Shown: piece by piece, positions 1-36,157 of the stretch | How positions within the stretch are numbered: the stretch's first letter is position 1 | How the letters are laid out: each line of letters opens with the position of its first letter | Origin: a virus | Lineage: Duplodnaviria; Caudoviricetes | DNA: 36,157 nt | IMG/VR virus record: IMGVR_UViG_3300028592_000047 | Location: 1 to 36,157 of that record | Strand: one strand, 5' to 3' | The notes under the pieces: model-generated | Told to the model about the DNA's origin: nothing | What the model saw: the letters and a program-made list of their open reading frames with translations, nothing else | The model's database searches: none | Translations under genes and position numbers: made by a program

Positions 1-413
1 TTGATGTCGTCGCCCAACGGCGGGATCGCCTGATAATAGGTGAGCTCGATGTTGCGCCCGTCAGTCTCTTCAACGGGATTGGTCATCAGGAAGTTGCCCG
101 ACAGGGTGTACCTTCCGATGTTGTAATTGGCGTCGAGCGGATCGGGGTTCGAGTAGAACTGCGTGCGCTCGCGATAAGTAAGCGGGCGGTTGAAGTCAAG
201 GTCCCGCACGAAGTCCAGTTCGAGCCAGTCAGTCGGTAGCAGCACGCGACCGTTACGGACGACGCCCGTATCGATCTGGATCATGTGCTTGCAACGCAGG
301 ACGGTGGAAATAAGTTCCTCCGCCATCCGCGTCCAAGACGTGATCAGGGCATCATCGTATTCGAAGTTAACCCAGCCCCGGATGACGCTGCAGTGATCGC
401 CAATGGCGGTCAT
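1..413 (-). CDS. Putative head-tail adaptor / tail tubular protein (truncated by window edge)
   Basis: ATG at 413 overlaps the TGA of the upstream gene; open frame MTAIGDHCSVIRGW...LRCKHM...LPTDWLE...IELTYYQAIPPL runs to the edge; LPxDWLE and YYxxIPxL motifs resemble podovirus adaptor proteins. Confidence 0.6.
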   Translation of the reverse strand, partial: MTAIGDHCSVIRGWVNFEYDDALITSWTRMAEELISTVLRCKHMIQIDTGVVRNGRVLLPTDWLELDFVRDLDFNRPLTYRERTQFYSNPDPLDANYNIGRYTLSGNFLMTNPVEETDGRNIELTYYQAIPPLGDDI

Positions 414-706
414 ACCCGACCCTTCCACACCCTAAAAACGGAGTTGTCGGGGTCGTTGAGCCACTTCGTCCAGTCGGCTTCGTCCCACTGCTCTAGGAGC
501 GATTGCTCGTAGATTGTAAGAGGCACCCTGGCCAACAACTTGTTGGTGGAGCGCTCTTTGTGATTATCACGATCGCGCTCGATGCTCTTGAGAATGTCGT
601 CCATCTGGACTTCGGTGAAGACCCGGAGGGTTTCCGGGTCCGCGTCGTCGACGATGGAGGTCCTGCGAACTCCGTCAGAGTTCCGGTATACTAATCTCGA
701 TTCCAT
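410..706 (-). CDS. Hypothetical protein in structural operon
   Basis: 98-aa ORF coupled to the downstream gene by ATGA overlap; C-terminal KWLNDPDNSVFRV motif. Confidence 0.7.
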   Translation of the reverse strand: MESRLVYRNSDGVRRTSIVDDADPETLRVFTEVQMDDILKSIERDRDNHKERSTNKLLARVPLTIYEQSLLEQWDEADWTKWLNDPDNSVFRVWKGRV

Positions 707-734
707 AGTAGCACGCCCATGCTGCCTGTGTCAA
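705..734 (-). promoter_or_regulatory. Sigma70-type promoter TTGACA-N18-TACTAT with extended -10 TG
   Basis: Matches the window-wide promoter consensus, but its -10 box overlaps the ATG at 706. Confidence 0.45.
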
Positions 735-1130
735 TTACTGCCGGAACCCGGTTGGCTTCGGCTTGGAGTCCATTCGGTCCACCTTGTCGGTGAGGTTGTC
801 AATTTTCGTCGACTGGACCTCGACCTTAGTGGAGAGGCCGCTAATGTCGTTCCTTATTGCCTCGACCGCGTTAATGACGGTTTCGGAAATCTGGTCGACA
901 CGGCGGCTCAGCTGCGCGATAGCCCCCTCGTTGTTGAGTACCCGAAAAGGGATGGCGGTAAGGGGCTCGATCTGCCCCTTCATCTCCGCCATCGCAATCT
1001 CAGTTCGAGCGGACCTGTCGTCAACATCGTCGATGTATTTAATGATGCCGATGGCTGCCCCTACGACAGCCAGGATAGTCGGCACATTGATGTTGAACCA
1101 ATTCACGTTGATCTGCCTGTTCTGGTTCAC
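735..1130 (-). CDS. Membrane-anchored coiled-coil protein, possible lysis accessory (spanin-like)
   Basis: GTG at 1130 after GGAGGT; N-terminal hydrophobic helix VPTILAVVGAAIGII followed by heptad-rich C-terminus; follows endolysin and holin. Confidence 0.55.
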   Translation of the reverse strand: MNQNRQINVNWFNINVPTILAVVGAAIGIIKYIDDVDDRSARTEIAMAEMKGQIEPLTAIPFRVLNNEGAIAQLSRRVDQISETVINAVEAIRNDISGLSTKVEVQSTKIDNLTDKVDRMDSKPKPTGFRQ

Positions 1131-1147
1131 GGTCGTCACCTCCCGTT

Positions 1148-1528
1148 TTACCTCCCCAAGGGTTTCCTTGTAGCCAAGCGCCCGTAAATAGCGAACAGGA
1201 TCGGGACCATGACTGCGATCTGCCCCCAATAGTCTTCCATCGAGTTGGGGACATCGTCCGTGAGCATGACAACGATGTTGCCAGTCTGCACCATCAGCGC
1301 ACCGAAACCGCCGATGAGGACCCGCGAACGATACCACGGCTCGTTATTGGTGGCGTTTTCAGTATATTCCTTGACCTCCTGGGTCACCACCTCCCGTACC
1401 TTAGGCGCGTCCCTGCGGGTGACCGGAATGTTCTTGTGGGCCACGAGGCGGTCTACGATACCGTCGATAACCTTGCCCGCTACTTTTCCGGCGATAAGAC
1501 CGCCGATGAAGGGCTGCTGGTTGCTCAT
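1148..1528 (-). CDS. Putative holin
   Basis: ATG 1528 overlaps the endolysin stop, AGGAG upstream; EPWYRSRV motif, two hydrophobic segments and basic C-terminus YGRLATRKPLGR. Confidence 0.6.
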   Translation of the reverse strand: MSNQQPFIGGLIAGKVAGKVIDGIVDRLVAHKNIPVTRRDAPKVREVVTQEVKEYTENATNNEPWYRSRVLIGGFGALMVQTGNIVVMLTDDVPNSMEDYWGQIAVMVPILFAIYGRLATRKPLGR

Positions 1529-2274
1529 CGTGCTCTCCTGAAAACGAGGCTGAGAAGCCATCTGAGGAAGCTGGGCTCAGGCTCAAGGTTGTTGGATTCC
1601 GATGGCACCTTCACGATGATGGGGCCGTTGCCCTTGCCGCCGCGCTTGTAGCCGGCAACTTCGAGGGCGCGCTTGAAAACGAGGGCATGTCCGGCGATCT
1701 TGGCAGCCTTGTCGGTGCCGTTCACCACTCCACGCGAATTGATGAACTCGCGGAGGTCTTCCTCGTCGCTCTCGTCAATACCGTCGACGTAATCCCGGAG
1801 CTCCTTGCCGGTCCACCAGCCCTCGCGATTACCCAGAAACAGCGACATGGCGCTGATGAACGGGTCTCCCCGCTTTTCAGGGTTTTTTTCGAGGTCGATG
1901 CCGAGATGAAAAAGCTCGTTAAGGCGCTTGGTGGCTTTGATAGCATTGGCGCGACCAGTATTCTGAACGTCGCCTTCGCCCCGGAAACGGTATCCGTCGC
2001 CCTTCTGGGTATTCCCGAGGATTTTGCCGATCCGAGTGCCGGGCTCATACTTGTTGAAGTACTCGCGCGAACCCCTTTCGGTGATCGGCTGCATCGTGTA
2101 AGCAGTCTCGTGGTAGGACGTAGCCAGATCGTAAGCCAACTCATCCACGAAACCGTCTGAGAAATACTCCTCCCAGACGTCGAGCAATCGCGTAAAGCCA
2201 TTGACCTGACTTTGCGAGAGCGCTCCAGCGAAAAGGGGGCCGCGAATTGCCGAGTAAAACTTAGCGCGATCCAT
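1525..2274 (-). CDS. Endolysin, glycoside hydrolase family 19 (chitinase-like)
   Basis: LATSYHETAYTMQPITE, GNTQKGDGYRFRGEGDVQNTGRAN and RGVVNGTD motifs; AAGGAGG RBS. Confidence 0.88.
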   Translation of the reverse strand: MDRAKFYSAIRGPLFAGALSQSQVNGFTRLLDVWEEYFSDGFVDELAYDLATSYHETAYTMQPITERGSREYFNKYEPGTRIGKILGNTQKGDGYRFRGEGDVQNTGRANAIKATKRLNELFHLGIDLEKNPEKRGDPFISAMSLFLGNREGWWTGKELRDYVDGIDESDEEDLREFINSRGVVNGTDKAAKIAGHALVFKRALEVAGYKRGGKGNGPIIVKVPSESNNLEPEPSFLRWLLSLVFRRAR

Positions 2275-2291
2275 TGCGGCCTCCTTGGTTG

Positions 2292-2597
2292 TTAGGCAGA
2301 CACGGACACGAACAGGTTGGTGTCGCGGGTAACGCCCTCGTTGGTTTCACGGACAGTGAAGTTGTGCGTGCCAGCCGCCGAAGGGGTCGGACCAACTAGC
2401 AAGCTGTTTCCGGACAGCTTAACCCTATCCCCAGCGTCATCGGTCAGTGAAAGGGTGGACCCCACAGAAACGCCGATGAAATCACCGATTGGGGTGTCCT
2501 CCGCGCTGTTCTCGGAGAACTCGTTGTTGTCCAGCGTAAGGGCGACAAGATCAGCGCCATCGTACACCGACATGTAGACAGGAGCGTATTTAGCCAC
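2292..2597 (-). CDS. Small Ig/cadherin-like protein, possible head decoration
   Basis: Beta-rich 101 aa (FSENSAEDTPIG...LSLTDDAGDRVKLSGN...FTVRET) directly downstream of the capsid gene; AGGAG RBS. Confidence 0.55.
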   Translation of the reverse strand: MAKYAPVYMSVYDGADLVALTLDNNEFSENSAEDTPIGDFIGVSVGSTLSLTDDAGDRVKLSGNSLLVGPTPSAAGTHNFTVRETNEGVTRDTNLFVSVSA

Positions 2598-2617
2598 TTT
2601 GCTCTCCTACGGGTTGA

Positions 2618-2643
2618 GCCCCCGCGCCGAAAAGCGCGGGGGC
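2618..2643 (-). terminator. GC-rich hairpin after major capsid gene
   Basis: GCCCCCGCGC-CGAAAA-GCGCGGGGGC 10-bp stem; no strong U-tract, so possibly leaky. Confidence 0.55.
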
Positions 2644-2659
2644 GGGTGCCTTGGGAGGC

Positions 2660-3658
2660 TTAGCTGCCGATGACGTCGCCCTGCTTCACACCGTTGAACA
2701 GGATGTGAGCGAGGGGGTTGCGCATCTCGATGCCCCACTCGGTGAGGATCATGCGGGTTTCGGCGTCACCGATCTTCGCCAGAGGAATCTGACGGAAGTT
2801 ACGGAAGAAGCCAACCGCGATGAACGCCGGGTCGAGCAGGAGCGAGGTGTCGGTCGGAATCCAGCGCGACGGCATCACCTTGATGCGGCCGAAATCGGTC
2901 GCGATGACGTCGACGGTGGCGACAACCTCGGTGCGCCCGACGATGACCTGCGTCGTGTTGCGACCCTGGAAGGTCGAAACCGTGCGCTTGATCGACGGGG
3001 GGACAACCATGATCGAAGGCGAGGCGCCGTTGTTGTAGGCTGCCTGCATTGCGTCACCGACCATGACTTCGGTCAGCGGAACCTGATTGGCTCCGGCGAC
3101 AGCAGCGAAAGCGTCGGTAGCAACTGCCGGAAGGCCGGTCTTGTAGCCGACGACAGCAGCGCCTGCAACGGCGGCGCGGTCGACAGCCCTGGCGATCCAG
3201 TGGCAGATAGCTTCGGTCTTGCGGGCAGTCGGGGTGGTGTCGTCGCCGTTGACGCGAGCCTGACGACCCGACAGAATCTTCTCCATGTCCGACTTGAGGA
3301 CCTTGGACTGGAGAGCCATCTGGTGAGCCATTTCCGAGCCCTTGCCGGCAGCGTCCGAGCTCTCCTGCGAACCGGAAACGGTCGCATCGCGCTTGGAAAT
3401 CTGCGTGACGTTGGACAGACGGACGGTCGGGGTCGAAGCCGAGCGAGCGAGCTCGAAACCTTCAACCTGCGCGTTGTTCTCGTCGACGTCCGGCAGGTGT
3501 TCGGTCTGCCAGTCGAACTGACGGTTCTTGACGTTGCGGCGGCGCGACATGGACATGATCGGCGTGTCGAACGGATCGATGTTGTAGATCGCGTTCGACA
3601 GGTCTTCGCGGTTGGCCTGCGCCTGATAGGTGGTGAAAGCGTTTGTGACTTTTGCCAC
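2660..3658 (-). CDS. Major capsid protein (DUF5309 / SU10 / LUZ24-like)
   Basis: NREDLSNAIYNIDPFDTP, FDWQTEHL, NAQVEG, NVTQISK, LAKIGDAE motifs; position after scaffold and portal. Confidence 0.92.
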   Translation of the reverse strand: MAKVTNAFTTYQAQANREDLSNAIYNIDPFDTPIMSMSRRRNVKNRQFDWQTEHLPDVDENNAQVEGFELARSASTPTVRLSNVTQISKRDATVSGSQESSDAAGKGSEMAHQMALQSKVLKSDMEKILSGRQARVNGDDTTPTARKTEAICHWIARAVDRAAVAGAAVVGYKTGLPAVATDAFAAVAGANQVPLTEVMVGDAMQAAYNNGASPSIMVVPPSIKRTVSTFQGRNTTQVIVGRTEVVATVDVIATDFGRIKVMPSRWIPTDTSLLLDPAFIAVGFFRNFRQIPLAKIGDAETRMILTEWGIEMRNPLAHILFNGVKQGDVIGS

Positions 3659-3667
3659 GGGAAGCTC

Positions 3668-4807
3668 CTACTGGTTGATTATCTGGGCAAAGACGCTTGC
3701 GGCGTCCTCAACTGAGCCAGTCTTGCTCAGCTTCTTCTGTGCCCCGACAATCCCTTTGTGAGCCGTGCGCTTCGCAGCGCGTCCCGCTCCGGGGGTCATC
3801 GGCGAGCCACCAGCCTTCTTGACTGGCTTCGGCCTTGATGCCATAATGCGGTCATATTTCGAGGCTTTCAACAGCACCACAAGCATGCGGTGATCGAGGA
3901 CCTCACTGACCTCTTTCTCGGAAAACCCAACAGAAAGCGCCGTGCGACGCATGCTCTTGGTATCCTTGATCATGTCCGCCTTGTCACGCCACTTGGCGTA
4001 ATTGGCGAACTTGGGGAATTCGGCCTTGGCGAAAGCAACGAGCTCCGCCGCGTCGTCTTCCTGTGCCTTCCGGATAGCCTCTTCCCGCTTCTTGCGGATA
4101 TCGGCCACCTTAGCCTTGTAGCTGTCGTACTGCTTCTGCAGCGAACGAGCCTCGGCTGGGTTTGCCTCGAACATCTTGTCCCAGTCGGGCTCCGTCGGCA
4201 TGATGCTCGACAGAATTTCTTCAGCCTCCTCAAGGGAAGCAAAAACCTTGTTGCGGTCCGCGATGATCTTCTCAGCCGCCGCTTGAACCGTCTTGCCGGC
4301 CTCGGAAACCTCGTTCATCCGCTTGTGGAACGTCTGAACGCGGATATACCCATTCAGCGCCTCGCGGACAGGAACTTCTTTTTCCTCGCCGTCGATCATC
4401 ACCTTGACGGGGGTGTCAAGGAACTCCTTGTCTTCTTCTTCGTCGTCGGCGTCCTCGTCGGCGTCCTCGTCGGCGTCCTCGTCGTCATCGGCGTTCTCGT
4501 CGACGTCGTCGCCCTCTTCCTCGGGGTCGCCGTTGTAGAAGTTCTCGTCGCCATTTTCGAGGGCAGCGATCTCTTCGTCGGTCAGCCCCTCATTGTCGGC
4601 CTTCTTGGCGGGGCGCTTCTTAAATTCGCGGTGAACCTGATTGTCGCCGCCAGCGGCTTCCTCCTCATTTTCGAGGACGCCCATGTTGTCGAAGACCGGC
4701 TCCGGACGCGCCTTCACCTCGGAGCCGCCCGATGGAACGCTCTTGGGGGCTGTGTTGCCGATTGCCAGATCGAAGGCAGCTGCGGCTTGTTCAATACCGT
4801 CGGACAT
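3668..4807 (-). CDS. Capsid scaffolding protein
   Basis: Very acidic N-half, VMIDGEEKEVPVREALNGY motif, helical middle, EVLDHRML and C-terminal KTGSVEDAA; lies between portal and capsid. Confidence 0.85.
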   Translation of the reverse strand: MSDGIEQAAAAFDLAIGNTAPKSVPSGGSEVKARPEPVFDNMGVLENEEEAAGGDNQVHREFKKRPAKKADNEGLTDEEIAALENGDENFYNGDPEEEGDDVDENADDDEDADEDADEDADDEEEDKEFLDTPVKVMIDGEEKEVPVREALNGYIRVQTFHKRMNEVSEAGKTVQAAAEKIIADRNKVFASLEEAEEILSSIMPTEPDWDKMFEANPAEARSLQKQYDSYKAKVADIRKKREEAIRKAQEDDAAELVAFAKAEFPKFANYAKWRDKADMIKDTKSMRRTALSVGFSEKEVSEVLDHRMLVVLLKASKYDRIMASRPKPVKKAGGSPMTPGAGRAAKRTAHKGIVGAQKKLSKTGSVEDAASVFAQIINQ

Positions 4808-4824
4808 TCTGAACTCCTATGTGC

Positions 4825-4853
4825 ACTGTAGCACGGTTAGTGTGGGAAGTCAA
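4825..4853 (-). promoter_or_regulatory. Sigma70-type promoter for scaffold-capsid operon (TTGACT-N17-TACAGT, TG extension)
   Basis: Intergenic consensus match immediately upstream of AGGAG and ATG 4807. Confidence 0.75.
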
Positions 4854-4877
4854 GTATACTCGGAACGCTAGTGGGTT

Positions 4878-5135
4878 CTAACCCTTTTCCGCATCCTTTC
4901 TGGCCATTGCGCCATCGTTTTGAATGGCCTTAATACTGCCCTTGATCTTCTCCAACGCCGAAAGGATAGCGTGGGCTTGGATACCGGCTTCGGAGCCGGG
5001 CGTCGAACCCATCAGAGCGACGATCTGTTCTTTGACGATCGAGTTGACGATCCCGTTGAACATGGAAGCCTCGGCCAGCATCCTCCCGGCTTCCTCCCCG
5101 AGAGCGATGCGGTCGTTGATACTCATTTTCGACAT
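4878..5135 (-). CDS. Hypothetical protein between portal and scaffold
   Basis: 85-aa helical ORF starting 2 nt after the portal stop. Confidence 0.75.
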   Translation of the reverse strand: MSKMSINDRIALGEEAGRMLAEASMFNGIVNSIVKEQIVALMGSTPGSEAGIQAHAILSALEKIKGSIKAIQNDGAMARKDAEKG

Positions 5136-5137
5136 GG

Positions 5138-7228
5138 TCAGACGCCTTCGTCTTGCTGGTTAGCTGAAAGGATGCCCTCGGGCACCTGCGGATTGGCGGC
5201 CTTCTCGCCGAAGATTTTGGCGAGCTCCAGCATGGCGTTGACGTTGAGCTTGTCGCGCTCGAAGTCCGCATCGTTCTTGGCAACGGCGGTGTCCAGCTGG
5301 AGGCGGGCGTTGTCGTTTTCCTGCTTGCCGGTGGCGACGAGAACGTCCTTCTTGACTTTTTCGAGCTCCGCCTGAGCCAGAACAGTAGCCGGATCGGGTT
5401 CTTTGGGAGCCTCGGTGATCGCCTTCATGATCTCCGGCGTAAGCGAACCGAAATAACGGCCAAAGTTTTTGATGTTGGCGAGTGCCAGCTGATCCTGCTT
5501 GGTGTTCAGGTACATCTGAGGCGTCACAATGGGATTCGCGATGCCAAACTTCTCGATGATCATCAGCTGGGCGTTTTCGATACTGCCAAGGGCCTGCAGG
5601 CGAATAACGTCGGAGCCCTTACCGAGGGTCGGGTTGATCTCTACCCTCATCGTCGGGTCAAACTTCGAAGGGTTGATGGTGACGTACTTGCCCCGGATGG
5701 GGATCGTGCGCTCCGGGGAAGGGTTGTTGACGATTTCGCGCGCCAGACCCTGCAGCATCGGCTTGAGACCGGTTTCAGCGAGGATGCGAGCAATCAGTTC
5801 GATGCGCTCCTGAGCCCCCGAAATGATAGCGTCGATGCCGGTTAGAGCCGTCGACTGCATCGCCTTCGGGTCGAGGCCCTTGGAGGCTTCCGTGATACCG
5901 GTGCGGCTTGCGCGGACCTTGTCCAGATAGTCGATGCTCACCTGGACTTCTGCGCCCGCGTACGGGGTCTTCGAGAACGCCACAGCGGCGTTGGGGTCGC
6001 CCCTCGTGCGGATGACTGCACCCACTTCGTCGGACAGAACGTCATCGATGTTGGTGACGAGTTCATTGACGACAGTACGCGGGTTCATGCTTTCAGCCAG
6101 ATTGTCCAGCTGGCCGCGCATCATGTTTGTCTTGAACTTCTGAATGTCCTTCGTAATGTCAGCGAGGCAATCACCGATAGCCGTATGTGGGCGGGGGTCG
6201 GAACCCCACAGGGCGAAATTGACGTGTGAAACGATCCTGTCGTGAATGATGGTGTAGTTGCTGCCCATCGTGCAGATGTAGTGAAGTTCGTCGATACCGT
6301 CGCCGTCGCCGTCGATGCGGATGAAGAATTCGCCGTATTGAACACCCTCGATGACGCGCTCGTCAACCAGTCCGGGATTGCGCAGGAATCGCTCGTCGGA
6401 GTAGTAAAGCTGCTGCGTCATATTGGCGCGAATGTCATCCGGGTCGACGCCCTTCTGGATGAGAAACGACACCGGGACAAGCCTCTCGTGGCCGACGAGA
6501 CCCGCCGACTTCACCGATTTAGCGTCGCGCGAGATGCGGAATTCATCCGGGGGAACTGCGTCCGCCTTCGTAACAGGCTTAGTAACGACGCTGCGGATCG
6601 TAACCAGATCGATTACATCTTCGCTGGTCTGCTCAAGTTCGGTGACCTCACCATCTTCGCCCATCTCGTAGATGAGGGACTGGTATTGCTCCGGCGAAAG
6701 GTTCTGGTAGGTGTTTTCCTCGATTTCCGTGTCGGTGTCGGTCCACCATTTGGTGATGCCGCCCTTGACGGTCAGCGCGTCCTTGAACACCGAGTGGAGC
6801 ATCAAGAACCCCTCGTTGTCGTTGTAGAACACGTAGTTGAGATAGTCGTAAAGCTGGTCGGCCATCTCCTGATCGGCTTCCCGGCGCGGCACAAAATTGG
6901 CGATTTTTTCGCTGCCCGCCGTGAAGATGCGGATAAGCGACGGGATCACCGCCAGAATGGTGTCGCGGACATCAGTGGAGATGAAGGACGACTTGTTGGT
7001 GCTGTCGAACTCTTCATCGGGGTCTGGACCGCCCAGAGCCGGAGCAATGCCGTTGTAGTACGCCTGATTTTCCTCGCGATAAGGCGCGAGATAGCTCTGC
7101 TCGAAGTCCACGGCGTCTTCGATGAGCGCGCGAACGCGGGACTCGTAGCTTTCCGGATCGCCGGGCTCACCCGTGAGGATGACGTTGCCGGTCCCGCCGA
7201 CGCCTGAGTTGGTGAAGATTGTTTCCAT
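5138..7228 (-). CDS. Portal protein
   Basis: 696 aa between terL and scaffold; STDVRDTI...PSLIRIF, FKDAL..KGGITKWW, VPPDEFRI, RIELIARILAETG motifs of podovirus portals. Confidence 0.9.
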   Translation of the reverse strand: METIFTNSGVGGTGNVILTGEPGDPESYESRVRALIEDAVDFEQSYLAPYREENQAYYNGIAPALGGPDPDEEFDSTNKSSFISTDVRDTILAVIPSLIRIFTAGSEKIANFVPRREADQEMADQLYDYLNYVFYNDNEGFLMLHSVFKDALTVKGGITKWWTDTDTEIEENTYQNLSPEQYQSLIYEMGEDGEVTELEQTSEDVIDLVTIRSVVTKPVTKADAVPPDEFRISRDAKSVKSAGLVGHERLVPVSFLIQKGVDPDDIRANMTQQLYYSDERFLRNPGLVDERVIEGVQYGEFFIRIDGDGDGIDELHYICTMGSNYTIIHDRIVSHVNFALWGSDPRPHTAIGDCLADITKDIQKFKTNMMRGQLDNLAESMNPRTVVNELVTNIDDVLSDEVGAVIRTRGDPNAAVAFSKTPYAGAEVQVSIDYLDKVRASRTGITEASKGLDPKAMQSTALTGIDAIISGAQERIELIARILAETGLKPMLQGLAREIVNNPSPERTIPIRGKYVTINPSKFDPTMRVEINPTLGKGSDVIRLQALGSIENAQLMIIEKFGIANPIVTPQMYLNTKQDQLALANIKNFGRYFGSLTPEIMKAITEAPKEPDPATVLAQAELEKVKKDVLVATGKQENDNARLQLDTAVAKNDADFERDKLNVNAMLELAKIFGEKAANPQVPEGILSANQQDEGV

Positions 7229-8604
7229 TACCGGGCTCTCCTGATGTTCTTGCGAAGCGCCTTCGCAGAGCGAATTGAGACGACATTGTTGGAAGTCAAG
7301 TAGCCCATGACTTGCGAGATAGAGACCGAGCCATACCGGAAACTATCGGAAGCATGCGAAGCCCAGTTGTGGACCGGCTTACCCGCCTTGGAGCGGTGAT
7401 AGTTGCGAAGACCGGATCGGCCCTGCTCTGTCTTAACCTTGTCGAACCACACGAGCGGCAGCGTCGACCGAACAGCCTGAATGCCATCCTCCGGCGAAAG
7501 GGAGGGGGCGATGAAGATCGGTTCGCTCTCGGGCAGAAGACCGACCATAACCTCGTAGCGGCTCTTACCGGTCCCAAGCTCCCTAGCTCTGATGTCGTGC
7601 GGCGGGACATGAGAGCCGAAGGTGTACTTCTGGCGGTGTCTGATGCGTTCCGGCACTTCGCCCTTGATCGGATCGACCCAAGTGCCTTTAACCATTTTCA
7701 GGGCATCTTCTAGGCCTTTTCCGGTGAATTCTTCGTAGTCGATGGCGTGAAGCTCGCCGCCTGCCTTCTGGACAAACCAGATGGCCATGTAATCGTCGAT
7801 ACCCAAGTCCCACCAAGTGACGACGGGCTGCGTTGGATCGTACGGAACCCCCGTGATCCTGCCCGCCGCCTCGGCTTGGTTCATGAGGTCCGCGTAATAT
7901 GCGCCCTCGACCGGAGCGTCGAAGCTGCAGAGCATTTCGCGGGCGTACTCTTCCGCCGTCATATCCTTCGTCATTTCGACGACTTCGTCTGGATGCAGCG
8001 CATCGGTTTCGGTCACCGGGATAACGAAGAAGTCCCAGGAGGGATCGAGGAAGTTCTTTTTCTTAAGCTCGTGGAAGTGATCGTCGCCGTTGGACGTGCC
8101 GCTTATGATCGCCCAACCGCGATAATCAGCCAGACAAGGACGAACGACAGTGGAAAATACGGACGGATTGAGGAGAGGAAACTCATCCAGCATAATTCCG
8201 TCAAAATAGAGACCGCGCATACGCTCGTAAGCGGCTGCGCCTCCGTAAAGACTGATGGTGGCACCATTGGGTAGAGTGCAAGTGAGATCGCTTTCAGAGT
8301 ACTTGACATCTGGCAGGACACTCGTATAATGCTTAAGATATCCCCAGATAAGGTCTTTCGTCTGGGCGAAGGAGGGGCCAACATAGGCGTAGCGGGGATG
8401 CGGGAATTTGCGCTTGTTTTGAAGCGCCGACTTAATCATCTCGTTGATGGCGGCGACTGACTTGCCAGCGCGGCGATGCGCTACAACGAACTTCCAACGC
8501 TTTTCGGAGGCGTGCAGAGGCTTAAAATGCTCACGCGGGGTATACGGAATAATGATCCGCGTTGCCAGCGCCTCTGGCTTCGGCGCTTCCGCGTAATTGT
8601 TCAT
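7228..8604 (-). CDS. terL: Terminase large subunit
   Basis: Walker A VVAHRRAGKS, Walker B IMLDE, RNase H-like WWDLGIDD and HASDSFRY. Confidence 0.95.
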   Translation of the reverse strand: MNNYAEAPKPEALATRIIIPYTPREHFKPLHASEKRWKFVVAHRRAGKSVAAINEMIKSALQNKRKFPHPRYAYVGPSFAQTKDLIWGYLKHYTSVLPDVKYSESDLTCTLPNGATISLYGGAAAYERMRGLYFDGIMLDEFPLLNPSVFSTVVRPCLADYRGWAIISGTSNGDDHFHELKKKNFLDPSWDFFVIPVTETDALHPDEVVEMTKDMTAEEYAREMLCSFDAPVEGAYYADLMNQAEAAGRITGVPYDPTQPVVTWWDLGIDDYMAIWFVQKAGGELHAIDYEEFTGKGLEDALKMVKGTWVDPIKGEVPERIRHRQKYTFGSHVPPHDIRARELGTGKSRYEVMVGLLPESEPIFIAPSLSPEDGIQAVRSTLPLVWFDKVKTEQGRSGLRNYHRSKAGKPVHNWASHASDSFRYGSVSISQVMGYLTSNNVVSIRSAKALRKNIRRAR

Positions 8605-8783
8605 GCCGGGTCTTTCTCTTGGAGATGAAAAGTCATCGTGGAGAATACCCGGTCAGGCACGAACATGACGACACCAGTATCGAACGTTACCTTCCACTTA
8701 TCTTTGACCCCAGATGTCTTGGGGGATAGGAATGCCAGGGCAAGCCCTAGGTCTGCAGTGTCGATTTCAGATTTGTCACTCAT
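8601..8783 (-). CDS. Hypothetical protein
   Basis: 60-aa ORF overlapping both the terS stop and the terL start. Confidence 0.6.
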   Translation of the reverse strand: MSDKSEIDTADLGLALAFLSPKTSGVKDKWKVTFDTGVVMFVPDRVFSTMTFHLQEKDPA

Positions 8784-9240
8784 GCTCGATTACCTTCGCG
8801 TCACTCTCTTCCGGCTGGAAGGAGGTCCCATCGGCCCAAGAGATGTTAATGGTGCCCTTCGGGGCATTAATGGTGACACCACCCTTCGCGGCTCCATACC
8901 CCCGATCGCCGCCAAGATTGGTCATGATGAACCGAGCCATGGTGTCTTGCCGACCCTTGTCCTCGTCATCCATCAGCGCATCGTAGGCGATATCCTCTGA
9001 GATATCCAGAAGCTGCTGTTGCGCCTCTTTGACCTCCGCCGAAAGGAAGGGGGAAGTCTTGATGAATGCGCGGAGCCGGGAAGAGGGCACCTTGAGCATT
9101 TCAGCCGCTTTGGTGACATTGCCGCGCTGCTTCCACAAGGCGGTGCGACATTCTTCGACGTCCAGAGGCAGCGAAGCAGGCCTCTCGTCGTAGGGCATTG
9201 TGGGCAAGGGGATCAGGTCTTGAGGTAGCATTGTGTCCAC
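8776..9240 (-). CDS. terS: Putative terminase small subunit (HTH)
   Basis: ALWKQRGNVTKAAEMLKV helix-turn-helix, LGGDRGYG motif, upstream of terL. Confidence 0.75.
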   Translation of the reverse strand: MDTMLPQDLIPLPTMPYDERPASLPLDVEECRTALWKQRGNVTKAAEMLKVPSSRLRAFIKTSPFLSAEVKEAQQQLLDISEDIAYDALMDDEDKGRQDTMARFIMTNLGGDRGYGAAKGGVTINAPKGTINISWADGTSFQPEESDAKVIEHE

Positions 9241-9261
9241 ATACAGAAGCGCCGCTGCAGT

Positions 9262-9290
9262 ATATTACCACAGCGGCGCGGTGCCGTCAA
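9262..9290 (-). promoter_or_regulatory. Sigma70-type promoter for terminase-portal operon (TTGACG-N17-TAATAT)
   Basis: Intergenic consensus match with TG extension. Confidence 0.7.
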
Positions 9291-9307
9291 GAGTGCCTGG
9301 AACCCGG

Positions 9308-9688
9308 TTACGGTTTCGGTAGCATGAACAGATCGCGCAAGTCGCCCAGCACGAAACGGTGTCCGCCGAACCCGAAGATGGTGTGCTCATTAGGCGTGGT
9401 CATCGGGTATGCGATTGCGATGAGGCGCAGCTTCTTGGCTGCTTCTTCGCCGCGTTGCATCTTGGCGACACGGTCATCTTCGTTGCGGCTGGCTTCGGCG
9501 GCGAATACCTCCGCAGCAGCGTCGATGCCGGAACCCGTGCCCGACGAAAGGGCAGCGGCGTCCTGCTCGGCATCGCCCGGTTCATTTTCGAGCGCCTTAA
9601 CAGCGTCATCCGACGCCTTGGCGATCTTGGCTGCGGTTTCCGCCTTGAGCTTGTCGGCGGGGCTCAGTTCTTCCTGCTTACCAGCCAT
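9308..9688 (-). CDS. Hypothetical protein
   Basis: 126-aa Ala/acidic ORF with GGAG RBS. Confidence 0.75.
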   Translation of the reverse strand: MAGKQEELSPADKLKAETAAKIAKASDDAVKALENEPGDAEQDAAALSSGTGSGIDAAAEVFAAEASRNEDDRVAKMQRGEEAAKKLRLIAIAYPMTTPNEHTIFGFGGHRFVLGDLRDLFMLPKP

Positions 9689-9712
9689 CTTGGCTATCTC
9701 CGGTTTCGGTTA

Positions 9713-9751
9713 AAAAGACGCCCCGGAGAGGGGATAACTACTCCGGGGCGT
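9713..9751 (-). terminator. Rho-independent terminator
   Basis: ACGCCCCGGAG / CTCCGGGGCGT 11-bp stem followed by CTTTT on the minus strand. Confidence 0.7.
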
Positions 9752-9756
9752 AGAGG

Positions 9757-10080
9757 TTAGGCCAGTTCCTTGAACGACAGCTTGTCGCCGGGGGCAACCG
9801 GAATGATCAGCGGAACGTTCGGCGCCGTCTGATAGCCCAAGGCGGGCGCATCGGCGGCGGTCGGGTCAGCGCCGACAGCAACCCAGCAGGCTTCGTCGTG
9901 CACGATGCGCGCGTGAAGCTTGGTGTAAGCCGGGGTGGTAGCGACCTGGATGCGGGAACCGGCGACCGTGGCGGTCGTGGAGGTTGTCTCCTTGGCCGTC
10001 TGGAAGATTTCCTTGATGACGCCGGGGAACTGATCGTAGCGATCGCCCAGTCGGACGATTTCGACTCTTGCGGTACCCAT
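9757..10080 (-). CDS. Hypothetical beta-rich protein, possibly virion-associated
   Basis: 107 aa, ARIVHDEACWVAVGADPTA...VAPGDKLS; has its own promoter and terminator. Confidence 0.75.
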   Translation of the reverse strand: MGTARVEIVRLGDRYDQFPGVIKEIFQTAKETTSTTATVAGSRIQVATTPAYTKLHARIVHDEACWVAVGADPTAADAPALGYQTAPNVPLIIPVAPGDKLSFKELA

Positions 10081-10123
10081 TTAGTCCATCCTATTTCAGT
10101 ATCGGGGTGCCCTATGCCCGGAA

Positions 10124-10152
10124 AGAATAGCACGCGCGCGTAGGGCCGTCAA
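10124..10152 (-). promoter_or_regulatory. Sigma70-type promoter TTGACG-N17-TATTCT
   Basis: Intergenic consensus match; spacer nearly duplicates the promoter at 10942-10970. Confidence 0.65.
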
Positions 10153-10184
10153 GTACCTAGTCGAATGCTGCGCCGCAGACAGTT

Positions 10185-10637
10185 CTATTTGGCCACGAAA
10201 GCGCGGACGTTGGCGTCCTTAGCTTCCAGGAGTTTGCGCAGCGCAACAGTGCGCTCCGGGTTACGCGGAGTAGTGTCGACTATTTCTCGCGCCAGAACGC
10301 AGAATGGGCGAGATCGCCCCCGTAGAGCTTCCGGCAGATGTGCGTAATGGAAGAACTGCAGAATGTGGTCCTGCTTGATTTCTTCATCGGTGAACTCCTG
10401 AGGGCTTGGATGCAGCGCATCTCTTTCGGCGCGCTCCGCCGCGAGGGTCGTCATGCCCAGTGTATTCAGACCAAGCATATGGCGAATCATGGTTTCCGCC
10501 TGAACGGCTGTCAGCAAATTGGTGCCGACAGGGGTGCGACCTTTTTCGAAGCTTACGCCGCCATCCGGATCGAAGTCCTGCGGCAGTTTCCACGTCAGGA
10601 ACCGGTTTACCATTAGTTTGATTTGTTCGTTTGTCAT
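10185..10637 (-). CDS. Two-domain hypothetical protein with C-terminal helical hairpin
   Basis: N-domain MVNRFLTWKLP..FDPDGG..PVGTNLLTA; C-domain FFHYAHLP...RNPERTVALRKLLEAKD. Confidence 0.8.
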   Translation of the reverse strand: MTNEQIKLMVNRFLTWKLPQDFDPDGGVSFEKGRTPVGTNLLTAVQAETMIRHMLGLNTLGMTTLAAERAERDALHPSPQEFTDEEIKQDHILQFFHYAHLPEALRGRSRPFCVLAREIVDTTPRNPERTVALRKLLEAKDANVRAFVAK

Positions 10638-10825
10638 CGTATTTCCAATCTTAAGTGCCGCCGCAAGACCTCTATCTCTAGCCGTTTCCTGACCCAGTAT
10701 TCCGCGTTAGCGGGGTCGCCCATTTCTTCGGGGTTGCGCACCTTAAACCCGCCGACGATGCAGTCGTGCAGGTCCTCGTGGCTCATCTGGGCAACTGGCG
10801 TTCCGCGAAAAGTGTGGTCTAGCAT
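10634..10825 (-). CDS. Hypothetical protein
   Basis: ATG 10825 after GAGG; ATGA overlap with the next gene. Confidence 0.6.
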   Translation of the reverse strand: MLDHTFRGTPVAQMSHEDLHDCIVGGFKVRNPEEMGDPANAEYWVRKRLEIEVLRRHLRLEIR

Positions 10826-10941
10826 GGTATTCAGGCCTCGACACCGAAAGGGTGGCCGGAGAGCCGCCAGCAACGACAACTCTCCGACCTGGGCTTGGGC
10901 TGTCCCCGGCCTCCGTTGTGGCGACCTCTTAGGGACCACTT

Positions 10942-10970
10942 ATTAAAACACGCGCGCGTACGGGGGTCAA
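10942..10970 (-). promoter_or_regulatory. Sigma70-type promoter TTGACC-N17-TTTAAT
   Basis: Consensus match with TG extension. Confidence 0.6.
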
Positions 10971-10979
10971 GTAGGGGGT

Positions 10980-11107
10980 AAATACAGAGAACCCCGCCGA
11001 GAGGGTATCGCAGCGGGGTTCTCGGGTAACAGTGCCCAAGGACGGTGGAATGGTGAGCTGCCCGCTATCCACTTCGCGTCAGCAGCGCCCTCATCCTTGG
11101 GGCTTGT
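10980..11107 (-). ncRNA. Candidate small structured RNA
   Basis: Lies between promoter 11114-11143 and hairpin 10987-11023; internal 10-bp stem 11035-11044 / 11092-11101; no credible ORF. Confidence 0.5.
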
Positions 11108-11113
11108 AGGGAT

Positions 11114-11143
11114 ACTATACCACGGGGGACACTGGGCTGTCAA
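11114..11143 (-). promoter_or_regulatory. Sigma70-type promoter TTGACA-N18-TATAGT
   Basis: Consensus match; -35 box contains the TGA stop of ORF 11140-11367. Confidence 0.7.
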
Positions 11144-11367
11144 GTAGGGGGTAGTGTTCCGGGCATGCGCGCCGAAAGGTCGACCCACGGGATGGCGAAA
11201 TCGAGCGCCTCATGCTTGTGGAAAATTGGTTGGACGTCCGTTAACTCAACGCCCTCGACAATGTCATGCCACTCAATTTCGCCGGCATTCACAGTGGCGT
11301 ATTGCGGTTGACCGTGCCCGTAATCGCGGAACAGGTAGTAGTTGTCTCCGTGAAGATATAGACGCAT
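11140..11367 (-). CDS. Hypothetical protein
   Basis: 75 aa, GGAG RBS, own promoter. Confidence 0.7.
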   Translation of the reverse strand: MRLYLHGDNYYLFRDYGHGQPQYATVNAGEIEWHDIVEGVELTDVQPIFHKHEALDFAIPWVDLSARMPGTLPPT

Positions 11368-11394
11368 GGCTCTAGGCTCCGTTGGGGATAGGTC

Positions 11395-11423
11395 AGTGTA
11401 GCACGGGGGAGTGAGGGTGTCAA
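11395..11423 (-). promoter_or_regulatory. First leftward promoter TTGACA-N17-TACACT
   Basis: Consensus match with TG extension. Confidence 0.75.
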
Positions 11424-11737
11424 GTAGGTGGGGGTTGAGGCGGCTTAGCTGGTGTGGTATGTGGGTTCTAGGAAGCGGCGCTCCGGGGGAAATGTGGCAT
11501 TATGATTCGAGGAAGCGCCGAGGCCCAGAAGGGTCCCCCTCGCCTCCGTCTTGGGTCCCTTCTTGCAAGGGGGGATAGCGAAGCACAAGCGCCCCACACA
11601 ACCGGGAAGCGCAGCATCGGCGCATCGCAACCAACGCGTGTCCACAACTCGCAGACGCAGCGAAGCGGCTCAGCACAACCGCGCCGCAGCCTGCAACCAA
11701 CGCGTGCGATGAAGCGGCTCGGCACAACCAGCGCAGA

Positions 11738-11863
11738 CGCCTCGCCGCTTCCTCGTGTTCCACGTGAAGCGCCTCGCACACGACGACGCGCAGAGACAGC
11801 GCAGCAGCGCTTCGCCACACGCCGCAGCCGGGCAGGCGTGGAACACGAGGAAGCGGCGAGGCG
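11738..11863. repeat. Perfect 27-bp inverted repeat with 72-bp spacer
   Basis: CGCCTCGCCGCTTCCTCGTGTTCCACG at 11738-11764 and its exact reverse complement at 11837-11863. Confidence 0.95.
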
Positions 11864-12319
11864 GAGGCGAGGCGGAGGCGCTTCGCACGACGCGGCGGCG
11901 AAGCAGGGATGCCACGTGCTACGAACCGATGCCACAGGGGCGGCGGCGAGGCGACGAAGCAGCGAAAGCGAGGCGAATCGCCTGCCCCGTACGCCGCATG
12001 CGTGGTCCCACTGGCTGCGGTACGCTACGACGCTACGACTCCCGTACCTGCGGGCCGGGGCGGCCCCCGCTACGGCACTAAGCCGAAAGGGGCCCATAGC
12101 CCCGGTACCCGTAGCCCAGCCCCTAGGTACGAGAGAGAAAGGGACGCAGCGTAGCGCAGCCTATGGGCTGCCACACTAGGCGTAGCCAACCCGGAAGCCG
12201 CGCATCGTCGCCTCTCCGCCTGCACGCTGGTGCCACATGCCCAGCCGCCGCGCTTCTACAACTCGAAGCCCCTGCTTACAACTCCCGATACTGCGACACC
12301 CTGTCACATCCCCCCTATC

Positions 12320-12348
12320 TTGCGTCGCCTCTCCGCTCGTGGTAAGAT
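12320..12348 (+). promoter_or_regulatory. First rightward promoter TTGCGT-N17-TAAGAT
   Basis: CGTGG extension shared with the other promoters; upstream of AGGAG and ATG 12380. Confidence 0.6.
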
Positions 12349-12379
12349 GGGGCAGATAAGAGAGACACAGGAGACACCA

Positions 12380-12625
12380 ATGCCCATCACCCACATCGTC
12401 GCCGTCCTCCGCCGTGATGGCAAGATCGCCCGCATCCCCGCAGACGCCCCCGCCGCTGCGCATCTGGCCGGTCTGGGCGAGGAAGACGTCGCCGCCGCGA
12501 TCGCAGAGGCAGGCTGGTGCGGCAGCCATGGCCGGGACCTCCTAGGCGGCACGCGTCCCGTCGTGGTGTTTCCCTGCGACACAAAGCGCATCCCGGCAGC
12601 CGCCGCCGCCTATCTCCGCCAGTAA
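12380..12625 (+). CDS. Hypothetical early protein
   Basis: ATG 12380 after CAGGAG; 81 aa MPITHIVAVLRRDGK. Confidence 0.7.
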   Translation: MPITHIVAVLRRDGKIARIPADAPAAAHLAGLGEEDVAAAIAEAGWCGSHGRDLLGGTRPVVVFPCDTKRIPAAAAAYLRQ

Positions 12626-12650
12626 CCCAAGCACACAAGGAACCAAGACC

Positions 12651-12896
12651 ATGGAAGACGGCTATCACGTGAACGTCGCCCGCAACACCGAGCGCAAGGC
12701 ATGGGACAGCACCCCACAGAAGCCGCGCTACGACAGCCACCACTACTGCGCGATCTTCCTAGGCCGCGTCAGCCGCGAAGAGGCGATCGACATGACGCGC
12801 GATCTGCAGCAGCGATTCCCCGAGGGCGACGAGCCGGGTCAGTTTCACCTTTCGCTGACGTTCTGGCAGGCGACTGGCCACGGCATCAAGCTCTAG
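12651..12896 (+). CDS. Hypothetical early protein
   Basis: 81 aa behind the repeated leader. Confidence 0.8.
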   Translation: MEDGYHVNVARNTERKAWDSTPQKPRYDSHHYCAIFLGRVSREEAIDMTRDLQQRFPEGDEPGQFHLSLTFWQATGHGIKL

Positions 12897-12923
12897 ACCC
12901 CAAACACACAAGGAACCAAGACC

Positions 12924-13139
12924 ATGCGCATCGTCTACAGCATCGGCACAAGCGGCGGGCCTGAATACCCGACCATGGAGGAAGCAAAGACGCACGTAGA
13001 GGCGCTAGGCGAGGGCTATGTCGTAACGTGGGTCGTCCACCCGAACATGCCGCGCTGCCTTCCAGCGGAGGTCTACAAGTCCAGCGCCATGACGAGCTAT
13101 GTCGACGGCGCATGGCGCGAACACAACATACACGGCTAG
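12924..13139 (+). CDS. Hypothetical early protein
   Basis: 71 aa behind the repeated leader. Confidence 0.8.
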   Translation: MRIVYSIGTSGGPEYPTMEEAKTHVEALGEGYVVTWVVHPNMPRCLPAEVYKSSAMTSYVDGAWREHNIHG

Positions 13140-13150
13140 GAGACACAACC

Positions 13151-13327
13151 ATGACGATCGCCGAAGCAGTACGAGCCGCGCTGGACGAATGGGCGCAATC
13201 CCCGGAGTTCGACCTCGACGACGCAACGGGCCTAATCGAGGGGCACGTAGACGACGCCGTGATCGAGTGGGCAATAGCGCACGGCTACCAACAAGACGAT
13301 GGCGGCTACTGGCACCGGGCATCTTGA
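13151..13327 (+). CDS. Small acidic early protein
   Basis: ATG 13151 after AGGAG; 58 aa, D/E and aromatic rich. Confidence 0.7.
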   Translation: MTIAEAVRAALDEWAQSPEFDLDDATGLIEGHVDDAVIEWAIAHGYQQDDGGYWHRAS

Positions 13328-13352
13328 CACCCGCCTTTCGGCGTGCTACGAT
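13324..13352 (+). promoter_or_regulatory. Sigma70-type promoter TTGACA-N17-TACGAT
   Basis: Consensus match; spacer contains CCTTTCGG. Confidence 0.75.
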
Positions 13353-13651
13353 ACCCGGATCGACAACAAGGAACACCCCGATGCTCTGGATTTCCTGCCG
13401 CTCCGCCCTCGTCGCTCGTGCTTCGTATCGGCCTCGCCGTCTCGTGGATGCCGCTTCGCTCTGGCCTTGGGGCGGGCAGCCGCGCGTTGTGCGTCCCGAT
13501 GCGTTGCGCTCGGCCCCGCGTCCCGGCGCTGGCTTGCGTTCGCGCGGCCTTCTCGCCTGCGCCCGCTTCTCGATCCCGGCTGTTCCGGCGATCCCCCGGC
13601 CCCGCCGCTAGGCGGGGCATCGTCCACCCCAAACACACAAGGAACCCGCAC

Positions 13652-13816
13652 ATGCGCAACTTCCTCGACGACTACTGGAACACGCCTGAACCCCAAAGGC
13701 GCAATCCCCCGCCCCGCCTTTCGGCGTGGCTTACTGTCTGCACCGAATGCGTCGGCTATCTAGGCTTGGCTGTCGCTATTCTCGCCTGCCTAGCAATCGT
13801 GAGGGACACGCTATGA
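13652..13816 (+). CDS. Small membrane protein
   Basis: 54 aa behind the third leader copy; C-terminal hydrophobic helix VGYLGLAVAILACLAIV. Confidence 0.65.
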   Translation: MRNFLDDYWNTPEPQRRNPPPRLSAWLTVCTECVGYLGLAVAILACLAIVRDTL

Positions 13817-14139
13817 GGTCCCTCAAAAACCGGACGGAGGTCTTCATGACACCGAAAGAACACGTAAAGTACCAGCGCGAAATGGCGAAGCAGCTGAAGA
13901 AGGCGATCCCGCTTCGCGACACCCAGATGCGCCTAGTAGGTCAAGTGAGCAGCAACGGAGCGTGTTTCGGCATTACGGCGATGCGCGACCCGCTTGCTCT
14001 GATGCCTCTATGGAACGAACGCAAGCACGACGGACTACCCTATCGCACTCACCTGCAAGCGGTGGCGACACTGCGCGGGCTGAGGGTAGTCCACAGACTG
14101 CGACACTCTGTCGCACCCTCGGAGTCGAAGGGCACTTGA
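13813..14139 (+). CDS. Hypothetical basic protein
   Basis: ATG 13813 after GAGGG, ATGA overlap. Confidence 0.6.
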   Translation: MRSLKNRTEVFMTPKEHVKYQREMAKQLKKAIPLRDTQMRLVGQVSSNGACFGITAMRDPLALMPLWNERKHDGLPYRTHLQAVATLRGLRVVHRLRHSVAPSESKGT

Positions 14140-14164
14140 CACAGCCCTCAAGGCATGGTACACT
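14136..14164 (+). promoter_or_regulatory. Sigma70-type promoter TTGACA-N17-TACACT
   Basis: Consensus match upstream of paralog A. Confidence 0.75.
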
Positions 14165-14217
14165 GTTTTTACGGATCGAGACCGATCCGGCGCAACGAAA
14201 CCAACGGAGCAACGACC

Positions 14218-14661
14218 ATGACCACCGCAACCGAAACCCGCAATGCCGAAGCCCTCGCAATCCTCGCGCAGGCTGAACTCGACGCCGCGCTGCCTAAGAG
14301 CGTCGTGTCCGCCAACTACAAGAAGCGCTACGCAGAGCGCGCCCTGACTGCCCGCAAGCCCAAGGACGTCAGCCGCAAGGTCGTCGCCCGCTCGTGTGGC
14401 GACTGGCTGGCTCTGGAGCTCGCCAAGCACTGCATCGGCGAAAAGAACAAGCTGAACGTCGACGCATTCACCGCGATCCTCGATGCCAATGGCGTGGATC
14501 ACAGCCACTGGAACCGCACGAGCAAGGGCTGGCAGGGCCGGTTCCGCATGACGGGCAGGCTCGCCCTGCAGCGGGTCGTCGCCGAGGCTGGCGAAATGGA
14601 GCTCGCCGATGGCTCGACCGTTGCTGCACCCAAGACATGGATCGCCAAGCACCAGCACTAA
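14218..14661 (+). CDS. Hypothetical protein, GRxRMT-domain paralog A
   Basis: ATG 14218 after GGAG; shares a domain with 17855-18874 and 23569-24069. Confidence 0.85.
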   Translation: MTTATETRNAEALAILAQAELDAALPKSVVSANYKKRYAERALTARKPKDVSRKVVARSCGDWLALELAKHCIGEKNKLNVDAFTAILDANGVDHSHWNRTSKGWQGRFRMTGRLALQRVVAEAGEMELADGSTVAAPKTWIAKHQH

Positions 14662-14753
14662 CGAGGAAGGCCGCATGCCTTTCGGTGTCCCGCCTCTTGC
14701 CCCCATGGGGCGGGCATCCCAAGGGCAATCACGCCCCGAACAAGGAGAGAACT

Positions 14754-15032
14754 ATGGTTAAGGACAAGTACGCCGAGGCGATGCCCGCACCTGACTATCG
14801 CGACGATCTGGAACACGCTGTCGCGTATCTGACTATCACCAAGGTCGTGCGCGAAAACCAGCCCATCGTGAGGGGCGCAGCCGAACACAACACGCTCGGC
14901 AAGGTGATCGACGACATGCTGGCTGACGTCGCAATGCAGGGCGGCGAAGTCCAGTCGTTCGAGCTCGAAGTCACGTCCGATTACTGGCGCGAGTTCGCCG
15001 AAAAAGTGCGGGGCAAAGCAAATGGCCGATAA
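14754..15032 (+). CDS. Hypothetical protein
   Basis: ATG 14754 after AAGGAG; 92 aa. Confidence 0.75.
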   Translation: MVKDKYAEAMPAPDYRDDLEHAVAYLTITKVVRENQPIVRGAAEHNTLGKVIDDMLADVAMQGGEVQSFELEVTSDYWREFAEKVRGKANGR

Positions 15033-15360
15033 GAGAGCAACGCCGCTCCGTATCGCTCCAAACGGCAGCATCGAAACTGGAAAACAGGCACCGGCGCAGC
15101 GTCCTTTCGGCACCCACCCCGGCCTAACTAACCTCAAATACGCAATCGAGGTGATCGAAGGTCTGCGCTTCATCGGCATGGACCAGAACCCCAAGGGTGT
15201 TCGCGACATGCTGTCCACCGGCTGCTTCCAAGTGGAGATGGAGATTCACGACAAGGACGTCGAGATTGCTCGTCTCAGGATGCAGATCGAGAAACTGATA
15301 AGCGATGCGGCGTGGGAAGCAAGTGCTCGTCACGCCGAAAGAAGCGGAGGGACGCTATGA
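15022..15360 (+). CDS. Hypothetical protein
   Basis: 112-aa ORF overlapping both neighbours. Confidence 0.7.
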   Translation: MADKRATPLRIAPNGSIETGKQAPAQRPFGTHPGLTNLKYAIEVIEGLRFIGMDQNPKGVRDMLSTGCFQVEMEIHDKDVEIARLRMQIEKLISDAAWEASARHAERSGGTL

Positions 15361-15542
15361 CCGACGACGCCTACCACATCCATTACATGTCTGTTGAGGA
15401 ATTGTCAGAGTTCCTATGTGAGAACCCGAACGTGGTTAGCCACAACAAGGACGTCCAGATCTTAGTCCGCAACCGGATAACCGTCCTGCAGCAACGCATC
15501 CAGCGGGCGGGTGCTCTTTTCAAGGCGTTGACCGATGGTTGA
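15357..15542 (+). CDS. Hypothetical protein
   Basis: ATG 15357 after GGAGG, ATGA overlap. Confidence 0.65.
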   Translation: MTDDAYHIHYMSVEELSEFLCENPNVVSHNKDVQILVRNRITVLQQRIQRAGALFKALTDG

Positions 15543-15708
15543 GAAAACCGGCAACGAAACAGAAATGGACAAAGTCATGGCGATGGACGCGTGGCAGCTG
15601 CTAACCTACGCCTTAGAGAATCCCGAGTACCTGTCCGACCCCTATTACAGCCTTATCGGGAACGCAATCAACGCCCGATACGACCAATTGGAGAATGAAC
15701 GTGGCTGA
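15535..15708 (+). CDS. Hypothetical protein (below ORF-track cutoff)
   Basis: 57 aa MVEKTGNETEMDK...ENERG read from the sequence; fills the operon gap. Confidence 0.6.
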   Translation: MVEKTGNETEMDKVMAMDAWQLLTYALENPEYLSDPYYSLIGNAINARYDQLENERG

Positions 15709-15799
15709 TTTTTTCGCCTTGGGCTTCTACGATTTCGTTGTGATCGGCGTAATGCTGTCGATTGCGGTGGTGGCCCTCGGAACGATGAAGGGTAGTTGA
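15701..15799 (+). CDS. Small membrane peptide (below ORF-track cutoff)
   Basis: GTG after GGAG; MADFFALGFYDFVVIGVMLSIAVVALGTMKGS. Confidence 0.5.
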   Translation: MADFFALGFYDFVVIGVMLSIAVVALGTMKGS

Positions 15800-15824
15800 C
15801 ATGGGGTACGCCCTGTGCTACACT
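15796..15824 (+). promoter_or_regulatory. Sigma70-type promoter TTGACA-N17-TACACT
   Basis: Consensus match with TG extension. Confidence 0.75.
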
Positions 15825-15854
15825 ACCAGTATCGACAACACAGGAGCGCAGACC

Positions 15855-16055
15855 ATGAGTGTGGAACAGGAAGAGGCTGGCAGGACCATCAGTGAGCCCG
15901 TTTACTTGGGCGATGGGCTCTACGCCGAGTTCGACGGCTACCAGATCGAGGTTTACGCCTCCAACGGCGTGGGCAAGAGCGATCGTGTTTACTTTGAACG
16001 CGCCGTCGCCGCTGCTTTCATCGCCTACGTTAAGCAGGTGATGCCCGATGACTGA
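15855..16055 (+). CDS. Hypothetical phage protein (YLGDGLYA motif)
   Basis: ATG 15855 after CAGGAG; 66 aa. Confidence 0.75.
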   Translation: MSVEQEEAGRTISEPVYLGDGLYAEFDGYQIEVYASNGVGKSDRVYFERAVAAAFIAYVKQVMPDD

Positions 16056-16638
16056 CCTTACCGCCATTCTGCCCGCAGGGGCTTTCCAGACCAAGCGGAC
16101 CGACGAGTTCGCGCCGAAGCTGGGCTTCGAGGAACGCTGCGCTATCTTGGCGCTGTTGCGCGCTGGGGTTCGCCGCCCGATTCTAGCCGCAGCCTTTGGC
16201 ATCGACAAGCGCACGATCGGCCATATCGGCAACAACGCTTCGCAGCATTACCGCAACGTGCGGCAGGAATACGAAAAGCTGGGCGCGGTCGACTTCAAGG
16301 AAAAGTACCTGACCGAGGCAATCCTAGCCAAGCTCAAGGCGGCGGCTGACGAGTTCAAGCCCCCAGAGCCGCGCCTCAATCCCAAGATCAACCCCGCGCA
16401 GGCGAGCCCCCGCGCGCGCGGAAAAAGTGGCATCCAGACGGTCAAGCCCGACCAGTGCCGCTTTTCGCACCGCCTCGACATTCAATGGAAAGAGCCACCG
16501 GACACCCCTACGACCGGCTGGCATTTCCGCGATCTGGACAGTGACAGCCCAGATGCGTGGTACCACAACGGCGTCGAAAGCCTGAAAACGAGTCAGGCCT
16601 GCTTCGCCGAGGCTGTCGCAAACCTCACCGACGACTAA
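16048..16638 (+). CDS. Putative helix-turn-helix protein
   Basis: LGFEERCAILALLRAGVRRPILAAAFGIDKRTIGHI fits an HTH. Confidence 0.7.
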   Translation: MTDLTAILPAGAFQTKRTDEFAPKLGFEERCAILALLRAGVRRPILAAAFGIDKRTIGHIGNNASQHYRNVRQEYEKLGAVDFKEKYLTEAILAKLKAAADEFKPPEPRLNPKINPAQASPRARGKSGIQTVKPDQCRFSHRLDIQWKEPPDTPTTGWHFRDLDSDSPDAWYHNGVESLKTSQACFAEAVANLTDD

Positions 16639-16670
16639 GTTTCTACACCCCGCAACAAAGGAGACGGGAA

Positions 16671-17228
16671 ATGACGACCGAAGTAAATCGTGTCTGCGAT
16701 TGTGCGACCTGCAAAGAGCAGGCTATTCTGGCCGCAGAGTTTCTGTGCCAGCTGATGGACAAGGGCCACTGCGCCATTTCGGTGGCTGCGGTGGGTTCCG
16801 CCATGCAGACCATGATTGCCAGCCTCATGTTTGCCGCAAAAGCGGGCAAGGCTGGTGTCGACACCAGCCACCCGTTGGCCGAACTACTGTTCGTGCCCGA
16901 GGTCCACGGCGTGATGAAGGAACTGGACGACGTTATGCTGGCGTTCCTCGAAGAACGGAGCGACGGCGGCACGAGCAAGGCGGCTGGCGACATCGTGCAG
17001 GACATGCTGAACGGTGCAGTTGAGCGCGCCAACGAAAAGCGAGTGGGCGACAAGCGCAAGGCGGACTGGGACAAGAAAACCAGCCGCAAACCAACGGCGG
17101 ACTACGTTGAAGAGCACAAAATCAAAGGAACCGATGACGTCGCTGGTCCGCGCGTCTACGCGTTCACCGGCACGCTTGAGGAACTGATGGAACACCTCAG
17201 CGACCCGCGCAACGCGCCGAAGCACTAG
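16671..17228 (+). CDS. Hypothetical protein with N-terminal CxCxxC
   Basis: ATG 16671 after AAGGAG; 185 aa. Confidence 0.7.
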   Translation: MTTEVNRVCDCATCKEQAILAAEFLCQLMDKGHCAISVAAVGSAMQTMIASLMFAAKAGKAGVDTSHPLAELLFVPEVHGVMKELDDVMLAFLEERSDGGTSKAAGDIVQDMLNGAVERANEKRVGDKRKADWDKKTSRKPTADYVEEHKIKGTDDVAGPRVYAFTGTLEELMEHLSDPRNAPKH

Positions 17229-17276
17229 GCTCAACACGGGCGGCGCAAATGCCGCCCAACAAGGAGGCATGGGCAA

Positions 17277-17753
17277 ATGCTTGCGATAATACACATAGAA
17301 TTCGAAAACAACGACCTGATCAACAATCGGTTGACCAAGGATCAGTATACCCAACTTCGCGACCAAGTAGTCGGCCTCCGCCTTTCGGAGTGGGACGACG
17401 AAACAAACAAACCCAAAAGCTCTTGGTACGGTTGGGGCGAAGACGTTTGTGTCGACCTCACCGACGACGTTAGGCTGCTGGAAAAGCTCGGCATCAAATA
17501 CAGCGTCCAGCGTGTCAAGAACACCTACACTCACCTTGCCCCGGCGCAAGACCCTGGCCAGACGCACGTCACCTACAACTTCGCGCTTCCTAACATCGGG
17601 CTTCTGGTTATCGATGAAGTTACGTGGCTGGACGATGCGTGCACCGAAGAACTGCAGCGGCACCTCAATGAGAAATGGCGCATCATAGCCGTTTGTCCCC
17701 CGAATGGTGCCCGAAGGCCGGACTACATACTAGGACGAACGAAGACCACTTGA
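17277..17753 (+). CDS. Hypothetical protein
   Basis: 158 aa after AAGGAGG; C-terminal DACTEELQRHL..KWRIIAVCPP..RRPDYILGR motif. Confidence 0.8.
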   Translation: MLAIIHIEFENNDLINNRLTKDQYTQLRDQVVGLRLSEWDDETNKPKSSWYGWGEDVCVDLTDDVRLLEKLGIKYSVQRVKNTYTHLAPAQDPGQTHVTYNFALPNIGLLVIDEVTWLDDACTEELQRHLNEKWRIIAVCPPNGARRPDYILGRTKTT

Positions 17754-17778
17754 CACGGCAACATCGCCGTGGTAAAAT
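17750..17778 (+). promoter_or_regulatory. Sigma70-type promoter TTGACA-N17-TAAAAT
   Basis: Consensus match, followed by hairpin ACGGGTAGC / GCTACCCGT (17781-17808). Confidence 0.78.
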
Positions 17779-17854
17779 ACACGGGTAGCTAGGGGATTGG
17801 CTACCCGTTTTGCGTTTTCAATCCACACACATTGTCAAACGAGGAACCACCACA

Positions 17855-18874
17855 ATGACGATCCATCATTCACAGGTAAAGAAAGCCGAGAAGCTGGGCA
17901 TCGAGCTCACCGAGGACGGCGATGCGGTGCGGGCGTTCTGGCCCAAGCGCGCGCTGGCCATCGTCGGCGCATCGGCAAGTGACGTAATGGCGCAGATGCA
18001 GGCAGCCATCGCCGTGTGCGATGGCGACGAGTACCGGATGCGGGGCGAGGGACGCCTCGTAACGGTAACCCGCATCGAGGATGGCGCATTCTTGGTTGGC
18101 TCGCCCATGGCGGCAGTGTCGGCCCACAAGCAGATCAAGCTGGACAAGAACGCGGTCTGGCAGGACACCGACCCGCGCAACACCGAGCTCCCCGATGTCG
18201 ACCTCACTTCTTTCGATGATACCCCCGGCAACACGGGGGGCTATGACGGCCCTTTTGGTGCAAGCGCCACGGACACTATTGCTTCGGGGACAAAGAGTAC
18301 TGTTGAGCGCAGCGAAAAGGGCGTGGCCCTTAACGGCGCTATCGCCTACGCCGAGGGCACCCCGGCTGGCGACTGCCCGTACAACAGCGAGGGCGGCGAT
18401 GACGAATACGAATTGTTCGTAAAGTGGAACGACGACTGGGACGCGGCGGCGGACCTTGCAGCCGAGGAAGAAGGCGAAAAGGGCGGCTCGGTGGTTGCGC
18501 AGAAGTACCGCGCCAAATACGCCGAGCTAGGCCACCCCACCCATTGCGGCGACTGGCTGGCAAGCTTGCTCAACAACCTGTGCCTGACCAAGAAAGACAC
18601 CGATCTGGGCCGATTCGAGACGATCTGCGCCGCCAATGGCGTGGACACCTCCAAGTACAAGCGCGACGGCGTCGGCTGGCAGGGCCGCATCCGAATGACA
18701 GGCCGCAACTTGCTGGCCAAGCAGGTCTATCTGGCAGGCGGCGTGATCAAAACCCCGGTGGAGGGGGCGGAGCCCGAATACCGCGCTCCTGCCGACTGGA
18801 TGCAGATGCAGCGGTTCAAGATGCCGCAGGCTCAGCAGGCCGCGCCCATTCCGGCACCTGCCGCTGCAGCCTGA
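17855..18874 (+). CDS. Multidomain hypothetical protein with Rmf-like CPY motif and GRxRMT-domain paralog B
   Basis: ATG 17855 after GAGG; GAIAYAEG..GDCPY...WNDDW motif; C-terminal domain similar to 14218-14661. Confidence 0.85.
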   Translation: MTIHHSQVKKAEKLGIELTEDGDAVRAFWPKRALAIVGASASDVMAQMQAAIAVCDGDEYRMRGEGRLVTVTRIEDGAFLVGSPMAAVSAHKQIKLDKNAVWQDTDPRNTELPDVDLTSFDDTPGNTGGYDGPFGASATDTIASGTKSTVERSEKGVALNGAIAYAEGTPAGDCPYNSEGGDDEYELFVKWNDDWDAAADLAAEEEGEKGGSVVAQKYRAKYAELGHPTHCGDWLASLLNNLCLTKKDTDLGRFETICAANGVDTSKYKRDGVGWQGRIRMTGRNLLAKQVYLAGGVIKTPVEGAEPEYRAPADWMQMQRFKMPQAQQAAPIPAPAAAA

Positions 18875-18939
18875 CCCCTCACCAACGTCCGTCCTGCTGC
18901 TGGCCCGGAATGCGCCAGCAGCCGCCCTAGGAGGCAAAC

Positions 18940-19290
18940 ATGACCGAACTCACGCCGCGTCAGATCGAAGTGAACAGCAAGATCGACGCTATTATCGCCG
19001 GGGCTCTGGCCAATAACCTACCCCCTTTCGCTGTGCACTTGCTCGACAAGGTGATGCGGCCTTATGCCCACGCGCTGGATTTTGCCGAGGAACACAAAGT
19101 GATGCCGCCCGAAGCGTCGTTCGAAATCGCCAACCTGATGGGGTCGATGGTCGTTGAATTCCTCGTGCGTGCAGTTGACAGGAGGGATGGCCCGCTGGCG
19201 GCGGACCAAGCACAGGCGTTCATCAACAACATGACGGACGCCACCAATCAATCCCTCCATGCCAACTTCCAGATGGGGGCAACACAATGA
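18940..19290 (+). CDS. Hypothetical protein
   Basis: 116 aa after AGGAGG. Confidence 0.8.
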   Translation: MTELTPRQIEVNSKIDAIIAGALANNLPPFAVHLLDKVMRPYAHALDFAEEHKVMPPEASFEIANLMGSMVVEFLVRAVDRRDGPLAADQAQAFINNMTDATNQSLHANFQMGATQ

Positions 19291-19478
19291 GCAAGACCCG
19301 TGACAAGCCCATGACATCGCAGACCAAGGCGGCGCTGATGGACGAGGTGATCGAAAAGTTGATCACCCGGTGGCCCAACGACCCCAAGGCGGCGATGGAG
19401 TTCTCGCTCAACTTCTTCACCAGCAACGACCTTGTCGGCATCAAGGCGGAGCTCGACGCATTGGGGACAAGGAGATGA
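19287..19478 (+). CDS. Hypothetical protein
   Basis: 63 aa with ATGA overlaps on both sides. Confidence 0.7.
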   Translation: MSKTRDKPMTSQTKAALMDEVIEKLITRWPNDPKAAMEFSLNFFTSNDLVGIKAELDALGTRR

Positions 19479-19981
19479 TCAGTCACCGCAAACCGAAAAG
19501 CGACGACCACATCGAAGTCGGCGACATCGTCATGTGCGTTACTGACGAATACACAAGTGTTCGTTACGGCGACGTCCGCCCTGTGTTGGGCATCAATGAG
19601 TACGGCAACCTCAAGCTACCCAACAAGCGATCGCCCTACGACACTTCAGACTACAACCGGGCCAACTTCCGGCTCAAACACAAGAAAATTCACCAACCAC
19701 AGGAGACGAAAATGGCCGGAGTTATGTTCATCGCAATCCGCATCCACTTTGGCGACAGCGAATTTCGCTACGGCGATTCGATCGAGATGCTAGTAAACAC
19801 CGTAAACTCCACGAGCACGGGTATCGACAACGACGACATGTTAGCCAGCAAGTCGTACGAAGAGGTAAAGCGATACGTCGAAAGGCGCATCAAGACAAAC
19901 CCCACCGAAAAGTGGCTGCTGTTCTCGGGCACGACACTGGCCGAGACCCCCACCCCGCCCATCACTTTTCGGAGTGCTTGA
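19475..19981 (+). CDS. Hypothetical protein with N-terminal SH3-like barrel
   Basis: IEVGDIVMCV...YGDVRPV...NRANFRL; internal AGGAG-ATG at 19712 may be a second start. Confidence 0.65.
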   Translation: MISHRKPKSDDHIEVGDIVMCVTDEYTSVRYGDVRPVLGINEYGNLKLPNKRSPYDTSDYNRANFRLKHKKIHQPQETKMAGVMFIAIRIHFGDSEFRYGDSIEMLVNTVNSTSTGIDNDDMLASKSYEEVKRYVERRIKTNPTEKWLLFSGTTLAETPTPPITFRSA

Positions 19982-19983
19982 CC

Positions 19984-20397
19984 ATGGCTGACCGGTACGA
20001 ACTCGTGCCTAACACGACCAAGTCCAAGTTGCCGGGCATCGACTGCCCGGCTAAGCCCCGCAACCCGATCCGCACGGCTATCCCCATCGTGCGGGAACTA
20101 ATGGAGTACCTCGATAAGCGGCGCTTCCGCCTGCGGGGTGTCATCGGACAGGACCGCATCTACAAGTGGCGAAGCGGCAAGAGTGGGCCGCAGTTGCAGG
20201 CGTTCATCGATCTCGCTGCCCGATACAACTTCGAGGTCATGTTGGTGCCGAAGAACAGGGTGGCCGCAGTGCGGGCGCTGCTGGCCCCCGCCAGCCCCGG
20301 TACGCCTGCTACGCCACAGGCTAGCGCGGATACGTCCCGTGGCGCGGGCACCGGGGCCGCTACCGCCGCCCGCACGGGCCAGCAGCGGGCGGCGTGA
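19984..20397 (+). CDS. Putative XRE-like HTH protein
   Basis: IGQDRIYKWRSGKSGPQLQAFIDLAARYNFEVMLVPK resembles the second half of an XRE domain. Confidence 0.6.
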   Translation: MADRYELVPNTTKSKLPGIDCPAKPRNPIRTAIPIVRELMEYLDKRRFRLRGVIGQDRIYKWRSGKSGPQLQAFIDLAARYNFEVMLVPKNRVAAVRALLAPASPGTPATPQASADTSRGAGTGAATAARTGQQRAA

Positions 20398-20398
20398 C

Positions 20399-20797
20399 AT
20401 GGTCGACGACAACGGCAATGAAAACCTAGGCCGGACGAAGGTCGAAGTCTCATATGTCAATCAGGAGCAAGATTACGAGCTACTCCTGAGGCTCCCGCCG
20501 AATGTGCGGGAGTTTGTCCTCTATGACGCTGGTACGCCGTTCAACGTGCAGGACATCTTCGACGGGTACAAGATACTTAGCGACGCCATGCGGGAGCGCA
20601 GTATTTACTCCTTCTTTGGTGGCGGCAACCCCGAAAGGGTAAGCGACCGCGAGATTTGGAGTGCTGTCCTTTCGCATCTTAAGAAGGTGTCACGAGAGGA
20701 CCACATGTTTGTGTACGATGGCACCTATCCGGGTGACATTAGGCATTACCGCCACTCCCTTTCGACGGCAGTTCCAAAACTTCGCCGCATAAGTTGA
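20399..20797 (+). CDS. Hypothetical protein
   Basis: 132 aa; LPPNVREFVLYDA motif; start uncertain. Confidence 0.65.
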   Translation: MVDDNGNENLGRTKVEVSYVNQEQDYELLLRLPPNVREFVLYDAGTPFNVQDIFDGYKILSDAMRERSIYSFFGGGNPERVSDREIWSAVLSHLKKVSREDHMFVYDGTYPGDIRHYRHSLSTAVPKLRRIS

Positions 20798-20822
20798 CAC
20801 GCCTGCCGGGGCGTGGTATAGT
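20794..20822 (+). promoter_or_regulatory. Sigma70-type promoter TTGACA-N17-TATAGT for primase-helicase
   Basis: Consensus match with TG extension. Confidence 0.8.
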
Positions 20823-20920
20823 GTATCGTCTGTGGTGGACGAAATCCCGGTGGGGCGAAAGGGCGACGGTCCTCCCACCGGGGAAACCACAGAATTGGAC
20901 ACCACAGGCGGAGCAACTCC

Positions 20921-23470
20921 ATGGCATTCGAATCCATCGCTGGCGGCTTTAAGGTCAGCGCCCAAGACCAGCAGCTGGTCAACGCGCAGCGCGCTATCAC
21001 CAAGGTCATTAACGACCGGTTCATCCAGGTCGGCGCGGTCTTCCTCAAGACCAGCAGCAAGAACCCCCACGAGGATGACTGGTACAAGCGCGGGCATCGC
21101 GACACCGATCTTCAAGCGTGGATTGACAATCCCGATCTGAACTACCACAACGCAGGGTTCAACCTGCAGATGGGCTGGCTCGATATCGACATCGACGCAG
21201 AGGACCCCGAGTACAACGAATGCATCCTCGCGGCGCTTAATCACCTCAAGATTGACACGCGGTTCAAGTTCGGCCGCCTTTCGGTGGGTGTGGCAAGCCA
21301 CGTCATGGTTCAGCTGGGGGAGGACGAGGCCACCAACTTCGACAAGCTCACCCGCTTCGAGCCCAAGGAATTCCGGATCGAAGGCAAGCGCTACCACGTT
21401 CAGCTGCGCGGCTTCTCCACCAATACGAGCGCCGCCAACGTAGCTAAGTCGGCCAAGCAGACCGTGATGCCGGGTTCCATCTACACCCACAAGACCGAAA
21501 GGGACAGGTACGACATCTCTGTCTGGTACGGGCCAGCAGGCGTTGCGACTGAGGTCAAGAACATCACCTCGACGACGCCCCGGCGCGTCAACTTCAACGA
21601 GATCGTCCGCGCCATCTGCTTCGGCACATTCCTGTACTGCCTCAAGGAAGAGTGGGTCGAGGGCAGCCGCCAGATGACGGCGCAGAAGGTGACCGGCTGG
21701 CTCGCGCGCGTCATGAAGGACAGCGCCGCGATGAATAACCACGAGGTGGTGTCGTCCGACGTGTTTTGCCCCGTCGACGACGAGGGCATCGCCGAATCGC
21801 TGCTGTATTTCATCTGCGACTACATGCACGACGACGAAAAGCACATGCGGGTGCGCGCTTTCCATGACGCCGTGGCCAAGCTGGAGCGCAACCCCGACGC
21901 CAAGGTTCCCGGCTGGCCCGCAATGGAGCAGCTTATCGGCGGCGCTAAGACGCTGGCGTTGCGTACTGTGTTCATGCCGGGCTCAGACGTGTCGCAGTTG
22001 ACCAAGATGGCTGAAAGGTACGTGTATGACGAAACTGACAACCAGTACATTGACCGCACTCGCTTCTTCACTACTGGCGGGTTCGTCCATGCCGGTGAAG
22101 AACTCGAACGGAGACATCGTGGCGATGTCGTCCGAATTGGCGGGAAACCTAAGCAGGCCTTTTCGGTGTACGAGTCCAGCGACATGCGAAAGCGAGTCGG
22201 GTTCAGAGACCTTTATCCAGACCTTAATCCGGGAGGCATTTACCGCATCTCAGGACTGGGGGAAGTCCTCTCTGATGATGACGACGGGGACAATACCGCT
22301 CTATCGGTATTTAATACGTGGCGAGGATGGCCTGTGGGTGTTCCGGACAAAGTTGATGAGCGACTACTTTCTGACCTCGTTGGACGTCTCGATACCGTAT
22401 TGGGATATCTCACCCAGGATAAGGTCGAGCAAATAGACTGGATCAAGCGCTGGATGGCGTGGACGTTCCAGCGCCCCGGCGACAAGCAGCAGATCGCTTG
22501 GGTGGTAGTGGGCGAGCAGGGCATCGGCAAATCGTGGATTGGCAACATCTTTATGCGGGCTCTCATGGGCACGCTCTGGGGATCGGCGTCACCGAAAGTG
22601 ATGGAGGGCGACTTCGTCATTGGGCCGTTCCTCAACAAGATGTTCGTGTTCATCGACGAGGCCAAGTTCCACTCCGAGGTGGGCGTCGACGAAATCAAGA
22701 AGCTGATCCGTGGCGTGGACGTTCCCGGAGCGGAGAAGTTCCAGGATGCGCGCAACTATAGACTGTTTGCCCGACTAATGTTTGCGTCCAACCGCATGAA
22801 CATGAATATCGGTCAAGCCAACGTGCGCGACCGTGCTTTGTTCTATACCCGCGCGTATGACCGCGACTACAAGCGTATGACCGAGGCCGATTTTCGCACT
22901 TGGGCGGAGACGCTCAAGCCATGGTTTCAGGAGTACACCGATCTGCTCCAGCAACGAACGGTGCGTGAACACTACATGCACTATTTCCTCAACGTGGTAA
23001 AGACCGACAAGTTCGAGGTCGAGAGCATCAAGCATTCCAGCAGCGCCGACGCGCAGATCGTTATCGGCAACATGTCGTGGTCGCGCCGCATCGCCAAGTA
23101 CATCATCGAAGATGGGCGCATCCACGAGGACCTCGACATCTCGTACCCATTCACGGTGCCCGAGCTCAACCGGCGTGTGGTCGACGTGTGCAGGGAGCTA
23201 GGCATGTCGAATGTGCAGGGCAGCCACATCTTGGCGGAGTTCGAGAGCGCTGGTGTCCTTGAGAAGATCGTAGTCGCCGGTCAGAAGAAGCTGCGCTTCA
23301 CCCACAAGATCGGCTCCCTCACCCAGTTTTTCGGCGTGGCGATCGGTGTCGACCTCGAACCCCGCTACGAGTTCACCGAAAAGGACATGGGGCCCAACGA
23401 CTGCGACGGTTCCACCCGCCCCTCATGGCGTGGGTCCAAGCTGGGCGTAGTGGCTCAGAGTAGGGTGTAG
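20921..23470 (+). CDS. Primase-polymerase (AEP-type) fused to SF3-type helicase
   Basis: N-terminal WLDIDID and SH motifs plus TVMPGSI; C-terminal Walker A GEQGIGKS, Walker B VFIDEA, motif C MFASN. Confidence 0.88.
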   Translation: MAFESIAGGFKVSAQDQQLVNAQRAITKVINDRFIQVGAVFLKTSSKNPHEDDWYKRGHRDTDLQAWIDNPDLNYHNAGFNLQMGWLDIDIDAEDPEYNECILAALNHLKIDTRFKFGRLSVGVASHVMVQLGEDEATNFDKLTRFEPKEFRIEGKRYHVQLRGFSTNTSAANVAKSAKQTVMPGSIYTHKTERDRYDISVWYGPAGVATEVKNITSTTPRRVNFNEIVRAICFGTFLYCLKEEWVEGSRQMTAQKVTGWLARVMKDSAAMNNHEVVSSDVFCPVDDEGIAESLLYFICDYMHDDEKHMRVRAFHDAVAKLERNPDAKVPGWPAMEQLIGGAKTLALRTVFMPGSDVSQLTKMAERYVYDETDNQYIDRTRFFTTGGFVHAGEELERRHRGDVVRIGGKPKQAFSVYESSDMRKRVGFRDLYPDLNPGGIYRISGLGEVLSDDDDGDNTALSVFNTWRGWPVGVPDKVDERLLSDLVGRLDTVLGYLTQDKVEQIDWIKRWMAWTFQRPGDKQQIAWVVVGEQGIGKSWIGNIFMRALMGTLWGSASPKVMEGDFVIGPFLNKMFVFIDEAKFHSEVGVDEIKKLIRGVDVPGAEKFQDARNYRLFARLMFASNRMNMNIGQANVRDRALFYTRAYDRDYKRMTEADFRTWAETLKPWFQEYTDLLQQRTVREHYMHYFLNVVKTDKFEVESIKHSSSADAQIVIGNMSWSRRIAKYIIEDGRIHEDLDISYPFTVPELNRRVVDVCRELGMSNVQGSHILAEFESAGVLEKIVVAGQKKLRFTHKIGSLTQFFGVAIGVDLEPRYEFTEKDMGPNDCDGSTRPSWRGSKLGVVAQSRV

Positions 23471-23496
23471 GAAGGCAACAGCATTCCTAAGGGGAC

Positions 23497-23525
23497 TTGA
23501 CGGGCACGTCGCGGCGTGTTAAAGT
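23497..23525 (+). promoter_or_regulatory. Sigma70-type promoter TTGACG-N17-TAAAGT
   Basis: Consensus match upstream of paralog C. Confidence 0.7.
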
Positions 23526-23568
23526 GAGGGTACATCGCGACGACGATGCCCAATCAAAGGAGAAGACA

Positions 23569-24069
23569 ATGAGCCGCAAGAATAACGCCGCCGAGGAAAC
23601 CCAGATGGAAGACCAGATGGAAGACCAGACCGAAACCGTCGAACAGCCCGTCGCCGAAGCTGCGCCGGTCGCCGCCGAGAAGACGACCAAGTCGATCGTT
23701 CCTGCCAAGTACGCCGGCAAGTACAAGGGCGGCGGCTCCGATCCGCTGGCCGAGTTCATCAAGAGCCAGTCGACCGGCAAGGACGGTTTCGAGTTCACCG
23801 CTTTCTTCACGCTCTGCCGTAAGAACGGTCTGCCCGAAGACAAGGTCGCTCACTACGAATCGCAGGTCGCCGAAAAGCTCCAGGGCGCCAATGGTCGCGC
23901 TCGCATGACGCTCCGCAACATGCTGGCGACGATAGCCCGCAAGAACGGCAAGCTGATTGCGCTCAACGGCGAGGAAGTCGAAGTGGCGGTCGCCAAGCCC
24001 GCAGTTTCCGGCGCCGCTGCTGCCGCTCAGGCATCGGCTGCAACGGAAGAGCAGACGTCGGCCGAATAA
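23569..24069 (+). CDS. Hypothetical protein, GRxRMT-domain paralog C
   Basis: ATG 23569 after AAGGAG; acidic/Ala tails flank SIVPAKY...NGRARMTLRNML. Confidence 0.85.
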   Translation: MSRKNNAAEETQMEDQMEDQTETVEQPVAEAAPVAAEKTTKSIVPAKYAGKYKGGGSDPLAEFIKSQSTGKDGFEFTAFFTLCRKNGLPEDKVAHYESQVAEKLQGANGRARMTLRNMLATIARKNGKLIALNGEEVEVAVAKPAVSGAAAAAQASAATEEQTSAE

Positions 24070-24119
24070 GGTCGCCGTCACTCTGGTGCCCGTCGCGTAG
24101 AGTTCGACGGGCACCACTA

Positions 24120-24180
24120 TCCCGGTGCATCGTGCAAAGTCCTAGCCGACTGAACAGGGGTTCAAGTCCCCGACCGGGGC
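24120..24180 (+). ncRNA. Miniature tRNA-like element
   Basis: 7-bp acceptor TCCCGGT/ACCGGGG, T-arm GGGG-TTCAAGT-CCCC, shrunken D-like and anticodon-like arms; no CCA. Confidence 0.5.
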
Positions 24181-24303
24181 TCTACTTTTCCAAGGGGTGT
24201 CTAGGTTCCGCTGTCACGGGGCCGAAAAGTCGGGGGTTGACAGACCCTAAAGCTTCGTCTCATAAACGGGCTGAAACGATCTGGCCCCCTTTGAAAAGTA
24301 GAG
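24180..24303 (+). ncRNA. Candidate multibranch structured RNA
   Basis: CTCTACTTTTCcAAGGGG pairs with CCCCTTtGAAAAGTAGAG, enclosing further stems. Confidence 0.5.
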
Positions 24304-24336
24304 TAGCCGCCTAAGTGGTCACGCACTCTGGCGCTC

Positions 24337-24385
24337 GAACGCCCCGAAGGTTTGGCACGCACCTTCGGGGCGTTCTCGTATTTCC
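24337..24385 (+). terminator. 15-bp hairpin, probable terminator
   Basis: GAACGCCCCGAAGGT-N9-ACCTTCGGGGCGTTC followed by TCGTATTT. Confidence 0.65.
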
Positions 24386-24393
24386 CGGACCCC

Positions 24394-24422
24394 TTGACTG
24401 GCCCCCTGCGCCGTGGTATACT
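24394..24422 (+). promoter_or_regulatory. Sigma70-type promoter TTGACT-N17-TATACT for the replication / Z operon
   Basis: Consensus match with TG extension. Confidence 0.8.
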
Positions 24423-24464
24423 CTAACTACGGTCCGAGAGCGGCCCGGTACAACGGAGATAACG

Positions 24465-24956
24465 GTGAAAGATTCCACGCTAGAACTAATGGGCAAGATT
24501 TGTCGCGGGATGGTCGGACTGGCCGAGATGATCCGCGACGACACGGCAGAGGTCACCAAGACCCGTGACCATATCGCCGTCATCAAGCACTACAATCACA
24601 TACGCATCGCTAATGAAACCATCAAGGAAGCCCGAAAGGCGCTGGACCAGATGGAAGAGGAACTGTCCCGCGAGACGGTACCCGAGGTGATGCGTGAAAA
24701 CAGCGTCAAGACCACCACGGTCGAAGGCGTCGGCAGGGTCACCATTTCGGCGCGGACGTCCTGTTCCATGATCGACAAAGAGCTCGGCATGGAGTGGCTC
24801 ACTGCCAACGGCCACGGGGGCATGATTCAGCCCACCGTCAACGCCTCTACGCTCGGCGCTTTCGCCAAGTCGCAGATGGAAGAAGGTCGCGAGCTCCCGG
24901 TGGACAGGTTCAAGACGAGCCTGATGACCTACACGAGCATCACCAAGGTCAAGTAG
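24465..24956 (+). CDS. Conserved replication-module protein
   Basis: GTG 24465 after GGAG; coiled coil followed by PEVMRE...EWL.ANGHGGMIQPTVNASTLGAF, a type commonly found upstream of phage SSB genes. Confidence 0.75.
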   Translation: MKDSTLELMGKICRGMVGLAEMIRDDTAEVTKTRDHIAVIKHYNHIRIANETIKEARKALDQMEEELSRETVPEVMRENSVKTTTVEGVGRVTISARTSCSMIDKELGMEWLTANGHGGMIQPTVNASTLGAFAKSQMEEGRELPVDRFKTSLMTYTSITKVK

Positions 24957-25196
24957 ATGGAACACGATCAGTCCAGCAATTTAAGGGCTGTCGCGCCGCT
25001 GCGCAGGTTTCGCGTGCGAGTGTTCGAGAATGACTGCCACTACGACGTGTTCGTAACAGCGCACCTCGTGTTCAATAACAAGGATCGCGGCGAGGGCTTA
25101 GTTTTTCGCCGCTATTATGAGGACAGCGTCCGCACCGAAAAGGTCGCTGAATTTGAGCCCGGAACCTTCACCTTCTATGAGGAAGTCGACCAATGA
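24957..25196 (+). CDS. Hypothetical protein
   Basis: 79 aa abutting both neighbours. Confidence 0.65.
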   Translation: MEHDQSSNLRAVAPLRRFRVRVFENDCHYDVFVTAHLVFNNKDRGEGLVFRRYYEDSVRTEKVAEFEPGTFTFYEEVDQ

Positions 25197-26044
25197 CTGA
25201 ACTTGTCAAGACCAACACCCAGTTGCCCGCTCACTTGCAGGGCGTCCAGAAATCCGCCAAGCTCGGCAACGTCGACAGCAGCGACCTGATTCTTCCCCGC
25301 GTCAAGCTTCTGCAGGCCGTATCGCCGGAGCTTGACGCTTTCAACAACGCCAAGAAGGGCGAGTTCTGGCACACTATCGCTGGCGAATCGCTCGGCACGG
25401 TTCTGCGCGGCATCCCGATTGTGGTCCGCAAGTCTTATGTCCTGTGGTCGCCGCGCGGCGATGATCGCGGCGTTCTGGCCCGCGCCAACGACGGGCTCAA
25501 CTGGGACGCCCCGGCAGGCACCGAGTTCACGGTCAAGCCGAAAAAGAGCCCCCACAACGTCACCTACAAGCTCGGCGACACCGTTCATGACCGCGTCGAC
25601 GGCCTGCCCGCCCTTTCGGAGTTTGGCTCGTCCATTCCGGGCGACACCAATTCGCCCCCGGCAGCGGCGCTCACCTACCAAATCCTCTGGTACTTTCCCG
25701 ACCTTCCAGGCATGTCGCCCGCGATCATGCTCAACACCCGCTCGTCGGTGAAGCCCGGCAAGGACCTTATCTCCAAGATCGACATGCGGCCCGTCGACCA
25801 TTACGCCGGGGCGTACCAGATCAGCATCGCCAAGGAAGTCGGCGATGATGGCGACTTCTACAACTACCGCTACGCGATGGACGGCTACGCGACCGAGGAC
25901 GAGTTCACCTTCGCTAAGCAGCTGTTCGAGCGGTTCGGCGGCGCTGACTGGAAAGCCAACGACGAAGACACCAGCGACGACGACGCCAAGGCAGGCGGCG
26001 GCGGCAAGTCGTCGGGCGGCGCAAAAGACAGCAAGAAGTTCTAG
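25193..26044 (+). CDS. Putative single-stranded DNA-binding protein
   Basis: DLILPRVKLLQAVSPE N-terminal motif, acidic/Gly tail ending in F, upstream of the polymerase. Confidence 0.7.
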   Translation: MTELVKTNTQLPAHLQGVQKSAKLGNVDSSDLILPRVKLLQAVSPELDAFNNAKKGEFWHTIAGESLGTVLRGIPIVVRKSYVLWSPRGDDRGVLARANDGLNWDAPAGTEFTVKPKKSPHNVTYKLGDTVHDRVDGLPALSEFGSSIPGDTNSPPAAALTYQILWYFPDLPGMSPAIMLNTRSSVKPGKDLISKIDMRPVDHYAGAYQISIAKEVGDDGDFYNYRYAMDGYATEDEFTFAKQLFERFGGADWKANDEDTSDDDAKAGGGGKSSGGAKDSKKF

Positions 26045-26050
26045 CAGCAG

Positions 26051-26240
26051 AGCCGGGTCGACAAAGCGACCGTAAAGCTGCCCTACTCGGTTGGTGCGCC
26101 GTCGATGGCCACCTTGAACCAGATCAGACGGAGCCGGTAGGGCGGCAGGTGGACAGGCAAGGCAGGCGTTTACGCCACAGCTAGACGGGGCAGGAATTGG
26201 CGCTAGTCGCATCTCTTTCCTGCCCCACTCCTTTCGGAGG
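26051..26240 (+). ncRNA. Candidate structured intergenic RNA
   Basis: Five stems, including GCTGCCCTAC/GTAGGGCGGC and GGGGCAGGAA/TTCCTGCCCC. Confidence 0.45.
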
Positions 26241-26245
26241 TAATC

Positions 26246-26491
26246 ATGGCAATGTACCCCATAAACACGCCGCTCGAAAAGTGGCTCACCATCTGGGTTT
26301 TCCACGAGGTGGAACGCATCGTAGACGCGAAGTCTAAGGCGAAAGAACGCTTCAAGTTCTCTGGTATGTCTCCTGAGCAGCGGCGGGCAGCTGGGCTTCC
26401 CACCAATCGCGAGGCGGCAATCGCCTACATCAAGCAACAGTGCGCAGACCGCATCGAGGTCGACGAGGTGGGCAACACATGGCTGAGGTAG
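26246..26491 (+). CDS. Hypothetical protein
   Basis: 81 aa after GGAGGT. Confidence 0.75.
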   Translation: MAMYPINTPLEKWLTIWVFHEVERIVDAKSKAKERFKFSGMSPEQRRAAGLPTNREAAIAYIKQQCADRIEVDEVGNTWLR

Positions 26492-26673
26492 GCGGTGCCA
26501 ATGTCCTCAAAAGCGTGAAGCTAGCCAACGCCAAGTTGCGCAGGCTCCGCGATCAGTTTCGCACATACAGGGGCCTCGAAAACAACTACAGTAAGAAAGC
26601 TTCAAGGAAGCTCCAGGAGATAGCGATGACCCGCCATCTGATGAAAGAGAATGGGATACCAGAAGATGAGTGA
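26479..26673 (+). CDS. Hypothetical basic protein
   Basis: Fills the gap before the polymerase; start uncertain. Confidence 0.5.
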   Translation: MAEVGGANVLKSVKLANAKLRRLRDQFRTYRGLENNYSKKASRKLQEIAMTRHLMKENGIPEDE

Positions 26674-28492
26674 CTATCTCGACGCAATTGACCCCGAACT
26701 AGCGCTGATGATCGTGCGGGAAAGTAAGGTGATCGCCTATGACACCGAAACTTCCGGCCTTGTCCACGGCGTTGCCTTCATCTGCGGGTATGTCATCACC
26801 GATCACTCGCACTCCCTTTACATTCCGGTCCGCCACGAGGGCGGCGGCAACATTCCGTTCGTCGAGGAATTCGAGCAGGAGCTCAACGCGGCGTTTCAAG
26901 AGCGCGGGCGTCTCGGCCTTCGCACGGTCGGTCACAACCTTGGCTTCGATCTGCGCATGTCGGCGTGGCACAACGTCTGGCCCCAAAGCCCCCTCGAAGA
27001 CACGTTGATCAATGAAGGTCTGATCGACGACCGGACCATCGGTTACGGCCTCGACGACTGTTGCCGCAGACACCAAGTCACCGCCAAGAAGGGCGACGAG
27101 CTCTACCGCGCTATCGCTGAGAGGTTCGGCGGAATCCCCGATCGCAAACAGATGGCTAACTTCTGGCGGATGCCGGGGGACCAATTCGAAGTGGTGGACT
27201 ACGCCACGGGTGACGGCGTGTCGACGTTGGAGTTGTGGTCGTCACAGAACGTGCTGCTCGACCAAGAACAGCTGAGGGTTCCGTGGCAGCTGGAGTGCGA
27301 CCTCCTGCCCTACCTCGCCCGCATGCACAGACGCGGAATCCGAATTGACGCCGACTACGCCGAAAGGGTGGAGGACGACCTCAAGGATCAGATCAAGGAA
27401 GCCAGTTCCGTATTTTCGGCGGGTTTCAACGTCCGGTCCCCCAAGGAAGTCGAGGCGCTGTATCGGGCCAACGGCTACGGCGACGACTCCTTCGATCGCA
27501 CGGATACCGGCAAGGTTTCCTTCACCGAAAGCTGGCTCGAAACTAATGAGATCGGCAGCAGCATCCTCGGCGTTCGCCGTCTGGAAAAGGCGCGCGACAG
27601 CTTTATCGCCCCGCTCGCCGTCACCAACAACATCGCTGGGCGGGTTCACGCCACGCTCAATCAGTCCAAATCCGACGAATACGGCGTTGCTGGTTCCCGC
27701 CTCTCCTGCTCGGTCCCCAATCTCCAGGCGTTCCCCAAGCGCAACAAGCAGGTCGGCAAGGTCGTGCGCCGCCTAGTCATTGCTGATGACGGTATGTTGC
27801 TGGAGGAAGGCGATGCGATGCAGCAGGAGCCGCGCTTCTTTGCCCATTACAGTGAAGACGAGGCGCTGCTTCACGGCTACAACACCGACCCGTCCTTCTC
27901 GGTCCACCATCGCGCCAACGACATGATGTTCGACGGGCAGGAGTACGATAAGGCCAAGCGCATGGCCATGGGCATCCTTTCGATGATGTACCCCAGGGCG
28001 CTGGCTGGCCATCTGCGCATCAGCGTCAAGGAAGCCTCGGCGCTGCGGCAAAAGTTCCTCTACGAGGCGTTCCCCGCGATCGGCCAGTTCCAAAAGGACG
28101 TGGTCAGTGTATTCGAGAGCCGGGGTTATGTTCGCTCGATCCTAGGCCGAAAAGCGAGGCTGGAGACGAGCAAGTGGGCGTACAAGGGCGTGTCGCGCGT
28201 GATCCAGAACAGCGGCGGCGACCATATCAAGACGTGCATTCTGCGCGCCTGCCAGTACGAGGACGCCTACCCCGACTTGGTTCAAATCCTACTGTCCATT
28301 CACGACTCCGTTATGTGGCAGCGCGACCCGGCCCACTCCCCCAAGGAGTTGGTGCGCGTAATGGAGAACGTGCCGCACGAGCCGCAGTTCAACCTCCGCC
28401 TGCCCATTCCTTTCGAGGTGGGCTCCGCTCGCAACTGGTCGGACGCGTCGTACGGCCCCAAGATCAAGGATAAGATGGGATGGCAAATCTAG
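26651..28492 (+). CDS. Family A DNA polymerase with 3'-5' exonuclease; candidate Z-selective DpoZ (start may be 26666)
   Basis: ExoI IAYDTETSGL, ExoII GHNLGFDL, ExoIII YATGD; SRLSCSVPNLQ, motif A GDAMQQEPR, motif B KAKRMAMGILS, motif C SIHDS. Confidence 0.93.
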   Translation: MGYQKMSDYLDAIDPELALMIVRESKVIAYDTETSGLVHGVAFICGYVITDHSHSLYIPVRHEGGGNIPFVEEFEQELNAAFQERGRLGLRTVGHNLGFDLRMSAWHNVWPQSPLEDTLINEGLIDDRTIGYGLDDCCRRHQVTAKKGDELYRAIAERFGGIPDRKQMANFWRMPGDQFEVVDYATGDGVSTLELWSSQNVLLDQEQLRVPWQLECDLLPYLARMHRRGIRIDADYAERVEDDLKDQIKEASSVFSAGFNVRSPKEVEALYRANGYGDDSFDRTDTGKVSFTESWLETNEIGSSILGVRRLEKARDSFIAPLAVTNNIAGRVHATLNQSKSDEYGVAGSRLSCSVPNLQAFPKRNKQVGKVVRRLVIADDGMLLEEGDAMQQEPRFFAHYSEDEALLHGYNTDPSFSVHHRANDMMFDGQEYDKAKRMAMGILSMMYPRALAGHLRISVKEASALRQKFLYEAFPAIGQFQKDVVSVFESRGYVRSILGRKARLETSKWAYKGVSRVIQNSGGDHIKTCILRACQYEDAYPDLVQILLSIHDSVMWQRDPAHSPKELVRVMENVPHEPQFNLRLPIPFEVGSARNWSDASYGPKIKDKMGWQI

Positions 28493-28839
28493 GCAACTCG
28501 ATTCGTCCGAAAGGTAAGTCGTTCCACAGCATCATGCGGGCTGTTATGGCGGCGATATCCGAGCCAGACACAAGCGTGGTCCACATCAGCGACTCCCTTC
28601 ACACAGCGCGGCATCACATGCAATACGCGGCCCACATCGTTCAGCCGCTTGGCGAGTTCGCCAAAGTGCGCCTGACAGACATGTGGATTGTGTTCGACAA
28701 CGGGTCGCGAGTCAACTTTGTGTCGGGGCGTGACACCTACTGGGTAAAGGGCAACCGGCACCGCAGATTCTTCATCGACCATTACGCGTTCGAAGAGGGG
28801 TTGACACCGGTTGAGCTCCGTGGTAAAGTGGAGGTGTAG
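28480..28839 (+). CDS. Hypothetical protein
   Basis: 119 aa; IVFDNGSRVNF...FFIDH resembles a degenerate P-loop fragment. Confidence 0.65.
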   Translation: MANLGNSIRPKGKSFHSIMRAVMAAISEPDTSVVHISDSLHTARHHMQYAAHIVQPLGEFAKVRLTDMWIVFDNGSRVNFVSGRDTYWVKGNRHRRFFIDHYAFEEGLTPVELRGKVEV

Positions 28840-28842
28840 GGG

Positions 28843-29073
28843 ATGGTAGTCCGGCCTAATGACCCAACCGTGGCGATTGAGGGGAAAATTGAGCACAAAG
28901 CACCGAAATCGTACCTTATGGAACTTACGCTCGGTGGCCGCTATTTCGTGCCGTTTTCTCAGATACTCGGCGGCATGGACGGTATCGGTGACCCGGACGG
29001 CCACGGCAATTTCCAAATCGAAGTCTCGCAGTGGTGGTGGGACAGGAAAACGGAGGTAGAGGATACGCGATGA
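28843..29073 (+). CDS. Hypothetical protein
   Basis: 76 aa after GGAGG; YFVPFSQI motif. Confidence 0.75.
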   Translation: MVVRPNDPTVAIEGKIEHKAPKSYLMELTLGGRYFVPFSQILGGMDGIGDPDGHGNFQIEVSQWWWDRKTEVEDTR

Positions 29074-29453
29074 AGCCGGAAGCGAAAGCTAAGAACGCGA
29101 TTGTCGACGCCTTCCAGGAGGGTGGGCATTATGCGCGCCGCTTCGAGGATCAGTTCTATGTCGGTTTCCCCGATATGATACTGATACCTCGCGGCTATCC
29201 GGCTTTCTTCACCGAGGCTAAGATTGTCGACGGGCTGCAATTCAAGCCCCGACTTCGGCAATGGGTTGAGCTTGACCGGCTGTCCCTTTCGCCGAAGCAC
29301 GTGATTCCCACAATGTTGGGGGTAAAGGCGGGTGTCCACTACCTGCACAAGTTCGCCAAAATCGTGCACATTGTCGACTGCGTAAAGCAGCGGGATGGCG
29401 AACACATAGTGGATTTGTTCAAGCGATACTACCACGAAAGGATGGAATTATGA
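29070..29453 (+). CDS. VRR-NUC / PD-(D/E)xK nuclease (resolvase-like)
   Basis: KPE...GFPDMILI...FFTEAK...Q motifs. Confidence 0.8.
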   Translation: MKPEAKAKNAIVDAFQEGGHYARRFEDQFYVGFPDMILIPRGYPAFFTEAKIVDGLQFKPRLRQWVELDRLSLSPKHVIPTMLGVKAGVHYLHKFAKIVHIVDCVKQRDGEHIVDLFKRYYHERMEL

Positions 29454-29848
29454 GTGACAACAAACGCGTTGCCGGTGACCTCATCACCCAAGCGGCCAAG
29501 ACAGTCCTGAAAGACCGCCCCGGCGTCCACGGGTCGGTTGAAAACAGCTTCCAGATGATCGCCGACCTCTGGAACGTGCGTATCGCCCACAAGCGCGCCA
29601 TTCACGGCAGCGATGCTCTGCTCAACCCGGCTGACGTGGCGCAGTTCATGGCCGACCTCAAGTCGTGCCGCACCTCTTACGGCGACCCGATGAACGCTGA
29701 CAACTTCGTCGACGGCATCGGCTACCTCGCCTTGGCGGGCATGCTCACCTTGCCCGACCCAGACGCTTCCAAATCGGTGGGGGACGAGCTCGAAAAAGAG
29801 TTCCCGCCAATAAGCGGCAAGACCGTTCACACCAACATCAACGCGTAA
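29450..29848 (+). CDS. DUF6378-like protein
   Basis: DR..VHG..ENSFQMIADLW, DVAQFMADLKSCR, DNFVDGIGYLAL. Confidence 0.75.
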   Translation: MSDNKRVAGDLITQAAKTVLKDRPGVHGSVENSFQMIADLWNVRIAHKRAIHGSDALLNPADVAQFMADLKSCRTSYGDPMNADNFVDGIGYLALAGMLTLPDPDASKSVGDELEKEFPPISGKTVHTNINA

Positions 29849-29859
29849 GGACACGACAA

Positions 29860-30924
29860 ATGCACAGCGTCCCCTTGTTCGAAGCGACCGGAGCTCACGT
29901 TCTGGTCGATGGTCAATACGGCTCCACGGGCAAGGGGGTGCTGGCCGCTTGGCTGGCACTCAGGGCCATGGAGCGGGGTATCGTTTTCGACACTGTCGTC
30001 AGCAATGCCGGTCCGAACTCTGGTCACACGTTTTACCACGGCAGCGAAAAGCACGTCCTGAAACAGCTGCCCACGTTCGCCGTAGCGTCCTACCTTCTCC
30101 ACAACGAGGACTTCGCTCCGGACGTCGTCCTTTCGGCGGGCGCGATCATCGACCCTATTCAGCTGGGCGTCGAGGCCGAAAAGTACCCCGGCATCACGAT
30201 CCATGTTCACCCCAATGCGGCGGTCATCACCGCCGAGGACCGGGCGGCGGAGCATTCCGGCACCATAGCCGCCGTGGCTGGTACCCGAAGTGGCACTGGC
30301 GCGGCGCTAGCCCGGAAGGTGCAGCGGGACCCCAAGGCGGTGGTAGCGGGTGCGAGGCTGCCGGTCCAGATGACCTCGCAGCCCAACATCAAGGTCGCCG
30401 CCGTTGAGCACGACGCCTACAACGATCGGGTGTTCGTCGAGGTGAGCCAGGGTTTTTCGTTGGGCATTAACCAGCCGTTCTATCCGAAGGTCACGAGCAG
30501 GGAGTGCACCGTTGCACAAGCCATCGCTGATGCTGGTATTCCGCCGAGGCACGTCACCAAGACTTACCTATCGCTTCGTACTTTTCCGATACGCGTCGGC
30601 AACGTGGATGGGCACGACAGCGGGGACTGGTACCCCGATCAGGTTGAAACTGACTGGGTCGCGCTCGGTGTCGAACCAGAACTCACCACCGTCACCCAGA
30701 GGGTGAGGCGTGTCGCAACATGGTCCGAGGAACAATTCCTCGATGCCTGCCGTGCCAATGACCCGGACATTGTGTTCCTGAACTTCCTCAACTATATTGA
30801 TGACGTGGAAGTTCGCATGCGGTTCATCGACGGCGTTGCCGATCTTCGGGACAACCTGCCCCGCTGGTACGATATCTACGGCAGCACCGGCCCCAAGTCG
30901 GAGGACGTAAGCTACTATGGTTAA
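29860..30924 (+). CDS. purZ: N6-succino-2-amino-dAMP synthase (adenylosuccinate synthetase paralog)
   Basis: DGQYGSTGKG (Ser in place of the PurA catalytic Asp of GDEGKG), PNSGHT, SQGFSLG, YPKVTSRE, RTFPIRVG, ELTTVTQRVRRV, FLNFLNY. Confidence 0.9.
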   Translation: MHSVPLFEATGAHVLVDGQYGSTGKGVLAAWLALRAMERGIVFDTVVSNAGPNSGHTFYHGSEKHVLKQLPTFAVASYLLHNEDFAPDVVLSAGAIIDPIQLGVEAEKYPGITIHVHPNAAVITAEDRAAEHSGTIAAVAGTRSGTGAALARKVQRDPKAVVAGARLPVQMTSQPNIKVAAVEHDAYNDRVFVEVSQGFSLGINQPFYPKVTSRECTVAQAIADAGIPPRHVTKTYLSLRTFPIRVGNVDGHDSGDWYPDQVETDWVALGVEPELTTVTQRVRRVATWSEEQFLDACRANDPDIVFLNFLNYIDDVEVRMRFIDGVADLRDNLPRWYDIYGSTGPKSEDVSYYG

Positions 30925-31381
30925 CCACACTTACGACGATGACTACGAGGAAGAAATAGTGCGCAACGAAAAGGAACACTCTACGCACCCGGTCCGCCCC
31001 TTGGTGCCCCGCCTATCCAGAGAAGACATGGAACAAATCGCTAGCAGGGTAGAGAAGGCGGCGGGCGTAGATTTCCACGTGAATCTTCAATCTCCGCCCA
31101 ATCAGCCCCTGACGATCGAAATCCCAAGCGAGGTCCTCCAGTATCGCGAAGATATCCGCCGCTTCGTCGACGCGATGCTCTACAAATTGAAGGTCCACCA
31201 CCGAAAAGGCAGGTGGGAGGGTAAGACCATCGACGAATATCTGCCGCTATTGGAGGGGGAGGTGGCCGAGCTACGGGAAGCCTGTGGCGGCGGCAACTTG
31301 ATAGAGATACTCATGGAGGCCGCTGACACCGCCAACATGGCTATGATCATATCAGCAATAGCGGTGGAGCGAGGGAAATGA
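30917..31381 (+). CDS. mazZ: MazG-like all-alpha (d)NTP pyrophosphohydrolase, probable dGMP supplier
   Basis: LEGEVAELREA...ILMEAADTANMA (ExxE...ExxD); overlaps the purZ stop. Confidence 0.72.
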   Translation: MVNHTYDDDYEEEIVRNEKEHSTHPVRPLVPRLSREDMEQIASRVEKAAGVDFHVNLQSPPNQPLTIEIPSEVLQYREDIRRFVDAMLYKLKVHHRKGRWEGKTIDEYLPLLEGEVAELREACGGGNLIEILMEAADTANMAMIISAIAVERGK

Positions 31382-31587
31382 GTACGCCTTTCATGGGTAC
31401 TGTAGGTTTCGACACCGGAATCAAGGACAAGCACGGGAACCCCATCCACATCGGGGACGAGCTACGTTTCGACGAAAGGGAGTGGGGCGGACCCTGCATA
31501 TTCACGGTGGGGTTCGTCGACGGAGAGTTGACGGGCTGCGGCTCGATCGGTGACTGGTCGGAATGGTGCGAGGTGGTGCAGAAATGA
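31378..31587 (+). CDS. YopX-like small protein
   Basis: TGIKDKHGNPIHIGDEL motif. Confidence 0.65.
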   Translation: MSTPFMGTVGFDTGIKDKHGNPIHIGDELRFDEREWGGPCIFTVGFVDGELTGCGSIGDWSEWCEVVQK

Positions 31588-31790
31588 CCAGTCGCCCTAC
31601 ACACGACGCGGTGCAGATCGTCAAGGCCGTCCTTTGGGAAGAAGCCAAAGGCAAGCTCCGAGCCCTCGTTGCCGCCGAGGGGTCAAGATACAGCACTCCT
31701 GAAAAGGGCGAGCCCTTCAAGCACGAGGTAATCTCGGAGGAAATCGAGGCGTTCATCAAGGCTTTTGAGGGCGAGGAGTACAATCTGTGA
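31584..31790 (+). CDS. Hypothetical protein
   Basis: 68 aa overlapping both neighbours by 4 nt. Confidence 0.7.
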
Positions 31791-32341
31791 CCAGTCGCAA
31801 CACAATTTTCAACGAGTTGGATCACCGCCTTTCGGTCGTTAAGCGTTGGGGCATCCTCCACACAATCCAGACGCAATCGGTGGCGGAGCATTGCTTCAAC
31901 GTTCAGCGCATCGCCATGCGGATTGCGCGAGAATGGTTCGGGATACAGAACCCCTCCGTTATGCTCCAGATTGCCGAAAGGGCGCACCACCACGACGATC
32001 TGGAATCGGTGATGGGCGACCCGCCCACGATGATCAAGCCGTACCTCGACGAGGAAGGCATGGCGAGGGATCACGCCGATCTTGTGCCGATACGCACGGT
32101 CAATAACGAAGTGAAGCGAATCGTCAAGCTGGCCGACATGCTTGAGGCGTTCCACTTCATCTGCATCGAGCGGTTGCTCGGCAACAGGTTTGTCGAGAAC
32201 CACTACAAGAGCTACTGGAACGAAATCGGTGACTACGTGATCACGGCGTTCCCGGATTGTAACATATGGGGCGACGTGTCAGGTGTCATGGAGAACATGG
32301 CGAACGACATCTCCGAACGCCACAGCAAGCGGGGCCGCTGA
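31787..32341 (+). CDS. datZ: HD-domain phosphohydrolase, probable dATP triphosphohydrolase
   Basis: VKRWGIL...[10 protein letters not shown]...[17 protein letters not shown]...[10 protein letters not shown]; co-located with purZ. Confidence 0.85.
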
Positions 32342-32342
32342 C

Positions 32343-33731
32343 ATGCAGCTTTTCGATGTGCAGAAGGAAGGCTTGCGGCGCAGCGGCGGCGCTCGTGGCT
32401 TCGGGTATTTCATGGAGCAGGGCCTCGGTAAGACGTTGACCGCCGAGGCCGACTACCTGGAACGCGTGGCAGAAGGTAACGCCGACCGTTCCATCGTGGT
32501 GTGCCCCAATTCGTTCAAGGGCGGGTGGGTGTCGGACGCCGAAAAGCACGGGCTGGAAATCGACCAGATGGTTTACGACAGCGGCAGCAACGCCGCGTCG
32601 TATTGGGCGAACCGTCCGTCCAATCGCCCCAAGCAACTGATCATCAACTACGAGGCCATCCGCTCCGAAGCGACGATGAACTTCCTTAAGGGGTTCATGC
32701 TCAACCGCCGCGTTTTCGGCATATTTGACGAGAGCATCAAGCTCAAGACATTCAACAGCAGCCAGACCAAGGCCGCCATCGAAATCAGCAAGGATTTTTC
32801 CTACTCCCGCATCCTTTCGGGGAAGCCGGTTTCGCAGGGTCCGCATGACTTGTGGGCGCAGATGCGCGTCATCGGTCAGCTGAATGGTCGCGAGTACTAT
32901 CCGTTCAAGACTATGTTCTGCAAGATGGGCGGCTTCAAGATGAAGCAGGTGATGGGGGTCCAGAACGAGGATTTTCTCCGCCCGATGATCGAACCGCATG
33001 TGTTCCGGGCCACTAAGCTGGACTGGACCGACCTACCGCCCAAGCTGTACACCAGCCGGGAATACAAGATGTCGGGTGACATGCTCACTATGTACAAGCA
33101 GATGCATGAGGAATTCGTTGTTTGGCTCAACGAAGATGAGAATGTATCGGTAGACGCCGCCATCACGAAGTACATCAAGCTGGCGCAGATTCAGTGCGGC
33201 TGGATTTACGACAACGAAGGCAAAGTCCGCCAGCTGGTCGACGACGAAAAGAACCCGCGCCTAAACCTGCTGTCTGACACGATTGAAGAAGAGATCGTGG
33301 GCAAGACAATCGTCGTGTATCACCACAAGCCGGTGTACGACCAATTGATGCGGCGCTTCAAGCATCTGAACCCGGCGTGGATCAAAGGGAAGATGAAGTC
33401 GGAAGAGATTGAGGCCCAAAAGCGCCGCTTCAATGAGGACGACGACTGCCGCATCATTTTCTTGCAGGATGACGCCTCGAAGTACGGCCACACGCTTTTG
33501 GGCAACCAGTCCAAGACGGAGACGGCTTGCTTCAACACGTTGTTTTATGAGAACAGTTACTCGCTCGACACCCGGAGCCAGATCGAGGACCGAAACCACC
33601 GGCATGGGCAGACGATGGATTCGGTCCTCTACACCGATCTAATCGGAAGTCCGCTAGATCGGGATTGTGTTGCGGCTCTGGTGCGCAAGGAAAGTGTTTT
33701 CCAAGCTATTTTCGGCCACCTTAGGCGCTAA
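32343..33731 (+). CDS. SNF2-family helicase
   Basis: MEQGLGKT, IVVCP, INYE, IFDES, LSGKP, SQIEDRNHRHGQ. Confidence 0.9.
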   Translation: MQLFDVQKEGLRRSGGARGFGYFMEQGLGKTLTAEADYLERVAEGNADRSIVVCPNSFKGGWVSDAEKHGLEIDQMVYDSGSNAASYWANRPSNRPKQLIINYEAIRSEATMNFLKGFMLNRRVFGIFDESIKLKTFNSSQTKAAIEISKDFSYSRILSGKPVSQGPHDLWAQMRVIGQLNGREYYPFKTMFCKMGGFKMKQVMGVQNEDFLRPMIEPHVFRATKLDWTDLPPKLYTSREYKMSGDMLTMYKQMHEEFVVWLNEDENVSVDAAITKYIKLAQIQCGWIYDNEGKVRQLVDDEKNPRLNLLSDTIEEEIVGKTIVVYHHKPVYDQLMRRFKHLNPAWIKGKMKSEEIEAQKRRFNEDDDCRIIFLQDDASKYGHTLLGNQSKTETACFNTLFYENSYSLDTRSQIEDRNHRHGQTMDSVLYTDLIGSPLDRDCVAALVRKESVFQAIFGHLRR

Positions 33732-33808
33732 GGTCTGGGCGGCGGGCTAAGCAGTACGATCACCGTGATGGTGCAGATGATGAACACGCCGAAAAGGAGC
33801 AAGTTCAC
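33728..33808 (-). CDS. Possible 26-aa membrane peptide
   Basis: GTGA overlap with the upstream stop; MNLLLFGVFIICTITVIVLLSPPPRP. Confidence 0.35.
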   Translation of the reverse strand: MNLLLFGVFIICTITVIVLLSPPPRP

Positions 33809-35277
33809 TCGCTGTTCCCCTTCGCCAAAAGCCCGCCGCCGACACCGCCCATCTTGTTTTTCAGGAACTCCTTGAGCCAAGAAGCTTGTTTCTTACCGCC
33901 GCCCAACTTGTCTACGAGTTTTTCGATGTTAGCCTTGGTGTAGCTCTTAGCCCCCGCCTTAACCAGTGGCGGGACAATCAGAGCCGAAGTGCCGCCGACA
34001 GCTGCGCCGACTGGACCGGCCAGAATGCCGCCCGCCGCCGCGCCGCTTCCGAACGAGCCTAGCTTGGTTGCGGCGCTAACGGCGCTGTTGGCCAGCCCCT
34101 GTTCCCAGCCCTCGCCGCGCACGATGTTCTTGAGCAGTTCGGCTTCTTCGTCGTCCATCCCGCGAGTGCCCTTGTTGAGCATCTGACGGAATGGTCCGAT
34201 CTCGCCGGCGATGGTGCCGCCCGCGTTCTTGCCCTTCTCGATCGCCTGCTCCACGCCCTTTCGGACCTGCAGCGTTCGGTTGCTCTCGCGGGCTCCCTTG
34301 ATGAGCCTCTGGGCTTCAGCGTTGGACGCGTTCTTCGGCTGGACTGTTTCGACGAAATCGTCGATAGCCCGGCGCATCAGATCGCCCATGTGGCTTACGC
34401 CATTGCCCCCGGAAACGTCACGGTCGATGATCTGGCGCTGGGTGTCCAGATCGAGAAGGCTCCGAGGGCTCCGCTCCGAAAAGCGCTTGGCCCGGATTGC
34501 GGCGGGCTTGTGCAACTCGGGGTCCATGTGAGCCCCGCGAAGCTTGCCCTGCATGTCCTTCGCCAGCTTGGCGATGTCCTTCGGGTTGTACTCGATGCCC
34601 GCATCGTCGACAGCTTTGTAGGCGGCATCCTTTGCCGTGTACATTTCATCCAACGATTTGGGTGGGGTTACGCTGTCGCCCAGAATACCCGGCAGCAAGC
34701 CGGTCTTCTTGGACAGCCAGCCAAGTCCGGAGCTCAGCGTCTTGCCGAGCACGGTTCCGCCAGCGCCGCCGACCATGCCTTGAAGCATGCCCGTATCGGC
34801 GTCCTCGCCTTCGCCCGCCGCAACGCCGCCGCCAACCAACCCGCCCGCCAACGTCTCGCGTACCATCGACGGCAGGAACCCCGACCCCGAAATAGCGGGC
34901 AGCGCCGTGCCAACTGCCGTCGAGGCGATCTTGCTCGGGGCGATCAGAGCGAGAATATCTGTACCGATCTTGGCTGATCCCGCCCTTTCTCGAGCTTCTT
35001 CACTCTTTTGCGCTTCTGCTTCCGGGTTAGGTAGAAGCTTGTTGAGCTGCCCAAAAGTGATAGTATCTGCAAAATTTCTGGCGGTATCGTCCGCCGCTTG
35101 TGCGGCTTGCAAGTACCAGGGTTGCGCACGGAATTTTTCCACCGCAGTTGGCTCCGGCGTCAATGCCGCAGCTTGGGACATCGATTTGATCTCAGCGGCC
35201 AGACGGCGGGCAGCGTTGGTGTCGCCCGCCTTGTCCGCGTTACGGAGAGCTTTCTCGAGTTGTTCGCGTGTCGCCAT
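33805..35277 (-). CDS. Putative internal virion / DNA ejection protein
   Basis: 490 aa; MATREQLEKALRNADKAGD N-terminus, ADTITFG motif, Gly/Ala-rich hydrophobic segments; end of structural arm. Confidence 0.7.
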   Translation of the reverse strand: MATREQLEKALRNADKAGDTNAARRLAAEIKSMSQAAALTPEPTAVEKFRAQPWYLQAAQAADDTARNFADTITFGQLNKLLPNPEAEAQKSEEARERAGSAKIGTDILALIAPSKIASTAVGTALPAISGSGFLPSMVRETLAGGLVGGGVAAGEGEDADTGMLQGMVGGAGGTVLGKTLSSGLGWLSKKTGLLPGILGDSVTPPKSLDEMYTAKDAAYKAVDDAGIEYNPKDIAKLAKDMQGKLRGAHMDPELHKPAAIRAKRFSERSPRSLLDLDTQRQIIDRDVSGGNGVSHMGDLMRRAIDDFVETVQPKNASNAEAQRLIKGARESNRTLQVRKGVEQAIEKGKNAGGTIAGEIGPFRQMLNKGTRGMDDEEAELLKNIVRGEGWEQGLANSAVSAATKLGSFGSGAAAGGILAGPVGAAVGGTSALIVPPLVKAGAKSYTKANIEKLVDKLGGGKKQASWLKEFLKNKMGGVGGGLLAKGNSE

Positions 35278-35278
35278 A

Positions 35279-36157
35279 TCAGTCCCCGTACTGCTTGACC
35301 AGATCTTCGATGCTGCCCTCTTCGGCCTTAGGTGCTTCCGGGGCCTGCACTTTTCGAAGCATCCGGCGGACCTTCTCGCGGTCCTTCTCTTCCGGATAGC
35401 TGTTGATCAGAGTGTCAACATCGGTGTTGTACTGCTCGATTTTCTTGCGTGCGCCCTTCTCCATGATGTCGAATATTTGGCGCATGCCCTTTTCGGTGAG
35501 GGAGATGTCCCCACCAACTGCCTGTTCGATGAACTTGCGGTCGGCGTCCGAAATCGCGGTGCCGGAACCCAGCGCTTTGATCTTGGAGAGGACAGCCTCT
35601 TTGAGGGAAGCCTTGAATGCCTCGGTGGTCGACGTCGCTTCATCGGGGATGTCCATGATGTCAGCCCAGACCTTGCGGCCTTCGAGCTCCAACGGCGAAA
35701 GGGCGCTGCCGCCGACGATACCCTTGTCGAGCTTGCTGCGAGCATTCGTCACATAGTCGATCGTGTCGCGAGCGCCGGTTGCGGCGTCGAACTCGGTATC
35801 GTAGCGCTCGGCGTTGGTCTTCGCGAGCTCCTTGGTGAGGTTGTCGGAGCTATCGCCTGTGTTGACGTCCACCTTCGTCGTGACCGGCTTGGTGAGCCTC
35901 CACTCGTCAAAGGACTTGACAGGCTGCTGACGGGATTCCTGATCCAGCCGATACGCCTCGTAGTCCTTCTGATCGGTGGTCACCCCGGTACCTGGAATGT
36001 CGTTCTTGCCAACCGGGGTCTTGTCGTCCTTGTATACGGCGAGCTTGCCGCCAGTCTTCGGGTCATCGACAAGCTCAATCTCGCGCTTCTTTGGGACACC
36101 CATCGGCGATGAGATGTTGCCGTTTGTTTTGTCAACAATGACGAAAGTGCCGTCTTC
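35279..36157 (-). CDS. Putative internal virion / ejection protein (5' truncated)
   Basis: Frame open to the window edge; LGSGTAISDADRKFIEQAVG motif typical of podovirus injection proteins. Confidence 0.7.
   Translation of the reverse strand, partial: EDGTFVIVDKTNGNISSPMGVPKKREIELVDDPKTGGKLAVYKDDKTPVGKNDIPGTGVTTDQKDYEAYRLDQESRQQPVKSFDEWRLTKPVTTKVDVNTGDSSDNLTKELAKTNAERYDTEFDAATGARDTIDYVTNARSKLDKGIVGGSALSPLELEGRKVWADIMDIPDEATSTTEAFKASLKEAVLSKIKALGSGTAISDADRKFIEQAVGGDISLTEKGMRQIFDIMEKGARKKIEQYNTDVDTLINSYPEEKDREKVRRMLRKVQAPEAPKAEEGSIEDLVKQYGD

Follow-up and report, generated by a model that had tools for sequence, protein, structure and literature searches.

An oriented, dispersed DNA word in a family of purZ-mazZ-datZ podoviruses and its putative use in priming

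Chi, recognized by RecBCD/AddAB, and KOPS, recognized by FtsK, are read by host enzymes and are common in host chromosomes. The stoperators of Cluster A mycobacteriophages, which are temperate, are 13-bp sites bound by the repressor. To our knowledge, few phage AEP primases have known template words. AEP primases with an architecture comparable to that of the protein discussed below are described as reading short template words, such as GTG and TTTGGTTA (PMC8718748, PMC7102993). For the Z-phage S-2L, no priming on standard templates is reported, and the authors state that the triggering template is yet to be found (PMC8065100). Here, we describe a word that is written many times into a relative of Ochrobactrum phage vB_OspP_OH (Wolominvirus OH). 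The window, that is, the whole stretch of 36,157 nucleotides that was analysed, represents most of this 44-kb soil podovirus, which carries purZ-mazZ-datZ, genes for the substitution of 2-aminoadenine for adenine.

Abundance of the word and its coding context

The initial annotation singled out an octamer with 24 copies. On recount of the whole window each position was exact, with 13 copies of CCTTTCGG, 11 of CCGAAAGG and none beyond these. The zero-order expectation, previously put at ~1.4 copies, was recomputed as 1.39; an order-3 Markov model predicts 2.8, and the octamer ranks top in the window. Nineteen of the 24 copies lie inside genes in our own gene set (8 sense and 11 antisense, each class enriched). 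Synonymous shuffling leads to an expectation of 1.8 in-gene copies (maximum 6, n = 500), shuffling that keeps the codon-junction dinucleotides to 4.4 (maximum 12, n = 500), and a codon-pair Markov null to 4.6 (maximum 11, n = 300); 19 copies were reached in none of the 1,300 shuffles of these three nulls. Since the excess survives the codon-pair null and stays significant (4.4-4.6 expected vs 19), the octamer comes through the dicodon shuffling that had been proposed as a check. The octamer had also been described as written in several frames and orientations. Both orientations are enriched, but two frames hold most of the copies, CTT-TCG in antisense (10) and GAA-AGG in sense (5).

The octamer belongs to a longer word, C-R-N-C-G-A-A-A-(G/A)-(G), which is dispersed over positions 804..35700 on both strands. 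CRNCGAAA occurs 76 times in the window, 45 times on the + strand and 31 times on the - strand, and the stricter CRSCGAAA(R)G occurs 38 times. This set takes in part of the 24 octamers, 16 of which have a C two bases upstream. The CGAAA excess is confined almost wholly to copies with a C three bases upstream (0.95-1.02), and the CAC triplet by itself is not enriched (10,532 vs 10,361). Among the 24 family genomes the octamer is enriched in ten, namely the window phage and nine relatives, with CGAAT/CCAAW variants in others. The ten were picked for enrichment and are mutually related, and therefore are not independent. In these ten genomes CRSCGAAAG occupies 185 of the 363 antisense places where it could be encoded and 80 of the 379 sense places, against about 3-4% expected in each case. 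Sense copies of the word are enriched 5-8x, the reverse complement is about twice as frequent on the coding strand, and non-coding copies are about proportional to the amount of non-coding DNA. The realised share of encodable places, together with the codon nulls, supports the earlier proposal of selection at the DNA level. The word is phage-specific, and selection maintains it at roughly one copy per kilobase of each strand. We found no description of the word or of a family-wide signal in the main texts of the open-access literature.

Conservation of sites in relatives, suggested as a check in the initial annotation, is mostly lacking: of 215 site positions aligned across 17 core genes, 155 are confined to a single genome. 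Word density is kept in relatives while word positions turn over. The notion of a CC-GAAA-GG mini-hairpin did not hold up either, as the flanks lack complementary covariation and the GG end is preferred regardless of the preceding bases. For CCGAAAGG, flank pairing was A..T in 5/41 and G..C in 18/75, with no sign that the bases on either side pair with each other. Lack of flank covariation together with the single-mismatch neighbours speaks against a hairpin or GNRA mini-hairpin. The suggested role as a modification target finds no counterpart among the 58 window proteins, which include no methyltransferase or other sequence-specific modifier.

The variant of the word tracks the primase tree, as calculated by a quick method. 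CRSCGAAAG occurs 31 times in vB_OspP_OH against 3.0 expected. One relative, G016, lacks the Z genes and three paralogous proteins considered below, and the CGAAA word is not enriched there (26 vs 19). It contains a weak variant, MRSCCAAW (40 vs 22, 1.8x), which counts in favour of the primase as reader but lies inside the range of related words in bacterial DNA. Four other Z podoviruses show CCAAW at 1.15-1.5x, and the purZ-bearing phages S-2L and Acinetobacter phage 53 have other words instead. In bacterial samples, which are not known to include the true host, the word density is at least 20-fold lower than in the enriched phages. In 151 genomes from one bacterial phylum, CRCCGAAAGG does not exceed about 16 per Mb, vs 16 copies in 44 kb here; most of these genomes are at or below the reversed control, with a few above (for example, G025, 30 vs 8). 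Eight bacterial stretches, S. meliloti pSymB and B. anthropi pOANT01 among them, have CRNCGAAA at 1.0-1.7x, and a slight surplus of antisense CGAAW is seen in bacterial DNA. Host mimicry is thus not supported, the word being rare in sampled bacteria, a sample that may lack the true host. The genome-collection scan gave no host clue, its sole match being one short MAG contig.

Genome setting, spacing and orientation

The putative purZ (29860..30924, + strand; phrog_1211) encodes a protein with 38% identity to phiVC8 PurZ, with GSTGKG aligned, and a Ser where PurA has Asp. Its motif is Y20-G21-S22, and S-2L PurZ is described as carrying Y21-G22-S23 (PMC8342488). Between purZ and datZ, as in Z-genome phages, lies a mazZ-like gene (30917..31381, + strand; 59% to the OH gp33 NTP pyrophosphohydrolase, weak PRA-PH match), and datZ (31787..32341, + strand) is a YfbR-like dATP triphosphohydrolase gene (phrog_7076). 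The initial annotation had noted neither this cluster nor the wider consensus, and it had also missed the variants across the family. GANTC is absent from G016, which lacks the cluster (0 vs 190 expected), and occurs 46-256 times in the 23 other genomes. This contrast would be, at most, an indirect sign of 2-aminoadenine in the virion DNA of the purZ-mazZ-datZ phages.

A non-coding junction (11368..12379) separates the divergent late and early arms and holds a perfect 27-bp inverted repeat (11738-11764 / 11837-11863). It may be the replication origin or the region of the genome ends. In one of four runs a contig ended and depth fell near 12,280, a signal too weak to place the genome ends. A sigma-70-like promoter, TTGACA-17-TACGAT (13324..13352, + strand), holds a word copy in its spacer (13334-13343, - strand); none was noted in the other 12 listed promoter-like sites.

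Along 19 of the 20 strands of the ten genomes, copies of CRNCGAAA are spaced more evenly than expected at random, 7 of these strands at p<0.05 (Fisher 1e-8). In the window phage the p values are 0.002 and 0.004 for the two strands, with mean gaps of 781 and 1,249 bp. Nine control patterns of similar shape gave evenness values of -log10 P <=0.7, vs 8.2 for the word. With strands pooled, evenness reached p<0.05 in just one of ten genomes. Same-strand pairs closer than 300 bp are depleted (124 vs 176), but opposite-strand pairs are not (193 vs 165). This same-strand-only constraint indicates, indirectly, that the word functions on each strand separately. The strict 10-mer CRCCGAAAGG was even in 0 of 10 strands, its copies being too few to show it, and clade B displayed no even spacing of its word.

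The orientation of the word changes along the genome. Across eight bins, the realised fraction falls from 0.72 to 0.05 on the - strand and rises from 0.16 to 0.57 on the + strand. With the early/late junction as the reference point, orientation shifts smoothly from one side round to the other, and the 3' end of CRNCGAAAG faces the junction from both sides; for the loose word the flip at the junction is not sharp. Within arms, the pooled gradient has a slope of z 3.6 and is positive in 9 of 10 genomes, and the transcription-sense term shrinks to z 1.0 once position is modelled. Three control words gave z -0.7, 0.9 and 1.3. In the window phage alone the gradient is inseparable from transcription direction (z 1.2 with a transcription term, 2.6 without), as is the polarity in ZP6, phiVC8, K300 and BUCT555 (z 3.1-3.5; inseparable, z 0.1-0.4). 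Clade B gave a replicate of z 2.8 and 2.1, weakened by a plain AAA gradient there (z 3.7).

Candidate readers of the word

Among the roles first suggested, a primase site fits the per-strand even spacing and the positional orientation gradient best. The putative reader is an 849-aa protein with a helical middle domain (20921..23470, + strand), predicted from its sequence to be a Prim-Pol domain fused to a helicase. The helicase part has PHROG primase and DUF5906 matches and matches NrS-1 polymerase at E 4e-10. The Prim-Pol match is weak (E 0.048, short of the cut-off), and D88-x-D90-x-D92 and H127 are invariant. The OH orthologue (gp22, 62% identical) is reported to match cd04859 in HHpred at 99.4% (PMC7139368). 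Residues 225-350 are modelled with confidence as a bundle of helices, for which fold searches gave no clear match, pRN1 primase 3m1m appearing only at E 0.5. The N-terminal 360 residues (pLDDT 66) gave no clear match in fold searches; a PDB sequence search with the protein found no match, and no sequence likeness was detected between its N-terminal domains and those of NrS-1.

We consider it somewhat probable (roughly 55%) that the word marks single-strand priming sites of this primase-polymerase-helicase. The enzyme would start lagging-strand primers at the single-stranded template word, and a family A DNA polymerase (26666..28492, + strand) would extend them. Forks may start at or near the early/late junction, move both ways and meet at variable places; sites would therefore be needed most where a strand is mostly lagging template. 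With forks arranged in this way, the word on the template would be 5'-(C)(C/T)TTTCGNYG-3', with a GTG/GCG-like triplet at its end, and the primer would open with C/G and then three 2-aminoadenines, the strand read and the start base being provisional. A candidate template oligonucleotide would be CACCGAAAGG or its complement. Several observations stand against priming. No primase residue cleanly predicts the word variant, and nothing does beyond relatedness. The word is shared by G019 and G020, whose primases are 45-49% identical, but not by clade-B genomes, whose primases are closer. CRNCGAAA is barely enriched in two relatives that have this primase as well, namely G021 (the closest primase, 69%; only 28 vs 17) and the fragment G022 (14 vs 9). 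In the NrS-1 genome record its own 8-nt site occurs once, and therefore this precedent is not a dispersed array; CCAAW is not enriched there.

An oriented signal for a DNA-translocating enzyme would also be compatible with the per-orientation spacing. A Chi-like word would stop a helicase-nuclease coming from the genome end and promote recombination, and a KOPS-like word would direct a motor for packaging or resolution towards the junction. Chi has a geometry relative to the entering enzyme that resembles the arrangement of 3' ends towards the junction, and the orientation relative to a fixed point is as such a signal would have. The phage encodes a SNF2 helicase and Pam3 gp33/gp34-like proteins. 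However, a host Chi would be expected to be common in host chromosomes, which the bacterial counts above do not show, the word differs between phage clades, and no phage enzyme with Chi/KOPS-type specificity was identified. We regard this explanation as unlikely.

We give the same low standing to binding by three abundant paralogues that would coat or mark the Z-containing DNA. They share an unnamed domain with a GW[QE]GRxRMT motif: the first (14218..14661, + strand) is the gene immediately downstream of a sigma-70-like promoter at 14136, the second (17855..18874, + strand) has the domain at its C-terminus and follows a promoter-like site at 17750, and the third (23569..24069, + strand) follows one at 23497. 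Nearly all family genomes have 2-4 copies. None is present in G016, and one was seen in the weakly enriched fragment G022, but G016 also lacks the Z genes, so the absence there is confounded; G021 carries all three and its signal is weak. The domain (about 960 representatives; alignment of 141 rows, one out of frame) has an invariant Arg-rich helix and a confident model (pLDDT 91). Its weak matches to SAP/LEM/Rho-N/EndoVII-type folds (Z 3.4-3.9) lie within background; nothing in the PDB rose above background, and the BFVD matches were the three OH copies and one uncultured phage. The conserved helix is identical across clades with different words, and a double-strand coat would not need same-strand copies alone to repel each other.

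It is improbable that the excess is a by-product, whether of a preference for certain codon pairs, of the avoidance of restriction sites or of biased mutation linked to replication with 2-aminoadenine, a bias that could include primers which the primase itself leaves in the genome. The dominance of two frames, the avoidance of CCGCGG, CCWGG, CAGCTC and GANTC in the genome, the slight antisense CGAAW surplus of bacterial DNA and the CCAAW level in other Z podoviruses could be so explained, but the codon-pair nulls fall far short of 19 copies, the CGAAA excess depends on the upstream C, mutation bias does not produce even spacing, and S-2L and Acinetobacter phage 53 use other words. Least probable, and disfavoured, is an operator or stoperator network for transcription control read by a helix-turn-helix protein (16048..16638, + strand; HTH_23 at E 0.0099, short of the cut-off; atlas lead 0.81, with all atlas leads under 0.9): the protein is conserved across the family, one word copy sits in a promoter spacer and the coding strand favours the reverse complement, but G019, G020 and G023 retain the word with a strongly divergent recognition helix, clades that use other words have an almost unchanged helix, non-coding copies follow the amount of non-coding DNA, the pooled transcription term vanishes after modelling position, and no integrase or repressor module was seen among the window proteins.

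Priming by the phage's own primase-polymerase-helicase thus gives the best fit among the candidates. If so, selection for priming shapes synonymous codon choice at half of the places open to the word, and the fork geometry of uncultured phages could be inferred from orientation gradients. A wider reading is more tentative, and we think it doubtful as a whole: that the genes of a whole 2-aminoadenine phage family carry a map of replication, in which a clade-specific priming word and an orientation gradient would record where forks start and meet, primers would open with a run of 2-aminoadenine, and priming would need both dZTP and the phage's own word, so that only phage DNA would be replicated. 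For uncultured phages, sequence alone would then reveal fork geometry and the specificity of the primase. Were the paralogues the readers, their unnamed domain would gain a DNA target.

Comparison with known systems

The word resembles Chi and KOPS in being an asymmetric, octamer-size word that is over-represented inside genes and oriented to a fixed genome point. It differs from them in being rare in sampled bacteria and in varying with phage clade. Like stoperators, it is asymmetric, recurs many times along a phage genome and is biased with respect to the direction of genes. Unlike them, it is 8-10 bp long, both orientations are enriched and, in the pooled test, the bias follows position and not transcription.

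A close known system is vB_OspP_OH, with the same gene order, the three paralogues, the same word and identities of 62% for the primase and 59% for PurZ; the term "motif" is absent from the main text of its description (PMC7139368). The genome itself puts forward a precise word, a strand logic and variants for a large primase family, of which vB_OspP_OH is the one cultured member. NrS-1 polymerase (5'-TTTGGTTA-3', also 5'-GTGG/GTGA-3') and pRN1 ORF904 (GTG) read a short asymmetric template word, as is proposed here. Both have the Prim-Pol, helical domain and helicase layout of the 20921-23470 protein, whose helicase part is homologous to that of NrS-1. The reverse complement of the word, which starts with TTT and ends with a GTG/GCG-like triplet (TTTCGNYG; WTTGG in the clade-B variant), bears only a partial likeness to the NrS-1 and pRN1 sites. 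The 8-nt site of NrS-1 is described as occurring once or twice, at a proposed origin (PMC7102993), whereas here there are about 90 dispersed, evenly spaced and polarised copies.

The octamer as part of a wider word

The initial annotation had listed 24 copies of the octamer CCTTTCGG and its reverse complement CCGAAAGG, and its positions were exact: the window contains 13 copies of CCTTTCGG and 11 of CCGAAAGG, with no further copies, against a zero-order expectation of 1.39. The octamer ranks first among the 8-mers of the window under order-2 to order-4 Markov models. The codon nulls were calculated on 58 genes curated by hand, which make 88.8% of the window coding; 19 copies are coding. Synonymous shuffling gave 1.8 expected copies (maximum 6 in 500 shuffles), shuffling with codon-junction dinucleotides kept gave 4.4 (maximum 12 in 500), and a codon-pair Markov null gave 4.6 (maximum 11 in 300). 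Each orientation is separately enriched. The excess is real and selected, as had been proposed.

Around CGAAA, a C at -3 accounts for 0.95-1.02 of the excess over the codon null and a purine at -2 for about 0.9, with a weak preference for C at -1; 3' of the core come G or A and then G. The real unit is C-R-N-C-G-A-A-A-(G/A)-(G), wider than the octamer, and CRNCGAAA occurs 45 times on the + strand and 31 times on the - strand of the window. The earlier description of the motif as a mini-hairpin did not hold, the flanks of the CGAAA word displaying no stem-like covariation.

Nothing in the bacteria sampled marks this as a word of the host. Across 151 genomes from the phylum to which the MAG G024 belongs, the density of CRCCGAAAGG peaks at about 16 per Mb, and most genomes have no more of it than of its reversed control, a few having more; the phage contig G001 has 16 in 44 kb. 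Eight stretches of bacterial DNA, among them S. meliloti pSymB and B. anthropi pOANT01, have CRNCGAAA at 1.0-1.7x the codon null, and word signals below 2x in some relatives are therefore untrustworthy.

Genome setting and variants of the word

The window corresponds to 36,157 of the 44,045 bases of G001, an IMG/VR contig from soil metagenomes, with 2 mismatches. The phage is a podovirus whose capsid and portal are of the SU10 type and whose genome has two convergent arms; it encodes a primase-helicase, PolA and an SNF2 helicase. Of its close relatives, only Ochrobactrum phage vB_OspP_OH (OH) is in culture. A complete DUF6378-purZ-mazZ-datZ cluster lies at 29450-32341, and Y20-G21-S22 of its PurZ resembles Y21-G22-S23 reported for S-2L (PMC8342488). 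From these genes we infer that the phage's DNA would contain 2-aminoadenine. In many purZ-keeping genomes of a second clade (clade B), BLAST found no datZ orthologue, and a six-frame search recovered some. The complete relative G016 (L153, L200-L202) lacks purZ, mazZ, datZ and the paralogues discussed below. GANTC is fully avoided there (0 vs 190), whilst carriers of the Z genes retain 46-256, as though 2-aminoadenine eased the pressure against sites that contain A. Across the window CCGCGG is strongly avoided (0 vs 21 sites), as are CCWGG, CGGCCG and CAGCTC/GAGCTG; GAGCTC, by contrast, is frequent.

The family set comprised OH and 23 IMG/VR contigs (G001-G023), several of which are incomplete. 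Of these 24 genomes, 10 (G001-G007, G019, G020 and OH) have more copies of CCGAAAGG than any of 40 shuffles (10-24 copies vs 0.9-2.5), and many partial family loci are consistent with this enrichment. Clade B and the G023 group have the same upstream half in the variants CRSCGAAT, CRSCGAAAT or CRSCCAAW (CRNCGAAT in G023, 50 vs 9). By a quick tree method, the variant tracks the primase tree, except for L023/G022. G021 (L279-L280; 47% GC, with Z genes) is an exception, having almost no enrichment (CRNCGAAA only 28 vs 17) despite the primase closest to that of the window (69% identity). CRNCGAAA is also weak in G022 (14 vs 9) and G016 (26 vs 19). Site positions turn over among relatives: over 17 core genes in 11 genomes, 155 of 215 aligned positions are private to one genome, and 7 of the window phage's 31 sites are shared with OH.

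The CRSCGAA excess is absent from five other purZ phages, with CCAAW instead in ZP6, phiVC8 and BUCT555. These three and K300 (L207, L208, L211, L302) are Z podoviruses with a related primase-helicase; in them CCAAW stands at 846 vs 611 on both strands, and 7 of 8 strands hint at even spacing within the strand. These may be priming words of their own. In Acinetobacter phage 53 (L210), ACTGG/AACTGG is about 2x enriched on both strands.

Strand geometry and the junction

Geometry was tested in the 10 enriched genomes, which were picked for enrichment and are mutually related. CRSCGAAAG occupies 185 of 363 synonymously permitted antisense places (about 4% expected) and 80 of 379 sense places (about 3% expected). 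The apparent antisense bias resolves into a positional gradient. Over eight bins that start at the early/late junction, follow the early arm and return along the late arm, the realised fraction is 0.72, 0.49, 0.39, 0.43, 0.22, 0.28, 0.12 and 0.05 on the - strand, and 0.16, 0.32, 0.24, 0.27, 0.67, 0.41, 0.44 and 0.57 on the + strand. The within-arm orientation slope has z 3.6 and is positive in 9 of 10 genomes (looser word, z 2.7 and 8 of 10). Once this slope is included in the model, the transcription term falls to z 1.0; the two terms are inseparable in the window phage alone. Three control words gave z -0.7, 0.9 and 1.3. Clade-B variants gave z 2.8 and 2.1, where plain AAA is also graded (z 3.7).

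Within each strand, CRNCGAAA is evenly spaced: 19 of 20 strands were more even than the random median, 7 of them at p<0.05 (Fisher 1e-8). For the two strands of the window phage, p was 0.002 and 0.004 and the gaps averaged 781 and 1,249 bp. Copies on one strand form fewer close pairs than expected, a depletion not seen between strands. None of the 9 control patterns that were frequent enough, from about 400 random ones, approached this evenness, which is absent in clade B.

The 1-kb non-coding junction (11368-12379) contains a perfect 27-bp inverted repeat with a 72-nt spacer (11738-11863), a candidate origin or terminus element. A contig end and a depth drop fall near 12,280 in one run. Three similar leftward promoter-like blocks (CTACTTGAC...) for the late arm lie at 10949-11433, and near-identical 28-nt RBS blocks precede the genes at 12651 and 12924.

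Candidate readers of the word

We favor, at a probability of about 0.55, that the word marks lagging-strand priming sites for the phage primase (20921-23470, + strand; 849 aa), which is present in all 24 family genomes. Forks would leave the junction region both ways and meet at variable places. From general replication logic, lagging-strand priming under such forks would be expected to space the sites evenly on each strand, about 1 kb apart, with an orientation that shifts smoothly along the genome; Okazaki fragments are 1-2 kb long. With outward forks the template word would be 5'-CTTTCGNYG-3', whilst forks running towards the junction would have the opposite strand read, and the data fit either direction. 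A translocase signal, Chi-like or KOPS-like, predicts the same geometry but is unlikely, as it has neither a matching enrichment in the bacteria sampled nor a candidate enzyme.

An equally doubtful reading makes the word the target of three paralogous proteins (14218-14661, 17855-18874 and 23569-24069), which share an unnamed ~120-aa domain with GW[QE]GRxRMT. Each is the first gene behind a promoter-like site. There are 2-4 per family genome, with one in the fragment G022, none in G016 and all three in G021. The domain is modeled at pLDDT 91, yet has no clear PDB fold match; it lies outside any Pfam or PHROG family and has 963 representatives at E<=0.001. The HTH protein at 16048-16638 was disfavored as reader since its helix does not track the word; it is conserved, and several relatives have it in duplicated or inverted form. 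Across 17 core proteins, no single residue predicts the word variant cleanly.

The priming interpretation can be set beside known enzymes. The Prim-Pol domain of the window's primase is indicated by a weak Pfam match and catalytic motifs, and that of the OH primase was reported by HHpred (PMC7139368). The helicase part is homologous to that of NrS-1, whose polymerase is described as using the template words TTTGGTTA and GTG(G/A) and starting up to three bases off its site (PMC8718748); the NrS-1 genome has no enrichment of this site. For lactococcal GP55 the reported template word is CCAAC (PMC12205980). Searches of an open-access library found the CRNCGAAA word described nowhere, nor any comparable map for phages with Z genomes. 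The present case offers a cultured member, variants that differ by clade, an estimate of saturation, a positional gradient and a Z-genome setting.

Follow-up and report, generated by a model that had tools for sequence, protein, structure and literature searches.

A purZ-linked lineage of phage family A DNA polymerases with an altered O-helix and a putative DpoZ function

The window, as we call the whole 36,157-nucleotide stretch of viral DNA that was analysed, encodes a family A DNA polymerase (PolA) that, judged from its sequence, belongs to a wide lineage tightly linked to purZ and lying outside both named DpoZ families. This lineage appears to be a real and well-defined variant of the DpoZ kind, with a putative DpoZ function. 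On balance, we expect the window PolA to prefer dZTP over dATP because Ser766 and Arg759 (E. coli Pol I numbers) would restrict efficient closing of the fingers to pairs held by three hydrogen bonds, an expectation drawn from the comparisons below and from analogy with laboratory enzymes.

The window represents most of the genome of a podophage with an SU10-type capsid and portal. A record carrying the same polymerase (L003) is 44,045 nt long and 100% complete according to CheckV. On the + strand, the replication module runs in the order primase-helicase, PolA, small ORFs, DUF6378, purZ, mazZ-like ORF, datZ and SNF2 helicase (Table 1). It thus contains the purZ-mazZ-datZ cluster of the phiVC8-like gene set, whose products put 2-aminoadenine (Z) in the place of adenine, and by this gene content the window phage is a putative Z-genome phage. 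Its PurZ resembles the phiVC8-type structures most closely among those compared, and it has a serine at the position of phiVC8 S14, a residue kept in 71/71 aligned family PurZ proteins, and phiVC8-like residues at 294-298; it scores 221.9 bits with NF038379, below the cut-off of 300. The mazZ-like ORF, searched against Pfam and NCBIfam, gave zero matches. The DUF6378 gene (29450-29848, +) stands just 5' of purZ throughout the core clade, but it is retained in the purZ-less relative L251 and is therefore not Z-specific. The 119-aa ORF located directly after polA (28480-28839, +) shows a weak match to Terminase_6N (E 9e-4, below the cut-off) and has no counterpart at the same place in the annotation of phage vB_OspP_OH.

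Table 1. Features of the polymerase and of the replication module in the window
Feature	Positions	Strand	Evidence or remark
Primase-helicase, at the position of the OspP_OH primase-polymerase p22	20921..23470	+	phrog_1156, PF19263, synteny
Family A DNA polymerase, 3'-5' exonuclease and polymerase, 608 aa	26666..28492	+	PF00476 2.6e-40; phrog_17
Exonuclease motifs I-III (D26, E28, D95, Y179, D183)	26741..27214	+	Catalytic residues invariant in 120/120 among the matches listed
E288, thumb, aligned with E611; third purZ-tracking column	27527..27529	+	Column scan
R345 (= R668)	27698..27700	+	Conserved in 145/145 family loci among the matches listed
Motif A GDAMQQEPR (D383 = D705, E388 = E710); DAMQQE is 383-388	27809..27835	+	Flanking changes are lineage traits
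Motif B / O-helix YDKAKRMAMGILSMM, with Y427, R432 (27959-27961) and S439 (27980-27982)	27944..27988	+	Alignments
Motif 6 YKGVSRVIQNSGGDH, with S510, Q514 and N515	28181..28225	+	Alignments
Motif C HDS, residues 546-548	28301..28309	+	Shared with phiVC8 DpoZ and, among the matches listed, with 5/10 purZ-less relatives
purZ	29860..30924	+	phrog_1211 2e-55; best PDB match 6FKO group 4e-48
mazZ-2-like nucleotide pyrophosphohydrolase (likely)	30917..31381	+	Aligns with OspP_OH p33, phiVC8 p26 and ZP6 MazG; acidic motifs kept
datZ-like dATP triphosphohydrolase	31787..32341	+	PF12917 5.5e-13; phrog_7076 2.3e-19
SNF2-type helicase, last of the replication module	32283..33731	+	PF00176, phrog_62

The window PolA reads as an intact proofreading family A polymerase. 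It scores 139 bits with PF00476, whose cut-off is 34.3, and the polymerase residues D383, E388 and D547, like those of the exonuclease, are invariant in the 120 close sequences compared among the matches listed (the window and 119 of the best 120 of 597 hits, the partial P0078 being left out). The preliminary description was right in this respect: the catalytic aspartates and all three exonuclease motifs are in place and the gene shows no decay. The structure prediction that it proposed gave an AlphaFold model with a pLDDT of 93.2, in which helix O is unbroken at 427-438. The best PDB match, by sequence and by fold, is 7PBK, with Klenow a close second (TM of about 0.8 to the model). Sequencing error was discarded as the source of the substitutions, as the protein is matched at 100% in L002, L003 and L351, and Tyr occupies position 754 in 51/120 aligned sequences among the matches listed.

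Residues were counted from the ATG at 26666 and placed in register by two alignments, one to Klenow (phmmer) and one to Salmonella Pol I; in the latter, D705, R754, K758, Y766, N845, Q849 and D882 bear their E. coli numbers. In motif B, Y427 corresponds to R754, K431 to K758, R432 to A759, A434 to N761, M435 to F762, S439 to Y766 and M440 to G767; in motif 6, Y506 corresponds to R841, S510 to N845, Q514 to Q849 and N515 to G850. The substitutions originally picked out by eye (R754Y, N761A, F762M, Y766S and G767M, and further N845S, G850N, HDE to HDS and DYSQIE to DAMQQE) are all real and in register. That first list missed A759R, however, and the statement that K758 alone was kept among the key residues of motif B, though correct for K758, overlooked the invariant G436 (= G763).

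Among the matches listed, position 766 is Thr in 68, Ser in 51 and Ala in 1 of the 120 sequences, and never Tyr, while position 754 is Arg in 69 and Tyr in 51. Tyr754 is the mark of a single subclade and varies together with nine further columns, which led us to discard R754Y as a marker of Z; some unrelated PolAs, too, have Tyr at this position. The idea that R754 is merely masked by a phiVC8-like O-helix insertion was dropped as well, since K758 lies at the canonical distance and Arg stands exactly there in 69/120 sequences among the matches listed. Few of the contigs with Tyr754 come with genomic context. A metagenome scan gave nine loci, five of them with Tyr754: L351 is the window's own contig, a fragment of purZ is present in L354, and the length of L352, L353 and L357 does not allow purZ to be judged. 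A lysine, K429 in the window (27950-27952, +), is found at the S756 position in 52/120 sequences, compared with 51 carrying Tyr754 (both among the matches listed), and might stand in for Arg754, the triphosphate-binding residue that was lost.

A profile search of 50% clusters brought up further relatives around this group (P0121 to about P0199). In FastTree and in a quick IQ-TREE tree built on 57 chosen rows, the window PolA and these relatives form a clade apart from the phiVC8-like DpoZ and from the phiJL001/HTVC023P-like enzymes. The window family and the phiVC8 clade are separate supported clades (SH-aLRT 99 each), and the window is not nested in the latter. The AU test nevertheless does not reject uniting the window family and the phiVC8 group in one clade (p-AU 0.505), and the PurZ proteins of the family form a group beside phiVC8-type PurZ, as its sister. 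The suggestion that this polymerase followed a route different from that of the described DpoZ enzymes is a candidate reading, alongside a shared origin as a sister lineage within a broad 'DpoZ-2'. In a set of 50,697 phage records, the window PolA has a single close relative from a cultured phage, that of Ochrobactrum phage vB_OspP_OH (61.6% identity), the next falling below 30%.

The linkage to purZ was examined in a first set of 81 loci and then in four more scans, at least 350 loci in all; PolA was obtained from at least 349 of the 350, and at least 265 are non-redundant. purZ is present in 75 of the first 81, and the other six end 1,137-2,767 nt past polA. When at least 3.5 kb could be read downstream, purZ was found near polA in 94/109 family loci versus 0/66 outgroup loci among the matches listed. 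Whole records were also searched, 17 test records together with four positive controls, and purZ was found in 4/4 controls and 2/17 test records; of the 15 negative records, ten that are at least 94% complete were called purZ-less and five incomplete ones were left undecided. Of the non-redundant loci, at least 145 belong to the family and, among the matches listed, 125 of these are purZ+, 10 purZ-less and 10 undecided.

Several members of the family show peculiarities of their own. Twelve PolAs (P0125, P0126, P0129, P0146, P0159, P0165, P0166, P0174, P0176, P0179, P0186 and P0189) are 857-987 aa long and match the profile in two stretches, with a break near profile position 350-382; they likely carry insertions such as inteins around motif A. 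Proteins with a PEP-CTERM tail are inserted between polA and purZ at L044:12681-13331 and L040:12897-13622. In L256, about 650 nt past polA, the purZ and mazZ profiles match one stop-to-stop frame, a possible PurZ-MazZ fusion. Finally, a sister purZ+ sub-lineage (L117, L221, L212 and relatives) reads Gln instead of F762 and Thr instead of Y766, Gln being found at 762 in 33/125 purZ+ loci among the matches listed.

The ten purZ-less genomes fall into three lineages nested among purZ+ ones (L251; L105/L106/L113/L115/L266; L131/L286/L288/L292), and joining these lineages is rejected (p-AU 1.5e-6, 0.004 and 4.3e-5) on trees from which column 288 and motifs B and 6 had been left out. L251, whose PolA is 57.5% identical to that of the window, is a complete 44-kb genome with terminal repeats and constitutes a natural non-Z control: its region L251:9926-17188 keeps the same gene order, with the purZ-mazZ-datZ block cleanly absent and the DUF6378 gene abutting SNF2, and its PolA reads T759, N766 and N845. 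Among the matches listed, the purZ-less genomes depart from Pol I at F762 in 10/10 cases, at E883 in 10/10, at N761 in 7/10, at G767 in 5/10 and at N845 in 5/10, which means that most of the substitution list reflects lineage. The window's exact residue recurs in them for N845S (5/10), HDS (5/10), G767M (2/10) and G850N (1/10), again among the matches listed. As they do not track purZ in these relatives, N845S, G850N, HDS, G767M and the motif A changes were rejected as Z markers. The occurrence of the same substitutions in homologs lacking purZ, which the preliminary description had named as evidence against its own reading, was therefore found for most positions.

Not all columns behave in this way. 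A scan covered 117 columns with a conservation of 80% or more among 84 purZ+ representatives. Of these columns, 96 differ in no purZ-less lineage, 12 in a single lineage, 6 in two lineages and 3 in every one of the three. These last three are R432 (= A759), S/T439 (= Y766) and E288. From the per-lineage rates, about 0.09 such columns would be expected under independence, and 10/3000 random purZ+ triples reach three or more, although this null is rough, since the purZ+ rows themselves define the consensus; moreover, the purZ-loss contrasts that are independent number only three, one of them a single genome. Among the matches listed, Arg759 is found in 122/125 purZ+ loci (it is missing in three) versus 0/10 purZ-less genomes, Ser/Thr766 in 113/125 versus 0/10 (Asn in 6, Tyr in 4), and E288 in 114/125, the ten purZ-less genomes all having S or K. 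The exceptions at 766 among these purZ+ loci include nine of the 125 listed that keep Tyr, all basal on the tree, and three that have Asn like purZ-less ones. Position 762 is Met or Gln in 105/125 purZ+ loci, and Leu in 20 purZ+ loci and in 10/10 purZ-less genomes among the matches listed. In the outgroup, Tyr766 is kept in 112/113 loci and Arg759 occurs in 2/113 (same scope). Arg759 looks like the older mark and Ser/Thr766 like the later one. The proposal that the substitutions reflect substrate specialisation thus survives for the Y766S column, which tracks purZ; most of the other positions are a matter of lineage, R754Y of a subclade, and two residues of the minor groove, R668 and Q849, are unchanged.

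How could these two O-helix positions favour Z? In Klenow Y766A, the A-dTTP and T-dATP complexes shift to a half-closed state (for A-dTTP, K2 is 1.0 versus 6.1 and Kd1 80 versus 5.1 uM), while the mutant closes on G-dCTP like the wild type (K2 8.9; PMC3715850). C-dGTP, a closer analogue of T-dZTP, finds no mention in the text of that report, where template G was used instead. At the other position, Taq T664R and the equivalent Ala-to-Arg change of E. coli (A759R) are the single O-helix mutants of lowest fidelity, and it was proposed that they stabilise the closed state (PMC2879524). By analogy, loss of the Tyr766 ring would leave a pocket that stops supporting weak, A:T-type pairs; Arg759, by stabilising the closed state, would make closing on Z:T and G:C possible again, while T-dATP would get no further than the half-closed state, from which it would be released or proofread. 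The R754Y change would be a later event of one subclade, likely compensated locally.

The enzyme would thus select by pair strength and not by reading the 2-amino group, an interpretation suggested by the fact that R668 and Q849, which we take to be the principal minor-groove readers, are unchanged (among the matches listed, R668 is kept in 145/145 and Q849 in 141/145 family loci). Such a mechanism fits the pair-stability idea put forward in PMC8599892, but through different residues. Against it, both the 759 and the 766 changes lower fidelity in laboratory enzymes, and according to the argument of PMC8599892 the selectivity of phiVC8 DpoZ is not accounted for by single changes in the active site. 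A bolder version, which we hold to be doubtful, would see here a third, separately evolved DpoZ class with a two-residue O-helix switch (Arg759 and loss of Tyr766), strong enough that many members dropped datZ, and undone three times on return to adenine.

Alternatively, the window PolA might be adapted to Z and not selective for it: the changes would help it in copying Z templates and in displacing a Z-DNA strand, which is more stable, and the dATP pool would be emptied by DatZ, MazZ and PurZ, as in S-2L, where datZ with a non-selective polymerase suffices (PMC10201439). Such an enzyme would show the same tracking with purZ. Moreover, the Klenow Y766A data concern the template base (PMC3715850), POLN is helped in strand displacement and bypass by a basic residue at 759 (PMC2879524, PMC4591814), and the window does have datZ. 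The distribution of datZ in the family speaks in the other direction. It was found in 18/39 core purZ+ loci read far enough among the matches listed, and a whole-record search with PF12917 detected it in 0/5 test records versus 5/5 controls. phrog_7076 matched 5/29 records, and by this profile datZ is absent from 12 purZ+ records that are at least 96% complete. These near-complete genomes (L024, L031, L040, L044, L059, L063, L071, L080, L008, L127, L244 and L123) carry purZ and a mazZ-like gene; a dUTPase was found in one of the 12 (L123), and PF00692, considered as a datZ substitute, in 1/13 records; PF18909, searched with no positive control, matched 0/13. A Pfam scan of 63 ORFs, 54 of them from four datZ-less loci, revealed none of the HD and dUTPase families, the only match being a weak one to PRA-PH on the ORF in the mazZ slot. 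The absence of datZ favours polymerase selectivity without proving it: PurZ itself can use dATP (PMC8342488), so that selectivity is not forced, and related pyrophosphohydrolases hydrolyse dATP (bioRxiv 10.1101/2025.10.22.683976). In addition, selectivity is a property of both PolA groups of Z phages that have been characterised (PMC10201439). We consider an enzyme that is Z-adapted and non-selective unlikely, though the strongest of the alternatives.

An explanation by lineage drift alone, with a pocket that tolerates all the substitutions and a coincidental match with purZ loss, is improbable. Most of the listed positions do behave so, the contrasts are only three, and Tyr754 is shared with unrelated PolAs; yet a single helix, one that shapes the nascent pair, holds two of the three tracking columns, three such columns far exceed expectation, and Tyr766 is almost always kept in the outgroup. 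More improbable still is a pocket widened for a further-modified base beyond Z, as had been suggested at the outset. In its favour, helix O has lost both of its aromatic residues and the genome has many small ORFs without family assignment. On the other hand, no modifying-enzyme family was found among 49 window ORFs (Pfam, PHROGs) or among 31 further ORFs including the part of L003 missing from the window (PHROGs), the substrate residues of PurZ are standard and the nucleotide gene set matches that of phiVC8. A preference for dZTP that depends on pair strength remains the reading we favour.

A search of openly available papers yielded no description of the window PolA lineage and no link between vB_OspP_OH and PurZ; nor is this phage named in the supplement text of PMC12884076 that was searched. 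The structure of phiVC8 DpoZ did not yield a single determinant of the choice between Z and A (PMC8599892). The present lineage offers natural contrasts, namely close relatives with or without purZ that differ at three conserved columns, and its cultured member, vB_OspP_OH, makes both the DNA and the polymerase accessible to testing. If the two-residue switch is real, Z-selective synthesis could be addressed at the level of single residues and Z phages could be recognised in metagenomes by a sequence marker, pairs of Z-on and Z-off enzymes (window or OspP_OH versus L251) would identify the Z-versus-A residues, and the two-family picture of DpoZ would miss a large environmental lineage.

Two DpoZ groups have been named among the PolAs of Z phages (PMC10201439, PMC12884076), and one PolA group was reported for all PurZ-type phages in NCBI (PMC12884076). 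The phiVC8-like DpoZ (PolA cluster 18 of PMC10201439, 'DpoZ-2' of PMC12884076; NF038380; PDB 7PBK) shares with the window PolA the exonuclease and polymerase layout, the purZ-mazZ-datZ context and HDS, a motif found in T5 as well (PMC8599892). The two enzymes are, however, only 29% identical, and NF038380 gives 273.2 for the window against a cut-off of 500, the phiVC8 control scoring 909 and the non-Z HTVC023P 324. Of the structural features defined for phiVC8 DpoZ in PMC8599892 (three insertions, in the palm, helix O and fingertip; extended helices E1/E2; the signature L455, F459 and G548), the window has insertion 1 without insertions 2 and 3, and the E1/E2 segment (model helices 144-154 and 160-168, with R160/M163 aligned with R161/M165). 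At the signature positions it has M435, S439 and S510 instead, and it has Arg at 759, where five phiVC8-type PolAs have Gln.

The Wayne-like DpoZ (cluster 19; NF038381) is also a purZ-linked PolA, with Arg759 in the two examined (Vulture and Goodman) and HDS in Vulture. It differs in lying far from the window on the tree, in its PurZ0 and dUTPase-like genes and in having Phe at both 762 and 766. With NF038381 (cut-off 350), the window PolA gives no match at 1e-5 and the Vulture control 1127, and no dUTPase was found in L003. Two pattern searches did not find motif B in Hiyaa, and PolA is absent from the stretch of Ghobes examined. The phiJL001-like and HTVC023P-like PolAs (cluster 11) belong to the same broad group as the window enzyme, with insertion 1, Y/H at 841 and often Leu at 762, but they keep Tyr766 and HDE, and purZ is not found nearby in any of the 66 outgroup loci among the matches listed. 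Klenow Y766A/S, Bacillus Y714S, Taq T664R, E. coli A759R and POLN K679 are changed at the same two O-helix positions; these, however, are laboratory mutators or, in the last case, a lesion-bypass enzyme, acting on ordinary DNA, and none of the studies consulted pairs both changes or uses dZTP. The PolA of vB_OspP_OH (PhiOH_p28, Wolominvirus, MT028492) shares the gene order, the purZ/mazG/5'-nucleotidase genes and R759, A761, M762 and S766, and differs in keeping Arg754. These three genes were read as nucleotide salvage, not as Z synthesis (PMC7139368). In L001 (MT028492), positions 16531-18696 hold purZ, mazZ-like and datZ-like genes, and vB_OspP_OH is likely to be an unrecognised cultured Z phage.
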